Source: an uncultured archaeon (GTDB taxonomy: Archaea; Micrarchaeota; Micrarchaeia; Micrarchaeales; CABMGC01). Taken from it: a stretch of 64,000 nt of DNA. The translations under genes and the position numbers were made by a program. Below the pieces are notes generated by a model that was not told the origin of the DNA, searched no databases, and saw only the letters and a program-made list of their open reading frames with translations. Below are positions 1 to 64,000 of the stretch, piece after piece. The DNA lies in assembly GCA_963729635.1 (NCBI GenBank), contig CAVSOP010000009.1, positions 64,688 through 128,687 of the forward strand, in the 5' to 3' direction. Within the stretch, counting starts at the first letter, position 1. Each line of letters begins with the position of its first letter.

Positions 1-119
1 AAGAGGCTTACGCCGCCACCCTGCTCGTAGATCGGCCTGATGTGCTGGGGAGTGAGTTTTTGTCCAAAGTCGCCGAGGTCGGCGGAATGACCTCGGAAGA
101 CAGCGCAGGAGTCATCCAT
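1..119 (-). CDS. Hypothetical protein, N-terminal part only (gene runs off the window start)
   Basis: Minus-strand ATG (complement of 117..119) opens MDDSCAVFRGHSADLGDFGQKLTPQHIRPIYEQGGGVSL..., which stays open to position 1. Not in the ORF track because it is truncated. No family recognised. Confidence 0.3.
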   Translation of the reverse strand, partial: MDDSCAVFRGHSADLGDFGQKLTPQHIRPIYEQGGGVSL

Positions 120-272
120 GAACTTTTCCAGCAGACATTTCAATAGCCTTAAAAACCTTCTCAGGCAAATGTATCTTAGGAGATGAGGACGGAGGCCCTT
201 CGCCCTGTCGGATAATCTGCTTAATAAATATTTCATTGCAAATAACATACTACTCTAGTGCTTATGTTCTGT

Positions 273-292
273 GCACTGATGAAACGAGGTGT
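273..292 (+). promoter_or_regulatory. K-loop/K-turn-like RNA motif in the rpl7ae leader (candidate L7Ae autoregulatory site)
   Basis: GCACU-GAU-GA-AAC-GA-GGUGU folds as a 5-bp C-stem (2 G.U pairs), a 3-nt bulge, tandem sheared G.A/A.G pairs and a 3-nt loop. The 3' strand overlaps the SD-like GAGGUG 5 nt before the ATG at 297. Confidence 0.45.
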
Positions 293-296
293 CTAA

Positions 297-767
297 ATGG
301 CAAAATCTTATGTGAAATTCGAAGCCCCTAAGGAGATAGCGGACAAGTCTTTGGAAGCCCTGAGGCTCGCGAAGCAGAGCGGATCTGTGAAGAAGGGAGT
401 GAACGAGGTCACCAAGAGCATAGAGCGCGGACTCGCAACGCTGGTGCTTCTCGCCGCCGACGTGGACCCGGAGGAGGTCGTTATGCACATCCCCACGCTC
501 TGCGAGCAGAAGAAGATCGCGATAGTGTTCATCCCGGCGAAGCTCGACCTGGGCAAGGCCGTCGGGCTCAACGTGCCGTGCGCCGCCGCATCGATAGAGA
601 AGGCGGGCGAGGGCGCCGCGCAGCTGAAGGAGGTCACGACATGGAGCGTCAGGATGATGGGCGGGAAGCCGGAGACCAAAGCCGAGGCCAAGGCGGAAGC
701 GAAGACCGAGGCCAAGGAGCACAAGGAGCAGCACAAGAAGGAGGAGAAAGCGGAGAAGACCGAGTGA
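297..767 (+). CDS. rpl7ae: 50S ribosomal protein L7Ae (with an atypical K/E/A-rich C-terminal tail)
   Basis: The core matches the L7Ae/L30e family (KKGVNEVTKSIERG, LVLLAADVDPEEVV, HIPTLCEQKKI). It heads the conserved archaeal L7Ae-S28e-L24e cluster. The last ~43 aa are a KAEAK/KEEK low-complexity tail. Confidence 0.95.
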   Translation: MAKSYVKFEAPKEIADKSLEALRLAKQSGSVKKGVNEVTKSIERGLATLVLLAADVDPEEVVMHIPTLCEQKKIAIVFIPAKLDLGKAVGLNVPCAAASIEKAGEGAAQLKEVTTWSVRMMGGKPETKAEAKAEAKTEAKEHKEQHKKEEKAEKTE

Positions 768-782
768 TCGGCGGCTGATTTC

Positions 783-1028
783 ATGGTGGACGAGCAGAAG
801 AAGGAGGAGAAGAAGTTCGACGGCTACACCGTCGAGGTAGTGGAGAAGCTGCCCATGAAGACCGGCATGTTCGGGTCCGTCCACCAGGTCATGTGCAAGG
901 TCATCGACCAGAACAGCAGGGACAGGGGCAGGGTCATAAGGAGGAACATAACGGGCAGGGTCAAGGTCGGGGACATACTTAGGTTCAGCGACACGAGCAG
1001 GGAGGACAAGCCCATAAACGTGAAGTGA
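783..1028 (+). CDS. rps28e: 30S ribosomal protein S28e
   Basis: 81 aa. [12 protein letters not shown]...[25 protein letters not shown] matches the S28e pattern. Conserved position after rpl7ae. Confidence 0.9.
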
Positions 1029-1032
1029 TCGC

Positions 1033-1224
1033 ATGCGATGCTCATACTGCACCAGGGACATTGAGAAGGGGACAGGGCTGATGTACGTCAAGAAGACGGG
1101 CGCAGTCAGGTACTACTGCTCGAACCGCTGCTACGAGTTCGACGTCACGCAGGGCAAGAAGCAGAACATGAAGGAGCAGAAGGGCATCGCGAAGGCGGCG
1201 CTCAAGCAGGCGGCGAAGAAGTAG
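1033..1224 (+). CDS. rpl24e: 50S ribosomal protein L24e
   Basis: 63 aa. [31 protein letters not shown] is the L24e zinc-ribbon signature. Conserved position after rps28e. Confidence 0.9.
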
Positions 1225-1248
1225 CGGCTTTTTCTTTATACTGATCCG

Positions 1249-1701
1249 ATGAAGATCGTCAGCGCCTGTCTGGCGGGCGAGAACTGCAAGTGGAACGGCA
1301 AGAACAGCCTCAGCGCGGTCGTCAGGGAGATGGTCGGGAGGGGCGAGGCCGTCGCGGCGTGCCCGGAGGTCCTGGGCGGGCTCCCCGTCCCCAGGAAGCC
1401 CTGCGGGATCTACGGAGGCGCCGGCGCGGAAGTGATCGACGGGAAGGCGAGCGTCAGGACCTTGGGCGACGGGGAGGACCTGACCGCGCAGTTCAAAAGG
1501 GGAGCAGAGGGATTCCTGAGGATCGCGGAATCGGTCGGCGCCGACGAGGCGATCCTGAAGGCCAGGAGCCCGTCGTGCGGCTGCGGCATGACCTGGAGGC
1601 TCGACGAGAGCCTTGAGAACCACATCGCCGAGGGCGACGGGGTGACGGCCGCGCTGCTGAAGAGGAACGGGATAAAGGTCACCGCCCAACCGGCAGATTA
1701 G
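1249..1701 (+). CDS. DUF523 family protein (YbbK/TudS-like)
   Basis: 150 aa. SACLAGENCKWNG...CPEVLGGLPVPRKP...LKARSPSCG...GDGVTAALLKRNGI follows the DUF523 consensus along its whole length. Confidence 0.75.
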   Translation: MKIVSACLAGENCKWNGKNSLSAVVREMVGRGEAVAACPEVLGGLPVPRKPCGIYGGAGAEVIDGKASVRTLGDGEDLTAQFKRGAEGFLRIAESVGADEAILKARSPSCGCGMTWRLDESLENHIAEGDGVTAALLKRNGIKVTAQPAD

Positions 1702-2096
1702 GCCGCCGCTTCAGGCGCGTCGTCCAACGGTTCCTTCTTCTTGAGGGCCTTCAGATGCTCGGTCCGGGCGATCTGGGAGTCCGGATAGATAGTCACGTGC
1801 ACCTCATCGTCCTCGTCCACCCAGCTCATCCTCGCCGTCATCGCGTTCTGGGTCTCGCAGTGCCCGTATTGCATCTCGTTGAAACAGGGTATCATTATCG
1901 TATTGCGGACGTGCAGCGAGAACTCAAGCAATTCCATCGCGATCACCGGGTTCTTCGGCGCCACGTGGAACTCGTGCACGGTGCGTCCGCCTTCGCGCGT
2001 CACATTCTTCATGAAGTCTATCCCGTCAAGATTCGCCAGGATGTTCTCCGTTCTGACAGGGACGCTTCTCAGTACTTCCTCAATCCGTCTTTCCAC
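1698..2096 (-). CDS. Hypothetical protein
   Basis: 132-aa ORF with normal-looking composition, convergent with the DUF523 gene and overlapping it by 4 nt. No family recognised. Confidence 0.5.
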   Translation of the reverse strand: MERRIEEVLRSVPVRTENILANLDGIDFMKNVTREGGRTVHEFHVAPKNPVIAMELLEFSLHVRNTIMIPCFNEMQYGHCETQNAMTARMSWVDEDDEVHVTIYPDSQIARTEHLKALKKKEPLDDAPEAAA

Positions 2097-2207
2097 AGAA
2101 TCACTTATTCATCCGTTTCCGGGGTATTTAAGATTAGTCTACGAAACCGCGCGCCCGCGCGGCCGTCATGCGGGAAGCTATAAAAGGGTAAAAATCCAAT
2201 CCCCTCC

Positions 2208-3365
2208 ATGGAGTACGGGGAGAACGAGACTCTCGTGATAGCGCACTTCGGCGAGCTGTGGCTCAAGGGGCGCAACCGCAACGAGTACATACACAAGCAG
2301 CTCAGGAACGTGGGCGAGCAGCTCTCCGGCGAGAGCTGCGAGGTGCAGAGGCGCTACGACCGCATAATGATCCGCCTTAACGGCGACTCGGACCTCGGCT
2401 CGATAAGGGAGAAGGTCGGGAGGACCTTCGGCCTGAGCGGCTACGAGGTCGCGACGGTGACCGAGCCCACCCTCGCGAAGATCTCCGCGCTCGCGAAGAG
2501 GATGCTGAAGTCGCGCAAGGGCGCGACGTCCGTTAGGATAAACTCCCACAGGGCGGACAAGACCCTGCCATTCAATTCCGTTGATATAATCAACAGGGTG
2601 AGGAAGGACGCCGAGAAGCTGGGCATAGTCCCGGACACGAAGCAGTTCGACACCGAGCTCGGCATAAGCGTGACGAGCGAGGCGGCATTCGTCTCGCTCG
2701 CCAGGGCGAAGGGCCCGGGCGGCCTACCTGTCGGGAGCTCCGGGAAGGGCGTGGTGCTGCTGTCAGGGGGTATAGATTCGCCCGTGGCCGCGTGGTACGC
2801 AATGAAGAGGGGCGTCTCGCCAGTGTACGTGCACCTGCACGCCTTCCAGGACCCCGAGGAGGCCCTGAAGGGCAAGATACCCGACATCCTCGGGACGCTC
2901 TCGAGGTACTACCCGCACTACAAGGCCTACTTCGTGCCCTCGCACATCTTCCAGGCCGGCTCCTTCAAGTACGGGAGGTACGAGCTCATACTCCTCAAGG
3001 CGTTCATGCTCAGGCTCGCGGAGCGCGTAGCCAAGCGCGAGCACGCGCTCAACGTCTTCACGGGCGAGAGCCTCGGCCAGGTCGCGTCGCAGACGCCAGG
3101 CAACCTCCTCGCCTCGCAGTCAGGCACGAAGCTCCCGATACTGAGGCCGCTGATAGGCTTCGACAAGGAGGAGATAATCAGGGTCGCGAGGGCGATAGGC
3201 ACCTACGACGACTCGATAAGGCCCTACAAGGACGTCTGCTCCCTCAACGCGCGGAACCCGACGCTGAGCGCCGACGCGGAGATGACCAGGAAGATGCTCA
3301 GGGAGATGAACATGTCAAGCATAGTCACCAGGTCGCTGAAGCTCGCCAGGATAGTGACGGCGTAA
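2208..3365 (+). CDS. thiI: tRNA 4-thiouridine synthase ThiI (THUMP + PP-loop)
   Basis: 385 aa. N-terminal GELWLKGRNR, PP-loop LLSGGIDSPVAAW, and downstream GESLGQVASQT are typical ThiI motifs. Confidence 0.9.
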   Translation: MEYGENETLVIAHFGELWLKGRNRNEYIHKQLRNVGEQLSGESCEVQRRYDRIMIRLNGDSDLGSIREKVGRTFGLSGYEVATVTEPTLAKISALAKRMLKSRKGATSVRINSHRADKTLPFNSVDIINRVRKDAEKLGIVPDTKQFDTELGISVTSEAAFVSLARAKGPGGLPVGSSGKGVVLLSGGIDSPVAAWYAMKRGVSPVYVHLHAFQDPEEALKGKIPDILGTLSRYYPHYKAYFVPSHIFQAGSFKYGRYELILLKAFMLRLAERVAKREHALNVFTGESLGQVASQTPGNLLASQSGTKLPILRPLIGFDKEEIIRVARAIGTYDDSIRPYKDVCSLNARNPTLSADAEMTRKMLREMNMSSIVTRSLKLARIVTA

Positions 3366-3456
3366 GGAATCCGCCCGCTCGCCGTCCCGTGCACCGGTAT
3401 TTATTGCTATCATGAGATTTGTCCAATGATTGAGGCGGTTCAGGACAGGTGACAAC

Positions 3457-3696
3457 ATGATCAAGATAAAGGACTACGAGGGAAGGAGGATCTACGTGCG
3501 CCTCCAGGACACGGACAGGACGGGAAAGTACCGCGTCGGGAAGTTCGTGGGCTTCGACGAGGAGTCCCGCTTCCTGATACTCGATCTCGAGAAGGAGAAC
3601 AAGACGAGGCACAAGATCGAGGCGATAAACCTCGACATGATAGAGAGGATAGTGCCTCTGGGCGCGGACGAGGACCCGCAGACCCTGCTGATGTGA
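3457..3696 (+). CDS. Small Sm-like/LSm-fold protein (putative)
   Basis: ATG at 3457 is preceded by AGGTGA. RIYVRLQDTDRTGKYRVGKFVGFDEESRFLILD resembles the Sm1/Sm2 strand pattern. The track ORF 3430..3696 begins at an upstream TTG. Family assignment is tentative. Confidence 0.45.
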   Translation: MIKIKDYEGRRIYVRLQDTDRTGKYRVGKFVGFDEESRFLILDLEKENKTRHKIEAINLDMIERIVPLGADEDPQTLLM

Positions 3697-3758
3697 CGCC
3701 GCGAGCCTCGGGAACGCCTTTCGATAATATTTTATATGTTCACGTCGCATGGTAGTGC

Positions 3759-4364
3759 ATGGATCTTTTGACGAAGGTTGTGGTTTCGGCCGTGATAATA
3801 GTCGCGGCGCTGTTCGCGCTTTACTACGGAGCGAGCATGATCCCGGCCGCGGCCCCGACGCAGGGGCAGGCCTCGTCGAACATAACCAACTACCTCAATA
3901 TGATCTACCCGGGAGCCAACGTCACGATAACGGACATAAAGCCCTCGGTGTACGCGGGCAGCTGGCACGTGGTCGCTTCCGTGATAGAGAACGCGACGAC
4001 GCCGTGCCCCCTGTACCAGGTCTACACCTACGACTATCCCGCCTTCGGGCTCGTGAACGGCACCGATAACACATACACGGCCATGAACGCCGCGAACTGC
4101 ACCATCTACTCCGGGGCGAGGGTGGGCTCGTTCCCCGTCGCCGTGGCCCTGGCCTCCAAGAACTATGCGGTCAGCCAGTACATAAACAACTTCGGCTTCG
4201 CGAACGTCGTGACCTCCGCGATAGCGTACAACGCGACGATCTCGGGCAGGGTCATGAACGTATGGAACGTCAGCTACTCGTCGAAGAGGGCGAACTACAC
4301 CGAATTCGTGGTGCTCTCCCAGCTCAACGGGAGCGTGCTCAACTCCGCCAGGAAGTCAAAGTAG
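3759..4364 (+). CDS. Membrane-anchored extracellular protein, N-glycosylation sequon-rich
   Basis: 201 aa with an N-terminal TM helix (VVVSAVIIVAALFALYY), then 9 N-x-S/T sequons (NIT, NVT, NAT, NGT, NCT, NAT, NVS, NYT, NGS). Confidence 0.7.
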   Translation: MDLLTKVVVSAVIIVAALFALYYGASMIPAAAPTQGQASSNITNYLNMIYPGANVTITDIKPSVYAGSWHVVASVIENATTPCPLYQVYTYDYPAFGLVNGTDNTYTAMNAANCTIYSGARVGSFPVAVALASKNYAVSQYINNFGFANVVTSAIAYNATISGRVMNVWNVSYSSKRANYTEFVVLSQLNGSVLNSARKSK

Positions 4365-4814
4365 GGTCCTGGTCAGCATCACGGCGCTGTCCGAAGGCCC
4401 GGCGAGCCTCCTGAAGCCGGATTTCTCGAAGAACGAGATGGCGCGCGCATTGGACGCCGAGACCCTGGCGCGCACCTCCCGCACCCCCAGGTCGCGGGCC
4501 CTGGCGATGCACCTCGCGAGCAGCCGCCCTCCCATTCCCCTCCCCCTGCGGCCCTCGGCGACCAGTATCCCGACCGTGCCCTCAGGGCCCTCGCAGAGGA
4601 TCTCGCAGTCGGCCACGACCTCCTCTCCCTCAACGGCGACGAAGTCGGCCATGGCGCCCTCGCGCGCGGCCCCGAGCTTCCATTCCACCGTCTCGCCTAT
4701 CCGCCCGGGAGCCAGGACCCCGAAGGTCATAGCCTCCGGGACCTCCGCCTGGACGTCGGCTATCAGCCTCGACAGGCTACGCTTGTCGCCCTCGCGAAGT
4801 TCCCTTATCTCCAT
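4356..4814 (-). CDS. GNAT family N-acetyltransferase
   Basis: 152 aa. Acetyl-CoA motif RRGRGMGGRLLARCIARA plus the C-terminal NARAISFFEKSGFR. Confidence 0.85.
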   Translation of the reverse strand: MEIRELREGDKRSLSRLIADVQAEVPEAMTFGVLAPGRIGETVEWKLGAAREGAMADFVAVEGEEVVADCEILCEGPEGTVGILVAEGRRGRGMGGRLLARCIARARDLGVREVRARVSASNARAISFFEKSGFRRLAGPSDSAVMLTRTLL

Positions 4815-4854
4815 CAGGATACGTTTTAAATCTTATCATTTTAATACTAATCCT

Positions 4855-5049
4855 ATGAAGATCTCCAAGCTCACGGCCAAGAGGATACTCAAGGACTCCG
4901 GAGCGGAGCGGGTCAGCGACGAGGCGGCCGCGGAGCTCGCCGACCTGGTGACCGCCTTCTCGTATTCCGTGGCCAACAAGGCGGTGAGGCTCGCGGGCCA
5001 CGCTGGCAGGAAGACTGTGAGCAAGGCCGACGTGGAGCTGGCGAAGTAG
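4855..5049 (+). CDS. Archaeal histone (HMf family)
   Basis: 64 aa from the ATG at 4855, inside track ORF 4438..5049. AKRILKDSGAERVSDEAAAELADLV...AVRLAGHAGRKTVSKADVELA is a histone-fold sequence. Confidence 0.85.
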   Translation: MKISKLTAKRILKDSGAERVSDEAAAELADLVTAFSYSVANKAVRLAGHAGRKTVSKADVELAK

Positions 5050-5074
5050 CCGTTAGCTCCGTACCCCAAAATAG

Positions 5075-5184
5075 GGTATTGTCCACAAACTCGGCTGATT
5101 TTTAGGGTGTCGCATTCGGCTGGTCATTCGGTATTGTCCACAAACTCGGCTGATTTTTAGGGTGTCGCATTCGGCTGGTCATTC
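5075..5184. repeat. Perfect 55-bp tandem duplication (2 copies) forming the left end of the low-GC element
   Basis: GGTATTGTCCACAAACTCGGCTGATTTTTAGGGTGTCGCATTCGGCTGGTCATTC occurs at 5075..5129 and again at 5130..5184. Each unit contains two TGTC..CGGCTG motifs. Confidence 0.95.
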
Positions 5185-6420
5185 CGTTATCTTGCCGTCG
5201 ATTAGGTCTTGGGCTGTTCTTAGAAGTATATTTACCCCCTCCTCGTTCTTGGCTCTGGCTACCTCTTCATACGCTCCTTTTCCAAAACTCAGGGCAACAA
5301 AATAACCCTTCTTTTTACCAGTTCTCCTCATGGCAGTCTCGAAATTATCTATTGGAATGCGCCCTATACTCTCTGTTTGTTTCACTTGAATAGGGTAGCC
5401 ACCATCTATTTGTGAGGTAGTGCCATCAATTCCCATATCCCCTGATTTTGTCCTGCTTACTGTTCCTAAGAACTTGTCAATCACAACCCAATTCTGAAAT
5501 TCAAAAGGGGGCAGATGCTTAACATAGCGTAAATCCACCTCGCCTTTTACCATCATGGCATTCATGGCATAATCTTTTCTGAGACGTTCTTTCATTAATT
5601 TACAGGCAGTTGGCGATATGTCTATGCCTATCCATTTTCTGCCCATTTTCTGCGAAGCCATAAGCGTAGTTCCGCATCCGCAGAATGGGTCAAGAACTAT
5701 GTCTCCTTTATTTGAGGATGCTTCGATGATTCTCTCAAGCAGGGGCATCGGCTTTTGCGTCGGGAACAACTGTTTTATTGGAGGAACACGACCTATCTCC
5801 CATACATCATCCATAGAGACGCCCTCGGATTCCTCATCAGCCATCTGTGCTGGAACTCTCTTTCCTGTCTTTTCGTCATAACCTGATATGATGCGTGCGT
5901 TTCCAAATCGTTTCAGCGTGGACTGCGCTCTTTCCATGAACATCTTGTTAAACACTCGTTTTTTGTCATTAGTCTTAGAGTAGAAAAATATGGTATCATG
6001 ATTATTCTGAAATTGTTTGTTTCCAGTTGACCATTTTCGGTAATGCCAGATAATCTCGTTTCTGAAATTACCCTCTCCAAAAATCTTGTCTAAGGAATTG
6101 CGTAGGTGCGAATTTGCGTGCGTATCGCAATGCAAATACATTGAGCCAGTATCTTTCAGAATTCGGTAGCACTCGGACAATCGTGGGTTCATCCAAGTAA
6201 TGTAATGTTCTATCCCACCTTCCCATCTGTCCTGAAATGACCTTATCTCAGCTTTATCTTTCCAGATTACTTCATAGTGCTTATTGCTAAAAAAAGGCGG
6301 GTCTGCATAAATAAGGTCAACGCTCTTATCGGGAAACTTGCTCATTATCTCCAAGTTGTCTCCTTCATAAATAGCATTAACCTCCATGTTTTCTATTGCC
6401 ATGCTAACCCTTTTATTCAT
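5179..6420 (-). CDS. DNA methyltransferase (N4-C/N6-A, beta class) fused to a C-terminal PD-(D/E)xK (Mrr-cat-like) nuclease-fold domain
   Basis: Motif IV DLIYADPPF precedes motif I VLDPFCGCGTT. The C-terminal GDMGIDG...YPIQVKQ is restriction-endonuclease-like. The ATG at 6420 overlaps the transposase stop (ATGA). The track ORF extends to an alternative start at 6459. Confidence 0.85.
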   Translation of the reverse strand: MNKRVSMAIENMEVNAIYEGDNLEIMSKFPDKSVDLIYADPPFFSNKHYEVIWKDKAEIRSFQDRWEGGIEHYITWMNPRLSECYRILKDTGSMYLHCDTHANSHLRNSLDKIFGEGNFRNEIIWHYRKWSTGNKQFQNNHDTIFFYSKTNDKKRVFNKMFMERAQSTLKRFGNARIISGYDEKTGKRVPAQMADEESEGVSMDDVWEIGRVPPIKQLFPTQKPMPLLERIIEASSNKGDIVLDPFCGCGTTLMASQKMGRKWIGIDISPTACKLMKERLRKDYAMNAMMVKGEVDLRYVKHLPPFEFQNWVVIDKFLGTVSRTKSGDMGIDGTTSQIDGGYPIQVKQTESIGRIPIDNFETAMRRTGKKKGYFVALSFGKGAYEEVARAKNEEGVNILLRTAQDLIDGKITE

Positions 6421-7607
6421 TGCGTAGCGGGCTGGCTGAGTTTCAAAAGACTTAGCCACCTGTTCCTCTCGTTGCCCATGCTTATCCCTGCGAGTTGCGA
6501 AGGCGTAAGTCCGTCGAATGCCTGATTAGGTCGTATGAAGTTGTAATATGTCCTCCAATTTCCGAGATACTGCTCTGTGGTCGCCTCGCTCTTGAAACCA
6601 CGCATAACCTTGTCCCTCTCCCTGAATGTGCTGTGATAACGCTCTATCAGTTGGTTATCCCGCTTCTTTGTTGCGTGAATTTGCTCTGTGAAATTCTGGC
6701 GTGAGTATTGGTTGCGGTAAGCGTTCCTCGTAAATTCCTTCCTTACCGCCTCACGATAGAATTGACCCTTATCGGTGGCTATTATGCTCGGCTCTTGCGA
6801 GATTATCGCCTTCGCCTTCTGTATTATCTTCCGAGCGTCCACTATCCTTCTCGCCTTCGTTATCTGCGTAGCGAGCAGGAAGCGGGTCTTGTGGTCGAGG
6901 GCGTTCCAGCACCATTCATTCTCTCCTTTGATGTTAAGCACCTGCTCGTCTATGTGCATTACCTCGCTGGTCTGTGGTCTTAGGGTATTCGTATAGTCGT
7001 TCATCTTCGCCATGAAGCGATTGTTCCAGCGTCGTATAGTCTCATGGTGCAGTTTCAGACCGAAACTCTGATAGAGTGTGTCCTGTATGTCCCTGAGCGA
7101 ATTGCCTTTGTAATACATATCAAGCGCAAGACAGAGTATTCTTGCATTGCCCTTTATGCCCTTCGCGGGGTCAAGGACGAAATACGACCCGCAGTCTTGG
7201 CACTTGTATCTCTGCTTAGTTCCCGATTTGTTCTTTCTCGTGCCGTCCTTGAGTATTTTCTCTGACTTGCACGAAGGACATGCTCTTTCTTCCGTTATGC
7301 CTTCTACGTCAAAGTCCTCTATATCCACCTTGTTCTTTAGCTTGTTGAACAGGATAATGGCATTTATGTGTTTACAATAAAGTCCGTTATCTTTGCACCT
7401 TTTGAGATAATCGGGACAATCGCAAGAGTAAGCGTCCAAGTGCCTGACCTTGTATTGCGTCGTGCCATCTGAGGAAGGTATAAGATAGGTGGTCTCGTTA
7501 ACCTTCTCTGGCACTCTTGTTCTTAGGACTTCGACCGCCCTCTGTTTTCTGGCTTCTGATTGCCCTGCGAGGTCTGTTTGCATTCTATCAATCCCTATGC
7601 TATTCAC
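6417..7607 (-). CDS. IS6-family-like DDE transposase with N-terminal SWIM zinc finger and zinc ribbon
   Basis: 396 aa. SWIM CDCPDYLKRCKDNGLYCKH; ribbon CPSC...CQDC; DDE region HIDE...ATDKGQFY...NQLIERYHSTFRERDKVMRGFKS...YYNFIRPNQAFDGLTP resembles IS6/IS26-type transposases. Confidence 0.8.
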   Translation of the reverse strand: MNSIGIDRMQTDLAGQSEARKQRAVEVLRTRVPEKVNETTYLIPSSDGTTQYKVRHLDAYSCDCPDYLKRCKDNGLYCKHINAIILFNKLKNKVDIEDFDVEGITEERACPSCKSEKILKDGTRKNKSGTKQRYKCQDCGSYFVLDPAKGIKGNARILCLALDMYYKGNSLRDIQDTLYQSFGLKLHHETIRRWNNRFMAKMNDYTNTLRPQTSEVMHIDEQVLNIKGENEWCWNALDHKTRFLLATQITKARRIVDARKIIQKAKAIISQEPSIIATDKGQFYREAVRKEFTRNAYRNQYSRQNFTEQIHATKKRDNQLIERYHSTFRERDKVMRGFKSEATTEQYLGNWRTYYNFIRPNQAFDGLTPSQLAGISMGNERNRWLSLLKLSQPATQ

Positions 7608-7681
7608 ATATATACTATGTTATTAAGATATATAAAGGTATCGTAGGAAGCTATATAACTTAGTATATACAAGTATATATC

Positions 7682-7849
7682 ATGCCGAGAACAATAATTG
7701 TAAAAAATGGAGAACTCCTTCTAAGGGATAAACACATTATTGGCTGGTATACTGATGAGGTTTCCGTGTTCGGGAATGGAGCAAAAATTGGTGCTAAGCG
7801 GGAGCACATCGGTAAAGTGGCTTATGTGGTGATTATGGATGGAAACTAA
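7682..7849 (+). CDS. Small transposon-associated protein (DUF2080-like, tentative)
   Basis: 55-aa ORF below the track cutoff: MPRTIIVKNGELLLRDKHIIGWYTDEVSVFGNGAKIGAKREHIGKVAYVVIMDGN. The FGNGAKI..K..IGK.v.VvI pattern recalls archaeal putative transposon-encoded DUF2080 proteins. Divergent from the transposase across an AT-rich promoter region. Confidence 0.4.
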   Translation: MPRTIIVKNGELLLRDKHIIGWYTDEVSVFGNGAKIGAKREHIGKVAYVVIMDGN

Positions 7850-8036
7850 GTTTGTAGCTGATGCAGATAAAGTTCTGACGCAGATAGAGGGATGGCGAAA
7901 GACATGGAAACATAGAAAGCCCTGTATGGATTGGGAGCGAAGTGAGAGAGCAGAGGGAATTGGCTTCTGCAAACACTATGTAGAGGCGCGTCATAGGAAA
8001 TTCAAGAGCCAAATAATCCCACTATTTCAGGTATAG
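7839..8036 (+). CDS. Hypothetical small protein (element cargo)
   Basis: 65-aa ORF overlapping the previous stop by 11 nt and co-oriented with the cargo genes. No family recognised. Confidence 0.35.
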   Translation: METKFVADADKVLTQIEGWRKTWKHRKPCMDWERSERAEGIGFCKHYVEARHRKFKSQIIPLFQV

Positions 8037-8056
8037 CAAAATGACCTATCATTTTA

Positions 8057-8089
8057 TATATCTGATTTGCATACATTATATCTGATTTG
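8057..8089 (+). promoter_or_regulatory. Two 13-bp direct repeats (TATATCTGATTTG), candidate TATA/operator sites of the wHTH gene
   Basis: Exact copies at 8057..8069 and 8077..8089, 20 bp centre-to-centre, ending 1 nt before the ATG at 8091. Confidence 0.4.
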
Positions 8090-8090
8090 A

Positions 8091-8390
8091 ATGCAGGACA
8101 GCCAGCTATTACCGAAATGGCTCGCGGGAAGATACGCGGTCTTACTCAAAGTCATAGACGGAGAGCCATTTGACTTTGATAAAGCATGTAAGGTGCTACA
8201 CAAGGCTTTTCCTAAAGACGATGAGCGCATTATTCGGCTCATGCTTTCTCAGTTGCGCAAAGCAGGCTGGATTTCCGTAGAATTCGATAAGGAGGATAAT
8301 CGAATGCGTGTCTATAAGCTTAACGACCTGCGCAACGTTTACACTCAGATAGCTGATGATATACTTGCAAATTCTAAACCCAAGAGGTAA
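8091..8390 (+). CDS. Winged-helix DNA-binding protein (putative regulator, element cargo)
   Basis: 99 aa. RIIRLMLSQLRKAGWISVEFDKEDNRMRVYKLN looks like a recognition helix plus wing. Lies immediately upstream of the TGT-like gene. Confidence 0.5.
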   Translation: MQDSQLLPKWLAGRYAVLLKVIDGEPFDFDKACKVLHKAFPKDDERIIRLMLSQLRKAGWISVEFDKEDNRMRVYKLNDLRNVYTQIADDILANSKPKR

Positions 8391-8395
8391 TAGAA

Positions 8396-9514
8396 ATGAA
8401 AGTAGAAAGAACCTCCATGAAGACTGTGTTGCGGGGAGAGAGCATCGCTCAGATTAGGATAGAGAATACTATTGTAGAGACGCCTACTCCTATGATAACG
8501 ACTACTGATGTGAACTATGCGGATGAGCTTACCAATCGATACGAGGTCGACTTGAGATACCCTCACAAAATACATGAAATAAGAGAGGCATGGTCACTCA
8601 AGAGATTACAAGGACTGACCAAATATGGAAAGCTCGGAGAGAAAATAGAATGGCTGATACAGCAAAGAGCAAAATCTCTCGCTAAGAAATTTATGTATAC
8701 GCCGATATTCAACGATGATGTTATTGTAAGCAAGGACATAGTTCTGATGATGCTCAAATTGCAGGCGGAAAGCGGTATAGAACTCATAAATCTCTCGGAT
8801 TCTCCAACGATACCCACGACGGATGCCTTAGGGCTGATAAAGGACTGTGCGAAGACTGTCCGCGATATGGGACGCGAACCTTTCTTGCAGATAAGGGCAA
8901 ACTATTCTGATACGATGTTCAAAAACAAGACTGAAGTAGCAAAAGAACTTGGACTGAGTGGTATTACTGTTATGCACTATGACCCAATCAAGTATCTTGC
9001 CAACTATAAACTACTCGCCGAACTGAGGGAAGGTGGTCTTATGCGTCACCTATCCAATATCGACAGGATATGGAGAGGGGATGGCAAATCGGCAGTGATG
9101 CCTTATGGGATGTTGTTCGCTGATACCTATTCAACTAAAATGGGACGTGGAGGGTCGAAGAAAAAGGCGGATGGTCATCCTATTAAGCCTAAGCCAAGAG
9201 TTAACGCGAGGAGATACGATTGGAATACGTCCGCACACCTTCGCATATCTGAGCATCGGCAGGAACACGGCGAAGAACTGAACTGTGGCTGCCCGATATG
9301 CATTGGCAATACTATGGCTGATGTGGTCGCAGATTACAGTAGAATTCTATATCCCGCATTCAGAACGCACGAACCATATGCTTTGCATACCTTCGCAGAT
9401 TTCGCCAGAGCACGAATGAGGGCTGGAACGCTCAAGGAATTTCTGACTACAAAGAAGTATGCTCCAAATGCACTCAAAAATGTCTTTGGAATAGGTCAAC
9501 AGGAGATTGATTAA
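8396..9514 (+). CDS. tRNA-guanine-transglycosylase superfamily protein (archaeosine-TGT/DpdA-like), element cargo
   Basis: 372 aa. N-terminal IVETPTPM (nt 8477..8494) resembles the arcTGT IETPTIMPV substrate-pocket start. The CGCPIC zinc motif (nt 9284..9301) is followed by His residues about 20-30 aa later, as in TGT CxCxxC...H. Confidence 0.55.
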   Translation: MKVERTSMKTVLRGESIAQIRIENTIVETPTPMITTTDVNYADELTNRYEVDLRYPHKIHEIREAWSLKRLQGLTKYGKLGEKIEWLIQQRAKSLAKKFMYTPIFNDDVIVSKDIVLMMLKLQAESGIELINLSDSPTIPTTDALGLIKDCAKTVRDMGREPFLQIRANYSDTMFKNKTEVAKELGLSGITVMHYDPIKYLANYKLLAELREGGLMRHLSNIDRIWRGDGKSAVMPYGMLFADTYSTKMGRGGSKKKADGHPIKPKPRVNARRYDWNTSAHLRISEHRQEHGEELNCGCPICIGNTMADVVADYSRILYPAFRTHEPYALHTFADFARARMRAGTLKEFLTTKKYAPNALKNVFGIGQQEID

Positions 9515-9529
9515 AGAGAATTTATTAAT

Positions 9530-9572
9530 CAGCCGAATGCGACAATTCAATTTACCAGCCGATTATGCGACA
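9530..9572. repeat. Right-end inverted copies of the element terminal motif
   Basis: CAGCCGAATGCGACA (9530..9544) is the exact reverse complement of the left-end 15-mer. A degenerate second copy, CAGCCGATTATGCGACA, lies at 9556..9572. Confidence 0.85.
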
Positions 9573-9620
9573 GAACCCAAAATAGGTATATTTATATATC
9601 TAAAAGAGATAATCATATCT

Positions 9621-9890
9621 ATGAAAACAATCCAAGTCCAACTAGCTCACTCTCCCACCCTGGATACCGTGCTCATGGTCGAACGCACTCTCCAGGAAGC
9701 CAAGGAGATAATAAAGATCGCGGAGTTGAAAAGGAGGCTCCCGAGGAAAGTCATGCATCAGACGCTCGTGCGCATTCTCAATTACCTCCAGGCAAGCGGG
9801 AAGATACTGATAACCACGAAAGGGGTCGTGTGGACGTACGCGCCGCCAGGCGCAATGGAGCGATTGAAGGAAAAAGGCCTGGAAATATGA
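9621..9890 (+). CDS. Winged-helix protein, putative antitoxin/regulator
   Basis: 89 aa from the ATG at 9621, with TATA-like TTTATATA about 25 nt upstream. HQTLVRILNYLQASGKILITTKGVVWTY is wHTH-like. Its stop overlaps the next start (ATGA). The track ORF starts upstream at 9507, inside the element end. Confidence 0.55.
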   Translation: MKTIQVQLAHSPTLDTVLMVERTLQEAKEIIKIAELKRRLPRKVMHQTLVRILNYLQASGKILITTKGVVWTYAPPGAMERLKEKGLEI

Positions 9891-10255
9891 ACGGACCCAG
9901 AAGGCAAATACGGCTGATCCTCACAGGCCAGGCGAAGGAGGAATACGAGCTTCTGCGCAAGGTCGTGGAGGAACAAAAGAAGAAAGGCGCCACCAACTCC
10001 GAAGAAATACAACTGCTGAAATCCATAAACAACAAATCGGAGCTGCTGAAGCTCAATCCGGTTTACGGACAAAGCATTCCCAAAGATCTAATACCGAATA
10101 CTTTGGACGTGGATAACTTGTTTCGAGTGGAACTCACCGGTTACTGGAGAATGCTCTATACGCTTAAGACGAACCAGATAGAAATCGTCAACTTTATCCT
10201 TTATATTGTCGACCACAAGGTGTACGACAAGCTTTTCGGATACCGATTCAAATAA
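9887..10255 (+). CDS. RelE/ParE-superfamily toxin-like protein
   Basis: 122 aa from the ATG at 9887. LFRVELTGYWRMLYTLKTNQIEIVNFILYIVDHKVYDKLFGY matches the RelE/YoeB C-terminal pattern (r.G.yR.iY...i.i..i.H..vY). Confidence 0.55.
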   Translation: MNGPRRQIRLILTGQAKEEYELLRKVVEEQKKKGATNSEEIQLLKSINNKSELLKLNPVYGQSIPKDLIPNTLDVDNLFRVELTGYWRMLYTLKTNQIEIVNFILYIVDHKVYDKLFGYRFK

Positions 10256-10305
10256 GGACCTCTTTCTGGAAATAATGAACAAAGTGGCCCAAGGAGGAAT
10301 GGCCC

Positions 10306-10599
10306 TTAGACCTGAACGCCCAGCACCTTAAGGAGCAGTATCGTCCCTATCCCAGGTATCCCGAAGACCGCGGTGGGCAGGAGAGTCTGCAGGGTGTAGC
10401 CCAGGCCCATCTTGAAGATGTTGTTCGCCAGGAATATGATCACTATGCCCAGCACGCTGTTGGCTATTATCCCGAAGACCGCCTTGAAGAGCAGCCTCCC
10501 CGCCTTGAAGACTATGAATATCACCGCGCACGCGGCGAAGAAGACCAGGAGCTCGAGCAGCAGCGGGCTCGCCCATGCAACGTCAAGGAGCGCGAACAT
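10306..10599 (-). CDS. BofA-like small membrane protein
   Basis: 97 aa from the ATG at 10599. Two or three TM helices and a C-terminal ...PTAVFGIPGIGTILLLKVL resembling the BofA family GIPG region. The longer track ORF (to 10836) runs through the RNase P RNA gene and is rejected. Confidence 0.55.
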   Translation of the reverse strand: MFALLDVAWASPLLLELLVFFAACAVIFIVFKAGRLLFKAVFGIIANSVLGIVIIFLANNIFKMGLGYTLQTLLPTAVFGIPGIGTILLLKVLGVQV

Positions 10600-10629
10600 A
10601 GCTTTATATGGAAAAACAAACAATAAAAA

Positions 10630-10872
10630 GGCGTGGTGTGCGGGTGGCTCACGGTCGAAAGACTGAGGAAGCTCTCTCCACGCAGAGCGTGCATGGGTCC
10701 AAGGCCCGATTCGGAACAGAAACGCAAGCGCTGGCGCACATAAAGCTATGACGCGACGAGCGTGCGCGTGCGCGTGAAACGTGCCGATGCGCACACGGTG
10801 AGCGTGCAAGGCAGATGCCGCTAAGTCGAATGCCACCTAAAACAGAAGAGAGGCTACGGCACACCACACCTT
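10630..10872 (+). ncRNA. rnpB: RNase P RNA (compact)
   Basis: P1 GGCGUGGUGUGC/GCACACCACACC. P2 GGGUGGC/GCCACC. P3 hairpin with a GAAA loop. CR-I GAGGAAGCUCUCUCC pairs with CR-IV ACAGAAGAGAGGCUAC (P4). GGAACAGAAACGCAAGCGC, GCAAGGC and CUAAGUCGAAUGCC parallel E. coli GCAACAGAGAGCAAACCGCC, GCAAGGCC and CUAGAUGAAUGAC. Confidence 0.8.
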
Positions 10873-10939
10873 ACGCTCCGCGCATCAGCCGCTCCCCCTG
10901 TATATGGTTTTATAATAGGATGCGCCTCAATCATAAGCA

Positions 10940-11749
10940 ATGGCCGGCGCTTCACGTTCGTACGTCCTGTTTTTCGCAACCGCGTGCTTCATAATAGTAG
11001 CGGGGCTGTACCTCCGCGGCCTGGCCACTGATCATGCCGCGTCGACCGTGCAGACTCTGAGCTTCCAGTCCGCGGGCCAGTCGGCGCTGGGCGTCCAGGT
11101 CTCGTCGTCCTCGACGTCCATAAGGCCCGGGCAGATAGTGACCCTCACGGCGAGCCTGAGCGGGGGAACCGAGCCGTACACTGTCAAGTGGTATTCGGGA
11201 ACCAACCAGATCTGCAGCTACGACACCAACCTCATCCAGACCGACTCCGGCCTGTACAAGACCGCCGACCTGCTCTCGGTGTACCCGCCGAGCGGCGGGG
11301 CGTACTACTGCGCATCCGTGGCCGACTCGGCCAGCCCCGCGGCCGCCGCTACCTCGTCGGTAGTCGGGATCACGGTAAGCTCGGGCTCCTCCACGACGGT
11401 GTACTCCGTCTCGACGTCGACCACAGTCTCGTCCACGACGATAACCGTCCTGCCGGCGGGCACGTCAGGGATAGTCACGCAGCTCTGCGCCATAGTCAAC
11501 GAGGTCAGGAGCATAATAGGCATAATCGCGCTGGTCCTGTTCATGGTGGGCGGCCTGATGTACGCCATCTCGCACTTCCTCCCGACGAACCTCGAGTTCA
11601 AGAAGAGCATGACCACGTGGTCCACGGCAATGATAATCGGCGGGGTCATAGGCCTGGTCATCGTACTGATAGCGCAGCCGCTGATAATCGCGATAATAAG
11701 CCTAGGGCAGTCCGCGGGCGGGGTCAGCCTGCCACTCATAACTTGCTGA
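10940..11749 (+). CDS. Secreted/membrane protein: Ig-like domain, S/T-rich linker, C-terminal two-TM hairpin (TrbC/VirB2-pilin-like topology)
   Basis: 269 aa. N-terminal TM/signal, then an Ig-like stretch (PGQIVTLTASLSGGTEPYTVKWY), an S/T-rich linker, and a C-terminal IIGIIALVLFMVGGLMYAI...TAMIIGGVIGLVIVLIAQPLI hairpin. Confidence 0.7.
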   Translation: MAGASRSYVLFFATACFIIVAGLYLRGLATDHAASTVQTLSFQSAGQSALGVQVSSSSTSIRPGQIVTLTASLSGGTEPYTVKWYSGTNQICSYDTNLIQTDSGLYKTADLLSVYPPSGGAYYCASVADSASPAAAATSSVVGITVSSGSSTTVYSVSTSTTVSSTTITVLPAGTSGIVTQLCAIVNEVRSIIGIIALVLFMVGGLMYAISHFLPTNLEFKKSMTTWSTAMIIGGVIGLVIVLIAQPLIIAIISLGQSAGGVSLPLITC

Positions 11750-12010
11750 GGCGCCCGAATTTCCGCAGAGGGAGGACTCTGCCGAAAGCCGTGCGCTGCT
11801 TCGTCAGATGCCTAATTTTTCTGCGCAAAAACGGATGGAAAGCATAAATTTAAATACCACGCCATCACATTCCATTTTGGGTATTCGGTAGGGGGCTACG
11901 GAATATTCATAGCGTTTTGGGTTTCGGCGGGTTGGGCGTTCAGCATTTCTCTGTTCTCTTTGGCCATGCCGAGCGAAAGCAAAGGGATAAGCGAATAAAA
12001 GGAGTGTAAT

Positions 12011-15000
12011 ATGGTAAATAAAACGTCCGTGTTGTTTGCGCTGGTACTGTCGCTGTTTCTGCTTATGGTTGCGAATGTCGTGCATGCGCAGGCGTTTCCA
12101 ATCCAGTCTTCTACTCCCGTAGCAAACGTGATTTATGTAGTACATCACGATTCTGATAGTGGATTTCATGGATACTGGGCACTCGATAACTATACTAAAA
12201 CAATAACCATCTGGTCCATTGGGAATGAAAATTACGTGGTGAATGCAACCTATTCTGGAATATTCTGTACGTTCGCAGGTTCTAAAAGTCCCGAGATAGG
12301 GGCAGTAGAACCCACTAGCGGATGTGGAATCATGAAGGGTGGCTACGAAGGCAATCTTACTACTTCTGCCCTCCTGAATACATCAATAGTGTCTGGCGCT
12401 ATCCAAACTCCTTCGGGAAGTCCGTTTAATTATGGAGGAACTTCAGCAAACATATTGCTGGGCGTAGGAAATCCCGACACTCCAGGTTCGTTTAATTGGC
12501 TAAATTACCTCTTTCCAGATTACACTAGCGGTTTTGCATACAGCGTCGTCAACGGAAATCCAGCTTGGAGTTGGACATACACGTATGGCGCACTGCCGTC
12601 CATATCGACTAATACAGAATGGATTAATACAGGCGCAGGCAGCACCGGAGACATAGTAGTACCACCTACCCTTGAAACTGCCTCTATCACAAGCAACGGC
12701 AAACAGATCGGCACTCTTTCCACCGGTGCTACTCTCGTAACGGATGATTCCGGTTCTTGCACTGGCTCCAACGGAGAGACCGCCGCTTGTCATACCCTTG
12801 ATGTCAGTTCCGTTAGTGTAAGCAATGGCCCGCTACCTGCGGGCTCGTGGGCATTCAATTTGCAATCAAGTTCAATAGGAACAGCTGCCTTGGAGGCATA
12901 CTTTACCGCCAAGGGGTGGCCACAGAATTATCTTACCCAAATCGATAGCGAAATTGCAGGCACTTCGCCCTTCTTTTACTTTACCTCTGACGGTAATGGT
13001 GTCTACAGTCTGACCGATGGGTTCCACTCCGCTTTGAAGTTGGGTACCGCACCACTGATGATTGACGACGACTACCCCGTCGGTACATACATCTACACTG
13101 GTGTAATCAACGGGCAGGAAGAGACAGTAACCTTGACGGTCGCTTCACCTACCCTTGAAACTGCCTCTATCACAAGCAACGGCAAACAGATTGGCACTCT
13201 TTCCACCGGTGCTACTCTCGTAACGGATGATTCCGGTTCTTGCACTGGCTCCAACGGAGAGACCGCCGCTTGTCATACCCTTGATGTCAGTTCCGTTAGT
13301 GTAAGCAATGGCCCGCTACCTGCGGGCTCGTGGGCATTCAATTTGCAATCAAGTTCAATAGGAACAGCTGCCTTGGAGGCATACTTTACCGCCAAGGGGT
13401 GGCCACAGAATTATCTTACCCAAATCGATAGCGAAATTGCAGGCACTTCGCCCTTCTTTTACTTTACCTCTGACGGTAATGGTGTCTACAGTCTGACCGA
13501 TGGGTTCCACTCCGCTTTGAAGTTGGGTACCGCACCACTGATGATTGACGACGACTACCCCGTCGGTACATACATCTACACTGGTGTAATCAACGGGCAG
13601 GAAGAGACAGTAACCTTGACGGTGTCCAGGGTGCCGACTCTCACGGTAACTGCAAGTAGCCCATCAATGACCTACGGTGGCGCGGTGCCTGTAATTACTG
13701 CGTCCTATAGTGGATTCGTGGGCAGTGACACATCTGCATCACTGACGACCCAGCCAACCTGCATCGTATCTGGCGTGCACGCTACTGGCACATATTCCAC
13801 CACCTGCTTGGGTGCTGTGGACAGCAACTATATAGTAACATATATCCCTGGCGTACTGACGGTCAACCCTGCACCACTCACTATGAGTTGCTCAATAACG
13901 ATAGTAAATAATAAAGTATATGATGGTACAACGAACGCCCCAACTGGGTGCGGCGGAGCTCTACTCTATGGCGTAATGCCTCCAGATGTCGTTGAGTTAA
14001 TGCCTGGTGGAAGTATTTTTGCAAACAATCAGGTCGGCACATGGAACGTAATTTTCTCAGGATATGCGCTCGGCGGCGCTGATGCGGGAGATTATGTTCT
14101 CGAGCCTCTTATGGCGGGAACTGCCTCTATCACTCCAGCACCGCTCACAGTCACGGGCATAACGGCAAATGACAAAACCTATGACGGCACGACGACCGCT
14201 GCGCTCGCGGGCACTGCAGGACTCTCCGGCTCCATCGTCTCGGGCGATGACGTTTCCCTCATCGGCAGTGCGGTAGGCACATTTACAAGCGCTGACGCCG
14301 GCAACGACATACCCATTACCCTCTCAGGATATTCACTCGGCGGCACCGCCGCGGGAGATTATGCCCTCCAGGCTCCGGCAATGTCTGCCAACATCGCGCA
14401 GGCATCCACGACTGTATCAATCACATCATCGGCGTCTACCTCGACATATGGCATTCCCATAACATTTACTGCAACGGTGAATCCAGCAGGCGGAAGCATA
14501 CCAAACGGGGAAACCACAACCTTCTATGACAATGGAGTCTTGATCGGAACGGGAACGACAGCAGACGGCGTCGCAACCCTTGTCACCTCAATGCTTCCGG
14601 CAGGCGCACGTCAGCCCATAACAGCAACGTACCCGGGCGATACCGACTTCTTAACGAGCACCAGCGCATCCGTCTCTCAGACTGTCAACGATGCAGCCAC
14701 AAGCGGAACGACCGAAACTGCCACTTCGGGCAACATCGTTCTTGCCTCATCGGCAGTGGGACAGGCGGACATGTCAAGTGGAGTCAACAACATTGTTCTG
14801 AACGATAATTCCGCCCTTGACCTTTCGGATTCCGTCCAGACCGCGCCAACCAGCGTTTCAATTGCTTCTAACACCGTAGACCTGACCGCGCCGCTGACGG
14901 TCGGAGGCCAGAGTGTCCAGGTTGCAAATGAGGTGCAACTTAATTCAGGAGTAACCGGAACGCCTATCAACATCACTAACTCAGCGCTTTCGGGCGTGAG

Positions 15001-16012
15001 CGTCTCCATCCCTGACGGAGCAAACATCCTTGCGCCGAGCGGCTGGACGGGAACGATCACCCCTCCTACGACCGTCACGACTTCCGGCACCGCACCTTCA
15101 GGATTCTCCGTGGGAAGCACGGCGATCGAGGTGGGCTCTTCCAACTCAATCCTGCTGCTCAGCCAGCCTGCCACCATAGTCATTCCTGGAGTGGGCGCAG
15201 TCGGATACAAACCTGCCGGATCCAGCGCATGGACGCAGATAACGAACGTCTGCGGCGGCACCTACGCATCACCCGACCTCCCGGTGTTCCCTGGCGAGTG
15301 CTACATAAACAACACTGCCGACACGAAGATCCTCTCGTATCACTTTACCACCTTCGGTTTCCTAATCGGAAACGCGGCGCCTACCGTCCCATCGACCGGC
15401 GGAGGCGGCGGCTCGACCGGCGGCGCGGTCGTGGGCGCACCCGGAGGGAGTTCGCTCCCGACGTACGCGTCCTACTCGAACGGCGACCGGATGGGCTATG
15501 AGATAGCGAACTTCTCACAGGACAACTCCGAGACGCTGACCGTCGGCGGGACCGCGTTCACCGTGGTCGAGAACTTCATAACCCCTACGTCCGCTGGCGT
15601 GACCGTGAACGGCCAGTCGCTGACCCTGTCCCCGGGCGCTCCGGTGCAGGTGCTCAACACCACCGGCATAGCGTACTACGTCGAGCTCAGCTCGGTGTCA
15701 TACCTGCCCGTACTGCAGACCGTGGCGCTGTACCTGTACGGCCAGCCCAACAACGTGACCGCCGCGCCGCAGAACGCGACTCCTTCAGGAGGCGCGCAAC
15801 CAGTGCCGTCGTCAGCATTCCCTGGCCCGGTGGCCCCTGCCCCGGTAACCACAGCGGCTCCCGCCAATACGACTGCGGCGCAACCTTCATCCGCGTCTAG
15901 CGCGCTGCCTGCCATAGCAGCGATGGGCCTTACGATTGCGACGGCGATCGCGGTCGGCATAGCCTACCAGAGAAGGAGCACAGGTAGGGCTGCTAAGAAA
16001 AGGACGAGATAA
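12011..16012 (+). CDS. Giant secreted adhesin-like surface protein (MBG/YDG-type repeats, Ig-like domain, C-terminal TM anchor)
   Basis: 1333 aa. Signal peptide ...LLMVANVVHA-QA. Two identical 161-aa repeats. MBG-like (MTYGGAVPVITASYSGFVG...YIVTYIPGVLTVNPAPLT) and YDGTT repeats. Ig-like unit TVSITSS...ITFTATV...ATYPGDTDF. C-terminal TM plus a basic tail. Confidence 0.9.
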   Translation: MVNKTSVLFALVLSLFLLMVANVVHAQAFPIQSSTPVANVIYVVHHDSDSGFHGYWALDNYTKTITIWSIGNENYVVNATYSGIFCTFAGSKSPEIGAVEPTSGCGIMKGGYEGNLTTSALLNTSIVSGAIQTPSGSPFNYGGTSANILLGVGNPDTPGSFNWLNYLFPDYTSGFAYSVVNGNPAWSWTYTYGALPSISTNTEWINTGAGSTGDIVVPPTLETASITSNGKQIGTLSTGATLVTDDSGSCTGSNGETAACHTLDVSSVSVSNGPLPAGSWAFNLQSSSIGTAALEAYFTAKGWPQNYLTQIDSEIAGTSPFFYFTSDGNGVYSLTDGFHSALKLGTAPLMIDDDYPVGTYIYTGVINGQEETVTLTVASPTLETASITSNGKQIGTLSTGATLVTDDSGSCTGSNGETAACHTLDVSSVSVSNGPLPAGSWAFNLQSSSIGTAALEAYFTAKGWPQNYLTQIDSEIAGTSPFFYFTSDGNGVYSLTDGFHSALKLGTAPLMIDDDYPVGTYIYTGVINGQEETVTLTVSRVPTLTVTASSPSMTYGGAVPVITASYSGFVGSDTSASLTTQPTCIVSGVHATGTYSTTCLGAVDSNYIVTYIPGVLTVNPAPLTMSCSITIVNNKVYDGTTNAPTGCGGALLYGVMPPDVVELMPGGSIFANNQVGTWNVIFSGYALGGADAGDYVLEPLMAGTASITPAPLTVTGITANDKTYDGTTTAALAGTAGLSGSIVSGDDVSLIGSAVGTFTSADAGNDIPITLSGYSLGGTAAGDYALQAPAMSANIAQASTTVSITSSASTSTYGIPITFTATVNPAGGSIPNGETTTFYDNGVLIGTGTTADGVATLVTSMLPAGARQPITATYPGDTDFLTSTSASVSQTVNDAATSGTTETATSGNIVLASSAVGQADMSSGVNNIVLNDNSALDLSDSVQTAPTSVSIASNTVDLTAPLTVGGQSVQVANEVQLNSGVTGTPINITNSALSGVSVSIPDGANILAPSGWTGTITPPTTVTTSGTAPSGFSVGSTAIEVGSSNSILLLSQPATIVIPGVGAVGYKPAGSSAWTQITNVCGGTYASPDLPVFPGECYINNTADTKILSYHFTTFGFLIGNAAPTVPSTGGGGGSTGGAVVGAPGGSSLPTYASYSNGDRMGYEIANFSQDNSETLTVGGTAFTVVENFITPTSAGVTVNGQSLTLSPGAPVQVLNTTGIAYYVELSSVSYLPVLQTVALYLYGQPNNVTAAPQNATPSGGAQPVPSSAFPGPVAPAPVTTAAPANTTAAQPSSASSALPAIAAMGLTIATAIAVGIAYQRRSTGRAAKKRTR
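12663..13623 (+). repeat. Near-perfect 483-bp in-frame tandem duplication inside the adhesin gene
   Basis: 12663..13140 equals 13146..13623 apart from the one difference I found (cagatCggc vs cagatTggc, synonymous). The copies are separated by 5 nt. Period 483 nt = 161 codons. Confidence 0.95.
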
Positions 16013-16021
16013 CGCTACCGT

Positions 16022-16042
16022 GCCGCAGCCGTCTGCTGCGGC
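16022..16042 (+). terminator. GC-rich hairpin just after the adhesin stop (possible terminator/RNA-stability element)
   Basis: GCCGCAG-ccgtctg-CTGCGGC, a 7-bp perfect stem starting 10 nt after the stop at 16012. Confidence 0.3.
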
Positions 16043-16213
16043 ATAGGCCCCGACTATTCCTGTCCCCATCTGCCCTGATGCGGGCACGTCTTAGGATTGC
16101 AGCATAGCCATGCGTCCCCCATGTGCGACTCGCTTAGCAGATAACCTATAAAAATCAGAAAGGATACAATATCCGTAGGCGATTAAGAAACCGAAGTGCA
16201 ATGGGAGGGCAAT

Positions 16214-17335
16214 ATGGCAAATAGGGCATCTACTTTGTTCGCGCTGGCACTGCCGCTGTTCCTGCTTCTGTCCGCGAATGTCGCGAATGCCGCTGCAGGC
16301 CCGAAAATAACCGCCGTATCCAGCATCGCGGGGATTATGGCGACAAGCGCATCCGGCGCGATCGTGAACTTCATTCTTCCGACCGCAACTGATCAGTACG
16401 GCGTGGCTCTACCCGTGTCCTGCGCGGACTCCACCGGATTGCTCACCTCGGGGTCGACTTTCCCGATAGGGACCACTACGGAGACCTGCGCGGCGACCGA
16501 CGCGCATAACGACACCGTGACGACGTCGTTCACCTTGACCGTCCGCGCGGGCATCTCGCTCCCGACTATATCGGGGACGCCTGCGGACATAACCGCCAAC
16601 GCGACGAGTCCTGCCGGCGCAACGGTGTCCTGGGCGGCTCCGAAGGCGACCGATCAGTACGGCGCGGCACTGCCAGTGTTCTGCGCGGCTCCGACAGGGT
16701 CGCTGATCTCGAGCTCCGCGTTCCCGATAGGGACCACCACCGTCTTCTGTGCCGCTTCGGACGCTTACGGCAACACCGCGAAGGCATCGTTCGCCGTGAC
16801 GGTCAGCAAGCGACCGACGTCGATATCGGTCTCGTGCGTCACGCCATTCGCATTTGGGACCGCAACGCCCTGCACAGCGTCCGTGAAGGGATACCTGGGA
16901 AGCGTGGCGGGCGAATCGCCGACCCTTCTCAGCAGCAGCATTATGGTCAACGGTGGAGGCGTGTACACAGGCACATTCACCGGATGCACCCTCGGTCCTG
17001 CCGGGTCTTGCTCGTTCACATACACCTACCCGGTCGCGGGGAGTCCATCGATATCCGCGGTATACGCCGGGGATTCGGACAACGCGGGAAGCAGCAGCCT
17101 CTCGGCGCCTTTCATGATGGAGGCGGTCGCAGCGCTGCCTACTTCTACGCTGACGGTGCAGAATGCGACGGCCGTCAACACCGTCGCCGCGCAGCCGGTC
17201 CCGGCTTCCGGTTCGCTCCCTGCGATTACGTCTACGGGCCTCACGATAGCGCTGTCAGTGGCGTTCGGCATCGCAATCGGAATGGCTTACCAGAAGAGGC
17301 GCTCAAAGGCGGCCAAGTGGAGGAAGAGGACGTAA
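16214..17335 (+). CDS. Secreted surface protein with two HYR-like domains and C-terminal TM anchor
   Basis: 373 aa from the ATG at 16214 (the track ORF starts at GTG 16196). Signal MANRASTLFALALPLFLLLSANVANA. Two repeats of ...ATDQYG(V/A)ALPV(S/F)CA...FPIGTTT..C(A)A.D resemble HYR domains. The C-terminus is homologous to that of the 1333-aa protein. Confidence 0.85.
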   Translation: MANRASTLFALALPLFLLLSANVANAAAGPKITAVSSIAGIMATSASGAIVNFILPTATDQYGVALPVSCADSTGLLTSGSTFPIGTTTETCAATDAHNDTVTTSFTLTVRAGISLPTISGTPADITANATSPAGATVSWAAPKATDQYGAALPVFCAAPTGSLISSSAFPIGTTTVFCAASDAYGNTAKASFAVTVSKRPTSISVSCVTPFAFGTATPCTASVKGYLGSVAGESPTLLSSSIMVNGGGVYTGTFTGCTLGPAGSCSFTYTYPVAGSPSISAVYAGDSDNAGSSSLSAPFMMEAVAALPTSTLTVQNATAVNTVAAQPVPASGSLPAITSTGLTIALSVAFGIAIGMAYQKRRSKAAKWRKRT

Positions 17336-17395
17336 ACGCGGTGTAGGAAGGGCCCGTTGCGGCAGCTCGCTCCCTGTGACGTCCGCGGCTTCCGC

Positions 17396-18496
17396 TCAAC
17401 GCCTCTTTCTTCCCTTTCTCGCCCTGGCCAGGCGCATCCTGTTCGCGATGGTCGTTATGTCTATGATCATCGTGACCGCGCAGGCCAGTATCAGCAGCCC
17501 GCCCGCATAGCAGAGGGTGCAGGCCGTGCCGTTCTCCATGATTATGACCGCGGTGCCAACCGAGAGGCCTATGCACGCGAAGAGGGGCGGTATCGCCGGT
17601 ATCGGGCGCTTGTAGACCTTCAGGATGGTCATGGTGGCCACGATGCCCACTATGGAGCCGAAGATCACCACCATGGCCATCGCGTGGCTGAAAGAGGCGT
17701 AGGCGCTTATCGCGGCCATCAGGGGGAGGCACAGGTCACCCTCGCCCAGGGAGATCTGCGACATCACCGGCAGCTCGCCCTTGGCCAGTATCCTCCTGCA
17801 CCTCGGGTTGCCGAGCTGGTTCTCGTCCTTGAGGCACGCCATGTAGGTCGCAATCTCCTTCTCGCTGAGCCCTCCCTTCGGCACCGCCTCAAGGTCAGAG
17901 ACGCTTATCAGGAAGGAAAGGTTGTTGGACGAGACCGCCCTGGCGAGCGTCACCATCTCCTTGGTCTTGAATACGGCGACGTAGTCGTAGACCGCCACGG
18001 CCCCCAGCAGCAGTATCGAGTACACGAACGGGAAGTTCAGCCCCAGAACCAGCCCCACCCCTATGCACGAGACGACCGTGGTGAGGTCCCTCAGCCTCTG
18101 GTACCTCTCCTTCAGGAGTATGAGCGCCATGGCCAGCACCGCCGCGTAGGCGTAGACCGCCCCGCCGGCCACGCTCCCCGGCATGGCGGTGGCGAAGACC
18201 AGGAGGAAGGCGAAGAAGGAAGTGAACGCGGTCACGACCCCCTCGAGCGCCTCGAAGAGGAACGTGTTGCTGTGGTGCCTGTGCCTCCTCAGGACCAGAA
18301 GCGCGAGTATGAGCACGATGGTCGCGTCCAGGAGGTAGGAGAACACCTGGAACCCGGGCGCCACGAAGGTGTCGTAGAGTATGGAGGTGCTCCCCGCGCC
18401 CATGGCGGCGATGGCTATCGAGACCCCCGCGAACATTACGACGATGAATATCGCGACGATCTCCAGAAGCCCCCTGTTCCCTATTACCTTTATCAT
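17396..18496 (-). CDS. Presenilin/signal-peptide-peptidase-like intramembrane aspartyl protease (A22 family)
   Basis: 366 aa, multi-pass membrane protein. Catalytic motifs AVYDYVAVF (YD) and SLGEGDLCLPL (GxGD), plus a PAL-like PIPAIPPL. Confidence 0.8.
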   Translation of the reverse strand: MIKVIGNRGLLEIVAIFIVVMFAGVSIAIAAMGAGSTSILYDTFVAPGFQVFSYLLDATIVLILALLVLRRHRHHSNTFLFEALEGVVTAFTSFFAFLLVFATAMPGSVAGGAVYAYAAVLAMALILLKERYQRLRDLTTVVSCIGVGLVLGLNFPFVYSILLLGAVAVYDYVAVFKTKEMVTLARAVSSNNLSFLISVSDLEAVPKGGLSEKEIATYMACLKDENQLGNPRCRRILAKGELPVMSQISLGEGDLCLPLMAAISAYASFSHAMAMVVIFGSIVGIVATMTILKVYKRPIPAIPPLFACIGLSVGTAVIIMENGTACTLCYAGGLLILACAVTMIIDITTIANRMRLARARKGRKRR

Positions 18497-18626
18497 CCGA
18501 ACGCACCGGTCGTTGTTATCCGTGGGACCCTAAGCTTAAAAACCCGACCTCCCGCCCCGGCCCCTCCGCGCCCGGCAAAAACGATAGATTTATATACTAA
18601 AATTGTGGAATAGACTCGGGATTGAA

Positions 18627-18890
18627 ATGGATCTTTGGAAAGCACTAACGGGAATAATTCTGGTGGTGGCAGGGCTGATGGTCGCGTGGCAGGGCTACGT
18701 CCAGGTCAGCCAGTGCACCTCGACCCTCGGGCAGGTGGCGAACTTCTTCACCTCGCTCCTAGGAGGCACGGCCGTGCAGGGCTGCTACAACGCGCAGATA
18801 ATCGAGATCGGAGGCATCATAGTGGCGCTGATAGGCCTGGTGGTGATCTTCGTCGGCAACGGCACGAACGCCGCAAGGAAGAGAAGGTAA
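18627..18890 (+). CDS. Small membrane protein (2 TM), hypothetical
   Basis: 87 aa from the ATG at 18627, with TATA-like TTTATATA at 18589..18596. Two hydrophobic helices and a basic C-terminus. Confidence 0.55.
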   Translation: MDLWKALTGIILVVAGLMVAWQGYVQVSQCTSTLGQVANFFTSLLGGTAVQGCYNAQIIEIGGIIVALIGLVVIFVGNGTNAARKRR

Positions 18891-18918
18891 TGGGTTCCCC
18901 CGTTAGGGGAAATCCTAG

Positions 18919-18962
18919 CCGGAGGTCTTGGCCCTGAAAGGGGCCAAGGCCAGTCTCTCCGG
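18919..18962 (+). other. Stable extended hairpin in an intergenic region
   Basis: CCGGA/GGTCTTGGCCC-tgaaag-GGGCCAAGGCC/...TCCGG: an 11-bp inner stem plus a 5-bp outer stem with an asymmetric internal loop. Confidence 0.4.
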
Positions 18963-19003
18963 CCTGCTTCAGTCTGCGGTTATGCTTATGCAAGAGTGAT
19001 TTT

Positions 19004-19246
19004 ATGCCAACAAAAAAAAGAATCTCCAGGAAGAGCGTGTCTAAGGTGGTTGCGGCTGACGAGAGGAAGGCGGACAAGGAGCTGAACAAGCTCGGCCTGA
19101 ATTCCAGGTCATTGGTCGCTGCGGTGATGACCCTGGTGGGCGCGTTCCTTCTGCTTTCGAACCTGACCGGGATACTCCTGGCGTTCGTGGGCATGGTCCT
19201 GATATACTTTGGGCTCAAGATGTTCGGGATTCACCTGAGGATGTGA
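19004..19246 (+). CDS. Small membrane protein, hypothetical
   Basis: 80 aa. Basic N-terminus, then two TM helices (LVAAVMTLVGAFLLL, ILLAFVGMVLIYFGL). Confidence 0.55.
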   Translation: MPTKKRISRKSVSKVVAADERKADKELNKLGLNSRSLVAAVMTLVGAFLLLSNLTGILLAFVGMVLIYFGLKMFGIHLRM

Positions 19247-19370
19247 GCGCAGTCGGCTGAAGGGGGCCTCGCCCCCTCCGGACCCGTTCCCCCCGGGGTC
19301 GGGGAATCTATTTCTTTATATATTTTGCATGCGGATACCCTGTAGGATTGCCGCAAAGCGATGTGAGAAG

Positions 19371-19899
19371 ATGAACCGCCGAGCCACGCTCTATTTCATC
19401 CTGGCCTTCGCAGCCACGCTCGGGGTCGCGCAGGCGTTCTGCCCGTGCATAGTGGCAGCGGCCGCGGGGATCGCCGTGGCCAGGTACTTCGGCATAAACG
19501 ACATAGTGACCGGCCTTTGGATCGGCGCGATGCTCTACCTGACGGGCGTATGGACCGAGGACGAGATCAAGAAGTACCTGAGGAGGAGGAACAGGTACAA
19601 CGACTACGCCAGGCACAAGAAGATCGCGATGCACCTGCTGCTCGTCTACGGCATAACCGCGGTCTCCGTCTGACTTCCTGTGGTACTTCGGCTACTTCAG
19701 CGGCTTCTCCGTGATCGTCTACGGCCTGAGGATAAACAGCATGCTTCTGGGCACCGCACTCGGCATGGTCCTGACCCTCTTCACCTCCCTGGCGAACAGG
19801 GAGCTCTGGAACCTCGGCATAAAGCTCAGGCTGCAGAAGACGGCGCTGATAGCGGTCGTGCTGCTCGCGTTCTCCGCCCTGCTCTGGGGCTTCTATTGA
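19371..19899 (+). CDS. Multi-pass membrane protein, hypothetical (frame-disrupted in this sequence)
   Basis: Two ORFs (19329/19371..19673 and 19675..19899) join as ...GITAVSV-(Y)FLWYFGYFSGFSVIVYG... if the extra G at 19672 (tac -> tGac) is removed. Confidence 0.5.
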
Positions 19900-19921
19900 G
19901 CCGCGCAGGGGTGCGTGCGAT

Positions 19922-21254
19922 ATGGGGCTGCAAAATTCGCTATCCGAGGAGTCGTCCGGCGTCGAGCTGAGCGGGGACTTCCGCAGGGCCCTCAGCGCGA
20001 TGGAGGGCGCGAGGAACCTCTTCATAACCGGCGAGGCAGGGACCGGCAAGTCCACCCTCCTCGCGTACTTCAGGCGCACGACCGGCAAGAACGTGGCCGT
20101 GCTGGCCCCGACCGGGGTCGCGGCGCTGAACGTGAAGGGCCAGACGATACACTCCTTCTTCCGCTTCAAGCCCGACATCACCCCGGACACGGTCAGGAAG
20201 CTCAGCTTCTACGCGGCGAGGAAGTACAGGTCCATCGACACGATAGTGATCGACGAGATATCGATGGTCAGGGCCGACCTCCTCGACTGCGTCGACCGGT
20301 TCCTGAGGCTCAACGGGAGGGACCGCCGACTGCCATTCGGCGGCGTGCAGATGGTCTTCCTCGGCGACCTCTACCAGCTCCCGCCCGTGGTCACCGAGGG
20401 CGAGAAGGAGATCTTCAAGGGCCACTACAGGAGCCAGTACTTCTTCGACTCTAGGGCCTTCGAGCGCCTGAGCTTCGGGTTCATAGAGCTCAGGACCCAC
20501 TACCGCCAGAAGGACGCCGAGGACGATAGAGCTCTTCGACGCCATAAGGAACAACACCTTCACAGACGTCCACCTGGCCGAGCTCAACGCAAGGTACGAC
20601 CCGTCCTTCGTGCCCAGGGACAGCGATCTGTACGTCACGCTCACCACGACCAACAGGCTCGCCGACGCCATAAACGGCAGGCGCCTGGCGCAGCTGGCCG
20701 GGAAGGAGTACGCCTACTCCGCCCATTCAAGCGGCGAGCTGGACAAGAGGGCGCTCCCTGCGGACGAGAGGCTCGTCCTGAAGGAGAACGCCCAGGTGAT
20801 GATGCTCAACAACGACCCGGAGAAGAGGTGGGTGAACGGCAGCATAGGCAGGGTCGTCAGCGTCAACCGAGTGCCCGGAGAGAACGATGTGATAGTAGTC
20901 GAGTTCGCGGACAAGACCCAGGCCGTGGTCGTCCCATACTCGTGGAAGCTCTTCAAGTTCTCATACGACACCGCCGCGGGGCGCTTGATGTCCGAGCCGA
21001 TGGGCGGGTTCGTGCAGTACCCGATGACGCTGGCGTGGGCCGTGACGATACACAAGAGCCAGGGCAAGACCTTCGACCGCGTGATAATAGACCTCGGGGA
21101 GGGCACCTTCGCCCACGGCCAGCTCTACGTCGCGCTGAGCAGGTGCACGACCCTCGGAGGGATAGTCCTGAGGAAGCGGATCGAGAGGAGGCACGTCATG
21201 GTGGACCAGCGCATAGTCGACTTCCTCGCGGAGTGCAAGAAGCACGCGGCGTGA
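19922..21254 (+). CDS. PIF1/RecD-like superfamily-1 helicase (frame-disrupted in this sequence)
   Basis: Walker A GEAGTGKS, Walker [19 protein letters not shown], and C-terminal [11 protein letters not shown]...LYVALSRC. The frame switches at 20525 (extra G: gac-G-ata), joining the 19922 frame to ORF 20610..21254. Confidence 0.8.
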
Positions 21255-21302
21255 TAGGTTATATAGGAAGCAATATATACCCATAGCTATATATCAGTAA
21301 AT

Positions 21303-21533
21303 ATGGAAACCACGATTCAAGTGCATCGCACTCTAAAGGATAAGTTGGAGAAATTGAAGATCTACCCTAGAGAATCCTATGCGAAGGTGATTGAAAGGCT
21401 CATTGCGGGAGGAATCGATAGCGAACCCCTCTCTGAAGAAGAGATAAAGGGAATAGAACAAGGTCTGGCCGACATAAAGGCCGGACGGACCTACACGACG
21501 CAGGAATTGAAGAAAAAGCTAGGGATCAAATGA
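21303..21533 (+). CDS. Antitoxin (RHH-type, putative) of a RelE/ParE module
   Basis: 76 aa. Its stop overlaps the toxin start (ATGA at 21530). METTIQVHRTLKDKLEKLK... is compatible with an N-terminal RHH strand-helix. Confidence 0.6.
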   Translation: METTIQVHRTLKDKLEKLKIYPRESYAKVIERLIAGGIDSEPLSEEEIKGIEQGLADIKAGRTYTTQELKKKLGIK

Positions 21534-21787
21534 GCTATCAAGTCATCTGGTCAGAGCGTTCTAGAAAGAATCTAAAAATGCTTGAGAAAAGCATAGCCTC
21601 TAGGATAATTACAAAAGTGGAAAGCATATCGGAAGACCCATTTACTTATGTGAAAAGGCTGCAAGGAGTACCTCTCTTCAGCCTTAGAGTAGGGGAATAC
21701 AGAGTTATCTTAGACATAGAAAACACGAAGATGGTAATCTTCGTGGTCAAGCTCGGTCACAGGAGCAGGATTTACGACGGTCTTTAG
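21530..21787 (+). CDS. relE: RelE/ParE family toxin
   Basis: 85 aa. LRVGEYRVILDIENTKMVIFVVKLGHRSRIY is the classical RelE/ParE C-terminal signature. Confidence 0.8.
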   Translation: MSYQVIWSERSRKNLKMLEKSIASRIITKVESISEDPFTYVKRLQGVPLFSLRVGEYRVILDIENTKMVIFVVKLGHRSRIYDGL

Positions 21788-21862
21788 TGCAGCACTCACC
21801 CTAAGACGAAGTCGGAGTCACAATCATATTTATATACCCCGAAAGGGCAAATGCATAACTGT

Positions 21863-21985
21863 GCCAGGGTGGCAGAATCCGGTCAATGCGCCGGTCTTGA
21901 ACGCATAGCGTGTCAAGAGCTGATTTGTGATGCAACGAAAGCCGGTGCCCTCACGGGCTTTAGGGTTCAAATCCCTACCCTGGCG
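21863..21985 (+). tRNA. tRNA-Ser (anticodon UGA) with a ~38-nt intron at the canonical 37/38 position
   Basis: Acceptor GCCAGGG/CCCTGGC plus discriminator G. D-arm GCA..TGC. Anticodon stem CCGGT/GCCGG with loop CT-TGA-A(A). Intron about 21902..21939. Long variable arm GCCC-tcac-GGGC. T-arm TAGGG-TTCAAAT-CCCTA. No encoded CCA. Confidence 0.75.
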
Positions 21986-22879
21986 TTGAAATTTACGACG
22001 ACAAATCCCGGGTTCAGAAACCTAAAAGAGGTTTCGCCCGGACATGCGAAAAAGGAAAAAGCGGGGTTCGAATTCGCAGGACTTTCGGCCTCAGTCAAAG
22101 AAGCGGCGCAGTCGCTTCCTCAGTCGAAGCTCGGAGAGCTCAAGTCAATCCTCCACAAGTCGTACGTGAGGAGATTCGCTGGAAAGCGGAAAACTCCCAA
22201 GTACGGCTCGATAAACAAGGGCTTCACTGAACTTGAGCCACGACAGTTCCTAAGAACTGTCCCGAACGAAAAGTTCAGGCTCCTTTTCAGCTACCAGGCG
22301 TATTTCGGATTTCGTATCGGAGAAGCTATAAGGTTGCACCTGGGCAACATCAGCTTCGAGAAGAGAGAAATCACAATCAAGAGTGAAAAGTCAGCGGTGT
22401 CCGACACTCTGAAGATACCGATGGAACTTTTCAATGAAACCAAGCAATACGTAAATGAACACCTGCCTGAAATCGAGGCTGCCGAAGGCCACATCTTCTT
22501 CAAGGAAAACGACAACAACCACAACAATGTGCCTCATATCGAAGAACATTACGTGAGAAGAGTTTTCAGAGAGACCATAAGCAAGGCGAGCATGGATCAG
22601 ATTTATGACTATTCAGAAGAGAACTTCCCAGGCCACGCATCCCGCGGCCTGCATCGCCTAACGACGCACAGCCTCAGGCACTATGCGATAACCAGGTTCG
22701 CAAAAGCGACCAATGGCAACTTGGTGCTGACGAGCAGGTTCGCAAGGCACTCTGCGCCCAGTACAACTATGAGGTATATCGCCAAGGACAACGAGCAACT
22801 CTACAGTGAGATAGACAATGCCTTCTCCGATGGCGGAATGGAAGTCATTCGCCGCCTGCAAGGTAGACTGAAGAGCTAA
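21986..22879 (+). CDS. Tyrosine recombinase/integrase (start uncertain; possibly the C-terminal part of a split SSV-type integrase)
   Basis: Catalytic residues: R in YFGFRIGEAIRL, HxxR in THSLRHYAITRF, Y in TTMRYI. The ORF is open from 21851 through the tRNA. There is no ATG between the tRNA and codon ~190. A TTG at 21986 lies right after the tRNA. Confidence 0.75.
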   Translation: MKFTTTNPGFRNLKEVSPGHAKKEKAGFEFAGLSASVKEAAQSLPQSKLGELKSILHKSYVRRFAGKRKTPKYGSINKGFTELEPRQFLRTVPNEKFRLLFSYQAYFGFRIGEAIRLHLGNISFEKREITIKSEKSAVSDTLKIPMELFNETKQYVNEHLPEIEAAEGHIFFKENDNNHNNVPHIEEHYVRRVFRETISKASMDQIYDYSEENFPGHASRGLHRLTTHSLRHYAITRFAKATNGNLVLTSRFARHSAPSTTMRYIAKDNEQLYSEIDNAFSDGGMEVIRRLQGRLKS

Positions 22880-22939
22880 GCGCAGCAAGGGCAAGCTTTT
22901 AAGTATCTAACAACCTAAAGTATATCTGTCGTGGTACGT

Positions 22940-23131
22940 ATGAGCGATATGCGCATCTTTAGAAGTGAAGGCTGGTACGTGGCAGAGATACCTTCCCTCC
23001 ATGTGGTCACGAGAGCCAAGACCATGCCCACTCTGAGAAAGAATATCGAAGAGGCGACGCAAGTGGCCATCGAAGGGCTCATCGCGCTGAAGTCTGTAAA
23101 GATGAAAGTCGGCAAAAAGATATTGGCATAA
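22940..23131 (+). CDS. hicB: HicB-family antitoxin (UPF0150-type, short)
   Basis: GWYVAEIPSLHVVTRAKTMPTLRKNIEEATQVAIEGL matches the HicB N-terminal fold pattern. Lies directly upstream of hicA. ATG at 22940 (the track ORF starts at GTG 22931). Confidence 0.65.
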   Translation: MSDMRIFRSEGWYVAEIPSLHVVTRAKTMPTLRKNIEEATQVAIEGLIALKSVKMKVGKKILA

Positions 23132-23151
23132 GCATAGCTTGACTTGATTCT

Positions 23152-23370
23152 ATGTCGAGGCTTGTGATAAAACCTTACAAACTTCTCCAGATACTGGTCA
23201 AATACTATAATTTCAGGGCAATAAGGCAAAAGGGCAGCCACATCTTCATCACCAATTTCGAGCACATGACAACAATTCCGATGCACGGCGGAAACTTGGA
23301 CCAAGGAACTCTGAACGCGATATTGAGGCAGACTGGTTTGACCAGAGAAGACATAGAGAAATACTTGTAG
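23152..23370 (+). CDS. hicA: HicA-family mRNA interferase toxin
   Basis: 72 aa. RQKGSHIFITN...TIPMHGGNLDQGTLNAILRQTGLTREDIEKYL matches the HicA pattern. Confidence 0.75.
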   Translation: MSRLVIKPYKLLQILVKYYNFRAIRQKGSHIFITNFEHMTTIPMHGGNLDQGTLNAILRQTGLTREDIEKYL

Positions 23371-23420
23371 TTCTTCCTTACAGCGTCGTAGTCGTTTCTT
23401 CAACGCTCCGCTTTGACCAA

Positions 23421-23669
23421 TTAGCCTTTGTAGCCGCTCAAGATATTGTCCAATTCCTGAATGTTTCTGAATCTGATGGTTTCGCGCTTTCCGCTGCTTA
23501 TCTCATCCACCATCTTCTCCAGTCTCTTCAAGGTGCTTACTCTTATTTCACCGTCGCTATGCCCCCCCGCCTCCACTTCAACCAGAATTGATTCCAGTAA
23601 CTTTTTGACTTCATCCAGTTTTGTTTGTATATCTGATTTCCTACTCTTCTGCAATTGCACTGCCCTCAT
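23421..23669 (-). CDS. Hypothetical coiled-coil protein
   Basis: 82 aa from the internal ATG at 23669. The longer track ORF (to 23765) would run through the att-like tRNA fragment. No family recognised. Confidence 0.35.
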   Translation of the reverse strand: MRAVQLQKSRKSDIQTKLDEVKKLLESILVEVEAGGHSDGEIRVSTLKRLEKMVDEISSGKRETIRFRNIQELDNILSGYKG

Positions 23670-23927
23670 ACCTTCGCCCGTAATATCTATCAATATTCGG
23701 GTTCTTAAAACTTCCCTTGAGATGAAGGAAGTAGAGCCTCGAATGCCTAACCCTGGCGAATTCAAATCCTACAGATGCGGCTCTCATTCGTGCTTGCCAC
23801 TCCTTAATCCAACTCGGATGAAGTTGGGGCCCTTCACGAAACCCTTATCCTTCCATAAATCCATGGCGCCCTTCACGACGAGCACAGCTTCCTTGCGTCG
23901 CCGACCCCGGACACGAGGTGCGCCTTC

Positions 23928-24866
23928 TCAGATTATCGACTGGGACACGGCGTTGAGGTACTGCTGCGGTACGACAAGCTCGGAACTGGTCACGTTCATC
24001 GAGACCACCGTGGCCGTGAATGCGAAGGAGCTCGGGACGCCGCCCACTACGGTGGTGTCGTTGAAGTACAGGGGTATCCCGTATCCCTTGTCGATGCACA
24101 GTTCCACTACGGTGTAGTTGGACCGGAGGTTCGCCGCGGTCGCGTTAGAGATCACGAAGTCATCGCAGCTCCTTCCCGCCATGCGCTTGGTCCCGCCGTA
24201 CGTGACTGTGTTGTTGAAGACAAGGTAGCTCAGCGAGCTGACGTTGGCGGCCGTGAACGGCGTCTCTTCAAGGTAGCTCAGCCCCTGGTCCCCTGTGGCG
24301 CACTGCAGGCTCGAGTTCGAGACCAGCATGGACGAGTAGCTCGTGTCGTTGAAGCAGGTTATCGTCGCGTTGGTGTTGTAATAGTACACGCCGCTCACGT
24401 TCTCCGCCAGCCGGATCCCGTTCTTGGCGTTGGTGTACGCCACTATGCTGGTGATCGAGGTCCTGTTGTAGTCGCCCAGCTTGTACGAGTCTATCGTCTG
24501 GTTGTTGGTCAGGGCTATCGTAAGGTTGCTGGACTGCCTCACGTACTGCGTCGCGTTGCTGGAATAGTAGGAGACGTAGAGGTCGCTGACGTTCAGCGAC
24601 TTCTCCAGGTCGCTGACGAGGAGCGCCTGCGTCTGGTTCAGGTTGGCGCTGGAGACGTTTTGGAATATCTGCTCGCTGCTGAGTCCCTGCCCGCTTCCCG
24701 ACAGCACGTAGTACGCGATGGCTATCAGCGCCCCGACGACTATTATCATGACGGCGTACTTCAGCAGGTTCCCGTTGCCGCCCGGCTTCGCGGCCCGAGG
24801 AGCATTGAAGGGGCCGTTCTGACCGCCGTCCGCACCGTCACTGACCGGTATGTTTTTCTTAGCCAT
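23928..24866 (-). CDS. Membrane-anchored extracellular protein, extremely N-glycosylation sequon-rich
   Basis: 312 aa. N-terminal TM (YAVMIIVVGALIAIAYYVL) followed by about 17 N-x-S/T sequons. Confidence 0.75.
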   Translation of the reverse strand: MAKKNIPVSDGADGGQNGPFNAPRAAKPGGNGNLLKYAVMIIVVGALIAIAYYVLSGSGQGLSSEQIFQNVSSANLNQTQALLVSDLEKSLNVSDLYVSYYSSNATQYVRQSSNLTIALTNNQTIDSYKLGDYNRTSITSIVAYTNAKNGIRLAENVSGVYYYNTNATITCFNDTSYSSMLVSNSSLQCATGDQGLSYLEETPFTAANVSSLSYLVFNNTVTYGGTKRMAGRSCDDFVISNATAANLRSNYTVVELCIDKGYGIPLYFNDTTVVGGVPSSFAFTATVVSMNVTSSELVVPQQYLNAVSQSII

Positions 24867-24968
24867 TGCGTCACGCTTGTATTTTAGGCCGAAGCACGTT
24901 TAACACCTACAATTGGTAGATATGTTTTAATATATTGAATAGCGAAGGCTATCTCAGGAGGAGTACGC

Positions 24969-26357
24969 ATGCTTTTCTACAACACGCTCACGCGGCGCAA
25001 GATGAAGTTCGTCCCGATTCATCCCGGGAAAGTGGGCCTTTACACGTGCGGCCCCACCGTCTACGACTACGCCCACATAGGCAACCTCCGGACCTACATC
25101 TTCGAGGACGTGCTGAGGCGTGCCCTGGAATACGACGGCTTTGAGGTGAGGCACGTCATGAACCTCACCGACGTGGGCCATCTCGTCTCGGATGCCGACG
25201 AGGGCGTGGACAAGATGGAGAAGGGCGCGCAGCGCGAGGGGAAGAACGCTTGGGAGATAGCGGCGAAGTACACCGAAGCCTTTTTTGATGATTCAAAGCG
25301 ACTCAACATACTCAGGCCGAGCGTGGTCTGCAAGGCGACCGACCACATCAAGGAGCAGATAGAGCTCATCAGTGCCCTAGAGAAGAAGGGGTACACGTAC
25401 CGGACATCGGACGGGATATATTTCGACAGCCTGAAATTCGGGAAGTACGGAAAGATGGCGCGGATAGACAAGGAGGGCCTCGAGGCCGGCAAGCGGGTGA
25501 GCCTCAAGGAGAAGAGGCACAGCACCGATTTCGCCCTCTGGAAGTTCAGCCCGAAGGACGCGAAGAGGCAGATGGAGTGGGAGAGCCCGTGGGGCACGGG
25601 TTTCCCCGGCTGGCACATAGAGTGCAGCGCGATGAGCATGAAATACCTCGGCGAGCACTTCGATATCCACTGCGGAGGCATAGACCACATCCCGATACAC
25701 CACACCAACGAGATCGCGCAGAGCGAGGCGGCCACCGGGAAGAAGTTCGTCAACTTCTGGCTGCACAGCCAGCACCTCATAACCGAGAACGGGAAGATGT
25801 CGAAGTCCTCGGGGGAGTTCCTGACGCTCAACCGGCTGGTTGAGAAGGGCTTCGACCCTCTCGACTACAGGTACTACTGCCTGGGCACCAACTACCGGAA
25901 GAGCCTGACCTTCACCCAGAAAAGGCTGGAGACCGCGAGGGAGGACTTCGCCAGGCTGAGGAAGGAGATCCTGGAGCTCAGGAATAGGTCGGCGCGCGGA
26001 ACGCCCGCCCCGGGCAAGAATGCGCAGGAGTACGACAAGAGGTTCCTGAAGGGCATAAACGACGACCTGAACACCCACGAGGTGCTGCGGGTCCTGCACG
26101 ACCTGCTGAATGACCCCGATGTCGCTCCAGCGGACAAGTACGCATCGGCATTGAAATACGACCGGGTCTTCGGCCTCGGCCTCGGCTCCCTGAAGGAGGC
26201 GCGCATACCTCCCGAGGTGCGCGAACTCGCCGAGCAGCGGGAGGCCGCGAGGAAGGGCAAGAACTGGAAGCTCTCCGACGAGCTGAGGGAGAGGATCGCC
26301 AAGAAGGGTTTCGCTATAGAGGACAACCCCGAGGGGTACGAGATAATCGCGAAGTGA
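24969..26357 (+). CDS. cysS: Cysteine--tRNA ligase
   Basis: 462 aa. HIGN (YAHIGNLRTY) and KMSKS (GKMSKSSGEF) class-I signatures, plus WHIECSAM. Confidence 0.95.
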   Translation: MLFYNTLTRRKMKFVPIHPGKVGLYTCGPTVYDYAHIGNLRTYIFEDVLRRALEYDGFEVRHVMNLTDVGHLVSDADEGVDKMEKGAQREGKNAWEIAAKYTEAFFDDSKRLNILRPSVVCKATDHIKEQIELISALEKKGYTYRTSDGIYFDSLKFGKYGKMARIDKEGLEAGKRVSLKEKRHSTDFALWKFSPKDAKRQMEWESPWGTGFPGWHIECSAMSMKYLGEHFDIHCGGIDHIPIHHTNEIAQSEAATGKKFVNFWLHSQHLITENGKMSKSSGEFLTLNRLVEKGFDPLDYRYYCLGTNYRKSLTFTQKRLETAREDFARLRKEILELRNRSARGTPAPGKNAQEYDKRFLKGINDDLNTHEVLRVLHDLLNDPDVAPADKYASALKYDRVFGLGLGSLKEARIPPEVRELAEQREAARKGKNWKLSDELRERIAKKGFAIEDNPEGYEIIAK

Positions 26358-26369
26358 TCCCGTTCGGCT

Positions 26370-26600
26370 TCACGTAGCCAGCTCCACCATCTTATTGCGT
26401 CCCGCCCCGCCCTTGACTATCCTTACCCGGGACTTCGGGACGCCGAAGTGCTCGGCCAGCAGCTCGACGAGCCTCTCGTTAGCCCTGCCTTCCACGGCGC
26501 GGGCGTCGACCCTGACCTTGTAGTTCTGGTCATCGATCCTGAGGACCAGCGGGCTCCTGGCGTTCGGCGTGACCCTGACGTTTATCCGCATACGCATCAC
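26370..26600 (-). CDS. DUF167 (YggU-like) protein
   Basis: 76 aa. VRVTPNARS...YKVRVDARAVEGRANERLVELLAEHFGVPKSRVRIVKGGAGRNK matches DUF167/UPF0235. Confidence 0.75.
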   Translation of the reverse strand: MMRMRINVRVTPNARSPLVLRIDDQNYKVRVDARAVEGRANERLVELLAEHFGVPKSRVRIVKGGAGRNKMVELAT

Positions 26601-26654
26601 ACTGGTGATATAATATAAATAATCCTTTTCATCATCCTATAGCAGAGGGAGTGA

Positions 26655-26894
26655 ATGGCCAAGGAGAAGAAAAGCAGGATCACGATCGCGAAGGAGTACA
26701 AGCAGCTCGAGGGCATGTCTCGCGCCCTCGCGGCGCACCAGAAGGACGTGCACGCCGTCGGGAAGAGCATAGCCAGGAAGATGAGCACCAACATGAAGTA
26801 CGGCCTCGTCGAGAACCTGAACACGGTGGAGGGGCACATAGGCAGGGCGAGGAAGGAGGTCGACAGGGCGATGAAGGCGCTCAAGTCGATCTGA
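26655..26894 (+). CDS. Hypothetical small helical protein
   Basis: 79 aa. GC-rich third positions like the backbone genes, with GGAGTGA upstream. The antisense ORF 26597..26965 is rejected. Confidence 0.55.
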   Translation: MAKEKKSRITIAKEYKQLEGMSRALAAHQKDVHAVGKSIARKMSTNMKYGLVENLNTVEGHIGRARKEVDRAMKALKSI

Positions 26895-26992
26895 GCGCAT
26901 CCGCGCATTCCCGCATAGGTTTCAGCGCCGGGAGGATGACCCCTGTTCGGTATTATAAACCGCAAGCGGCAAATGGTCTAAAGAGGAAGTAA

Positions 26993-28734
26993 ATGTCCAG
27001 CGTTTCTGTAAGGATATCTGGTGCGAACGGCGACGGCGTAGAGTCCAGCGGCGCGCTCCTCGCGAAGGTCGCGGCCAGGAGCGGCCTTCAGGTCTTCGGC
27101 CACCGCGGCTACCAGTCAGTCATACGTGGAGGGCACGTGTGGAACCAGGTGCGCATCGCTGACGAGAAGCCGTGGAGCCATGGCGAGGGCGCGGACATAC
27201 TTGTCGCGCTCAACCAGGATTCGATAACTTACCAGCGGAGCCATCTCCGCGACGGTGCGACCATCATCTACGACCCGACGAAGGTGAGCGTGGAGTCGAT
27301 CGACACCGCGAAGTACCGGCTGCTGCCCATACCGCTCCTCGACATTGCCCTAAAGGAGGGCGGGGACGCGATAATGCGCAACGTCGTAGCGGTCGGCGCG
27401 GTCCTCGGACTCGTGGGCATGGACATACGGGTCTTGGACGAGGTGCTGAGCGGCATGTTCTCCAAGAAAGGGCAGCAGGCCGTGGACGGCAATGTGAAGT
27501 CCGCATCGGCCGGATATTCCTACGCCGGAGTGAAACCCATCTGCTCTTTGAAGGGCGACGGCAAGACCAGGTACGTGCTTGACGGCAACTCCGCGCTCGC
27601 GATGGGAGCCTACGCGGGAGGATGCAAGTTCTATGCCGCTTACCCGATGACCCCGGCGACCGGGATACTCGCACTGGTTCGCCGCGCACGAGGACAAGGG
27701 GGCGATGTTCAAGCAGACTGAGGACGAGATCGCTGCGATCAACATGACTATCGGCGCCGCGCACGCCGGTGTCCGCGCGATGTGCGGCACGAGCGGAGGG
27801 GGATTCTCGCTGATGGTGGAGGCCCTCGGCATGGCCGGGATGATGGAGGTGCCGATAGTCGTGGTGAATTCGCAGAGGACCGGCCCGAGCACCGGGCCTC
27901 CCTTCCAAGACCGAGCAGGGCGACCTGCTCTTCGTGATGCACGCCTCGCAGGGCGAGTTCCCGAGGATCGTCGTCGCGCCGAGGAGCGTGGAGGAGTGCT
28001 TCAGGGTCGGGAGCGACGCATTCAACCTCGCCGAGCGATACCAGTGCCCCGTCCTGGTGCTTCTCGACCAGTACCTCTCCGAGCACATCGAGAGCGTGGA
28101 CGGGTTCGACTTCGGCTTCGATAAAGATTGACAGGGGCAAAGTCGCGAAAGAAAACGCAGACGGAGGGAAGGTTCAAGAGATACGCGTTAACCGAGGACG
28201 GAGTGTCCCCGAGGTCTTTGCCCGGGACGCCTGGACTTGGAGTTCGTGGCGACGAGCTACGAGCACAACGAGTACGGCGACCTGGTCAGCGACGTCCTCT
28301 CCGGTATAGACGAGCACGTCCTGATGAGGAAGAAGATGCACGAGAAGAGGATGAGGAAGATCGACACATGCTGAAGAACGAGAAGGTATTCGTCCCGGAG
28401 GTCGTGAACGAAGGCGCCAAGTACCACCTGGTGGCGTTCGGCTCCACCGCAGAATCCGCCAGCGGAGGCGGTCGACCTGCTGAAGAAGCAGGGCCTGGAC
28501 TTCGGGCTGATATCCTTCAATTACCTGATGCCTCTGGACGGCGAGAAAACCCGGGCGATCCTTTCCGGGAAGAAGCTCATCGACGTGGAGTGCAACTTCA
28601 CCGCGCAGCTCGCGCAGGTCATAAAGTCGAGCACCGGGATCGACATGCCGAGCAGGATACTGAAATACGACGGCGAGGCGATCACCGGAGAGGAGATCGC
28701 GGAGAGGGCGAAGGAGGAGATCAAGAGCCTGTGA
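26993..28734 (+). CDS. 2-oxoacid:ferredoxin oxidoreductase, fused gamma/alpha subunit (multiply frame-disrupted in this sequence)
   Basis: Gamma-like N-terminus (ISGANGDGVESSG...GYQSVIRGGHVW), then alpha (YAAYPMTPATGIL / FKQTEDEIAAINM / GGGFSLM / NSQRTGPSTG / SKTEQGDLLFV / FKRYALTEDGVSPRSLPG / ...ILKYDGEAITGEEI). Reconstruction needs about 7 frame switches. Fragments include ORFs 26993..27721, 27705.., 27934..28131 and 28528..28734. Confidence 0.8.
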
Positions 28735-28742
28735 TCATATGG

Positions 28743-29634
28743 ATGCCATACGAACAACCTAACGCGCAACCCACGCAGCCCTACGCGTCGGGGGCGAAGC
28801 CGGTGTGGTGCCCTGGCTGCGGCGACCACGTCGTCGTCGCCATGCTGAACAAGGCGCTCACGGAGCTCGGGATCGAGAAGAGCAAGGTGCTCATCGTCTC
28901 TGGGATAGGATGCAGCTCGGCCATGCCGCACTCCGTTCAGCTGCTACGGGGTCGACAGCCTGCACGGCAGGCTGCTCCCCTTCGCGTCCGGGGCGAAGCT
29001 GGCCAACGACGAACTCACAGTCATAGGCACGGGCGGGGACGGCGACGGCTATGGCATCGGGGGAGGCCACCTGGTGCACACCGCGCGCAGGAACATAGAC
29101 ATGACCTACATAGTCATGAACAACGAGATCTACGGCCTCACCACCGGCCAGGCGTCGCCGACGAGCATGATGGGCGCCAAGACGAAGTCCACCCCGTTCG
29201 GCGACATCGAGTCGCCGCTCAATTCGGTCTCGCTGGCGATAAGCTCAGGCGCGACATACGTCGCCAGGGCGTTCGCGGGCGAGCCCGCGCAGCTCGCCGA
29301 GCTGATAAAGAACGGGATAACGCACAAGGGCTTCGCGATCATAGACGTCCTGAGCCCCTGCGTCTCCTTCAACAACCTGAATACGTACGACTGGTTCAGG
29401 AAGCGGGTCTACAAGCTCGACCAGAGCCATGACCCCTCGGACAGGAACGCGGCCATCCTCAAGGCGATGGAGTGCGAGAGCAGCGGTTGGGATAAGATAC
29501 CCATCGGACTGTTCTATCAGGCCTCGAGGCCCGTCTACAGCGAGCTCGACGTGGCGCTCAAGAAGGGGCCCCTGATAAGGCAGCCCATGCCGACCAGGGA
29601 CGAGATTTCGGGCGTGATGGACGAGTACAAGTGA
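28743..29634 (+). CDS. 2-oxoacid:ferredoxin oxidoreductase, beta subunit (one frame disruption)
   Basis: WCPGCGDHVV...SGIGCSS (inside the frame of ORF 28128..29432), then GGDGDGYGIGGGHLVHTARRNIDMTYIVMNNEIYGLTTGQ (frame of ORF 29074..29634). Switch near 28930. Confidence 0.8.
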
Positions 29635-29725
29635 CCGCGTCCCACACGCCCTCCCGGGAAAACCTAAGCGTTCCTCAGCGTCTTTTAAAGGTTGGCTGAG
29701 CAGGTAGACCATAAGGTGCCATGAT

Positions 29726-30598
29726 ATGCCTGCGAAAACCAAAGATTCCGGAAACTGCCATTGCGGATCCGCCTTTACCAAGGTCCTGACTGTGATCGGT
29801 GCTTTGGCGATAGCGTTCGCGATACTGATGGGCCTTGCCTTCGCGGTAAGGGTCATCGCGGGAGGCGCCGCCGCCAGAGGCGCTTACGTCGGGGTCTTCC
29901 CGAACCAGTACGGGAACATGCGCACGATAACGCTTACCGCATCGGGATCGGCTTCCGCCGCGCCGGATATGGCCGAGATAATGGTGTTTATGAACGGGAC
30001 AGGGCAGACGGCCGCCCTGGCAAACGCGAACCTGAGCACGACGGTCGCGGCCATGAACAGGACGTGATGCCTTTCCTCAACGGCAACACCTCACTGATCC
30101 AAACGACGAGCTACCAGATATACCCTGCTACCAACTGCACCTATCCCGTGGTAACGCCTGCCACAATTCCTGTCACGACCCTGCCATACTATTGCGTAAC
30201 TCACAAGCTGCCCTACTACGTCGCGTCGGAGAGCTTCGTGATAAGCGTGCCTAGCATAAGGAACTCATCCCAGGCCATAACCGGCCTGTCAAAGATACCC
30301 GGCATCCAGCTGCAGGGCGTCCAGGCGGCGCTCAGCACGGGCCTGCAGGGCACGCTGAACAGGAGGCGCTGTCCGTGGCGCTCGCGAACGCCACCAGCCA
30401 AGCGCAGCTGCTCGCGGGCTGGGGAGTGCACATCTCCGTGGAGAACATAACCGTGCAGTCCGGCCTGGTCTACTACCCCGCTAAGGTTGCGATGCTTCGA
30501 ACGCCGGCGGATCCGTTGCGGTCGTCAATTCCTCGGCGTTCTACGGAGGGAAGGCTACGACGCAGAAGAGCATACACGTCGTGTTCGGCATCCAGTAG
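29726..30598 (+). CDS. SIMPL/DUF541-like secreted protein (frame-disrupted in this sequence)
   Basis: N-terminal TM. ITLTASGSASAAPDMAEIMVF resembles the DUF541 start. Continues through 3 more frames (ORFs 29726..30067, 29761-frame, 30375-frame) to a stop at 30596..30598. Confidence 0.45.
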
Positions 30599-30670
30599 GA
30601 TGCCGTCGCCTTGCTGTGTCATCCGAGAGACAGAGCGGAATGATACAACATGCCAGTCTGACCGAGGGAG

Positions 30671-31845
30671 TTGATTTTGACTGAAAACAAGTATCTTTTA
30701 TTCATGGACCGCAGGTTCAGGTCGATGGCGCGAGAGGAGGCGATGTCGCTCTTCCCCGGCTGCAGGCTGGAGAAGTACGGGACGCAGGGAGTCGTCTGCC
30801 CCCTGATGGTCCTTACAGAGAACGATGTCAATCTCTCGAAGGCCGACGCAACTTTCATAGACTTCGCGGTGCGCATAGATGCGACGCTTGAGGACGCGAA
30901 GGGGGATTACGACAGGATCGAGGGCGCGATAGCCGAAGTCCTCGGGAAGAACCCCGGCAAGTCCTTCAGGCTGGAGGTGAGGAACATAGAGTCCAGGATA
31001 GGGCAGAACGCCAAGACCATTGAGGTGCGCCTCGGCAGGAAGCTCGAGGAGCACGGTTTCCTCGCGGACATCCACAAAGGGGAAGTCGTGATCTACGTGG
31101 TGCTCATCAACGACGACGTGCTCATCGGCCACGCGGATGCGCGCACGGGCAGAGGCCTCGCTATGGATATGCTCAGGCTGGAGCAGGCCGAAACGGGCAG
31201 GATGATCAACAGGGCGGAGTTCAAGATGAAGGAGGCGGTGGAGTTCTTTGGCGTGGACCTGAAGAAGGTCAGGACCTGCCTTGACATCGGCGCGGCACCG
31301 GGCGGCTGGACGCACTACCTTTCGCAGCGGGGCGTCAGGGTTGTGGCGAGGGACACCGCGCTCCTGGATTACGGGAAGGTCGCAGAAGGGAAAAGCGTGC
31401 TAGTGCTTGTGAATGGTGCCGACGTGACGGCTACGCGCGAGATGATAAAGTCGCTGGCGCCGGCCAGCAACGTGACAGTGGCGGACATCGACGGGCCCGA
31501 TGCGGGATTCGGGGACTACGACATAGTCCACGTCAAGGCGAGCATGCCGCAGGACAGGCTGATGGCTTTGCTCGGAAAGTTCGGGAAGTTCGACATGCTC
31601 GTGATAGACGCCAACACGCCGCCCGAGGACAGCGCCAAGATAGCCGACGAGATGGCATGCCTGACGAGGCCGGCTCGCCGCTCCTGATGACCGTGAAGCT
31701 CGTCAGCCTTTCCTTCAGGAGACACATAAGAGTCGATAAAGGACGGGCTTGCGAAGAGCTACGATTCGGTAAGGATAAAGAAGCTGATCCACAACCGGAT
31801 GGAGCTGACAGCCTACGCCATCTCAAGAGGAAAGCAGGAACCTGA
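30671..31845 (+). CDS. RlmM/FtsJ-like RNA 2'-O-methyltransferase with THUMP-like N-domain (3' end frame-disrupted; stop uncertain)
   Basis: INRAEFKMKEAVEFF...CLDIGAAPGGWTHYL is the FtsJ/RlmM SAM motif. The C-terminal ...IKKLIHNRMELTAYAISRG parallels the RlmM end but lies in shifted frames (switches near 31670 and 31735). TTG start at 30671. Confidence 0.55.
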
Positions 31846-31920
31846 TCCGGAGTCCATGTCAGCCGTGGTGGTGGCCGCAGCCGCACGAATGCTTGCCGCA
31901 ATCCCCCGTCCCCGAGGAAC

Positions 31921-32121
31921 TTATCCTTTACGCATTCGTCCAGGTTCAGGCACTTCCTTATCAGCCTCGGGGTCCTTCGCGGCCTTCTTCGCAAGGCCTT
32001 CGCACGACCCGTACCCGCACGCGCCGCAGTTGAACTTCGGCAGCATCTCCAGAATCTTCTCGACATCCTTGTCAGCAGGCATAGTGATCTCACCGAGAAT
32101 CCTCTGATATATGGTGCTCAA
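31921..32121 (-). CDS. Small putative Fe-S cluster-binding protein (RnfB-N/FeS domain-like)
   Basis: 66 aa. LPKFNCGACGYGSCEGLAKKAAK matches the LP..dCg.CGy..C..yA motif of the PF04060-type domain. Confidence 0.5.
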   Translation of the reverse strand: MSTIYQRILGEITMPADKDVEKILEMLPKFNCGACGYGSCEGLAKKAAKDPEADKEVPEPGRMRKG

Positions 32122-32230
32122 CAGCTATTAACTTTTCTTTTAAGGCGCGGCCTGCGTGCCCGCCGCATGATCCATGCAAATAGGCTTATTAACGGGGAAA
32201 ACAAACAATATTGCAAGTGACTTTGGTAAT

Positions 32231-32479
32231 ATGATGCCCAGCAGGAAATTCCAGAAGCGGCCGGAGGACTTCGTCTGCGAGAAGTGCGGCGCGGAGGTGA
32301 AGGGCAGCGGCTACACTGACCACTGCCCGAAATGCCTGGTCAGCAAGCACGTCGACAACAATCCCGGAGACAGGGCGTCGGAGTGCAAGGCGCTGATGTT
32401 CCCGGTCAGGACGCACTACAAGGACGGAGGGTTCATAATAACCTACAAATGCAGTGGCTGCGGAAGATCAAGGAAATGA
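32231..32479 (+). CDS. RNHCP domain protein (3' end possibly frame-disrupted)
   Basis: FVCEKCGAEV...GYTDHCPKCLVSKHVD...YKCSGCG matches the RNHCP zinc-ribbon pattern. The likely natural C-terminus (IKEMKAAADDNEELLFKLL) lies in the next frame. Confidence 0.55.
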   Translation: MMPSRKFQKRPEDFVCEKCGAEVKGSGYTDHCPKCLVSKHVDNNPGDRASECKALMFPVRTHYKDGGFIITYKCSGCGRSRK

Positions 32480-32521
32480 AGGCCGCTGCGGACGACAACG
32501 AGGAATTGCTGTTCAAGCTGC

Positions 32522-33345
32522 TTAACGTGAGGACAATAGCGGACAGCCAACAGCTATGCCTTTATCATGGTCCCCTAGCACTTCTTCGCCTTTCAGTGCC
32601 TTGGTCAATGTTCCCGGGGGTGAGCGCGTTCACTATCTGCGATTCTATGCCGATCCCGAGCAACTCGGAGACCTTCTCTGGACATTCCCCCGGTGACGTC
32701 GGTAGCGGTGGAGCCCGTCAGCCCTATTTTACCTGGTCTATGTTCGCTGAGTTTATCTCTCGTATCAATTCGCATCCGGATTCTTGTTGGGATCGGAGGT
32801 GAAAACGCCGTCCACGTTCCCCGCGTGTATGATCCTTTCCGCATTCAACTTGACCGCCAGGTAAGGCGCGATCTCGTCGCCGGAGAGGATCGAGCACTTC
32901 TGCTTCTCGTCATAGGCGGGGACTCCATAGAGGACAGGGACCATGCCTATCTCCACCAACTTTTCTAGCGTGGTGGTGCACATATTCGACCAGTTTGCCA
33001 GAATTCATGACCGCCGATGCCGACGCCTGGAGCGGGAACGCGGGCACGTCCTCTGCTATCAGGTACTTTGTGACCATGCAGTTAAGTTCGTTCTGCAGTC
33101 TCTGGGTCTCAGCGAAGTCCTTCAGCTGGCTGTCCGTCCTTATGCCTTTGTCGATTCCCGTCTTTTTCACTATGACGTGGCCGTACGAACCGACGCCGTG
33201 GATTATTATCAGCCCCTCCTTGCGGTTCCACGCAGAAGAGATTTCCTTAGAGATCTTTGTCAGGTTCTCCGGGTTTATCCTGGGCAGTGTCGCTGAACTT
33301 GTCCGTGATAACGGAGCCCCCGACTTTCAATATTGTAAGGTTCAT
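32522..33345 (-). CDS. Isopentenyl phosphate kinase (multiply frame-disrupted in this sequence)
   Basis: MNLTILKVGGSVITDK start at 33345. Then HGVGSYGH, ...GDEIAPYLAVKLNAERIIHAGNVDGVFTSDP and TDVTGGM...KVSELL...ALKGEEVLG are spread over about 6 frames (ORFs 33247.., 32910..33170, 32765..32983, 32605..32844). Confidence 0.7.
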
Positions 33346-33739
33346 GCCAATCACTATTCTATCATCAATGCTTTCCCCGTCGATTCTGACTCTGCTCCCC
33401 GTTTTGATGTTCTCCAGGGCAATCTTGTCGACGCACGGAATGTCGGATATTATCGCCCCAACGGCCACTATGGGCTCGCACTCCTCGTTTATGATGGCGA
33501 TCGGGGCGACGCCGTTCTTCTTCATCCGGTACAGCACGTAGGAGCCGACCGTGGAGCCCTTTCCGGTGGGGAAGACCAGCACCTTGCCCTTTACGCTCTT
33601 GCCCTCCAGCGGGTGCCCCTTTTCTATGAAGATACCGGTGTCGGGGTCCACGCCGCCCAGGAATCCTATCGGCTGGCTGGAGACGAGCGCCTCGCCCTCT
33701 GCCTTGTCCGTACCTTATGACCCTTCCCTTGAGCATCAT
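33346..33739 (-). CDS. Aconitase X small (swivel, DUF126) subunit / phosphomevalonate dehydratase small subunit (one frame disruption; no stop before IPK)
   Basis: MMLKGRVIR.. then GEALVSSQPIGFLGGVDPDTGIFIEKGHPLEGKSVKGKVLVFPTGKGSTVGSYVL matches DUF126. ATGA overlap with the large-subunit stop at 33736..33739. Frame switch near 33700. Confidence 0.7.
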
Positions 33740-34933
33740 TCCCATCTACCCGTTATCGCCGCGCCTATGCACTGCTCGAGAGAGCCGAACCTTACCTTTA
33801 GCCCCGAGTGGGTCGGCGCGTAGAACGCCGCCTTGCCGGAGTTCGTGGCCAGGTTCGTGAATCCGAAGTCCTCGACCGGCGCGACCACCAGGCACGTGTC
33901 GTTGAGCACCTTCCCTCCGCTCTGCGTTATGGTTCCGACCGCCTCCTTCGCCTTCTCGCTTACGTACTTGGAAGTGGTTATCCACAGCTCCGCCTTCACC
34001 TTCTTGCCCCTCAGCAGTTCCGCGATCCTGTTAAGCTCCTCCACGGAGGCGTGCGGGCAGCCTATGCTGACGAAATCTATGTCCTTGACATCTGAGTTCA
34101 GCGCCGCGTAGCCCTCGTCAAGGCTCTCTATGGTTATCCTCTCCGCCGTGTCCCTCAGCGCGTTCCCTTCTTTGGCCTCCGGAGTGATCCCCTCGGCGTG
34201 GTACAGCGCCACCGCGCCGCTCGCGGCCATGGATGCGCCGAAGACCTTGAGCTTGTCGCGGTCCGATTCGTTCAGACCCTTCACGTAGGGCACCTTGTTC
34301 TTGACCATCCTGCCGATCATGTTCCCGAGCGCGCCGAAGTCCTCGAATCCCTTGACCTCGCACTTCACGTCGAATACGAAGTCCGCCTTCCTGTTCTCGT
34401 CCAGGTGGAAGCCGTACGCCGCGGTCTTCCCGCAGATGGCGGCGGCAAGTGCCGAGGGGCCTCCCTCCCTGTTGGTCCTCGCGCCTATCACCGAGTTCGC
34501 GTACGCTACAGCAGACGATTCGCCCCACGCTATGTGCTCCCCGAACTTCGGGTACGTTGCCGATCAGGTAGGGGGTGCACGTGCACGTCGATGGTATTCC
34601 CATCTTCATGAACGCGTCCATGACCTTGAGCTGCTTCTTCGCGAACTCCTCCTTGAACCCGAGCTTCCTCCAGTTCTCCAGGTCCATGCCGGCCGGGTTC
34701 AGCGTCGTCTTGACGGTGATTTTGCCCCCCTTGCTCGCCCAGTCCTCCAGGAACTCTATTCCCGCGTCGCCAAGGTTCTTGTAGCTGACCCCGGAGACCT
34801 GCACGCTCCCCACGTCGACCAGCTTCTCCGCGTCGTAGATCTTCCCCAGCGCCACGATGATCTCCATGGCCTTGCGCACGCCCTCGCCGCCCTCGCCCGC
34901 GAGCATCCGTTCTTCTTCTTTCGTGAGGAACAT
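33736..34933 (-). CDS. Aconitase X catalytic (DUF521) subunit / phosphomevalonate dehydratase large subunit (one frame disruption)
   Basis: MFLTKEEERMLAGEGGEGVRKAMEIIVALG...TCTPYLIGN (ORF 34118..34933) continues as GEHIAWGESSAVAYANSVIGARTNREGG... (ORF 33736..34491). Switch near 34545. Confidence 0.8.
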
Positions 34934-34937
34934 CGGA

Positions 34938-36255
34938 TCACAAATAACTCTTCAGGTCGACCTCGCCGTACCTCTCGCGCTTGAAGCTCTTGTCCTTCTT
35001 GTCCCAGGGGATGGTGGCGTCGATGCCCGCCTTCGCGGTCGTCGCTTTCTTACCCTCAGTCAGGTCCCCCGAGGGGTCCAGCGACGATCCCGGCTGGCCC
35101 GCCGTGACAATCGCGTTCCTGTCAGCCTGGAACCTGGTGGCTATCGACCATTCCACGTCGTTCGGGTTGTAGATGTCGATGTCGTCCTCCACTACGATGC
35201 AGTGCTTGAGGGAGCCGTGGCCCCTGAACGCGGCCTCGGCGGCCTTCCTGCCGTCGTCGGTGTTCCGCTTCTCTATCTGGACCACCGCGTGCAGCCATGA
35301 CGCCCCCCCCGGGGTCACGAGGACGTTCCTGCACTTGCAGACCTTGCTCACCTCGTTGAATATCGTCGGCTCCCTGGGCATGCCCATGAGGAGCTTGTGC
35401 TCGCCCATCCCGGGCAGCAGGGCGTGGAACATCGCGTCCTTCCTGCGCGTGATCTTCTTTATCTCGATAACCGGCTGCTCCCTCTTCCGGTCGTATGTCT
35501 CGGTCAGGTCGAGGAACGGGCCCTCCTTAGTCGTCCTGTTGGTTATCCTGCCCTCGAGCACGAACTCGGTCTCGGCGGGCACCTCTATGTCCACCGTCTT
35601 GCACTTCACCAGCTTGGTCTCCTCCAGCGCGTTGGCCATTCCGAGCTCGTCGACGCCGATAGGGAACGAGGTCGCGCCCGCCAGCAGGACCGGCACGGAG
35701 TTCCCGATGCAGATCGCGACGTCGAGCTCGCCGGTCTTCTTCAGGGCGGTGTACGTCCCCCGGTTCTCGACTATCCTGGCCGCGAAATGGTTCCTGTCCA
35801 TCTGCATCAGCCTGTGGAAGCTCGAGTTCCTCATGCCCGGTCTCGGGGTCCTTAGTTATGCAGACCGCGGAGGCGATGTACTTTCCCCCGTCCTTGGGCA
35901 TGTAGCTGCAGGATGGGCAGCGCGTCAAGGTCGGCGTCCTCGACGACCTCCTGGCACGGCCCGCTCCCGACGACCTCCGGTTCTTTCCTGTTGTTCATCG
36001 CGTGGACGAGCGTCTCCGAGCAGCCGCTCCTTGGCTATGCCCAGCGAGGACGCCACCAGCTCCCTCGAGGAGATCAGGTTCCCGACCACCGGGAAACTTC
36101 GACTCCTTGACCTGCTCGAAAAGCACCACCTTCCCGTCGAGGGCTGCGAGGATGTTGGCGATCTCGAATTCGGTGGAGACCTCCTTCCTTATCCTCACGA
36201 GCCTGTGCCCGGCTTCCAGCCCCTCTATGAATTTCCTGAGCCCATAAGTATTCAC
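34938..36255 (-). CDS. UbiD-family decarboxylase (candidate anhydromevalonate phosphate decarboxylase; frame-disrupted)
   Basis: N-terminus LRKFIEGLEAGHRLVRIRKEVSTEFEIANILAAL...VLFEQV and the long C-terminal ORF 34938..35834 are UbiD-like. Reconstruction needs 4 single-base frame switches between 35830 and 36100. Confidence 0.75.
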
Positions 36256-36267
36256 GCTTATCCTGAT

Positions 36268-37311
36268 TCAGCATTTAAATCCCCGTGGCCTCATCCCCGA
36301 GATTGGCCGATGCGCCTGCCAATGAGCGGACTGGCCTCGAATGCGTCGAAGCCCTCTCGCCTTGAACGCGGACATCAGCGCCTCTTTGTTCTCTGCCTTC
36401 GCCAGGACCACGGCCATCCCGCCGCCGCCCCCGCCGCTGAGCTTCGCGCCGAAGGCGCCGTTCGCCCTCGACAGTTCCACGACCCTGTCCAGGTTGCCGT
36501 TCGATACGCCCAGCCGCCTCAGCAGCTCGTGGTTCCTGAACATGTGCCTTCCCGCCTCGCCCAGGTCGCCCTTCTCGAGCGCGGCGTGGCCCGAGAGCGT
36601 GCAGTCGTCTATCTCGTCAAGCATCCTCTCCGTGCTCTCCTTGTCGCTCTTGTAGAGGCTCGCCACGCGGCCCACGGTGACCGCGGTGCTGAGCTTCGGC
36701 CCGGTGTTCACCAGTATGAGATTCAACGGCGTCCCTATCTTCTCCTTCCTCGCGCCTAGCGCGGAGTTGTACGTCACGTAGCCCCCGTAGAAGGCGGTGG
36801 AGACGTCTATGCTGCCCGCGTTCTCGTTGACGTGGGCTACCCTCTCGCCGTCCCTCGCGATGTCGATGACCTTCGCGCCGGGAAGGCCGCTGCCCTTGGC
36901 GAGGAGGCAGGTGAACGCGGTGAAGCAGGATGCGCTGCTCGACATTCCGGACTTGACTGGTATCTCTGAGCTCACCCTCATGTCCCTGTGGAGCACGTCG
37001 ACGCCGCACTCGGCGAAAAGCCTGGCAGCTATCGTGGCGAAGGGGAGGAAATCCAGGTTGATGCACGAGCCCGCGACGTACTCGGCCATGTTCTTCCTCG
37101 CCCTGTACGCGACGCTGATGTCGCGCAGGTCGTTCGCGCGCAATTCGATAGACTTGTCGCCCAGGTCGGGCAGCGCGATCCCCAACCCGCCCGATGCCTC
37201 CTCGGAGGAGCATCTCGCGTACTTGCTTACCGCTAAGGCCATCGAGTTCCTGCCGTACACGACCGCGTGCTCGCCGAAGAGCTTTATGACCCCCGGAGCC
37301 CTTATCTCCAT
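36268..37311 (-). CDS. mvk: Mevalonate kinase (GHMP kinase)
   Basis: From the ATG at 37311: MEIRAPGVIKLFGEHAVVYG. GHMP motif IPVKSGMSSSAS. C-terminal KLSGGGGGG. The track ORF starts further upstream at 37422. Confidence 0.85.
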   Translation of the reverse strand: MEIRAPGVIKLFGEHAVVYGRNSMALAVSKYARCSSEEASGGLGIALPDLGDKSIELRANDLRDISVAYRARKNMAEYVAGSCINLDFLPFATIAARLFAECGVDVLHRDMRVSSEIPVKSGMSSSASCFTAFTCLLAKGSGLPGAKVIDIARDGERVAHVNENAGSIDVSTAFYGGYVTYNSALGARKEKIGTPLNLILVNTGPKLSTAVTVGRVASLYKSDKESTERMLDEIDDCTLSGHAALEKGDLGEAGRHMFRNHELLRRLGVSNGNLDRVVELSRANGAFGAKLSGGGGGGMAVVLAKAENKEALMSAFKARGLRRIRGQSAHWQAHRPISGMRPRGFKC

Positions 37312-37481
37312 CTCGCATATATGCGCAGGGGATGAATTTATTAGTATTCTTGCGCATCGCACATCGACGAAGTGCGAATGCGCGCGCCGCCCTTCGGGCG
37401 TCCGGACGCATTTCACGTTCATTGTCGAAGCATATGGGGCCGCTTAAATAGCACGGGAAACAAAGGTATGCTTGGGATAAC

Positions 37482-37832
37482 ATGGTAGACACAGCGACAA
37501 CGATAAAAAGTCAACCGATAGAGGTAGGCGTTTTTAATCCGAGCATTTCGCGCGCGGATTTGCAGCAAGAACCGGCGCCGGTTCCAGTCGTCAGGCGAAC
37601 AACCGAGCTTGCACGCGTTCACAGGGATTACCCCACCCACGACGTTCCGCTGAGAAGCGCAGTGGACGATATGCTCCAGCAGGAGCCCGCCGCATCTTCC
37701 TTCAGAAGCGTGAAGCGTCCTAGCGACTTGGCGGTGGCGAGAGCAAGGCCCCTGCAGGTTTATGTAGAGCCCCAAATCAACAGTGGCGGAGTCCTGGACA
37801 TACTGCCACTCGAAGTTGCGGCGGACGCGTGA
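37482..37832 (+). CDS. Hypothetical protein (weak call)
   Basis: 116-aa ORF divergent from mvk and followed 4 nt later by the next ORF. Mixed codon usage; no family recognised. Competes with antisense ORF 37419..37919. Confidence 0.3.
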   Translation: MVDTATTIKSQPIEVGVFNPSISRADLQQEPAPVPVVRRTTELARVHRDYPTHDVPLRSAVDDMLQQEPAASSFRSVKRPSDLAVARARPLQVYVEPQINSGGVLDILPLEVAADA

Positions 37833-37836
37833 TTCC

Positions 37837-38382
37837 ATGGACGCATCGACGATGGAGGGCCGCGGAGCATCCGCCCCGACTCCTTTCGACAAGCTGGATA
37901 CCCAAAGGCAGTGTCTCATACTGGCAGAGCTTCACGAGAAGAACGAGAACCTGTCCATGGCGCTGACTCTCCAATTGTTCGGAAGCGACGAGCCGTCAGA
38001 ACTGGTGAACGGAGTGCGCGTCAAGAGATCCGTGGCCAATGTTCTGGCTTCGGGAATCTGGAACGGATCAATAGACATAGACATACTATCGTCCGTCTCC
38101 CACGCGAGGGAGGTGTGGACAACGGATTATTCGGAATTCAAATTGCCCAAGGAGGCAGTCATCTGCGCTCTGGACAGGGTAGCCGCGCAGCTAGCGGCTC
38201 CCAGGTGGGACGATATCGGAGAACAGCTGACCGCCGCCCGCAGGAGGGGCATAGAGGAAAGGTCCGCAGGGATCGGCAACGCCCTGGCGCTCGCGAAAGG
38301 AGTAAGATCGAGCGTGGTTAGCGATAGAGTCGCCGCTCCCGCAGCCGTTTCCCTACGCAAAGTCGGTTTTCCTACTGCCTGA
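37837..38382 (+). CDS. Hypothetical protein
   Basis: 181 aa from the ATG at 37837 (track ORF 37783..38382). Backbone-like codon usage; no family recognised. Confidence 0.45.
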   Translation: MDASTMEGRGASAPTPFDKLDTQRQCLILAELHEKNENLSMALTLQLFGSDEPSELVNGVRVKRSVANVLASGIWNGSIDIDILSSVSHAREVWTTDYSEFKLPKEAVICALDRVAAQLAAPRWDDIGEQLTAARRRGIEERSAGIGNALALAKGVRSSVVSDRVAAPAAVSLRKVGFPTA

Positions 38383-38523
38383 AGCGCAGTGGAGGGGAGG
38401 CCTGCGCTGGACTCGTCCTGACGTAATTTTCAATGCAGAGCATAGCCTTTATTAGCGTTCGGGCGCACAGTATATCAGTATATCGACGGACGCGACTGGA
38501 GTTCGCCATACCGGTGTTTTTAC

Positions 38524-39482
38524 ATGGCAACGCAAAGCAAGAAGGACCTGCTCAAGAGGCACGTCAAGGACATAGACCTCAAGAGGGACATGACCGTCAG
38601 GGAGCTGATCGACGGCATGGAGAACGTCGGCGGCTTCTCCGCGCAGCACATGGTCGACGGGATAAAGATACTCGACAGCATGCTCAAGGACAAGGACTCG
38701 TTCAATTTCCTCTCGTTTCCCGCTGACATAGTGGCCACGGGCCTCAGGGGCGCGCTCGCGGCCTCGGTGAAGTACTTCGACGCGATAATCACCACCTGCG
38801 GCACGCTCGACCACGACCTGGCCAGGGCCCACGGTGGCGTGTACAGCCTGGGGAGCTTCTACGCCGACGACGCCAAGCTCTTCAAGGAGAAGATATACAG
38901 GCTCGGCAACGTCTTCATAGAGCAGAAGGAGTACGGGCGGAGAGGTCGAGGACTCCTTCAACGAGATAATGATGGACATCTACAAGTCCCCGGACTACAA
39001 GAAGGAGTACAGCCCGAGCGAGCTGCTGAGGGAGTTCGGCAAGCGGATGAAGGACGACGGCTCCATAATGAGGCAGGCGTACCTGCACAACGTTCCCGAT
39101 CTTCAACCCGGGCATAGTCGACGGCGCCTTCGGGACGCAGCTGATGATGTTCTCGCGCACGCACGACTTCAAGCTCAACCTGCTGAGGGACGAGGTGATC
39201 CTGAGCGACATAGGCTTCGACAACAAGGTCACCGGCGCGCTGATGGTCGGCGGAGGCATAAGCAAGCACCACGTGATCTGGTGGAACCAGTTCAAGGGGG
39301 GCCTCGACTACGCGGTCTACATAACCACCGCGACGCAGTTCGACGGCAGCCTCTCAGGGGCCAGGCTCACCGAGGCGGTCTCGTGGGGCAAGGTGAAGGA
39401 GCTGGCGAAGCAGGTCACGATAGACGGCGACGCCACGATAATCCTGCCGATAATGTTCTCCTGCCTGAACCTTACGAAATGA
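38524..39482 (+). CDS. dys: Deoxyhypusine synthase (two frame disruptions)
   Basis: FLSFPADIVATGLRG...ITTCGTLDHDL (ORF 38524..), middle part in the frame of ORF 38969.., then GIVDGAFGTQL...MVGGGISKHHVIW...SLSGARLTEAVSWGK (ORF 39144..39482). Switches near 38935 and 39100. Confidence 0.85.
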
Positions 39483-39658
39483 ACCAGGCCGACCCTGCAG
39501 ATAGCCTTAAATTACCGTTTGAGCTGATATTCATACAAGAATAAAATAGGCAGAAGTATATAAGTACTAAAATAGGCCATTAATCTCGTAGGATGGTCAA
39601 TTCCCATGAGGGTTATTTCCTCAATCTAGGTTTAACGTTTGAACAATTTGGTGAACCA

Positions 39659-40820
39659 ATGTCGTCGAACTATTCTTTTACGTCGGAGAGCGTTGCCGAA
39701 GGGCACCCGGACAAGGTCGCGGACCAGATATCTGACTCGGTGCTGGACGCGATACTGGAGAAGGATCCTGCCGCGCACGTTGCCTGCGAGACCATGGTCA
39801 TGCAGGGCATGGTCCTGCTGACGGGGCAGATAACCACCAGCGCATACGTTGACATATCCAAGGTGGTGAGGAAGACGCTCAAGGAGATCGGCCTCGACAA
39901 CGCCAAGGACGGTCTGGACTGGTCGACATGCGGGATAATAACCGCGATCGAGGAGCAGTCGCCCGACATAGCGATGGGAGTCCAGGAGAGCACCGGCCTG
40001 GACATCGGCGCGGGAGACCAGGGAATGGTCTCCGGATACGCTTCCGGACGAGACCAAGGAGCTCATGCCTCTCCCGATACTCCTGGCGCAGAAGCTCGCA
40101 TTCAGGCTCGCGGAGTGCAGGAAGACGGGCGTGCTGCCTTACCTGAGGCCCGACGGCAAGTCGCAGGTGACCGTCGAGTACGTCAACAACGTGCCGAAGA
40201 GGGTCTCGGTCGTCGTCATAGCCGCGCAGCACAACGAGGGCGTGGAGGAGGAGCAGATAAAGAAGGACATAATCGAGAAGGTCATCAGGCAGGTCATACC
40301 TGCGGAGCTGCTCGACGCGAACACGAAGTTCATAATCAACGGCACGGGAAGGTTCGTCATAGGTGGCACCCTGGCGGACACCGGACTCACCGGAAGGAAG
40401 ATAGTCGTCGACAGCTACGGGGCGATGGGGAGGACCGGCGGAGGCTGCTTCAGCGGGAAGGACCCGACCAAGGTCGACAGGTCCGGAGCGTACATGGCGA
40501 GATACATCGCGAAGAACATCGTCGCCGCGGGCCTGGCGAAGAGGTGCGAGGTCCAGGTCGCGTACGCCATAGGGATATCCCAGCCGGTATCTTTCTACAT
40601 CGAGACTTCGGGCACAGGAATCATACCCGACGAGAAGATTACGGAGATCGCGCAGAAGGTCTTCGACACAAGGCCGGGAGCGATGATAAAGCTCCTCGAC
40701 CTGAGGAGGCCGATCTACAAGAAGACCGCGTGCTACGGGCACTTCGGAAGGGAGGAACCGGACTTCACATGGGAGAGGACGGACAAGGCCGCCGAGCTGA
40801 AGGCGGCAGCGGGGATCTGA
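39659..40820 (+). CDS. metK: S-adenosylmethionine synthetase, bacterial/eukaryotic MetK type (one frame disruption)
   Basis: [27 protein letters not shown]...GAGDQGM.. then [14 protein letters not shown]...[12 protein letters not shown]...[18 protein letters not shown] (ORF 40065..40820). An extra G at 40046/40047 causes the switch. Confidence 0.9.
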
Positions 40821-40852
40821 TCAGGCGGTTTTCTTTTCCGGCCGCGTCGGCG

Positions 40853-41479
40853 TCATCTCTGCGCCTTCGCGAGCCTTTTCTTGACGTGCTTCAGCGAGGA
40901 GAAGGTGTCCCTGTCCATCTCGTTCAGCGTGAACGAGATGCTCGCGGCCTGCCTCTTCATGTTGGGTATGACTATGTTCTCGAGGGCGTTGACCCTCCTC
41001 TTGACTTTGTCTATCTCTATCACGAGCCTCCTGAGACCCTGCTCCCTCTTCGCGATCTCCACGACCATCCTCTTCACGTGGCCGAAGGAGTCCTCCACGT
41101 CGCTGACCGCGATGCTCGTCTGGAACCACGCTCCGCCGGAGGCCTCTGCGCCGAACTGCTGCTCAATGATGGGTATCCTGACGCCCATGACGTTCCTTAT
41201 GCCTAGGCTCACCGTGCTCGTGTCCTCCATCTGCGCGGCGGCCTGCTCGAGCTCGAAGTCCCCGGCGAAGGTCGAGGCTATCGCCGTGGTCTTGTAGGCG
41301 GCCCTGAGCATCTCCTGGAGCCTCGCCCTGTCCGCCTCCGACTTCTGGAGGATCTTGAAGAACTCGATCACGAGCGCCTCCCTCTTCTTCTTGAGGAGGG
41401 CGTGCCCCTTCCCCGCGAGCTTGGCGCTCTTCTTGAGGTTGATCAGGTTCATCCTTGTCGGGTTTATCTTCGAAGGCAT
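40853..41479 (-). CDS. atpD: A-type ATP synthase subunit D
   Basis: 208 aa. [32 protein letters not shown] is the typical D-subunit N-terminus. Last gene of the atp operon. Confidence 0.9.
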
Positions 41480-41483
41480 CGTT

Positions 41484-42875
41484 TCACTTCTCGGCCTTGC
41501 CCTTCTTGAGGTACTTGTCTATGTACTCCTTCTTGATCCTCGTGAGGTCCTCCTCCGGCAGGCCGGCGAGAAGCTCCCATCCGATCTGCAGGGTCCTCTC
41601 TATGTTCCTGTCCTCGAACTCGCCCTGGCTTATGAACCTCTTCTCGAACTCGTTGCCGAAGCCGAGGTAGAGCTTGTCGCTCTCGCTCAGCGCCTCCGCG
41701 CCGATTATCGCGCTGAGGTTCCTCGCCTCCTGCGCCCTGGAGTATGCGCCGGCGAGCTGGTCCGCCACTCCGCGGTGGTCCTCCCTCGTCTTCCCGGGGC
41801 CGATGCCGTTGCCCATGAGCCTCGAGAGCGACCCGATCGGGTTGACCGGCGGGTAGATGCCCTTGTTGCCCAGCCCCCTGTCCAGGTATATCTGGCCCTC
41901 GGTGATGTAGCCGGTGAGGTCTGGTATCGGGTGCGTGACGTCGTCGCCCGGCATCGTGAGTATCTCGAGCTGGGTTATGCTCCCCTTCTTGCCGCGTATG
42001 ACGCCGGCCCTCTCGTATAGGCTCGCGAGATCCGTGTACATGTATCCTGGGTAGCCCCTCCTTCCCGGCACCTCCTCCCTCGCGCTCGCGAGCTCCCTGA
42101 GGGACTCGCAGTAGTTGGTCATGTCGGTGAGCATGACAAGCACGTGCATGCCCCTCTCGTAGGCCAGGAACTCGGCCGTCGTCAGCGCGAGCCTCGGCGT
42201 GAGTATCCTCTCGATGCTCGGGTCGTCGGCGAGGTTGATGAACGCCACCGTCCTCTCCAGGGATCCCGTCTTCCTGAAGTTCTCTATGAAGTAGGACGCG
42301 TCGTCGTACGTGACCCCTATCCCGGCGAAGACCACGGCGAACTTCTCGCTCATGTTCTTCACCTTGGCCTGCCTAGCGATCTGCGCGGCGAGCTGGTTGT
42401 GCGGGAGACCCGCGCCGGAGAAGATCGGGAGCTTCTGGCCCCTGACCAGGGTCATCATGCAGTCTATCGTGGAGACGCCGGTCTCTATGAAGTCGCTCGG
42501 CATCTGCCTCGCGACCGGGTTCATCGGCTCCCCGTTTATGTCCTTCTTCTCCCCGCTCAGTACTGCCGAGCCGCCGTCCTTCGGCCTGCCCTGCCCGTCG
42601 AATATCCTCCCGAGCATGTCGTCGCTCACGTGGGTCGTGAAGGTCTCGCCGAGGAAGCTCACGGACGTCGTCTCGACGTTTATGCCGCTAGTGGCCCCGA
42701 AGACCTGCACCACCGCGTATCCGTCGGCGCTCTCGAGCACCTGCCCGAGCTTGCTCTCCCCGCTCTGCAGGGTTATCCTCACTATCTCGCCGTACGCCGC
42801 GTTCCTCACGCTGTTCACTACTATGAGCGGTCCCGCGACGCGCTCGATCGTCTTGTATTCTACGTCAAATCTCAT
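41484..42875 (-). CDS. atpB: A-type ATP synthase subunit B
   Basis: 463 aa. [14 protein letters not shown]..., [18 protein letters not shown] and [15 protein letters not shown] are typical of the non-catalytic B subunit. Confidence 0.95.
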
Positions 42876-44668
42876 TCGCTCACCTTCTCAGTCTCCTCCG
42901 CCGTGGCCTCCTCCCTTATCAGCTTGCCGAACTCCCCGTCCGTCTCGGCCATGACCGACTTGACCTCTGCCTCTATCGAGGACTCCTTGGTCTCCTTCAG
43001 CCTGGCCAGCTTGCCCCTGACGGGGACCCTCATTATCTTGTCCGCGCTGACCCCCTTCTCGGCGGCCTCGCCGGCCCTGTCCCCGAAGTGGAGTATCGAC
43101 TTCAGCATGAGGTCCTGCTTCTTCAGGCTCGTGTACGCGTCTATCTCCTCGTACGCGTTCTGCCTCAGGAAGCTCTCCCTCAGCATCCTCCCGACCTCGA
43201 GTATTATCCTCTCGCTGTCCGGGAGAGCGTCGGCGCCGACCAGCTGGACGATGTCCTTCAGGTCAGCCTCCTTCTGCAGGAGCGTCATCGCCTGTTTCCT
43301 GAGCCCGGAGAACTCCGGGCTGACGTTCTCGGCGTACCACTTGTCGAGCGCGTTGGCGTAGAGCGAGTAGCTGGAGAGCCAGTTTATCGCCGGGAAGTGC
43401 TTCGACCCGGCGAGCGAGGCGTCCAGCGCCCAGAAAGTCTTTATGACCCTGAGCGTGCCCTGCGAGACCGGCTCGGAGAGGTCCCCTCCAGGTGGCGATA
43501 TGGCCCCTACGACCGTTATGGATCCGAAGGATCCCCCGAGAGTCCTTATCCTGCCTGCCCTCTCGTAGAACTCCGCGAGCCTCTTGGGCAGGTAGGCGGG
43601 ATATCCCTCCTCGCCCGGCATCTCCTCAAGCCTTGCGGAGATCTCCCTCATGGCCTCGGCCCACCTCGACGTCGAGTCTGCCATGAGCGCCACGTCGTAT
43701 CCCATGTCCCTGAAGTACTCGGCCATGGTTATGCTCGTGTAGACGCTCGCCTCCCTTGCCGCGACGGGCATGTTGCTCGTGTTCGCTATGAGTATCGTCC
43801 TCTCCATGAGGGGCCTGCCCGACTTCGGGTCCTTCAGCTCCGGGAACTCGACCAGCACGTCGGTCATCTCGTTCCCGCGCTCTCCGCATCCCACGTAGAC
43901 CACTATGTCCGCGTCGGCGTACTTGGCTATCGAGTGGAGCGTGACGGTCTTCCCGCTGCCGAACGGCCCCGGTACCCCGGCGACCCCTCCCTTCGCGACC
44001 GGGAAGAGCGAGTCTATGATCCTGACCCCGGTGAGCAGAGGCATGTTCGTCGCTATCTTCTCCGCGATCCTCGCGCCGGTCCTAACCGACCTGGTCTGGA
44101 GCATCGTTATCTTGACGCTCCCCTTGGGCGTCCTGACGGAGGCGACCTCGTTCTCGACGGTGAAATCGCCCTCCCTTATCTGCTCGAGCGTGCCCGAGAC
44201 CCCGTACGGGACCATTATCCTGTGCTTTATCAGCTCGGTCTCCTGGACGTAACCAAGCACCTGGCCCTCCGTGACCCGCGTGCCCTTCTTGACGCCCTTC
44301 TCGGCGTGGAAGCGCCACTTCTTCTTCCTGTCGATGGCGTTGAGCGAGATGCCCCTCGCTATGAAGTCGCCGCTCTTCTCCCTGATGACGTCGAGAGGCC
44401 TCTGGACCCCGTCGAATATCTTGGAGAGCAGGCCCGGCCCGAGCTCCACCGAGAGCGGCTTGCCCGTCGAGGTTACCTCCTCGCCAGGCCTCACTCCGCT
44501 GGTGTCCTCGTAGACCTGTATGACCGCGTTGTCCTTCTCAAGCCTTATTATCTCCCCTATCAGCTTCGCCGACCCCACCTTCACCACGTCGTACATGCTG
44601 CTTCCGCGCATGTCCTTTGCGACCACCAGCGGCCCTGCGATTCTCTCTATTGTTCCCATGATAATCAC
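42872..44668 (-). CDS. atpA: A-type ATP synthase catalytic subunit A
   Basis: 598 aa. P-loop [19 protein letters not shown], and [19 protein letters not shown]. Confidence 0.95.
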
Positions 44669-45024
44669 TTCTTCGTTTTGTCAGCTGCCATCAGGTCTAT
44701 GCCGACGGCCCTAAGTATCAATCTCCTGAGCGTGTCGCTGTTCGTCTCCTCCTCCCCGTATCCAGGTATCGCTATGACGACCGGGTCGAGGGAGTTCTCT
44801 ATCCTGTGGAGGAGCCTCCTGTCCCTGATTTCGGCGAGCGTGCCCTCGCTCGCTATTATGATGCCGACGTCCTTCCTCTCGAACAGGTCCGCGAGGAGCC
44901 TCTCGGGGTCCTCGCCCTTGCTCAGCGGGTAGGTCTCCTTCACCCCGGAGAGCTTCAGCCCCAGGGAGAGCAGCTGGTCGCCTATGACGACCATCTTCTT
45001 GGACTGTTGGATCATCTGGACCAT
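44665..45024 (-). CDS. atpF: A-type ATP synthase subunit F
   Basis: 119 aa. [18 protein letters not shown]... is the typical F-subunit pattern. Operon position between C and A. Confidence 0.85.
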
Positions 45025-46076
45025 GTCACCATCTTCCTTATTTCGTCCTCGGCGAGGCCGTAGCTTCTTCCCTTTACGATTATCCTGAGCGTCGAGACCT
45101 CCATCTCCTTTAGGTAGAGGAAAGCGATTATCGTCCCGAAGGAGAGCACGCTGTGCCTAACCGTCTTGAGCGCGTCGCGGAAGAGCTCGTTCATCATCGC
45201 TATCTCGAAGACCATGAGGGACTTGCCCTTGCCCGCGGAGTACTCCGCGGCGGCCTGCCTAAGGTCGAACGCCCCGATCGCCAGCGCCAGGGCGTCGACG
45301 CCCTTCGAGCTCTCGAAGGCCTTGCCCAGCGCGCCGGTGCCGACGCTCCCGTTGCGGACCAGGTAGCCCTTGACCGCGGCGAACTCGGCGCCGTGCCTCT
45401 TCGCGTTGAGCAGCGTGAGCGCGTTCTTGACGTCTATCCTCCTCGCGATGAGCTGCGCGGATTCCCTGTTTATCTTCCTGAGCCTCTCGATCGTGGAGCC
45501 GAGCTTCGCGTAGTACGCCATGTCTATCGCGCTGTCCACCTCCATGACGCTCTTCGACTTCTTGTACGCGCCGAGCGCCGCCTTGAGCTCCTGCTTGTAC
45601 GGCGTGGCGGCCGAGAGCTTGGCGATCGCGCCCTCGACGCTGTTGGTTGCCATCGCGTCCCTCACCCTGGCGGCGGTGACGTACTTCGCGTCTATGAGGT
45701 ACCTGGATATGTCGTCGAAGCCCTTGCCGGTGATCATCGCGCCGAACATGAACTTCGCGTTGCTCATGTCCCAGATGCCGACTATGTTGCGGACGAGGTC
45801 CTTGCGCGCGGCGGGCGCGACGTCGACGAGCTTGTTCGTCTCGCGGCCCAGGCTCTTGCTCAGCGCGAAGTCTATGAGCTTGTCCATGGACTTGGTCCCT
45901 CCGAACTCCTCGATGTAGCCCTTGTAGCTCGTCTGGAGGAGCATCGCGCCGATGCTCTCCATCTCCTTCGCCGCGAGCATGCGCTCGATCGTGTCCTTCG
46001 CGACGAGCTTGGACTCCATCGCCTTCACTCGGGTGTTGGAGTAGCCGTAATTGATGGCGTCGCGGAATCCTGGCAT
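45012..46076 (-). CDS. atpC: A-type ATP synthase subunit C
   Basis: 354 aa. YGYSNTRVKAMESKL N-terminus; size and operon position fit subunit C (eukaryotic d). Confidence 0.85.
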   Translation of the reverse strand: MPGFRDAINYGYSNTRVKAMESKLVAKDTIERMLAAKEMESIGAMLLQTSYKGYIEEFGGTKSMDKLIDFALSKSLGRETNKLVDVAPAARKDLVRNIVGIWDMSNAKFMFGAMITGKGFDDISRYLIDAKYVTAARVRDAMATNSVEGAIAKLSAATPYKQELKAALGAYKKSKSVMEVDSAIDMAYYAKLGSTIERLRKINRESAQLIARRIDVKNALTLLNAKRHGAEFAAVKGYLVRNGSVGTGALGKAFESSKGVDALALAIGAFDLRQAAAEYSAGKGKSLMVFEIAMMNELFRDALKTVRHSVLSFGTIIAFLYLKEMEVSTLRIIVKGRSYGLAEDEIRKMVTWSR

Positions 46077-46082
46077 CTTCTA

Positions 46083-46783
46083 TCACTTGTGCTTGCGCCC
46101 GCGCTTCAGCTTGGGCTTCGGGGCTCTCCTCGCTTTCTTCGCAGCCTTCTTGGCGGGCTTCCTCTTGGCCTCCCTTCTCGCAGGCCTCGGCTTCGCTCCC
46201 GCGGCCTTCCTGGCGCCCGCCGGCCTCGGCGTCCCGAAGACCCCCGCCCTGAGGGCCTCCCTCACGGCGGCCCTGTTCCTGTCGAAGAGGGTGTCGAGCG
46301 TGGCGTCGATCTTTATCCTGCCGCCGGCCGCGTAGACCACCAGCCCGTCGCTCTTGGCGTACTTTATCTTGCCCGTGAAGCCCTTCACGTACCTGGCGTC
46401 GTCCTTGTCGATGACCAGGGTGAGGTCCTCCATCGGCGAGATCTTCCTGCGCCTCGGCGATCGCGGAGTCGAAGAGCCTCTTGTAGCCCTTCTCCCGGAT
46501 GCGCTTCACGACCGTGGCCCTGGCCCTCTCGACGAGGTCGTCTATGAGACTGCTCCCTGGCCGCGAGCAGGATGTTCCTCTCCTGCATCTCCCTGGACGA
46601 CTTGTACTCGAGGCTTATGCGGCCTATCTCGTCCTTGAGCTCGCGCTCGAAGGCCTCGTTCGCCGCGTTGGCCTTGGCCTTCGCCTCCCTGATCGCGGCC
46701 TCGGCCTCTTCCGCGGCCCCTTTCTCGATGGCGGCGGACTTCTTCCTGGCCTCGTCCAGTATCTCCTTCTGCAGTGCGTCCAA
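46083..46783 (-). CDS. atpE: A-type ATP synthase subunit E with basic A/K/P/R-rich C-terminal tail (two frame disruptions)
   Basis: MDALQKEILDEARKKSAAI... (ORF 46385..46783), IDDLVERARATVVKRIREKGYKRLF (third frame), MEDLTLVIDKDD...IDATLDTLFDRNR (ORF 46083..46433). Single extra bases at 46546 and 46434. Confidence 0.85.
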
Positions 46784-46800
46784 GTGGCATGGTGCCGACC

Positions 46801-47043
46801 TCAGATGCCGATGCCGAAGCCCAGCAGTATCAGCACGGCCACGACGAACGCGAAGATCAGTATGGACTCCGGAAGCACCAGGAAGAGCAAAGCCCTTCCG
46901 AACTCCTCCGGCTTCTCGGCCACGAGGCCCATTCCCGCGCTGCCGATCGCCGCCTGCGCCATAGCCGTGCCTATGGCTCCTCCGAGAATCGCCAGTCCTG
47001 CGCCTATCGCTCCTATCGCTGCGTCTGTTCCTAGTGTCATCAA
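46801..47043 (-). CDS. atpK: A-type ATP synthase subunit K (proteolipid c)
   Basis: 80 aa. Two TM helices, G/A-rich first helix, conserved Glu in LVLPESILIF. Confidence 0.9.
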   Translation of the reverse strand: MMTLGTDAAIGAIGAGLAILGGAIGTAMAQAAIGSAGMGLVAEKPEEFGRALLFLVLPESILIFAFVVAVLILLGFGIGI

Positions 47044-47044
47044 A

Positions 47045-48971
47045 TCATTCCTCTTTAGTGTAACGCCTCTTGTAACCGAACGGGCTGAACTCTACCCCGC
47101 CTCCCTCGTAGAACTTCGAGAAGAACTCAACGAAGTTGAGCCTGACCGCCTGCACCGAGCCCTCGAATATGCCCAGTATCATATTCATGAAGTGCAGCAA
47201 TATAAAGATTACGAGGGTCAGCGAGAAGACCACTATGCCGCTGGACAGCGACGGCGTGAAGACCACGTCTATGAGAAGCGCGGTCATGACGCTAGCGAGC
47301 CCGAAGCCCATGAGCCGCGCGTAGCTCAGGGGGTGGGAGATCAGGCTGGTCATCTCGACCGCCTCCGATCCCGCTGAGGACCACTGTGGCCAGCGCCGCG
47401 ACCACCGAGGCGGCCGCGCAGACGACCGCATACTGGCTGAGTATCCCGAAGAAAGTGCCCGCTATCGCGACCGTGCCCGCGAGCAGGAACACGATGGACG
47501 TGATCTTGCTTATCGCCAGCTTGACGTGGCCCTTATTGTACTGGTTGATGAAGCCGAACGCAAGGCCGAGGGTCACCTGCACGATCCCCATGAGCACCCC
47601 CGCCGCCAGTATGGTGGTGAGGTTCTTGAGCCAGTCGAAGCCCTGGAAGGTCGTGAAGTACTGGTTCATCGGGAGGCCGAAGTACTGGTTCGAGAGGAAG
47701 CCGAAGAAGATTATGGATACGGAGCAGAGCTGCCATATCTTCGCCGTGTTGCAGACCAGGTCGTCGGGGTTCGTTATCCTGGTGACCAGCGTCGCGAGCA
47801 GGAACGACATGATGCCGTAGCCCACGTCGGAGATCATCAGGCCGTAGAATATCGGGAACGTGAGTATGAATATCCAGGTCGGATCCAGCTCGTCGCTCCT
47901 CGGCAGGTTGACGAAGCTCACGAGGAAGTCGAAGGGCTTCAGGAACTCCGGCCGCTTTACGAGCGTCGGCGCCAGTTCGTCTGTCTCGAGCGCGTCAAGC
48001 ATGAACCTGCCCCTGGCGACCCTCTCCAGGTCGGCGCGGAGCGAGCCCAGGCGGCCCTTCACGATCCAGCCCTCGATTATGAACGTCGAGTCGGTCTTCT
48101 TGAAGTTCGCGCTGACCCCGGCCCTGTCGGCCTCGACGGCGAGCATCTCTATGATGCTGGCGATCTCCAGGTAGCTCTTCGAGGCGTGGTTCACGAGCTT
48201 TCGGAGGATCTCCGCCTTCTCCGCTGCAAGCTTCTGCCGCCGCCCGTCGAGCCGCGCGAGCACTTCCTCCGGCTTCCCGTCGAGCCTGCCGTTCTCGATG
48301 TCTATCTCGTAGACGCCGTTCATCCCCGTGATCCCGCCGAGCGCCTCCGCGCCGCCCTTCCTGTACGCTATGAACAGCAGCCGCTCGTCCTTCGTCTGCT
48401 TGTGTATCATCTCGTGGGCCCCCCTGAGCGTCGCGAGCTCAGCGTCGACCTTCGCAGACGCGCCCTTCGCTATGGAGAACGCCCTGAACGAGAGCACGCC
48501 GCTCCCCAGCCTCGAGAAGTCTATCCCGGTGCCCGTGAAGCGGTTGGCGAGCGTCCTCGCCTCTGCGATGGAGTTCAGCTCCGCGTCTATCGCGTTCCTG
48601 CGCTCCTCCAGCGAGAAGACCTCTCCCACCGCCTTCAGCGACCTCGCCTTCGCTATGAGCAGCTCGCCGTCGACCTGCCTGTGCGCAGCGGCGTGAGCCC
48701 TGACCTTCTTCTCGTCGAGGTGCTTCTCCACCACGACCTTGAGCTTCTTGTCCAGGTGCCTCCTGAGTATCGCCTCCGCGGACCTGTACCTGATGGTCAG
48801 CTCGGAGACGGCGGGCACCTCCAGCGCGGCGTCGTCCTGCGCCGGGAGCGCGCTCTTCCTTATGTCCATGACCCCCCTCTTGTGGAGCTCCTTTATGATC
48901 GCGTACTTCCTGTTCTTGAGGGCTATTATCCTGATCTTCTGCATCCGCTCGGTATGGAGCAAATCATTCAC
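47045..48971 (-). CDS. atpI: A-type ATP synthase subunit I (a) (one frame disruption near the 3' end)
   Basis: ORF 47292..48971 has a cytoplasmic coiled-coil N-domain and TM helices. The conserved last helices (ISHPLSYARLMGFGLAS...LHFMN...VQAVRLNFVEFFSKFY) lie in ORF 47045..47431. Switch near 47365. Confidence 0.85.
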
Positions 48972-49290
48972 CCAGGATCTGATCGGCGACCTTCCTAGCG
49001 AGCCTGCCGACGACCTCGCGGCTGACCCTCCTGCCCCTTACCTTGGAGGCCTCCTTCTGGGCGTCAGCGACCGCCTTCCTGTTCTCCGCCTCGAGCCTCT
49101 TCGTCGCCTCGGCGATCCGCGCGGTCCTCTGCGCGGCCGTGGTCGTCGCGGCGTTCTCGACGATGTTCCTGGCCTTCGAATTGGCCTCGTCCACCACCGC
49201 CTTGCCCCTGGCGTTCGCCTTCTCGACTAGCGCCTTGGCCTGGCTCTCCGCCTCCTCAACCTTGCTTATCGATTCCATTCCGCTGGTCAT
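48964..49290 (-). CDS. atpH: A-type ATP synthase subunit H
   Basis: 108 aa, alanine/charged coiled-coil (ISKVEEAESQAKALVEKANARGKAVVDEA). First gene of the operon; overlaps atpI by 8 nt. Confidence 0.8.
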   Translation of the reverse strand: MTSGMESISKVEEAESQAKALVEKANARGKAVVDEANSKARNIVENAATTTAAQRTARIAEATKRLEAENRKAVADAQKEASKVRGRRVSREVVGRLARKVADQILGE

Positions 49291-49362
49291 TCTATCCCGT
49301 ACAAATAGTGCAAATAATACTACGTTGGCGTTTAAAAACCTTTTGAATTTTTAACATAGGCT

Positions 49363-50016
49363 TTAGGCACGCGCCCGCTTTTCGGGACGCGCGGTGCTCG
49401 AAGGGCAGATTTCCTTCAGCACGCACCTCTCGCAGCGCTTGCGCCTCGCGGTGCAGGTGTCCCTCCCCAGCTCTATGAGCAGGCCGTTCACCTTGCCCCA
49501 GTCCTTCCTCGGGATCCTCCGCGTCAGGTCCGACTCTATCCTGTAAGGGTCCCTGTTCCTCGTCAGCCCGAGCCTCCTGGAAGTCACCGCGACGTGCGTG
49601 TCCACTGCTATGCCCTCGTCTATCCCGTAGCCCTCGCTGAGGACGACGTTCGCTATCTTTCGCCCGACCCCGTCAAGCTCCAGCAGCTCCCCAAGTGTCC
49701 GCGGGACCCTCCCGCCGAACCGCTCGACTATCGCCCTGGACGCGGACCTCAGGTGCCTGGCCTTGGTCTTGTAGAAGTTTATCCCCTTCAGGCATCTCCT
49801 GAGCTCCTTGGGGTCCGAATCTGCATAATCCCCGAAAGACCTGAACCGCCTGAACAGCTGCGCCGTGGTCTCGTTCACCTGCTTGTCCGTGCACTGCGGG
49901 GAGAGCAGCGCGGCGACGAAGAGCTCGGTCGTGCCGGCGTGCCTGAGCTGGGTGTGGAGTTTCTTGCCGTACTTCCTGTATAGCTTTTTTAATACGACGC
50001 TCGCATAGTCATCCAT
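49363..50016 (-). CDS. nth: Endonuclease III (DNA glycosylase/AP lyase)
   Basis: 217 aa. HhH-GPD (LELDGVGRKIANVVL) and the 4Fe-4S motif CTARRKRCERCVLKEIC. Confidence 0.9.
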   Translation of the reverse strand: MDDYASVVLKKLYRKYGKKLHTQLRHAGTTELFVAALLSPQCTDKQVNETTAQLFRRFRSFGDYADSDPKELRRCLKGINFYKTKARHLRSASRAIVERFGGRVPRTLGELLELDGVGRKIANVVLSEGYGIDEGIAVDTHVAVTSRRLGLTRNRDPYRIESDLTRRIPRKDWGKVNGLLIELGRDTCTARRKRCERCVLKEICPSSTARPEKRARA

Positions 50017-50053
50017 GTGCGTTCCTTGGTCTTGAACGCATAAAAGTGTTCCG

Positions 50054-50884
50054 ATGAGCAGGAAACCGGCAGTCGCTGACGTGTTCTATCCGGCGGACGC
50101 CAAGGCGCTCGGCGGGCTCGTGGAGGGCTTCCTGAAGAAGGCCCGCGCGGGCAGTAACGCGCCCTGCCGCGCGCTGTCGGTCGTCGCCCCTCACGCGGGA
50201 TACGTCTACTCCGGCCAGGTCGCCGCCTACTCGTACGCCGCGCTGTCGGAGTCCCACAGGAGGAGGAAGTTCGACTCGCTGGTGATCGTGGGCCCCAACC
50301 ACACCGGCCGCGGCGAGCCCATCGCCGTCTCGATGCAGGACTGGGAGACGCCGCTCGGAACGGTAAGGAACGACGCCGCGCTGTCCAGGAGGATAATCGG
50401 CCACTCGGAACTCATCTCCGAGGACGAGGACGCGCACGAGGGGGAGCATTCTGTGGAGGTCCAGCTTCCTTTCGTGCAGGTCGCGCTCGGCGACGTGCCT
50501 TGCGTTTTCGTTTGCATGGGCGACCAGTCGCCGGAGTCCAGCGAGCTGCTGTGCAAGGCGATACTCTCCGCGGCCAAGGGCCTAAGGCGCAATGTTGCCG
50601 TAGTCGCGAGCTCGGACTTCGACCACTACGAGCCGGCCGGCGTGGCGAAGGGCAAGGACCTGCCCGCGATCGAGGCGATAGGGAAATTGGACGTGAGCAA
50701 GTTCAACGGCCTTCTCGCGGGGAGCGGCGACACCGCCTGCGGCTACGGCCCGATCTCTGTAGCTGCCGGGTTCGCGAAGGCGTGCGGCGCCGGGGAGGGA
50801 CGCCTGCTGAAGTACGCGAACTCGGGGGACGTGACCAAGGACTACTCGTCGGTAGTCGCCTACGCCAGCATCGCTTTCGTATAG
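50054..50884 (+). CDS. MEMO1-family protein (AmmeMemoRadiSam system protein B)
   Basis: 276 aa. AVADVFYPAD...VVAPHAGYVYSGQVAAYSY...GEHSVEVQLPF... matches the Memo family. Confidence 0.85.
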   Translation: MSRKPAVADVFYPADAKALGGLVEGFLKKARAGSNAPCRALSVVAPHAGYVYSGQVAAYSYAALSESHRRRKFDSLVIVGPNHTGRGEPIAVSMQDWETPLGTVRNDAALSRRIIGHSELISEDEDAHEGEHSVEVQLPFVQVALGDVPCVFVCMGDQSPESSELLCKAILSAAKGLRRNVAVVASSDFDHYEPAGVAKGKDLPAIEAIGKLDVSKFNGLLAGSGDTACGYGPISVAAGFAKACGAGEGRLLKYANSGDVTKDYSSVVAYASIAFV

Positions 50885-50960
50885 CGACCTCGCAAGCGTT
50901 ATTATCCTTGCAGCCGCATTATAGCGACCTCGCAAGCGTTATTATCCTTGCAGCCGCATT
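50881..50960. repeat. Perfect 40-bp tandem duplication (2 copies)
   Basis: ATAGCGACCTCGCAAGCGTTATTATCCTTGCAGCCGCATT at 50881..50920 and 50921..50960. The first copy includes the Memo stop codon (50882..50884). Confidence 0.95.
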
Positions 50961-50984
50961 CTACAACATAATAAGGGAGATGCG

Positions 50985-51578
50985 ATGGCAGACGATCCGC
51001 AGGACGGCATCTACGAGCCCGCGGAGGATTCGTTCCTGCTGCTGTGCGCGGCCGACCTCGCGAAGGGCAGGGTGCTGGACCTCTGCTCGGGGAGCGGGAT
51101 AGTGGGCCTCCGCGCGGCGCAGCGCGCCGACGAGGCGCTCCTCATCGACGTTAACCCGAAGGCGGTAGCGCACATGCGCAAGGAGATCCTCTCGCGCGGG
51201 CTCAAGAACTGCAGCGCCGTGGTCTCGGACCTCTACGAGAACCTCGGGAAGGAGAAGTTCGATTTCATATTCGCGAACCCGCCTTACCTCCCGTGCGAGT
51301 GCAAGGGCGGCGTCTGCAAGGAGCTGCATTCCTGCGGAGGCAAGCACGGCTACGAGATAACCCTGCGGATAATCAAGGGGCTGAGGGACCACCTGGCGGA
51401 GCACGGCAGGGCGTTCCTGATAACCTCCACCGCCTATGACGTGGATGTCGTGCGGGACGCGATAACCAAGGCGGGATTCTCCTTCAGGAAGATGGGCTCG
51501 GAGAAGTTCTTCTTCGAGGAGCTCGGCCTGCTCGAGATCTGGGCTCCCGAGGGCGGCAGCGCCGGGCAACATATTTAA
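50985..51578 (+). CDS. HemK/Mtq2-like N5-glutamine (release-factor) methyltransferase
   Basis: 197 aa. VLDLCSGSGIVG (SAM motif I) and FIFANPPYLP (NPPY). Confidence 0.8.
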   Translation: MADDPQDGIYEPAEDSFLLLCAADLAKGRVLDLCSGSGIVGLRAAQRADEALLIDVNPKAVAHMRKEILSRGLKNCSAVVSDLYENLGKEKFDFIFANPPYLPCECKGGVCKELHSCGGKHGYEITLRIIKGLRDHLAEHGRAFLITSTAYDVDVVRDAITKAGFSFRKMGSEKFFFEELGLLEIWAPEGGSAGQHI

Positions 51579-51617
51579 TTGCTGCGTTGGTAATTCAATC
51601 AAGAACGGAGGACCTGG

Positions 51618-52493
51618 ATGCCCAAACAAGACCTTGCATATCTCTTGCTGAGCCTGAGGGAGGATGTCAGGGGCCTCCGCTTCCTGTTGGATGCCTTCGG
51701 CAACTGGTACGATTTCGCGCTCCTCTGGATCGGGGTCAAGGACGACGTGACCCTGGTGTGCAATTACCCCCGCTGCAAACTCAAGACAGTCAGCATCGAC
51801 GCGGGGGACGGCCTGATAAGGATCGTCTACAGGAACAGGCCGCTGCTCTTCAGGTTCGCCTCGAGGAAGCAGCTGGGCAACGCGATGCGGAACATCTATC
51901 AGTGCTTCATACAGGAGCAGTACGGGGCCGTGCGGGTGAGGAACAGGACCGTAGTGGACATCGGAGCGAACAACGGGGACAGCGCGATATATTTCGTGGC
52001 GAATGGCGCGTCCAAGGTGTACGCCTACGAGCCGTACCCCCGCTCTTTCGGCCAGGCGAGGGGCAACATCCGGCTCAATGGCATGCAGAAGAAGGTGAGG
52101 CTGGCCAACGAGGCGGTCGGCGCGCGGGCCGGGGAGGTGTCCCTGGACCCCGGATACGAGAGCGTGAGCAACTCGATGCTCGAGGAATCGCGGCACGGGA
52201 AGAGGATAAGGGTGACGACCCTTGACCGCATCGTGGCCGCGCACAGATTGCGGAACGCGGTGCTCAAGGTGGACTGCGAGGGGAGCGAGTACGGGATATT
52301 CTCGGGCGCCAGCGACGCCTCCCTCGCATGCTTCGACCAGGTGGCCATAGAGTACCACTTCGGCTACGAGCGGCTGGTGAAGAGGCTGATGGCCGCGGGG
52401 TTCAGGGTGAGCTACACCGAGCCGAAGGCGACCAGGAACGCGGAGACCAACGGCGTGAGGATCGTGTACGGTGACATATATGCAAGGAGGTAG
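51618..52493 (+). CDS. FkbM-family methyltransferase
   Basis: 291 aa. VVDIGANNGDSAIYFVANGASKVYAYEPYPRSF...LKVDCEGSEYGI matches the FkbM family. Confidence 0.75.
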   Translation: MPKQDLAYLLLSLREDVRGLRFLLDAFGNWYDFALLWIGVKDDVTLVCNYPRCKLKTVSIDAGDGLIRIVYRNRPLLFRFASRKQLGNAMRNIYQCFIQEQYGAVRVRNRTVVDIGANNGDSAIYFVANGASKVYAYEPYPRSFGQARGNIRLNGMQKKVRLANEAVGARAGEVSLDPGYESVSNSMLEESRHGKRIRVTTLDRIVAAHRLRNAVLKVDCEGSEYGIFSGASDASLACFDQVAIEYHFGYERLVKRLMAAGFRVSYTEPKATRNAETNGVRIVYGDIYARR

Positions 52494-54143
52494 GCGCGCG
52501 GGCCTCGGGGGGCGAACTGTCACCGCCACGGGGCTCAGGCGCGACCGCGACGAGCGGCGCAGGAGGCTCGTGCTTCTGGCCCTCGTCATAATCATGGGCT
52601 ACGCGCTCGTCTACCAGCTAGTCTTCGTGGAGGGCCCGTCCTATTTCGGAGACGACACCGTGTACACATACTACGCCAACCTCGCGCTCCACGGGACGTT
52701 CTCGGAGAACATGGACATATTCAGCGTCAGGCTCCTCAACATCTACCCCATCGCGCTCTTCTACGCCCTCTTCGGAATCGGCAAGCTCTCCAGCGCGGGG
52801 TGGGCCATAGTCTCCTTCCTCGGATCCATAGCGATCGCCTTTCTCCTGGGCAGGGAGCTGTACGACGAATACGCCGGCCTGCTCGCGGCCCTTCTGCTCA
52901 GCTTCTTCCCCCTCCTGGTGGCGCTCTCCGGCACCCCAAGCCCGAACATCCCGGAGATGTTCCTGGCGGGATTGGCGGTCCTCGCGGCGGTCTACGGGGT
53001 CAGGAGGAACTCGAGGGGATGGTATTTCGCGAGCGGGGCCTCGCTCGTCGCGGCAGTCCTGGCGACGCCGGAGAGCGGCTACATCGTCCCTGTCGTGTTC
53101 GCCTACCTGCTCGCGGAGCTGCTCAGGAAGAAGATAAGGGTGGATCGGACCAGCCTCTTCTTCGTGGCCGGAATCCTGATCGCGGGGGCGTCCGTCCTGC
53201 TCGTCAACTACGTCTCCTGCGGCAACCCGCTGCAGACGCTGACTGTGACCTCCGCGGTGTACAGCACCGCCGGTACGCCGGCGGAGGGCATAATCATCAA
53301 CACGAACCCATACTTCTACTTCGGCGTCATGTTCCCGTACAACGCGATCGGCTCCCTGGCTTCGATGCTGGCCGGGCATAACCTAGGCCCGACCGCGATC
53401 TGGAATTACGTCTTCCAGGCGAACTACAACTTCGCAGGCTTCTTCTTCTACGCGTTCGCGCTCTGCGCGGCGTACCTGCTCCTCGCACGGGAGAGGAGGG
53501 CCTACGTGCCGCTGCTCTGGTTCGCGATCGGCTTCCTGTTCCTGGAGTTCGGGCCAATATACGTCAGCCTGGTCCCTTTCAAGTACCTGCTCACGCACAG
53601 GCTCGAGAGGTACCTGACGCTGATAGCGATACCTCTCGCGCTGACGGTGTCCTTCGCGGTGATGAGCCTCCGTGAGAGGCTGCGGAAGGCGAAGCACGGA
53701 TACCTGGCGCTCGTCCCGTTCGTCCTGGTAGCCTTCCTGATAGTGACCGCCATACCCGTCGAGCAGCTTCTGTACCGACGCTGAACTACCAGCTCTACGA
53801 CCAGACTGCGATCGCGAACTACCTCAACGCTATGCCCAACACGACAAGGATAGCCTACGAGAGCGGGTTCTCGATAATGCAGGTCTACATGCACTATGAC
53901 AACATGACCAGGTTCCTTGTCTACGACCAGCTGAAGAACTGCACCGAGATACCCTCTGGATATTACGTCGTAATGCCCGAGTACGACGAGGTCTTCGGCC
54001 TGAACTACACGCCGAACCCCATCCAGTACTGCCCCGACTGGGAACTCGTCTACTCCCCGCAGATAGGCGGCAGCTATCCCGCCTACATAACCGGCGCCGG
54101 GCAGATGAGCGCCGCGCAGTTGTACTACGTGCGGCCAGGGTGA
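52471..54143 (+). CDS. GT-C fold glycosyltransferase (ArnT/PMT, GT39-like) multi-pass membrane protein (one frame disruption)
   Basis: More than 10 hydrophobic segments. N-terminal YFGDDTVYTYYANLALHG loop as in ArnT/PMT_2 enzymes. The extracytoplasmic C-domain continues in ORF 53832..54143 after a switch near 53780. Confidence 0.55.
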
Positions 54144-54245
54144 ACTCCCTTTCGGCTCCCGTGTAAGCAATAAATACCCTGAGCAACAATGATGTGTACG
54201 TTGGCATCGTCCGGGCAGCGCCTTGGCGGAGCACGGTGACTATTC

Positions 54246-55321
54246 ATGGCGGCAAGGGAATTCCTGGGATTGGGCATCACTGCGCTCAAGTCTAATTTCA
54301 CCGCGCTGGTCGAGCCCTACAAGCTCAACTTCGCCATAACCTACCGATGCCAGGCACGCTGCAGGACGTGCAACATCTGGCAGACGAAGCCGAGCGGCGA
54401 GCTGACGCTCGAGGAGATAACCAGGTTCGCGGAGAAGAACCCCTCCTTCAGGTGGATCACGATAACTGGCGGAGAGCCCTTCCTGAGGAGCGACATAGTC
54501 GAGATAGTAGACGCCTTCAGGAGGAACTCGAGAGGGCTCTACCTGGTCACGATCCCGACCAACTCCCTGTCGAGCAGGGAGCTCGTTCTCGGCAAGGTGG
54601 AGGAGATAATGAAGCTCGGCATACCCAAGCTCTCTATAACTCTCAGCCTCGACGGGGGCCGCGGGCTGCACGACGAGCTGAGGGGCGTCCCGGGGCGTTC
54701 GACCGGGTGATGGCGCTGGCCAAGGGGCTCAGGGAGCTCCAGAAGAGATATTCCGGCCTCTACTTCGTCTTCGGCTACACGATAAGCAGGTACAACGTAG
54801 GAAGGCTCAAGGAAACCTACGAGGCGGTTAGGAAGGAGATCCCGGAGGCCGCATGGAACAACTTCCACGTCAACGTGGCGCATACGTCGGAGATATACTA
54901 CAGCAACCTCAACATGGACCTGAAGACCGAGAACGCGGCGATAGCGCGGGAGCTCAGAGGCTTCGTAAGGAAGAGGAGAGCCGGGGCCAACGCCCTGGAC
55001 GCGGTCGAGAGCGTATTTCTGAGGAACCTGATCAAGTACGTCGAGACCGGCGAGTCCCCGATGAGGAGCAGGAGTCTCGACGCGTCCCTGTTCGTAGACA
55101 GCAACGGGAACGTCTTCCCCTCGATAATGTGGGCCAGGAAGCTCGGGAACCTCAGGGATACCGGTTACGACCTGAGACCGATATGGGCCGGCGCGCAGGC
55201 CGCTGAGGCGCGGAAGCTGCTGCGGGAGGGAAAGGAGCCCGTTTCGTGGACCGCGTGCGAGGCGTACCAGGCGATAGTCGGAAACCTGCCGAGCTTCATC
55301 GGTCTCTTTCTCCCCGTATGA
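54246..55321 (+). CDS. Radical SAM enzyme (one frame disruption)
   Basis: FAITYRCQARCRTCNIW (CxxxCxxC), ITGGEPFLR. The second half lies in the frame of ORF 54347..55321. Switch near 54690. Confidence 0.75.
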
Positions 55322-55417
55322 GTGGGCCTGCGCGCAAAGCATCTCCAACGCACCTCAGCGGAAGTCATATATATCTACATGTTGTAACATGTTATGACAT
55401 TATAATACGTGATACGA

Positions 55418-56203
55418 ATGGCCATGGATGCAAAAAACGCTGCGAAACCTTCGGAGGACGAGTTCGGCTCGGACAGGACCCAGAGGTGCATAGACCTGAT
55501 GAGGCCCGAGGTCAGGAAGCTGATGAAGCTGACCCTCGCCCAGAAGATAAAGAAGTCCGAGGAGATAATCAGGCAGGCCGCCAAGAAGTACCCGAACATG
55601 GGAATGGGCTTCAGCGGAGGCGCGGACAGCGAGGTCATGGCGCACATCGTGCTGAAGATAAAGCACGACATCCCGATCCTGTTCGTCGACACCAGGTACG
55701 AGTTCCCCGAGACCTTCGACTTCGTCGAGAAGCTGAGGAAGGAGTGGGACTTCGAGAGCCTGACCACCGTAAGGGCGGGCACGGACAAGGCCGAGGAGTA
55801 CAAGAAGAAGTACGGATTCGGAACCCCGGAGTTCACGCTGGCCTTCAACAAGCACCACAAGATAGAGCCCATGATGAGGGGCGTTAGGACCCTGCACATG
55901 GACGCGTTCCTCGGCGGAATAAGGGGCGTCGAGCACGAGGAGAGGGCGAAGGAGAGCATATTCTCCCCGAGGAAGGACCACATGAGGGTGCATCCCCTTC
56001 TCTTCTGGACCAGGGACGACGTCAAGACCTACCTGAAGAATAACAAGCTGCCGTACCACCCGCTGTACGACAGGGGCTACACGTCGCTGGGATCCACCCT
56101 GGACACGACCCCGAACAAGGGCTCAAGCATGCACGAGAGGGCAGGAAGGGGCGTTGCGAGGGAGAGGATAATGAAGAAGCTCAGGGCGCTGGGTTACAAC
56201 TAG
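55418..56203 (+). CDS. PAPS reductase/ATP-sulfurylase-fold (CysH-like) family protein
   Basis: GMGFSGGADSEVMAHIV (PP-loop-like), ILFVDTRYEFPETFDFV, PLYDRGYTSLG. ATG at 55418 (the track ORF starts at GTG 55409). Confidence 0.75.
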   Translation: MAMDAKNAAKPSEDEFGSDRTQRCIDLMRPEVRKLMKLTLAQKIKKSEEIIRQAAKKYPNMGMGFSGGADSEVMAHIVLKIKHDIPILFVDTRYEFPETFDFVEKLRKEWDFESLTTVRAGTDKAEEYKKKYGFGTPEFTLAFNKHHKIEPMMRGVRTLHMDAFLGGIRGVEHEERAKESIFSPRKDHMRVHPLLFWTRDDVKTYLKNNKLPYHPLYDRGYTSLGSTLDTTPNKGSSMHERAGRGVARERIMKKLRALGYN

Positions 56204-56303
56204 AGCCCGATCCGGAAGTTCTGCGGGCCTATGCCGATTCCAGGCATGGGCTCCTGCGCAGAATCTTCGTGCAGCCCGCAACCTTTTTATCCTACGAACG
56301 AGA

Positions 56304-57527
56304 ATGATTCGCATGAGGAAGTTCAACATATCCATAATCGTCCTGGATACCATCAGGCTGGACACTTTCAAGATGCTGAACAGGAGGAAGGACCTGAACC
56401 TCTCGAAGCTCGGCAACTTCTTCTACCTTGGACAAGTGCATAGCCCCTGCGACCTGGACCCTCCCTTCGCACGCGTCCCTGTTCACCGGCCAGTACCCTG
56501 CGGAGCACGGCGCGCACGAGACGCGCACGGTCAAGTGCCTCGACATAGACAACATAATGCTCAAGTCGAAGACGTTCATAACCGACCTCAAGGAGATGGG
56601 CTACACCACCTACGCGGTGACGTCCAACCCATACTTCAGCCCGGTCTACGGCTTCGACGAGTTCGACCGCTTCATAGAGGAGACCTACTTCACCGACGTC
56701 TACGGCAGCGTCGTCGAGGTCTCCGAGAAGATCAAGCCCAGGATGGCGAAGTACAGGAGCAAGTACGGGACAAACGTGCTGAGGATATCCGCCGCGGTGC
56801 TCGGCGAGGACCCGGGCCTGTTCTTCGAGGCGCTCGCGACGGGCCTGGTCCTCACCCCGATCGCGGTCATGAAGAAGATGAAGGCGAAGCTGATCGACAA
56901 TTGGCCGATAGAGAAGGGCGGGAGGAACATGGTGCGCGTCGAGAAGCGGATGAGGCTCAAGAAGCCCTTCCTCTTCTTCGCGAACTTCATGGAGCCGCAC
57001 GACCCTTACGTCGGCACGCCATCCAAGGACCTGAACTGGTCCACGTCATTCATGAAGAAGGAGGTCGACCCCAAGCTGCTGAAGCTGTGGAAGAGGGCTG
57101 TACCTGAAGGCGTCGATAAGGGGCTTCAAGTACGCCCACGAGATGGTCGCGGACCTGATCGAGCGGTTCGGCGACGACCAGATGATAATCTTCCTCTCGG
57201 ACCACGGCCAGTCCTTCAACGAGCACGGCTACGTGGGCCACGGGATAAAGCTCTTCGACGAGTCGGTCAGGGTGCCTTTCGCGGTGATGATGCCAAAGGG
57301 GTTCAAGGAGGTGAAGTCCAACGACTACTCCTCGCTCGTGAACGTGACGCGACTTCATCTTCGCCGCGCTGCAGGGCGACGAGAACGCCATGGAGAGGCT
57401 CTACAGCAAGGTCGTGAGGGCCGAGAGCTTCGGGATCCCCGCCAACGTCTCGCACGTCAAGGGCATAGACATGAACAAGGTTCGCAAGAACGACATAGTC
57501 AGGGTAAGGGAGTTCAAGTCAAGATGA
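56304..57527 (+). CDS. Alkaline-phosphatase-superfamily hydrolase/transferase (NPP/sulfatase-like, Thr nucleophile) (three frame disruptions)
   Basis: ISIIVLDTIRLD; TWTLPSHASLFTG (T-x-P-S-H..TG, NPP-like rather than sulfatase CxPxR); FMEPHDPY; FLSDHGQSFNEHGYVGHG. Pieces are ORFs 56304.., 56428..57417 and 57143.., plus a last frame to a stop at 57525..57527. Confidence 0.6.
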
Positions 57528-57540
57528 CCGTGGTCAGCGG

Positions 57541-57768
57541 TCACTTGGTGTAGCCGAGGGCCCTGAGCTTCTCAACGACCCCGTGCGCGTCCTTCTTGCC
57601 CTTCTTCTCAAGCTCCATCTCCGTTACCGTCTCCCTTAGGATGTACGTAACGTAGTCGGAGACCGACGAGAAGCTCGTGCTCCGTATCTTGTCCTGCAGC
57701 TTGTTGAAGAGGAGCGTGGGTATGGTTATGGTGGTGTACTTCCTCTTCTCGGCTGTTTTCTTGGCCAT
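57541..57768 (-). CDS. Ribbon-helix-helix (CopG-like) DNA-binding protein
   Basis: 75 aa. KYTTITIPTLLFNKLQDKIRSTSFSSVSDYVTYILRE is an RHH beta-strand plus two helices. Confidence 0.65.
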   Translation of the reverse strand: MAKKTAEKRKYTTITIPTLLFNKLQDKIRSTSFSSVSDYVTYILRETVTEMELEKKGKKDAHGVVEKLRALGYTK

Positions 57769-57922
57769 AGTGTCACCAAACGTAGGTAAACGTCACAGTA
57801 TTACTGGTACAGCAGGATATTAGAAGGTTCGCTCGAGTCTGGCATTGCATGGAGGTTCCCGATTTCTGAAAAAGCACAATCTATAAATAGGGGTAGCGCC
57901 AATTAATCTACAAGGTAATCGG

Positions 57923-57982
57923 ATGGCTTCAAAGACCTATACGACGATCGAGTTGCTCGGGACGTCACCCTGTGATGCATAA
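57923..57982 (+). pseudogene. Possible truncated dodecin-like gene fragment
   Basis: 19-codon ORF MASKTYTTIELLGTSPCDA* resembles the dodecin N-terminus (..vYK.iEl.GsS..). It stops where the family continues. Very short, so tentative. Confidence 0.25.
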
Positions 57983-58056
57983 CAAAGGGTACCCTACTGT
58001 AAAGAATTCTAACTTCTTATCCTGTTGAAAACATAAACGCCATAGTCACTACTGGA

Positions 58057-58839
58057 GTGACATTCGAGAAGATAGCCGATTGGCTCAAGGCATCCGTGGA
58101 AGGGAAGAAGACGGTGGGCATCGATTTCGGAGGGACCTTCGATTTCCAGAATATGTTTAATGACTTCAAATTATTGGCGAAAGCTCCCGAAGTCGAGGTC
58201 GTCGCATATTCCATAGACACGAAGGCCGAGCTCCACAGGAAGCCATATTTCCCGAATGATATCGTGATAGACATCGCCGACGAGGGAAAGACATCCAAGG
58301 CGAGGTATCCCGTGGCGCAGCGCGCGAGCCTCTACGTTTCTCAGCAGGCGCTGAGTACTGGGCAAGCTATGGACGCATACAAGGCGCTGACCGACAGGAT
58401 AGTCAAGGAAAAGCCGCGCTTCAGGGCCGACCTGTCGGAGATCTACAATGCGGCGTCGTACGTCCTGGATCTGGTGAAGGACGCGAACACAGTCTTCGAC
58501 GTCCAGCACGGAATGAACCGCGAGCTGCTATCGCTGCAGCTCGAGGATTCGCTCAGCATCAGCATAACCAACAAGGAACCCGATAGATTCAAGCCAGAAC
58601 TGGGCGGAACGGGGCACGGAATGCCCCACATGAAAGAGGACGTAGTAGTATACGCGCTCGCGAAGGAAGGCAACAACGGCACCCTCAGGCACATGCTGGA
58701 GGAAATACAGAGGGGGCAAGAGACGAGACTGCTGGACGGGCGGCCTCAGATATTCGCCATAGCCGAGACCGGGAACTCCCTTTTCAGGGCATCCGCGAAT
58801 CCACAGACCAGGGCATGCCTAAAAGGCATCTTCAGGTAG
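58057..58839 (+). CDS. Hypothetical protein
   Basis: 260-aa ORF (GTG start at 58057; start uncertain) in an AT-richer patch. No family recognised. Confidence 0.5.
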   Translation: MTFEKIADWLKASVEGKKTVGIDFGGTFDFQNMFNDFKLLAKAPEVEVVAYSIDTKAELHRKPYFPNDIVIDIADEGKTSKARYPVAQRASLYVSQQALSTGQAMDAYKALTDRIVKEKPRFRADLSEIYNAASYVLDLVKDANTVFDVQHGMNRELLSLQLEDSLSISITNKEPDRFKPELGGTGHGMPHMKEDVVVYALAKEGNNGTLRHMLEEIQRGQETRLLDGRPQIFAIAETGNSLFRASANPQTRACLKGIFR

Positions 58840-58855
58840 GCCGCGGCGACTCCAC

Positions 58856-60778
58856 TTATCCTTTGAATATCGGCCGCTTCGAGAGCAGCATGCTGAGCGT
58901 CAGCGGGCTCCTTGGCATGCCGTCGAGTTCCTTTGCCACTCTTGCTTCCAGGTCCTGAATTGACATGTGTTCCTGCGTCTTGCTTGCTCTTACTCTGACG
59001 GCCAGTTTGCTCGACGAGAGTTCCTTCTCACCTACCACGCAGATGTACGGCACCCAGTCCTTCTCGGCATTGCCTATTTTCTTTCCCAGCGTATCGTCCC
59101 TGTCATCGATATCGACTCTTATCTCCTTGGACTTCAGTTTCTCGGCAAGCTCAGTGCAGTTTTCGACATATTTGTCGGAGAGAGGGAGAATCCTCACCTG
59201 CGTCGGCGAGAGCCATAGCGGAAGCGCGGGTACTTCTCCCCTTTCCTGATTGATGTAGGCAAGTTCCAAGAGAGCATGTATTACCCGCTCTATCGCTCCG
59301 CTCGGGGAGCAGTGCAGGATTACTGGAGTCTTCATTTCGCCGTCCTTGTCATGGTATTTTAGATCATATCTCTTGCCATTTTCATGATCGATTTGCACGG
59401 TAGATAGGGCCGCGGCCTTGCCAGAGGAATCCAGAACGTTGAATTCGAACTTCGGGTCGAAGTACGCGTATCTGAAGTTCCACATCTCAATAAGAGCGGG
59501 CTTCTTCAGGTATTCTTTCACCAATTTTAAGACAAACTCCTTGTGATCCTGCCAGAAACCTTCGGTGAATCTTACCGCCGCTTCATACTCTTCGGTCTGT
59601 ATGCCTATTCCAGACAACACCGATTGACAGAACTTGAACTGTTTGTCGAATTCGCTCTCCGCGGAGATAAGATCCGCGCAGATCGAATGCATATCAGGCA
59701 TGGTGAATGCCCTCAGCCTCTTGAGGCCCGCGAGCTCGCCGCTCTTCTCCCTTCTGAATGAGTAACGAGTGAGTTCGTAGACCTTGAGTGGCAGGTTCTT
59801 GTAGGAGATGGTAGCGTCGTGCAGCATCAGGAACTGGCCGAAGCACGCTGCGAATCGCAGGAAGTACTCCTTTTCATCTGATTTCACTATGTAGTGCCTC
59901 GACGGGAACCTGTCTAGATACTCCTTGAGCGCAGGATGGTCGTACGCATACATTATGGGAGTCTCGACCTCTGCCGCCCCGTACTCGGTTACTCTCCTAG
60001 TGACGTATTGCTCCAGCAGGCTCTTTACCAGCCTGCCGTTAGGGTAGAAACGCATGTTCCCAGGATCGGACCCGGGCTCATAATCCACGAGTTCAAGCCT
60101 TTGCATGAGACGGATATGAGGCGGTTCCTGGGCGTATGCCCTGACCTTCTTTATCTCGTAATCCGCAAACTTCTTCAAGTTCGGATATTTCTCAAAGTCG
60201 AAATCCCCGACAGGTACGAGGCCCTTGTTAGGGTCGAGTATGTACCAGGTGGAGATGACTTTGTCTTCTTCCTTGAGCGCCGCTGATTCCTTGATCTCAG
60301 ATTTAGTGGAAGCTATGGATGGCGGATGGGTTTTGGATTCCTTTTCGCTCTCAGCGGCAACCGAGGCAGGCTTTGGGCCGTAGCTCCTTGACATCTCCGC
60401 CAGCGGATGGCCCTTGACCGAGACGCCAAGCTTCTTGTTCCAGCCGAAAGGGGCCTTCCTGGCCTCCACGCCCTCCGGCGCGTCCGCGAGCATGTCTTTC
60501 AGTATCTTCTGCGCCTCCTCAGGCGCCAGCAGGTTCTTGCTGAGGTGGGCGAACGGGTATATCACGAGTTTCTTCCTCCCCTGCTTAGCCATGAACGCCG
60601 CGACGTCCCTCATCGCCTCCTTGGCGGTCGAGGCATCGTCGCCCTTCTCGACGCTCACAAGCATCACTATCGCGTCGTCCACGGAGACGCGCTTCTCGCT
60701 GCTTTCCTCATGGACGCGGGCCTCAGGCTTGACCAGCTCGTAGGTTATGTTGTCGACATCCAGCTGAAGTATCTTCAT
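58856..60778 (-). CDS. thrS: Threonine--tRNA ligase (archaeal type with N-terminal editing domain)
   Basis: 640 aa. The N-terminal ~140 aa resemble the archaeal ThrRS editing domain (VIYPFAHLS...APFGW). Class-II core (FRREKSGELAGLKRLRAFTMPDMH, HCSPSGAIERV) plus an anticodon-binding domain. Confidence 0.9.
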   Translation of the reverse strand: MKILQLDVDNITYELVKPEARVHEESSEKRVSVDDAIVMLVSVEKGDDASTAKEAMRDVAAFMAKQGRKKLVIYPFAHLSKNLLAPEEAQKILKDMLADAPEGVEARKAPFGWNKKLGVSVKGHPLAEMSRSYGPKPASVAAESEKESKTHPPSIASTKSEIKESAALKEEDKVISTWYILDPNKGLVPVGDFDFEKYPNLKKFADYEIKKVRAYAQEPPHIRLMQRLELVDYEPGSDPGNMRFYPNGRLVKSLLEQYVTRRVTEYGAAEVETPIMYAYDHPALKEYLDRFPSRHYIVKSDEKEYFLRFAACFGQFLMLHDATISYKNLPLKVYELTRYSFRREKSGELAGLKRLRAFTMPDMHSICADLISAESEFDKQFKFCQSVLSGIGIQTEEYEAAVRFTEGFWQDHKEFVLKLVKEYLKKPALIEMWNFRYAYFDPKFEFNVLDSSGKAAALSTVQIDHENGKRYDLKYHDKDGEMKTPVILHCSPSGAIERVIHALLELAYINQERGEVPALPLWLSPTQVRILPLSDKYVENCTELAEKLKSKEIRVDIDDRDDTLGKKIGNAEKDWVPYICVVGEKELSSSKLAVRVRASKTQEHMSIQDLEARVAKELDGMPRSPLTLSMLLSKRPIFKG

Positions 60779-60871
60779 CGTAACACTTATTCATCATTGG
60801 AAGCAAATAATTAAAATAAAGCCGTGCCACACAATAGGTCAGATATATCCTGCCATCATTACTGAGGTAAC

Positions 60872-61399
60872 CTACTTTCCGCTATGGAGCAGTTTTTTCG
60901 GTATCCTGCCGACTTCTCTGAACCCTGTTTTCTCATACACATGTCTCGCGCGCGAGTTCGGCTCAAACACCTCCAGCAGGGCCAATTTCTTGCCGAATTT
61001 GCGGGCCTGCCTAATGAGCTCCTTCATCAGAATGGTCCCGAGCCCTCTTTCCCTATACTCTCTAGATATGGCTATGCCAAGACGACACACATGCGATTCC
61101 TTTCCGCTGTTGAACTGAACGCTACAGTTCGCTATTACCTTCCCACCTATCTCAGCAACTATTTAGACAGACTTTCCCGTTTTTATCTCGGTGAGTATAT
61201 TGGCTAGCCACTTTGCCTCCTCTTTCTTCGTAATCGGCTTCGTCATCAGGATCATGGCGTTTTCCTTTATCAGCGAATTTATGAATTTCAAGAGGTCGCC
61301 GAGGTCATCTCTCCTAGGTGTGCGCAAAGTCACTTCGGTCCCGTCTTTTAAGGTCTGCCGTGATAACGTTTGACCTGCCCTTAAGTACATTGCCAACAC
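60872..61399 (-). pseudogene. GNAT acetyltransferase interrupted by an in-frame TAA
   Basis: ORFs 61163..61399 and 60872..61090 are in the same frame: ...EIKTGKSV-TAA(61163..61165)-IVAEIGGKVIANCSVQF...GIAISREYRERGLGTILM.... Together they form one GNAT fold. Confidence 0.6.
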
Positions 61400-61495
61400 T
61401 CTTCAGTCAGAATGGCTTGGGCAAGGAATATATTGTTTCCCTTCTAACTGCCTGCACAATCGGGTTAAAAAGGCTTGTCCGAGATTCTCTATCTG

Positions 61496-62581
61496 ATGCC
61501 AATGAAAGTCACGATGGTCGGCCACGACTTCGATTTCAGCGCCGGGGACGGCATAAGCAGGTACTCCTTCGAGGTGAGCAAGGGCATGAGGAAGCGCGCC
61601 TCGGTGGAGACCGTGGCTGTAGGCGGGATACCGCGGCCGCTCAGGGCGCTGCGCACGGTCGACGCCAGGGGCGCTGACATAGTGCACCTGATGTATCCCG
61701 ACGTCTCGCGCGTGAACATAGGCCGCGGCAGGATGGTCATAATGTGGCACGACAACCGGGTCTTCACCAAGTACGCCTCCGAAAGCCAGCACAGGTCAAA
61801 GCCTAAGCTCGCGGAGAGGCTCGGCATCGCAAAATGGATAATCCAGAACATAGCGGCGGGAAACTACGTCAAGAGCTCAGCGATAATCTGCAACAGCTCG
61901 CAGACGCTCGCCGAGCTCAGGGAATACTTCTCGGGCATGGGTCTCTTCGACGCCAGCAAGATATACAGGGTCATACCCCTTGCCATCGGAGACGAGTTCA
62001 TACGGACCAGGGTCTGGCACGGGAAGAGGAGGGACTTAGCGTACGTCGGCTCGATACACCTGAAGCACAAGAACCTCTCCGGCCTGTTGGCCGTATTCGA
62101 TAAGGTTACTGAGAGCAGCGGCGCGAGGCTGCACATCTTCACCTCGAGCCCGAACGCGGAGGGGATTCTCGACGCAAGCCTTTCGAAGTCCAAGAATCTC
62201 TCAAGGACCAACGTCATACTGCACTACAGGGCGCCAGACTCCGAGGTGCTAAAATACCTACCGAAGCTCGTTGCCTACCTGCACCTCTCCAAGGAGGAGG
62301 GTCTGGGCCTGCCGATACTCGAGGCGATCGCTACGGGGACCAACGCGGTGGTGCTGAAGGAGGCGAGGATACCTATGGAGGTCAGAATGCACGCAATAAG
62401 CGTCCCTGAGACCCGCGTTGCCGCTGAGCTTCTCAAGCTCATGGCATCCCCGAGGCCCGCTCCCGCGCGCGCCATTGCGTACGCCAGGGGTTTCACCTGG
62501 AAGCAGGTTGTCGACGAGACTCTGAAGGTATATAAGGAGGTCCTATCAAATGGACACCGCGCGCAACGCCATAGAAGGTAA
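61496..62581 (+). CDS. GT4-family (GT-B) glycosyltransferase
   Basis: MKVTMVGHDF...; C-terminal HLSKEEGLGLPILEAIATGTNAVV (E-x7-E motif). ATG at 61496 (the track ORF starts at TTG 61475). Confidence 0.8.
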   Translation: MPMKVTMVGHDFDFSAGDGISRYSFEVSKGMRKRASVETVAVGGIPRPLRALRTVDARGADIVHLMYPDVSRVNIGRGRMVIMWHDNRVFTKYASESQHRSKPKLAERLGIAKWIIQNIAAGNYVKSSAIICNSSQTLAELREYFSGMGLFDASKIYRVIPLAIGDEFIRTRVWHGKRRDLAYVGSIHLKHKNLSGLLAVFDKVTESSGARLHIFTSSPNAEGILDASLSKSKNLSRTNVILHYRAPDSEVLKYLPKLVAYLHLSKEEGLGLPILEAIATGTNAVVLKEARIPMEVRMHAISVPETRVAAELLKLMASPRPAPARAIAYARGFTWKQVVDETLKVYKEVLSNGHRAQRHRR

Positions 62582-62640
62582 ACATTTTATATGTGCTCTG
62601 CGATATCATATTAGAAGTCTGGCCCTTTAAGGCGAATGGA

Positions 62641-62865
62641 ATGAAGCAGTATTTCAAAATATTAATTGAGAAAGATGAAGACGGAGCATTTATCGCTACT
62701 GTTCCTCAGCTGCCCGGATGCGTTTCCGATGGCAAGACAAGAAACGAGGCATTGAAGAATGTAAGGGAGGCAATCCAGGGCTACCTCACAAGCCTTAAAA
62801 AACACAAGGAGCCAGTTCCACCGCCAATCAGCGAGGAGGTCATAGCGGTGAATGTGAGTGCATAA
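62641..62865 (+). CDS. hicB: HicB-family antitoxin
   Basis: From the ATG at 62641: MKQYFKILIEKDEDGAFIATVPQLPGCVSDGKTRNEALKNVREAIQGYL is the classical HicB N-domain. Confidence 0.8.
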   Translation: MKQYFKILIEKDEDGAFIATVPQLPGCVSDGKTRNEALKNVREAIQGYLTSLKKHKEPVPPPISEEVIAVNVSA

Positions 62866-63085
62866 GCTGCCCCTACTTTCTGCAAATAGCATCGTAAAGG
62901 CACTATCCAAGATCGGTTACAGTTATGATCACCAGACGGGCGGTCACATAATACTGAGAAATTCTATGCCTCCGCACAGGAGAGCGGTAGTGCCCAACCG
63001 TAAAGAAGTGCCTAGAGGCACTTTGAGAGCCATAATAAATGAAGCTGGGCTTACCGTTGACGGTTTCCTAAACCTTCTGAGTTAG
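62858..63085 (+). CDS. hicA: HicA-family toxin
   Basis: 75 aa (GTG start overlapping the hicB end). IVKALSKIGYSYDHQTGGHIILRN...VPRGTLRAIINEAGLTVDGFLNLL is HicA-like. Confidence 0.7.
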   Translation: MHKLPLLSANSIVKALSKIGYSYDHQTGGHIILRNSMPPHRRAVVPNRKEVPRGTLRAIINEAGLTVDGFLNLLS

Positions 63086-63168
63086 CGCATCGTCCCTGCT
63101 TCCCAAAGGGTATTGTCGACGATGCCCGAACTTATATAAGGAAGTTCTCGCCAATAAGTAACATTAGC

Positions 63169-64000
63169 ATGAAACTCTCAGAAGCTAGCAATAAGCTGCC
63201 GAAAGAGCTGCTGGAATCAGCGGCCATGCGCGGCGTCACCTCGCTCACTCCTCCTCAGGAACTCGCCATAGGGAACGGCCTCCTCGAGGGAAGGAACCTA
63301 GTCGTGGCGTCGCCCACCGCGAGCGGCAAAACCTTCATCGCGGAGATGGCAATAGCAATGGCCGTGATCCGCGACAGGAAGAAGGCGGTCTACGTGGCGC
63401 CGATGCGCGCCCTCGTGAGCGAGAAGTACGAGGACTTCAAGAAGGACTATCCCTTCCTCAGGGTGGCGATGTCCATCGGCGACCTCGACGCCGTCGACAA
63501 GTGGCTCTCGGACTACGACATAATCTTCGCCTCGACCGAGAAGCTCGACAGCCTGATAAGGCACGGCGTGGACTGGCTTGACTCCATCGGCTGCGTGGTC
63601 TTCGACGAGATCCACATGCTCGACGACCCCAGCAGGGGGCCCACCCTTGAGATACTCATAACGAAGATGCGCCGCGTCTGCAGCGATGCGCAGATACTCG
63701 CGCTTAGCGCCACCGTGGGCAATGCGAGGGAGATCGCCGACTGGCTCGACGCCGGGCTGGTGGAGAGCGACTACCGCCCGGTGAAGCTGGAGCGGGGGAT
63801 CGTGCTCAACGGCAAGACCTACTACCAGGAGGGCGAGGAGGAGCTCTTCGGGGACAGCACGATAGCCGAGATACGGGTCGCGCAGGACACGCTCCATCGG
63901 AAGAAGCAGGCGCTCGTCTTCCTCAGCACGAAGAGGAACGCGGAGGCCAGCTCGGAAAGGATAGCCCAGGCGGTCGAGGTGCTCCTGACCAATGAGGAGA
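63169..64000 (+). CDS. hel308: Ski2-like/Hel308 DNA helicase, N-terminal part (runs off the window end)
   Basis: ATG at 63169, with TATA-like CTTATATAAG at 63131..63140. LTPPQELAI, Walker A ASPTASGKT, VFDEIHML (DEIH), LALSATVGN. Open to position 64000, so absent from the ORF track. Confidence 0.85.
   Translation, partial: MKLSEASNKLPKELLESAAMRGVTSLTPPQELAIGNGLLEGRNLVVASPTASGKTFIAEMAIAMAVIRDRKKAVYVAPMRALVSEKYEDFKKDYPFLRVAMSIGDLDAVDKWLSDYDIIFASTEKLDSLIRHGVDWLDSIGCVVFDEIHMLDDPSRGPTLEILITKMRRVCSDAQILALSATVGNAREIADWLDAGLVESDYRPVKLERGIVLNGKTYYQEGEEELFGDSTIAEIRVAQDTLHRKKQALVFLSTKRNAEASSERIAQAVEVLLTNEE

Follow-up and report, generated by a model that had tools for sequence, protein, structure and literature searches.

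The window, a 64,000-nt stretch of DNA from an uncultured archaeon, contains at positions 5075-9577 a 4,503-bp element with terminal inverted repeats of the GGnnnTGTC type, flanked on both sides by the 8-bp target duplication CAAAATAG (Table 1). The element holds six ORFs, which are a leftward transposase gene, a methyltransferase-Mrr fusion gene behind it, and a divergently transcribed operon of DUF2080, ORF65, ORF99 and ORF372, and its GC content is 44%, compared with 59% in the flanks. The TATA-like boxes in the AT-rich region between the two gene groups are presumed promoters for the leftward transposase-methylase operon and the rightward DUF2080-ORF372 operon.

Table 1. Features of the element and its borders (window coordinates).
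Feature	Position	Strand	Basis
Target-site duplication, left, CAAAATAG	5067..5074	.	Identical octamer at 9578-9585
Left end, outer copy	5075..5129	+	55-bp unit, perfect tandem repeat
Left end, inner copy of 55-bp unit	5130..5184	+	Perfect tandem repeat; 2 matches vs 0 expected by chance
Methyltransferase-Mrr fusion gene	5179..6420	-	Pfam, NCBIfam, PADLOC matches
Mrr_cat nuclease domain (predicted)	~5203-5460	-	Pfam Mrr_cat
Beta-class N6_N4 methylase domain	~5587-6321	-	Pfam N6_N4_Mtase
Transposase gene: SWIM zinc finger, IS1/IS1595-type Zn ribbon, IS6/IS240-type DDE	6417..7607	-	Profile matches
AT-rich divergent intergenic region	7608..7681	.	TATA-like boxes, e.g. CTTTATATATC, GCTATATAAC
DUF2080 'transposon-encoded / transposase-associated' protein, 55 aa	7682..7849	+	Pfam PF09853 2.3e-8, above cut-off
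65-aa ORF (ORF65)	7839..8036	+	Called as gene in L001
ORF99, small protein heading restriction-modification-type operons	8091..8390	+	Gene context
ORF372, divergent protein with predicted TGT/DpdA fold	8396..9514	+	Profile + AF2 model
Right end	9528..9577	-	Inverted repeat + subterminal site
Target-site duplication, right, CAAAATAG	9578..9585	.	Sequence reading
Strain-specific segment outside transposon (remainder, with two ORFs)	9586..10307	+	L083/L084 empty-site junction

The terminal inverted repeats start with GG and are imperfect, with extra subterminal sites. In the outer left end the repeat GGTATTGTCCACAAACTCGGCTG occupies 5075-5097 and the subterminal site TGTCGCATTCGGCTG 5108-5122; at the right end the repeat lies at 9555-9577 (reverse complement GGTTCTGTCGCATAATCGGCTGG) and the subterminal site at 9530-9544. 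The inner copy of the left end reaches into the methylase gene, covering its stop codon and final two codons, and the sister element L001, a 92.9% identical copy at another locus, where the 8-bp duplication is GTCATTAG, has a single 55-bp unit where the window has two. The blastn alignment of the window with L001 ends exactly at 9577. Furthermore, two sister strains (L083 and L084), whose flanks are ~93-96% identical to the window, carry an empty site in which window position 5050 is joined directly to 10308, and more than 20 relatives of 2.2-6.9 kb share the same end type with perfect or near-perfect 8-bp duplications. GGnnnTGTC ends are present only at 5075 (duplicated at 5130) and 9577, and no IS-type inverted repeats were found around the transposase gene alone, in keeping with the initial annotation. 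Its proposal that the transposase serves the whole ~4.5-kb element is borne out by the terminal repeats, the duplications in the window and in L001, and the empty site. The element is mobile and inserted recently into an archaeal chromosome of ~59% GC.

The upstream ORF had been read as a transposase, and profile matches and catalytic residues agree: Pfam DDE_Tnp_IS240 (5e-16, above cut-off) and rve_3 (1e-8) were matched, SWIM and Zn-ribbon families weakly, and D220, D279, E322 and R329 are invariant among 37 relatives. The ORF spans 396 aa from GTG 7607, although ATG 7583, the start used in relatives, is the more probable initiation codon (388 aa). The gene is under purifying selection (dN/dS = 0.107 against L001). 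We call the transposase 'IS6-like', a label to be read with the facts that its NCBIfam transpos_IS6 score (2.1e-34, 119 bits) is slightly below the 125-bit cut-off, with IS1 second at 65 bits, and that its N-terminus resembles the IS1/IS1595 type; NCBI annotators label the relatives 'IS1/IS6 family'. The hallmarks of IS6 are short terminal inverted repeats that begin with GG, target duplications that are always 8 bp long and an IS240/IS6-type DDE transposase (PMC7986276); the window element shares the first two with the IS6 (IS26) family, and its DDE transposase matches the IS240 profile above cut-off and the IS6 profile slightly below it. However, a classical IS6 element is ~0.8 kb long with a single transposase ORF of ~220-250 aa, and the 2021 review of the family mentions a single member with a passenger gene (PMC7986276), whereas elements of the window group measure 2.2-6.9 kb, nearly always carry passengers and have subterminal repeat sites at their ends, and the window transposase (~390 aa) has added N-terminal SWIM and IS1/IS1595-type zinc-ribbon domains. 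With 4,503 bp and six ORFs, the window element falls outside the classical size and single-ORF description. Together with the IS6 (IS26) family, the nearest known kind is the 'transporter IS' (tIS), e.g. ISDsp3. The name of an archaeal IS1 subgroup, ISMhu11 (up to ~4.6 kb), may fit the element just as well; a literature search on this subgroup returned nothing.

The fusion protein comprises 413 aa from ATG 6420 or 407 aa from ATG 6402. Its description as a beta-class DPPF methyltransferase holds, with a Pfam N6_N4_Mtase match (PF01555, 2.6e-54) over aa 34-278 and DPPF (aa 40-43) located N-terminal to FCGCGT (aa 246-251). The closest solved relative of this part is CcrM (8e-25), followed by M.MboIIA and M.RsrI (PDB sequence matches), and PADLOC matched the fusion with its MTase_II/III models only and with no REase_MTase_IIG model. 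Conservation of the motifs was scored over 92 fusion homologs with 43-98% identity. DPPF is kept in all 92 and PTQKP is conserved, while in methylase motif I (aa 246-250) the F is found in 84 and the two glycines in 91 and 92 homologs. The beta-class methylase part is probably an N6-adenine DNA methyltransferase, since DPPF and the CcrM-like matches suggest m6A.

The C-terminal Mrr-cat core named in the initial annotation matches Pfam Mrr_cat (PF04471) over aa 321-406; the score is 29.8 bits, or 33 bits when the domain is taken by itself, and the cut-off is 21. The same family is matched by all 17 homologous C-terminal domains (best 4e-12), six of which also match NA-iREase1, an 'inactive REase' family, weakly. 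Mrr motifs consist of a Glu (I), D-x-G-x-(hydrophobic)D (II) and Q-x-K (III) (Smith et al. 2009, PMC2790908). In the fusion homologs, E307 of motif I is present in 78/92 (Asp in 7), and D328, G330 and D332 of motif II (D328-x-G-x-D332) as well as Q345 and K347 of motif III (Q345-x-K347) are each present in 92/92; these motifs correspond to D74, D78 and K94 of LlaGI, which mutagenesis proved essential (PMC2790908). An unrelated fold or the lack of the catalytic D/E/K residues would have spoken against the earlier assignment, and the profile check found the Mrr fold with these residues present. Judged by this complete motif set, the C-terminus is an Mrr-family PD-(D/E)xK nuclease domain, for which DNA cleavage is predicted. 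The fusion gene is likewise under purifying selection (dN/dS = 0.027 against L001).

At the junction of the two genes, TCAT on the plus strand (6417-6420) makes the minus-strand TGA stop of the transposase gene (6419-6417) overlap the ATG (6420-6418) of the methylase gene. The overlap itself is as first described, but translational coupling through ATGA as a feature of the pair is not conserved. The overlap is present only in the window element and L001, and it is not remarkable in itself, because the 4-nt ATGA is the commonest overlap type in prokaryotic operons. In-frame candidates for the methylase start are GTG 6459 and ATG 6420, 6402 and 6387. In the seven independent transposase-methylase pairs in which the spacing was read, the methylase ATG lies 8-20 nt past the transposase stop, is aligned with window ATG 6402 (MAIENMEV) and is often preceded by an SD-like purine run (GGAGG, GGTG or AAAGG). 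The methylase gene lies 136 nt downstream of the transposase gene in L004, and on the opposite strand in L049 and L090. For the fusion and transposase genes on the same strand, 0-14 nt apart, co-transcription is most likely from this arrangement.

A second cargo module, missed in the initial annotation, occupies the right part of the element. The DUF2080 protein (weakly matched also by NCBIfam DUF2080_fam_acc) is 100% identical in L001, and ORF65 shows 95% amino acid identity to its L001 counterpart (dN/dS 0.11), with no family match in Pfam, NCBIfam or PADLOC. ORF99 is always found directly upstream of ORF372 homologs (L001, L171, L172 and L174), and in L076 a homolog immediately precedes a Mod/Res-like pair that neighbours a related transposase. 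Its position directly upstream of restriction or RM-type genes in 6 loci makes ORF99 a regulator-like protein and a candidate controller (C) protein, possibly with a winged helix, the HTH resting on sub-threshold wHTH matches. Relatives of ORF372 number 3 clusters by word search and 118 representatives by full HMMER search. The family profile matches the archaeosine TGT 1iq8 at 1.7e-5, and Pfam TGT is weakly matched by 17 of 71 family members, the window protein being below threshold. In the AF2 model (pLDDT 94.3), whose top PDB folds are TGT (E 2e-11, with a TM of only 0.56), ORF372 is a TIM barrel with a predicted zinc site (C297-x-C299-xx-C302...H325) of conserved ligands, and D/E135 and D243 are conserved in the family. 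TGT and DpdA have in common with it the modelled barrel, the predicted C-x-C-x2-C...H zinc subdomain, an N-terminal G-x-R...(T)P strand motif and conserved acidic residues at the ends of barrel strands, but they are very remote (9-13% identity). Unlike them, the ORF372 family always follows an ORF99-type gene, alongside methylases or RM fusions, and neither DpdB/DpdC nor preQ0 genes were found near ORF372, nor preQ0-pathway genes in the element. The model suggests that ORF372 is a remote TGT-fold enzyme; it probably also acts on DNA.

The fusion is not rare; it belongs to a large family and is a recurrent passenger of several kinds of transposon in DPANN archaea. Gene context was analyzed for the best 80 loci by similarity to the window protein, a sample biased toward the IS-borne clade. 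Upstream flank of 1.3 kb or more was available for 62 loci. A transposase lies no more than 2.5 kb away in 24 of them (~40%), and in 10 of those 24 it immediately precedes the fusion gene in the same orientation; ~60% of the sampled homologs have none nearby. Three kinds of transposase are represented (IS6-like, SWIM+DDE_Tnp_1 and IS1-like). Within the element family itself, L004, L049, L078, L082 and L090 carry the same fusion cargo within or adjacent to the inverted repeats, L008, L029 and L045 of the same IS group have type IIG-like fusions among their cargo, and in L076 a Mod/Res-like pair adjoins the transposase.

Several known systems resemble parts of this arrangement. The type ISP enzymes LlaGI and LlaBIII and the type IIG/IIL enzymes (MmeI, Eco57I) also join nuclease and methylase in one chain, and the Mrr motif set of LlaGI (E; D-x-G-x-D; Q-x-K) is identical to that of the fusion (PMC2790908). 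However, LlaGI and type IIG enzymes have 900-1,600 aa, an N-terminal nuclease, a gamma-class methylase and a separate target-recognition domain, with a helicase motor in LlaGI, whereas the fusion has only 413 aa, an N-terminal beta-class methylase, a C-terminal nuclease and no motor, so the comparison with type IIG/IIL fusions proposed earlier fails on architecture. The beta-class N6-adenine enzymes CcrM, M.RsrI and M.MboIIA share the motif order IV (DPPF) to I (FxGxG) but lack a nuclease domain, and no characterised member of the fusion family was found in the literature searched. Mobile RM units (selfish, on transposons or IS-flanked) also place RM-type genes in a transposable unit, and like the window element they show strain-specific distribution and a GC content lower than that of the host; in archaea, RM gene fragments flanked by transposases have been described (PMC4389544). 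In contrast to such units, the fusion is a regular, tightly packed passenger in single IS units of several transposase families, and neither an occasional insertion nor a composite transposon.

We regard it as somewhat better than an even chance that 5075-9577 is an IS6-like cargo transposon ('transporter IS') of a type common in DPANN-type archaea that carries RM-like genes. The ~390-aa SWIM/Zn-ribbon/DDE transposase would recognise the GGnnnTGTC-type terminal repeats, each with its subterminal site copy, and insertion would generate the 8-bp target duplications. The fusion would be a compact RM-like single polypeptide that methylates its site on resident DNA, and its Mrr-type domain would cleave DNA whose modification state is wrong. 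The element could then benefit the host (defence) and/or be costly to lose (addiction). A defence or addiction enzyme would explain the repeated riding on transposons, and this hitch-hiking is the one comparative observation that points to such a role. Classical post-segregational killing needs a longer-lived nuclease, and it does not follow automatically here, since methylase and nuclease share one half-life in the fusion. Domains of the Mrr type usually occur in modification-dependent (type IV) enzymes, and a type IV-like domain on a methylase would be paradoxical unless the two specificities differ.

It is also conceivable, though we put it well below an even chance, that the methylase and ORF372 each form one half of a single system, with ORF99 as controller, the methylase protecting and the Mrr domain accessory. 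ORF99 and ORF372 may then be the real partner of the methylase, with ORF372 attacking DNA or serving as a second modifying enzyme (a DNA-guanine transglycosylase or glycosylase), while the Mrr domain might sense or cut processed DNA. The conserved ORF99-ORF372 pair speaks for this, as does its company elsewhere, where it accompanies restriction-modification genes: L171 has a plain N6_N4 methylase ~165 nt downstream of the ORF372 homolog, beyond a 48-aa ORF, L029 (a 6,874-bp element with an TTTATAAT duplication) and L045 have ORF372-family genes beside type IIG-like nuclease-methylase fusions and the same transposase kind, and the Mod/Res-like operon of L076 is headed by an ORF99 homolog. The modelled TGT fold, zinc site and conserved acidic residues of ORF372 also appear intact. 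However, an ORF372 homolog is present in 0/80 metagenomic MTase-Mrr loci, hence the two are not obligate partners; the neighbour enzyme in L029 and L045 comes with a nuclease of its own, ORF372 resembles TGT only remotely, and preQ0-pathway genes are not visible in the element.

We think it unlikely that the fusion is an orphan protective methylase that shields transposon-carrying DNA from restriction in new hosts (anti-restriction), its Mrr-like domain being a non-cleaving module for DNA binding, dimerisation or reading of modification. Orphan methylases are common on mobile elements, the protein is small, and in the closest solved relative of its methylase part, the orphan CcrM, a C-terminal extension is likewise required; the weak matches of some C-terminal domains to an inactive-REase family fit as well. 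A non-catalytic domain is nevertheless hard to explain when the counterparts of the residues essential in LlaGI (D328, D332 and K347) are invariant down to 43% identity, and the IS itself does not move between cells. Far less probable still is a role of the methylase-nuclease in transposition, either by methylating the element ends or donor DNA so as to time transposase expression, as Dam does for IS10 and IS50, or by nicking or cutting DNA to help resolve the cointegrates of IS6-type copy-in transposition. In 10 independent loci the gene directly follows the transposase gene with little space between them, and IS6-family transposition yields cointegrates that require resolution (PMC7986276), but the fusion accompanies three unrelated transposase types and often no transposase at all, sometimes lies 136 nt from the transposase gene or in the opposite orientation, and most members of the IS group, e.g. 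the 2.2-kb L003, transpose without it.

Insertion sequences are usually viewed as minimal, transposase-only parasites, IS6 especially as 0.8-kb elements. In the window group, IS6-like elements of DPANN archaea regularly bring along genes for DNA modification and restriction. These archaea are tiny reduced-genome symbionts that live by cell contact with other archaea, which probably favours DNA exchange and conflict over DNA. Within the cargo-transposon reading we tentatively entertain the idea that these transposons are dedicated vehicles for RM genes and that the two cargo modules are new enzyme systems. At least three transposase families may have domesticated the ~400-aa beta-methylase-Mrr nuclease and made it a regular passenger, and the TGT-fold enzyme with its small regulator may act on DNA as a DNA-guanine transglycosylase or 'restriction glycosylase'. 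Captured by several unrelated transposases, the fusion offers a compact model of how mobile elements could gain from epigenetic marking (defence, addiction or transfer protection), and it may yield a new restriction-type enzyme of small size. With 118 clusters and no annotation, the TGT-fold family offers a lead to new DNA base-exchange or glycosylase activity; if so, a mobile defence/addiction system outside the known Dpd system would have taken over the base-exchange fold known from tRNA modification.

Beyond the right duplication lie two overlapping ORFs (9621-9890 and 9887-10255), which gave no family matches with Pfam, NCBIfam or PADLOC profiles. They belong to a small strain-specific segment (~0.75 kb, 47% GC), and the transposon landed in its edge.

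The transposase and the adjacent methyltransferase gene very probably belong to an IS6-like cargo transposon with restriction-modification (RM)-type passenger genes. The window is a segment of an archaeal chromosome, which encodes an L7Ae/S28e/L24e operon, ThiI, a histone, an A-type ATP synthase, aminoacyl-tRNA synthetases and an archaeal RNase P RNA. Its GC content is ~59%, and the transposase-methylase pair was found inside a low-GC island (~44%). Two contigs from sister strains (L083 and L084), with flanks ~93-96% identical to the window, represent the empty site: the histone stop codon (5050) is joined directly to 10308, and the whole island is therefore strain-specific. Two parts make it up, a transposon of 4,503 bp and, bordering it, a small segment with two ORFs. 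Besides the minus-strand pair, the transposon carries a divergent operon encoding a DUF2080 'transposon-encoded' protein (Pfam, 2.3e-8), a 65-aa ORF, ORF99 and ORF372. The neighbouring segment (~0.75 kb, 47% GC), at whose edge the transposon entered, is likewise missing from the sister strains. Its two overlapping small ORFs encode 89 and 122 aa, the second terminating in ...YIVDHKVYDKLFGYRFK; they look like a toxin-antitoxin-type pair, and searches of Pfam, NCBIfam and PADLOC returned no family match for either.

The initial annotation had supposed the transposase to work for a larger unit, and this unit can now be delimited to the base. Its left end is GGTATTGTCCACAAACTCGGCTG, its right end (reverse complement) is GGTTCTGTCGCATAATCGGCTGG, and the octamer CAAAATAG is present on both sides. 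The core TGTCGCATTCGGCTG recurs as a subterminal copy ~28 nt inside each end, and the ends of the related element in L029 have subterminal sites as well. The doubled core suggests two predicted transposase-binding sites per end, an arrangement not described for classical IS6 elements. The 55-bp left end, which takes in terminal repeat, subterminal site and the final methylase codons, is doubled as a perfect tandem, so the element has two left ends. A contig from the same strain (L085) ends inside this repeat, and the unit is single in the second copy of the element, which was found on metagenomic contig L001 (92.9% identity) in an unrelated neighbourhood with GTCATTAG on either side. Nucleotide identity between the two copies forms a mosaic from 85% to 100% (transposase 85%, dS 0.67; methylase 93%; ORF372 96%; ORF99 98%; DUF2080 100%), which suggests recombination among related elements. 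The same comparison revealed purifying selection on the methylase, transposase, ORF99, ORF372 and ORF65 (dN/dS 0.03-0.11; 0.027 for the methylase-Mrr gene), and DUF2080 is identical in both copies. A tRNA-linked integrative element or provirus was ruled out by the lack of an integrase, a border tRNA or PHROG-type content, and further by the DDE-type ends and 8-bp duplications.

The 396-aa transposase is a DDE enzyme matching Pfam DDE_Tnp_IS240 (5e-16) and rve_3, with weak matches to SWIM and zinc-ribbon domains. Its score against the NCBIfam IS6 profile (2.1e-34, 119 bits) falls slightly short of the cut-off of 125 bits; NCBIfam also gave a match to an IS1/IS1595-type zinc domain. All 37 relatives compared retain D220, D279, E322 and R329. 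Hundreds of relatives were detected, almost all from DPANN-type archaea (Micr-, Woese-, Pace-, Aenigm- and Nanoarchaeota), with a few in Thermoplasmatales bins. Among the oriented loci, the same end type, together with perfect or near-perfect 8-bp duplications, recurs in over 20 elements, which measure 2.2-6.9 kb. Element GC is below that of the flanks in the window and in 18 of the 19 related loci measured; locus L003, with a flank of less than 2 kb, shows no difference. According to its review (PMC7986276), the IS6 family is marked by an IS240/IS6-type DDE domain, GG... ends and 8-bp duplications; the elements described there are ~0.8 kb long, one member only having a passenger gene. The window group shares these three hallmarks and is set apart by a transposase of ~390 aa that contains SWIM and zinc-ribbon domains, by subterminal sites and by regular cargo; we use the term IS6-like for it without claiming that it is a member of IS6. 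Literature searches for ISMhu11, for DPANN insertion sequences with methyltransferases and for passenger methyltransferases of insertion sequences returned nothing specific.

The methylase-Mrr fusion is a 413-aa beta-class DNA methyltransferase (PF01555, 2.6e-54), in which DPPF (aa 40-43) is N-terminal to FCGCGT (aa 246-251); its nearest solved relatives are CcrM, M.MboIIA and M.RsrI. The final ~110 residues match Pfam Mrr_cat over the gathering score, and searching with a profile of this domain gave no match to a solved structure at the sequence level. A survey of 92 sequences (43-98% identity) showed near-complete invariance of the methylase motifs and of the full Mrr signature, which consists of E307 (78/92), D328-x-G330-x-D332 and Q345-x-K347 (each named residue 92/92). 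The set is identical to that of Mrr/LlaGI, and in LlaGI the two aspartates and the lysine are essential for cleavage, as determined by mutagenesis (PMC2790908). Because the signature is complete and conserved, neither missing catalytic residues nor an unrelated fold is indicated. Homologs of the fusion comprise at least 7,993 significant matches among 8,000 candidates, the best 120 of which are full length (53-100% identity) and in most cases contain both PF01555 and PF04471; judged from these matches, the full-length architecture is common. Type IIG membership was ruled out on architecture: unlike type IIG/IIL enzymes, the fusion is of beta class and only 413 aa long, with a C-terminal nuclease and without a separate recognition domain.

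At the junction of the two genes, plus-strand positions 6417-6420 are TCAT, and here the transposase TGA overlaps the methylase ATG (6420). The 4-nt ATGA is the most ordinary type of gene overlap. In seven readable junctions of same-strand pairs, the methylase ATG is 8-20 nt past the transposase stop, is often preceded by GGAGG, GGTG or AAAGG, and aligns with the window ATG at 6402 (MAIENMEV...), which may be the true start. The additional upstream ATG that produces ATGA was found in the window and L001 only. Tight operon packing thus recurs, but conservation does not extend to the overlap. The initial annotation stands in its element-level inference and in its observations from sequence and profile matches (the ATGA overlap, the transposase, the methylase and its nuclease-fold C-terminus), while its stress on translational coupling and its analogy to type IIG/IIL enzymes are not upheld.

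Transposase relatives that carry the fusion gene are a minority. Among GTDB loci, L004, L078 and L082 have it directly downstream of the transposase, and in L049 it lies upstream in the opposite orientation; on metagenomic contig L090 it is divergent, within inverted repeats. Of the 62 homolog loci whose upstream sequence extends for 1.3 kb or more, 24 have a transposase no more than 2.5 kb from the fusion gene, and in 10 of these it is the immediate upstream neighbour in the same orientation. These are raw counts, uncorrected for background, from the 80 loci most similar to the window protein, a sample therefore biased toward its clade. Three kinds of transposase were found beside the gene, namely the IS6-like SWIM type, SWIM with DDE_Tnp_1 (L088, L089 and L094) and an IS1-like type (L152 and L155). 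The DDE_Tnp_1-type transposases have an N-terminal SWIM zinc finger as in the IS6-like transposase, and the two types cluster together by BLAST, which suggests a putative N-terminal DNA-binding module common to otherwise different transposases.

Close relatives of ORF372 form three clusters among 5.8 billion proteins, and a full HMMER pass extended the unannotated family to 118 representatives. The family profile matches archaeosine tRNA-guanine transglycosylase (TGT) across the C-x-C-x2-C...H zinc site (1.7e-5), and Pfam TGT is weakly matched by 17 of 71 members. An AlphaFold model from a 71-sequence alignment reached pLDDT 94.3 and pTM 0.92 (pLDDT 40 with a 3-sequence alignment), and its top solved structures are bacterial TGT (E 2e-11, TM 0.56) followed by generic TIM barrels. 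Conservation in the family extends to the zinc ligands and to several acidic residues, and the model, itself of high confidence, points to a TGT-like fold. A gene of ORF99 type (~90-106 aa) is always immediately upstream of ORF372 homologs (L029, L045, L171-L174 and the window), and in L076 an ORF99 homolog heads a Mod/Res-like operon with a related transposase alongside. The ORF372-family gene adjoins a plain N6_N4 methylase in L171, a type IIG-like nuclease-methylase fusion in L029 (an element of 6,874 bp with TTTATAAT duplication), and, in L045, a type IIG-like protein in which nuclease, methylase and specificity domains are fused. Additionally, L008 carries a 796-aa nuclease and N6-methylase protein, also type IIG-like. 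L008 and L029 have inverted-repeat boundaries with perfect 8-bp duplications; inverted repeats and target duplications were looked for in L045, L069, L076 and L171 and none were found, so the RM genes there are only putative transposon cargo.

For the fusion, we hypothesize a role in defence or addiction. Sharing one transcript with the transposase, it would act as a compact RM-like enzyme and repay its carriage through defence and/or a penalty on loss; we hold this functional reading tentatively, at slightly under an even chance. As the main rival, the methylase might be a partner of the ORF99/ORF372 module, whose TGT-fold protein would act on DNA. The invariance of the Mrr catalytic residues disfavours the alternative that the fusion is an orphan methylase serving protection only, with an Mrr-like domain that does not cleave. 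Similarly disfavoured is a function in transposition itself, since three transposase families are associated with the fusion gene, which often has no transposase nearby. Cargo-carrying insertion sequences and mobile RM genes are known kinds, of which the element, with two uncharacterised protein families attached, would be a new variant; its interest would be greater if the TGT-fold module is indeed a DNA-acting enzyme.

Coordinates of features in the window and in comparison loci (L-numbers)
Feature	Position	Strand	Remark
Low-GC island	5051-10307
Flanking octamers	5067-5074, 9578-9585
Transposon	5075-9577
Tandem left end	5075-5184
Subterminal core copies	5108-5122, 5163-5177, 9530-9544
Methylase-Mrr fusion	5179-6420	-
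Transposase	6417-7607	-
ORF99	8091-8390	+
ORF372	8396-9514	+
Two-ORF segment	9586-10307
Long ORF call opposite RNase P RNA	10306-10836	-
Archaeal RNase P RNA, short	10633-10867	+	235 nt; Rfam, 91 bits vs gathering score 84
Second strain-variable locus	~11750-18580
Surface-type protein ORF	12011-16012
tRNA match	21863-21985	+	123 nt; Rfam; absent from ARAGORN output
Subterminal-site ends, L029	1934-1957 / 8716-8739
Region with IS6-like transposase and type IIG-like fusion, L008	4298-8678
Region with IS6-like transposase and type IIG-like fusion, L029	1906-8779
Region with IS6-like transposase and type IIG-like fusion, L045	1190-8209
Region with IS6-like transposase and Mod/Res-like pair, L076	2254-8197
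DDE_Tnp_1 transposase ahead of methylase-Mrr gene, L088	3751-4983
DDE_Tnp_1 transposase ahead of methylase-Mrr gene, L089	3752-4984
DDE_Tnp_1 transposase ahead of methylase-Mrr gene, L094	1648-2865

Several further features were detected in the window. The RNase P RNA overlaps the 5' part of a long ORF call on the opposite strand, and the true BofA-like gene probably has the 129-aa form found in the sister strains. ARAGORN predicted no tRNAs over the whole 64-kb window, and the tRNA match obtained with Rfam presumably contains an intron. Near the transposon, a second strain-variable locus is absent from sister contig L083. It includes an ORF for a secreted or surface-type protein of 1,333 aa with a long, near-perfect internal duplication, in which PTLETASITSNGKQIGTL... 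is present twice.

Follow-up and report, generated by a model that had tools for sequence, protein, structure and literature searches.

Clustered single-base frame disruptions in a 38-kb block of an archaeal metagenome-assembled contig are very probably consensus errors

The 64,000-nucleotide stretch of archaeal DNA analysed here (the window) contains 47 single-base frame disruptions across 20 genes between positions 19672 and 57347, as revealed by frameshift-aware alignment to close references. Insertions make up 36 of these one-base events and deletions the other 11. Since the genes are intact in assemblies made independently from the same population, we regard the breaks as assembly errors: it is very probable that they are consensus errors of the deposited contig, and that the organism's genes are intact. 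The indels are present in the public record and were not introduced later, and they are the sole lesions in the affected genes. As the likeliest cause, we infer that the consensus of co-occurring strains was error-prone and probably derived from long reads.

A preliminary description of the sequence had counted about 38 frame switches in 18 genes and attributed them to consensus indel errors rather than to pseudogenes. The attribution is borne out by the 20 covered sites discussed below, and the disruptions are real, but the count was too low. The genes that it named do need frame switches, as alignment to close references and Pfam matches across the junctions confirm, whereas two further ones had escaped it, a mevalonate kinase with events at 36357 and ~36326 and, at 31914 and 31965, a small FeS-domain gene. 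The affected genes are the following, together with the non-coding sites.

19371..19899, plus strand: membrane protein gene (175 aa repaired), extra G at 19672; intact at 175 aa in Logan contig L090 (SRR28022536), which reads TAC in place of the window's TGAC.
19922..21254, plus strand: PIF1-like helicase (443 aa), extra G at 20519 (GCC+G) and a compensated -1/+1 pair at 20327/20331; the N-terminal frame matches Pfam PIF1 and the C-terminal frame UvrD_C_2; intact in L090 (443 aa).
26993..28734, plus strand: 2-oxoacid:ferredoxin oxidoreductase (OFOR) alpha, seven events (+1 at 27671, 27897, 28113, 28166, 28236, 28461; -1 at 28367); a single frame throughout in Logan contigs L091, L088 and L089; POR, POR_N and PFOR_II matches span the junctions.
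28739..29634, plus strand: OFOR beta subunit (297 aa), extra G at 28752 and 28935; intact at 297 aa in L089 (SRR28022536) and L088; the TPP_enzyme_C match spans the junction.
29726..30598, plus strand: SIMPL-family protein (291 aa), missing bases at 30063, 30363 and 30492; intact at 291 aa in L088; SIMPL model 1-205/205 matched in one stretch.
30648, intergenic spacer: single-base deletion (window versus L088).
30671..31831, plus strand: FtsJ/RlmM-like methyltransferase (386 aa), base lost at 31671 and base gained at 31733; at 31829 the window has GGA for the stop codon TGA; intact in L088 (386 aa).
31858 and probably 55417: non-coding indels akin to that at 30648 (window versus L088 and L084).
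31859..32082, minus strand: small FeS-domain (PF04060) gene (73 aa), +1 at 31914 and 31965, from the L088 gene table and alignment.
32174..32520 (end approximate), plus strand: RNHCP-domain gene, base missing at ~32466, after CSGCG; repair extends the Pfam match from 2-75 to 2-89 of 90 and raises it from 82.5 to 96.4 bits.
32554..33345, minus strand: isopentenyl phosphate kinase (IPK, 262 aa), seven events (+1 at 33285, 32984, 32676, 32606, 32575; -1 at 32769, 32731), from frameshift-aware alignment to P0150 (262 aa, 88% identical); AA_kinase match in one stretch.
33358..33745, minus strand: AcnX small (swivel) subunit, extra base at 33707 (GGA+C) close to the N-terminus, from alignment to L086, L087 and L001.
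33736..34933, minus strand: AcnX large subunit (398 aa), +1 at 34549 (CCC+G, coding strand); intact in JGI contigs L086 and L087; AcnX model 1-399/400.
34938..36245, minus strand: UbiD-family decarboxylase (434 aa), +1 at 35839, 35907, 36018 and 36096, -1 at 36240, directly behind the start codon; intact at 434 aa in L086, L087 and P0130; UbiD_N and UbiD matches span the junctions.
36275..37311, minus strand: mevalonate kinase (342 aa), +1 at 36357 and ~36326 in the C-terminal part, from alignment to L086; unrepaired, the C-terminus is Arg-rich nonsense.
38524..39482, plus strand: deoxyhypusine synthase (DHS, 318 aa), +1 at 38935 (GGG+C) and 39093 (GTT+C); intact in L086, L087 and P0124; DS model 1-286/288.
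39659..40820, plus strand: S-adenosylmethionine synthetase (MetK), +1 at 40046 (TCC+G), from alignments to L001 and L087; its three Pfam domains are contiguous after repair.
46083..46790, minus strand: A-type ATPase subunit E (atpE, 234 aa), +1 at ~46784, ~46549 and ~46449, from protein-guided alignment to P0126 and P0127, each intact at 234 aa.
47045..48946, minus strand: A-type ATPase subunit I (atpI), +1 at ~47368, from alignment to L001 and L002; intact in the ENA relative (638 aa).
52480..54143, plus strand: PMT_2/GT39-like glycosyltransferase (554 aa), T missing at 53776; the T is present in L085 (SRR28022536) and L084, both otherwise 100% identical to the window.
54246..55321, plus strand: radical SAM enzyme (358 aa), one G lost from a G5 run at 54692; intact in P0136, L085 and L084, all otherwise identical to the window.
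56304..57527, plus strand: sulfatase/alkaline-phosphatase (AP)-family enzyme (406 aa), +1 at ~56427, ~57094 and ~57347, from alignment to P0270 (98% identical, intact at 406 aa); the Sulfatase match spans the junctions.

For single genes, the earlier figure of about seven switches in OFOR alpha is exactly right, OFOR beta, which it also listed, has two events, and the base losses seen in the SIMPL-like gene correspond to three deletions. Its estimates for IPK (about five), UbiD (four) and atpE (two) rise to seven, five and three. As for the sites that it had localised, those at 19672 and 40046 are exact, and the insertions placed at 20525, 46434 and 46546 exist but lie at 20519, ~46449 and ~46549. 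There is no indel at 28130: the frame is broken at 28113 and at 28166 instead, the TGA at 28129 being just an out-of-frame stop.

Most events were located by a six-frame hidden Markov scan with codon-usage repair. This repair mishandled the junctions at 34549 in AcnX and 40046 in MetK, introduced spurious events at gene ends and missed events beside start codons (UbiD 36240, atpE 46784). For the ATPase region we used L001 and L002, two Microflora Danica MAGs whose atpA is 88-89% identical at the protein level. Both carry frameshifts of their own that differ from those of the window, and L001, with breaks at the equivalents of 33836, 39157 and 45727, is for this reason not a clean reference. 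The loci of the cysS orthologues P0003 and P0004 (L082, L083) showed no synteny with the window.

One argument comes from independent assemblies. Logan contigs from the runs SRR28022536 and ERR11594402, which are 98-100% identical to the window, cover 20 of the 47 sites, and the indel is absent from all 20, though in SNP-rich patches these contigs represent a slightly different haplotype, such that this is not strict proof that the window haplotype lacks indels there. Eight of the sites are covered by contigs of SRR28022536, whose sequence elsewhere agrees 100% with the window, and 12 further ones by the ERR11594402 contigs L084, L088 and L091. L090 and L089 are without the events at 19672, 20519, 28367, 28461, 28752 and 28935. 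L081, from the same run as these two, matches the window at 100% along 2.5 kb, and L085 differs from window positions 52531-55412 (2.9 kb) at just two bases, both of them predicted frameshift bases. The comparison with orthologous loci of close relatives that had been recommended gives the same picture, in that every affected gene covered by the JGI contigs L086 and L087 (90% identical) or by the gene table of ENA ERZ1426829 is intact. Truncated ORF fragments have entries from NCBI/ENA (201,553-bp contig), never from Logan, and the protein collection that was searched contains at least 14 fragments of the split genes.

This comparison bears on the question whether the genes are truly decaying, that is, whether the strain has some 47 real frameshifts and belongs to a dying or host-complemented lineage. 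DPANN archaea are host-dependent and have reduced genomes, and given the differing haplotypes of the comparison contigs in SNP-rich patches, the indels could in principle be strain-private. We nevertheless consider genuine decay very unlikely. The 2.9 kb around 53776 and 54692 are identical to an intact version from the same run, and the genes hit include ATPase subunits, MetK, DHS and the mevalonate pathway. Furthermore, all 47 lesions are 1-nt indels, with no nonsense substitution, larger deletion or lost stop among them, the neighbouring SNPs retain a synonymous excess, and a bias of insertions to synonymous sites has no mutational rationale. It is extremely unlikely that the window haplotype is a real separate strain with true frameshifts, either collapsing or rescued by an intact strain or a host, with the comparison contigs representing a healthy sibling strain.

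Repair of single bases restored all 20 genes to full length, with no in-frame stops and no larger lesions. A proper stop codon follows wherever the alignment reaches the last codon of the reference, except in the RlmM-like gene (GGA for TGA) and the AcnX small subunit. Pfam models match continuously across the junctions in the repaired PIF1, OFOR alpha and beta, SIMPL, IPK, AcnX, UbiD, DHS, MetK, atpE, atpI, radical SAM, sulfatase/AP and RNHCP genes. Genes that are otherwise perfectly conserved, and functional if each shift is corrected, might also be expected if the frames were restored by programmed recoding, be it ribosomal frameshifting, transcriptional slippage or RNA editing. However, recoding is already effectively refuted: the sites have no slippery or other motif in common, +1 and -1 events are both present, up to seven fall within one gene, and there are indels in non-coding DNA too. 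Nor is any site conserved in a relative, as judged from L001, L002, L086 and L087.

The events are confined to one part of the window. In the flanks of 19.6-57.4 kb none was detected, as against about 32 expected at the same rate. Among the flank ORFs tested (0.3-17.3 kb), Pfam domains are complete in 8 of 10, the other two having no Pfam family, and positions 17011-19671 are identical to L090; the earlier statement that 1-19.3 kb is free of breaks agrees with our data. It had also listed cysS, atpA/B/C/D/F/H/K, nth and thrS as unaffected, which holds: cysS is identical to L081, and the other genes do not differ in length from their counterparts on a near-identical ENA contig. Its claim that the breaks are confined to conserved genes is in part a matter of ascertainment, because the indels at 30648, 31858 and probably 55417 are non-coding, and the errors are therefore not limited to coding sequence.

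Inside the block, the breaks are clumped far beyond chance (index of dispersion 2.6 in 1-kb bins; 0 of 20,000 simulations as high). Clean stretches of 6-7 kb adjoin patches with 4-7 errors per 0.3-0.8 kb. The clustering that had been noted as odd is thus real, and it tracks patches of strain polymorphism. In 200-nt bins, indels and SNPs between the window and the Logan contigs co-occur with an odds ratio of 18 (p = 1.4e-6; p = 0.0015 with same-run contigs only), and of 29 indels, 12 have a SNP no more than 4 nt away, versus 2.5 expected (0 of 5000 permutations). These SNPs are 58% synonymous, with C<->G among the commonest types, and we therefore take them to be real polymorphism.

Another explanation, in line with the preliminary description, would be a plain low-coverage or unpolished block, in which random read errors survive independently of any strain mixture; the breaks would still be artefacts, but with another cause. 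Low coverage is a known source of such errors (PMC9262707), and several features fit: the errors end abruptly outside 19.6-57.4 kb, the deletions are without codon-position pattern, and two of them lie in a SNP-free stretch. On the other hand, random errors would not be expected to follow SNP-rich patches or to prefer synonymous sites for insertions, nor to leave 6-7 kb clean beside such dense patches. On balance, we think this explanation rather unlikely.

The sites have no sequence motif in common. A homopolymer cause is not supported, the longest run at the sites being at most 5, and no k-mer at the sites is significant after correction (of 127 4-mers tested the best has p = 0.007, of 300 5-mers p = 0.0008). 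We considered systematic basecalling errors at DNA-modification motifs, as the window encodes an N6/N4 DNA methylase (5179-6459), several insertions are a G after CC, and GGAC/GTCC is found near 13 of 50 sites versus 6.2 expected. This is highly improbable: besides the failure of any k-mer to survive correction for the number tested, such errors are mostly substitutions, not indels, and should occur contig-wide, yet the flanks and 6-kb stretches are clean.

By contrast with a chance fraction of 0.41-0.45, 25 of the 36 insertions (69%) place two synonymous alternatives next to each other as a doublet, which is C/G in 12 cases, a moderate enrichment (p = 0.0004-0.0025). In TCC+G, CTC+G and GGG+C, for example, two synonymous third-codon alleles appear to stand side by side. 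The bias to inserted G or C that had been described is weak as a base bias: it would be explained by the preference of insertions for synonymous third positions, which are nearly all G or C here (GC3 ~88%), and since the inserted member of a doublet is undecidable, it is better termed a third-codon-position effect.

Taken together, these observations suggest how consensus errors over co-occurring strains may have arisen. The reads behind the contig would have been error-prone, probably long, and would have come from a population containing two or more closely related strains. Stretches without differences between the strains would give a clean consensus; in patches where synonymous SNPs abound, the effective coverage per haplotype would be low, or the polisher would mishandle mixed columns. 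Either could yield single-base indels, often with both third-codon alleles written in tandem, which would add one base and shift the frame, and with third positions ~88% G/C, the added base would mostly be G or C. Strain mixing does not cover all events, because the deletions at 53776 and 54692 sit in 2.9 kb without SNPs.

Residual-indel frameshifts in long-read MAGs below ~40x coverage are well documented (PMC9262707; PMC8302730). As in the cases addressed by the IDEEL test, proovframe and short-read polishing, single-base indels here split conserved genes, are absent from short-read or independent assemblies, and number about 1 per kb across the stretch concerned (PMC9262707; bioRxiv 10.1101/2021.08.23.457338). 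Unlike them, they occupy a single 38-kb block, are clumped at sub-kb scale and are mostly insertions outside homopolymers rather than homopolymer deletions. This excess of non-homopolymer insertions is unlike textbook nanopore consensus error and counts against our explanation. Collapsed-strain consensus, as described for Strainberry, likewise spans co-occurring strains, with SNP-rich patches alternating with identical stretches and frameshifting indels where haplotype coverage is split (PMC8302730). The tandem synonymous-allele signature is our reading of the sequence, and we found no description of it in the collapsed-strain literature compared. Reduced symbiont genomes with pseudogenes also combine many frameshifted genes with a small-genome, host-dependent organism, but here there are no nonsense mutations, larger deletions or relaxed constraint, essential core machinery is affected, and intact copies exist in the same sample.

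For users of the public genome, about 20 genes in the 38-kb block are split or truncated as deposited, and the fragments would lower completeness and metabolic-reconstruction calls for this DPANN (Micrarchaeota-like) archaeon. The combination of SNP-rich patches with two synonymous alleles in tandem at artefactual insertions provides a read-free diagnostic, which could help to spot consensus errors from strain mixtures in further long-read MAGs. For the biology of the organism, the breaks would be of no consequence, its ATPase, MetK, DHS and mevalonate-pathway genes very probably being intact.

Numerous shifts of frame within the same strand were traced at 19.6-57.5 kb by a three-periodic Markov/Viterbi scan together with codon-usage "repair"; frameshift-aware alignment to close references resolved these into 47 events of one base each, 36 insertions and 11 deletions, spread over 20 genes. 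The preliminary description, which had counted about 38 switches in 18 genes, recognized the disruption and slightly undercounted it. Pfam matches and alignment bear out the frame switches in the genes it named, while a mevalonate kinase and a small FeS-domain gene were missed and events adjoining start codons, in UbiD, atpE and the beta subunit of the oxidoreductase, were overlooked. Two of its six pinned sites, 19672 and 40046, are exact; the remaining four are off by 3-17 nt, and 28130 is merely an out-of-frame stop codon. The events are strongly clumped (index of dispersion 2.6, equalled in none of 20,000 simulations), with three event-free gaps of 6.4-7.2 kb lying beside 4-7 events in 0.3-0.8 kb. 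At the rate of this block the flanks should hold about 32 events; none was detected in them. One-base indels relative to contigs of run ERR11594402 are also found in non-coding DNA, at 30648, 31858 and probably 55417.

The indels are present in the public record. Fourteen of 20 guessed ORFs occur in the protein collection (NCBI and ENA, 201,553-bp contig), 12 of them as truncated fragments, some with out-of-frame tails; none of these 12 has Logan as a source. The same indels are missing from independent assemblies, where intact versions were reached through the 90%-identity clusters of the recorded fragments. An intact radical SAM protein of 358 aa (P0136) matches the window's repaired protein residue for residue and is encoded on the Logan contig L085 of run SRR28022536, on L084 of ERR11594402 and on a 39,790-bp ENA contig. 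The gene table of this last contig lists every gene as intact, in synteny with window 44-64 kb. Over window 52531-55412, L085 differs from the window solely in that the latter is without T at 53776 and without one G of G5 at 54692, precisely the two frameshifts that had been predicted. Another contig of that run, L081, matches window 23943-26433 at 100% identity. The indels at 19672, 20519, 28367, 28461, 28752 and 28935 are missing from L090/L089 (also SRR28022536), and twelve further ones from the ERR11594402 contigs L084, L088 and L091, which are 98-99.8% identical. In the JGI contigs L086 (90% identical) and L087, AcnX, UbiD, mevalonate kinase and DHS are intact, as is MetK in L087. That the affected genes are intact in independent assemblies supports the earlier reading of the disruptions as consensus indel errors rather than pseudogenes.

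Repair of the genes points the same way, since Pfam models span the junctions of the repaired proteins as single continuous matches:

Continuous Pfam matches in repaired proteins
Oxidoreductase alpha subunit: POR, POR_N, PFOR_II
Oxidoreductase beta subunit: TPP_enzyme_C
SIMPL-family protein: SIMPL 1-205/205
Isopentenyl phosphate kinase: AA_kinase
AcnX: AcnX 1-399/400
UbiD: UbiD_N and UbiD
DHS: DS 1-286/288
MetK: three MetK domains
atpE: vATP-synt_E
atpI: V_ATPase_I
Radical SAM enzyme: Radical_SAM
Sulfatase/AP enzyme: Sulfatase

The RNHCP match is extended upon repair from 2-75 to 2-89 of 90. One-base repairs restore full length with zero in-frame stops in all 20 genes, and a proper stop follows the last codon of the reference wherever the alignment reaches there, except in RlmM and AcnX small. 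In the RlmM-like gene, the stop TGA of L088 is GGA in the window (31829), either a SNP or an error, and the repaired gene overruns the reference end. In the PIF1 gene, a -1 and a +1 event at 20327-20331, separated by 4 nt, compensate each other (L090 ACGAAG, window CGACTG); the frame is kept and two residues are altered.

In a decaying genome, nonsense substitutions and larger deletions would also be expected, yet one-base indels are the only lesions in the affected genes. Genuine decay is very unlikely, because the repaired genes are full length without in-frame stops and no frameshift site is common to the window and any relative compared. The Microflora Danica contig L001 (CAVWAD010000004.1) has one-base frameshifts of its own in AcnX, DHS and atpC, at the equivalents of window 33836, 39157 and 45727, sites that differ from the window's. 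Programmed recoding is excluded, as relatives share no site.

The indels track polymorphic patches, with a bias towards synonymous sites. Against Logan contigs, the window shows SNP patches alternating with long identical stretches. Synonymous changes make up 58% of these SNPs and third codon positions 55%, and C<->G ranks with the most frequent types, as expected at a GC3 of about 88%; they therefore represent real strain polymorphism. Twelve of 29 indels have a SNP no more than 4 nt away, versus 2.5 expected (0 of 5000 permutations). In 200-nt bins, SNPs and indels occur together at an odds ratio of 18 (p = 1.4e-6), and the association is also seen with same-run contigs only (p = 0.0015). 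Most insertions, in coding orientation, read as a codon plus a second, synonymous third base:

Synonymous doublets by window position
TCC+G: 40046, 28935
CTC+G: 27671, 31914, 36018
CCC+G: 34549
ACC+G: 35839
GCC+G: 20519
GGG+C: 27897, 38935
GTT+C: 39093
GGA+C: 33707
GCG+A: 36357

An objective classifier assigned 25 of 36 insertions to this type, versus 41-45% of random insertions in the same genes (p = 0.0004-0.0025). A methylation motif or homopolymers as the cause are argued against, since no k-mer is enriched at the indel sites after correction and no homopolymer there exceeds 5. Elsewhere, L084 shows no substitution over 3.9 kb and then six SNPs in 150 nt (55432-55579), directly past the extra A at 55417; L085, from run SRR28022536, stops at 55412. 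This looks like the edge of a strain-variable patch.

The deposited contig is probably the consensus of error-prone and presumably long reads from two or more strains that co-occur. At positions of strain difference, coverage per haplotype would be low, or mixed columns would be resolved with both alleles kept, which would yield a +1 frameshift; the G or C of the "inserted" base would follow from the G/C of third positions. Long-read MAGs retain frameshifting indels at coverage below about 40x and where coverage is split among strains (PMC9262707; PMC8302730). Strain mixing leaves unaccounted for two deletions in the SNP-free 53.8-54.7 kb, as well as the lack of pattern in the deletions; for both, ordinary low-coverage error suffices.

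Genes that had been described as unaffected are so: a Logan contig carries an identical cysS, and nth, thrS, the remaining ATPase subunits and neighbouring genes have the lengths seen in the near-identical ENA contig. The left flank is free of indels where testable, with complete Pfam domains in 8 of 10 ORFs (0.3-17.3 kb; the other two have no Pfam family), and 17011-19671 is identical to a Logan contig. Several further features were seen:

5179-7607 (-), low-GC island: N6_N4 DNA methylase with a fused Mrr-like nuclease domain (426 aa, intact ORF), adjoined by a DDE transposase (IS240/rve_3-like, 396 aa, intact ORF)
12011-16012 (+): intact 1333-aa ORF with YDG, MBG_2 and Big_3_5 domains, probably a surface protein, crossing the edge of a low-GC stretch
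21303-21787: toxin-antitoxin pair, DUF7557 and ParE toxin (L090 gene table)
38468-38475: 8-nt tandem duplication (CAGTATAT) upstream of the DHS gene, not in L001 or L086; L087 differs there
62593-63085: toxin-antitoxin pair, HicB-like and HicA (ENA contig gene table)

The window comes from an uncultured DPANN archaeon. In the genome collection it is closest to two MAGs from Microflora Danica that carry the label "uncultured archaeon" (88-89% identity of the atpA protein), followed by 'Candidatus Micrarchaeota' MAGs, and homologues of the window's sulfatase bear the source label Micrarchaeota. The cysS protein (24969-26357) has 100% identical entries from the 201,553-bp NCBI/ENA contig and a Logan assembly. 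Behind some ten close relatives among archaea, its best source-named matches (57-59% identity) are in many cases labelled Ignavibacteria and other bacteria, which hints at a bacterial-type or transferred gene. The atpA match spans 2.2-2.6 kb in several relatives (L001, L003, L033) versus 1.8 kb in the window, and these may carry an intein or insert.

The frame disruptions are neither recoding nor pseudogenisation, and they are no new biological feature of this archaeon. What the window presents is the kind of indel error well known from metagenome assemblies, with a twist of its own in being insertion-rich and strain-linked.
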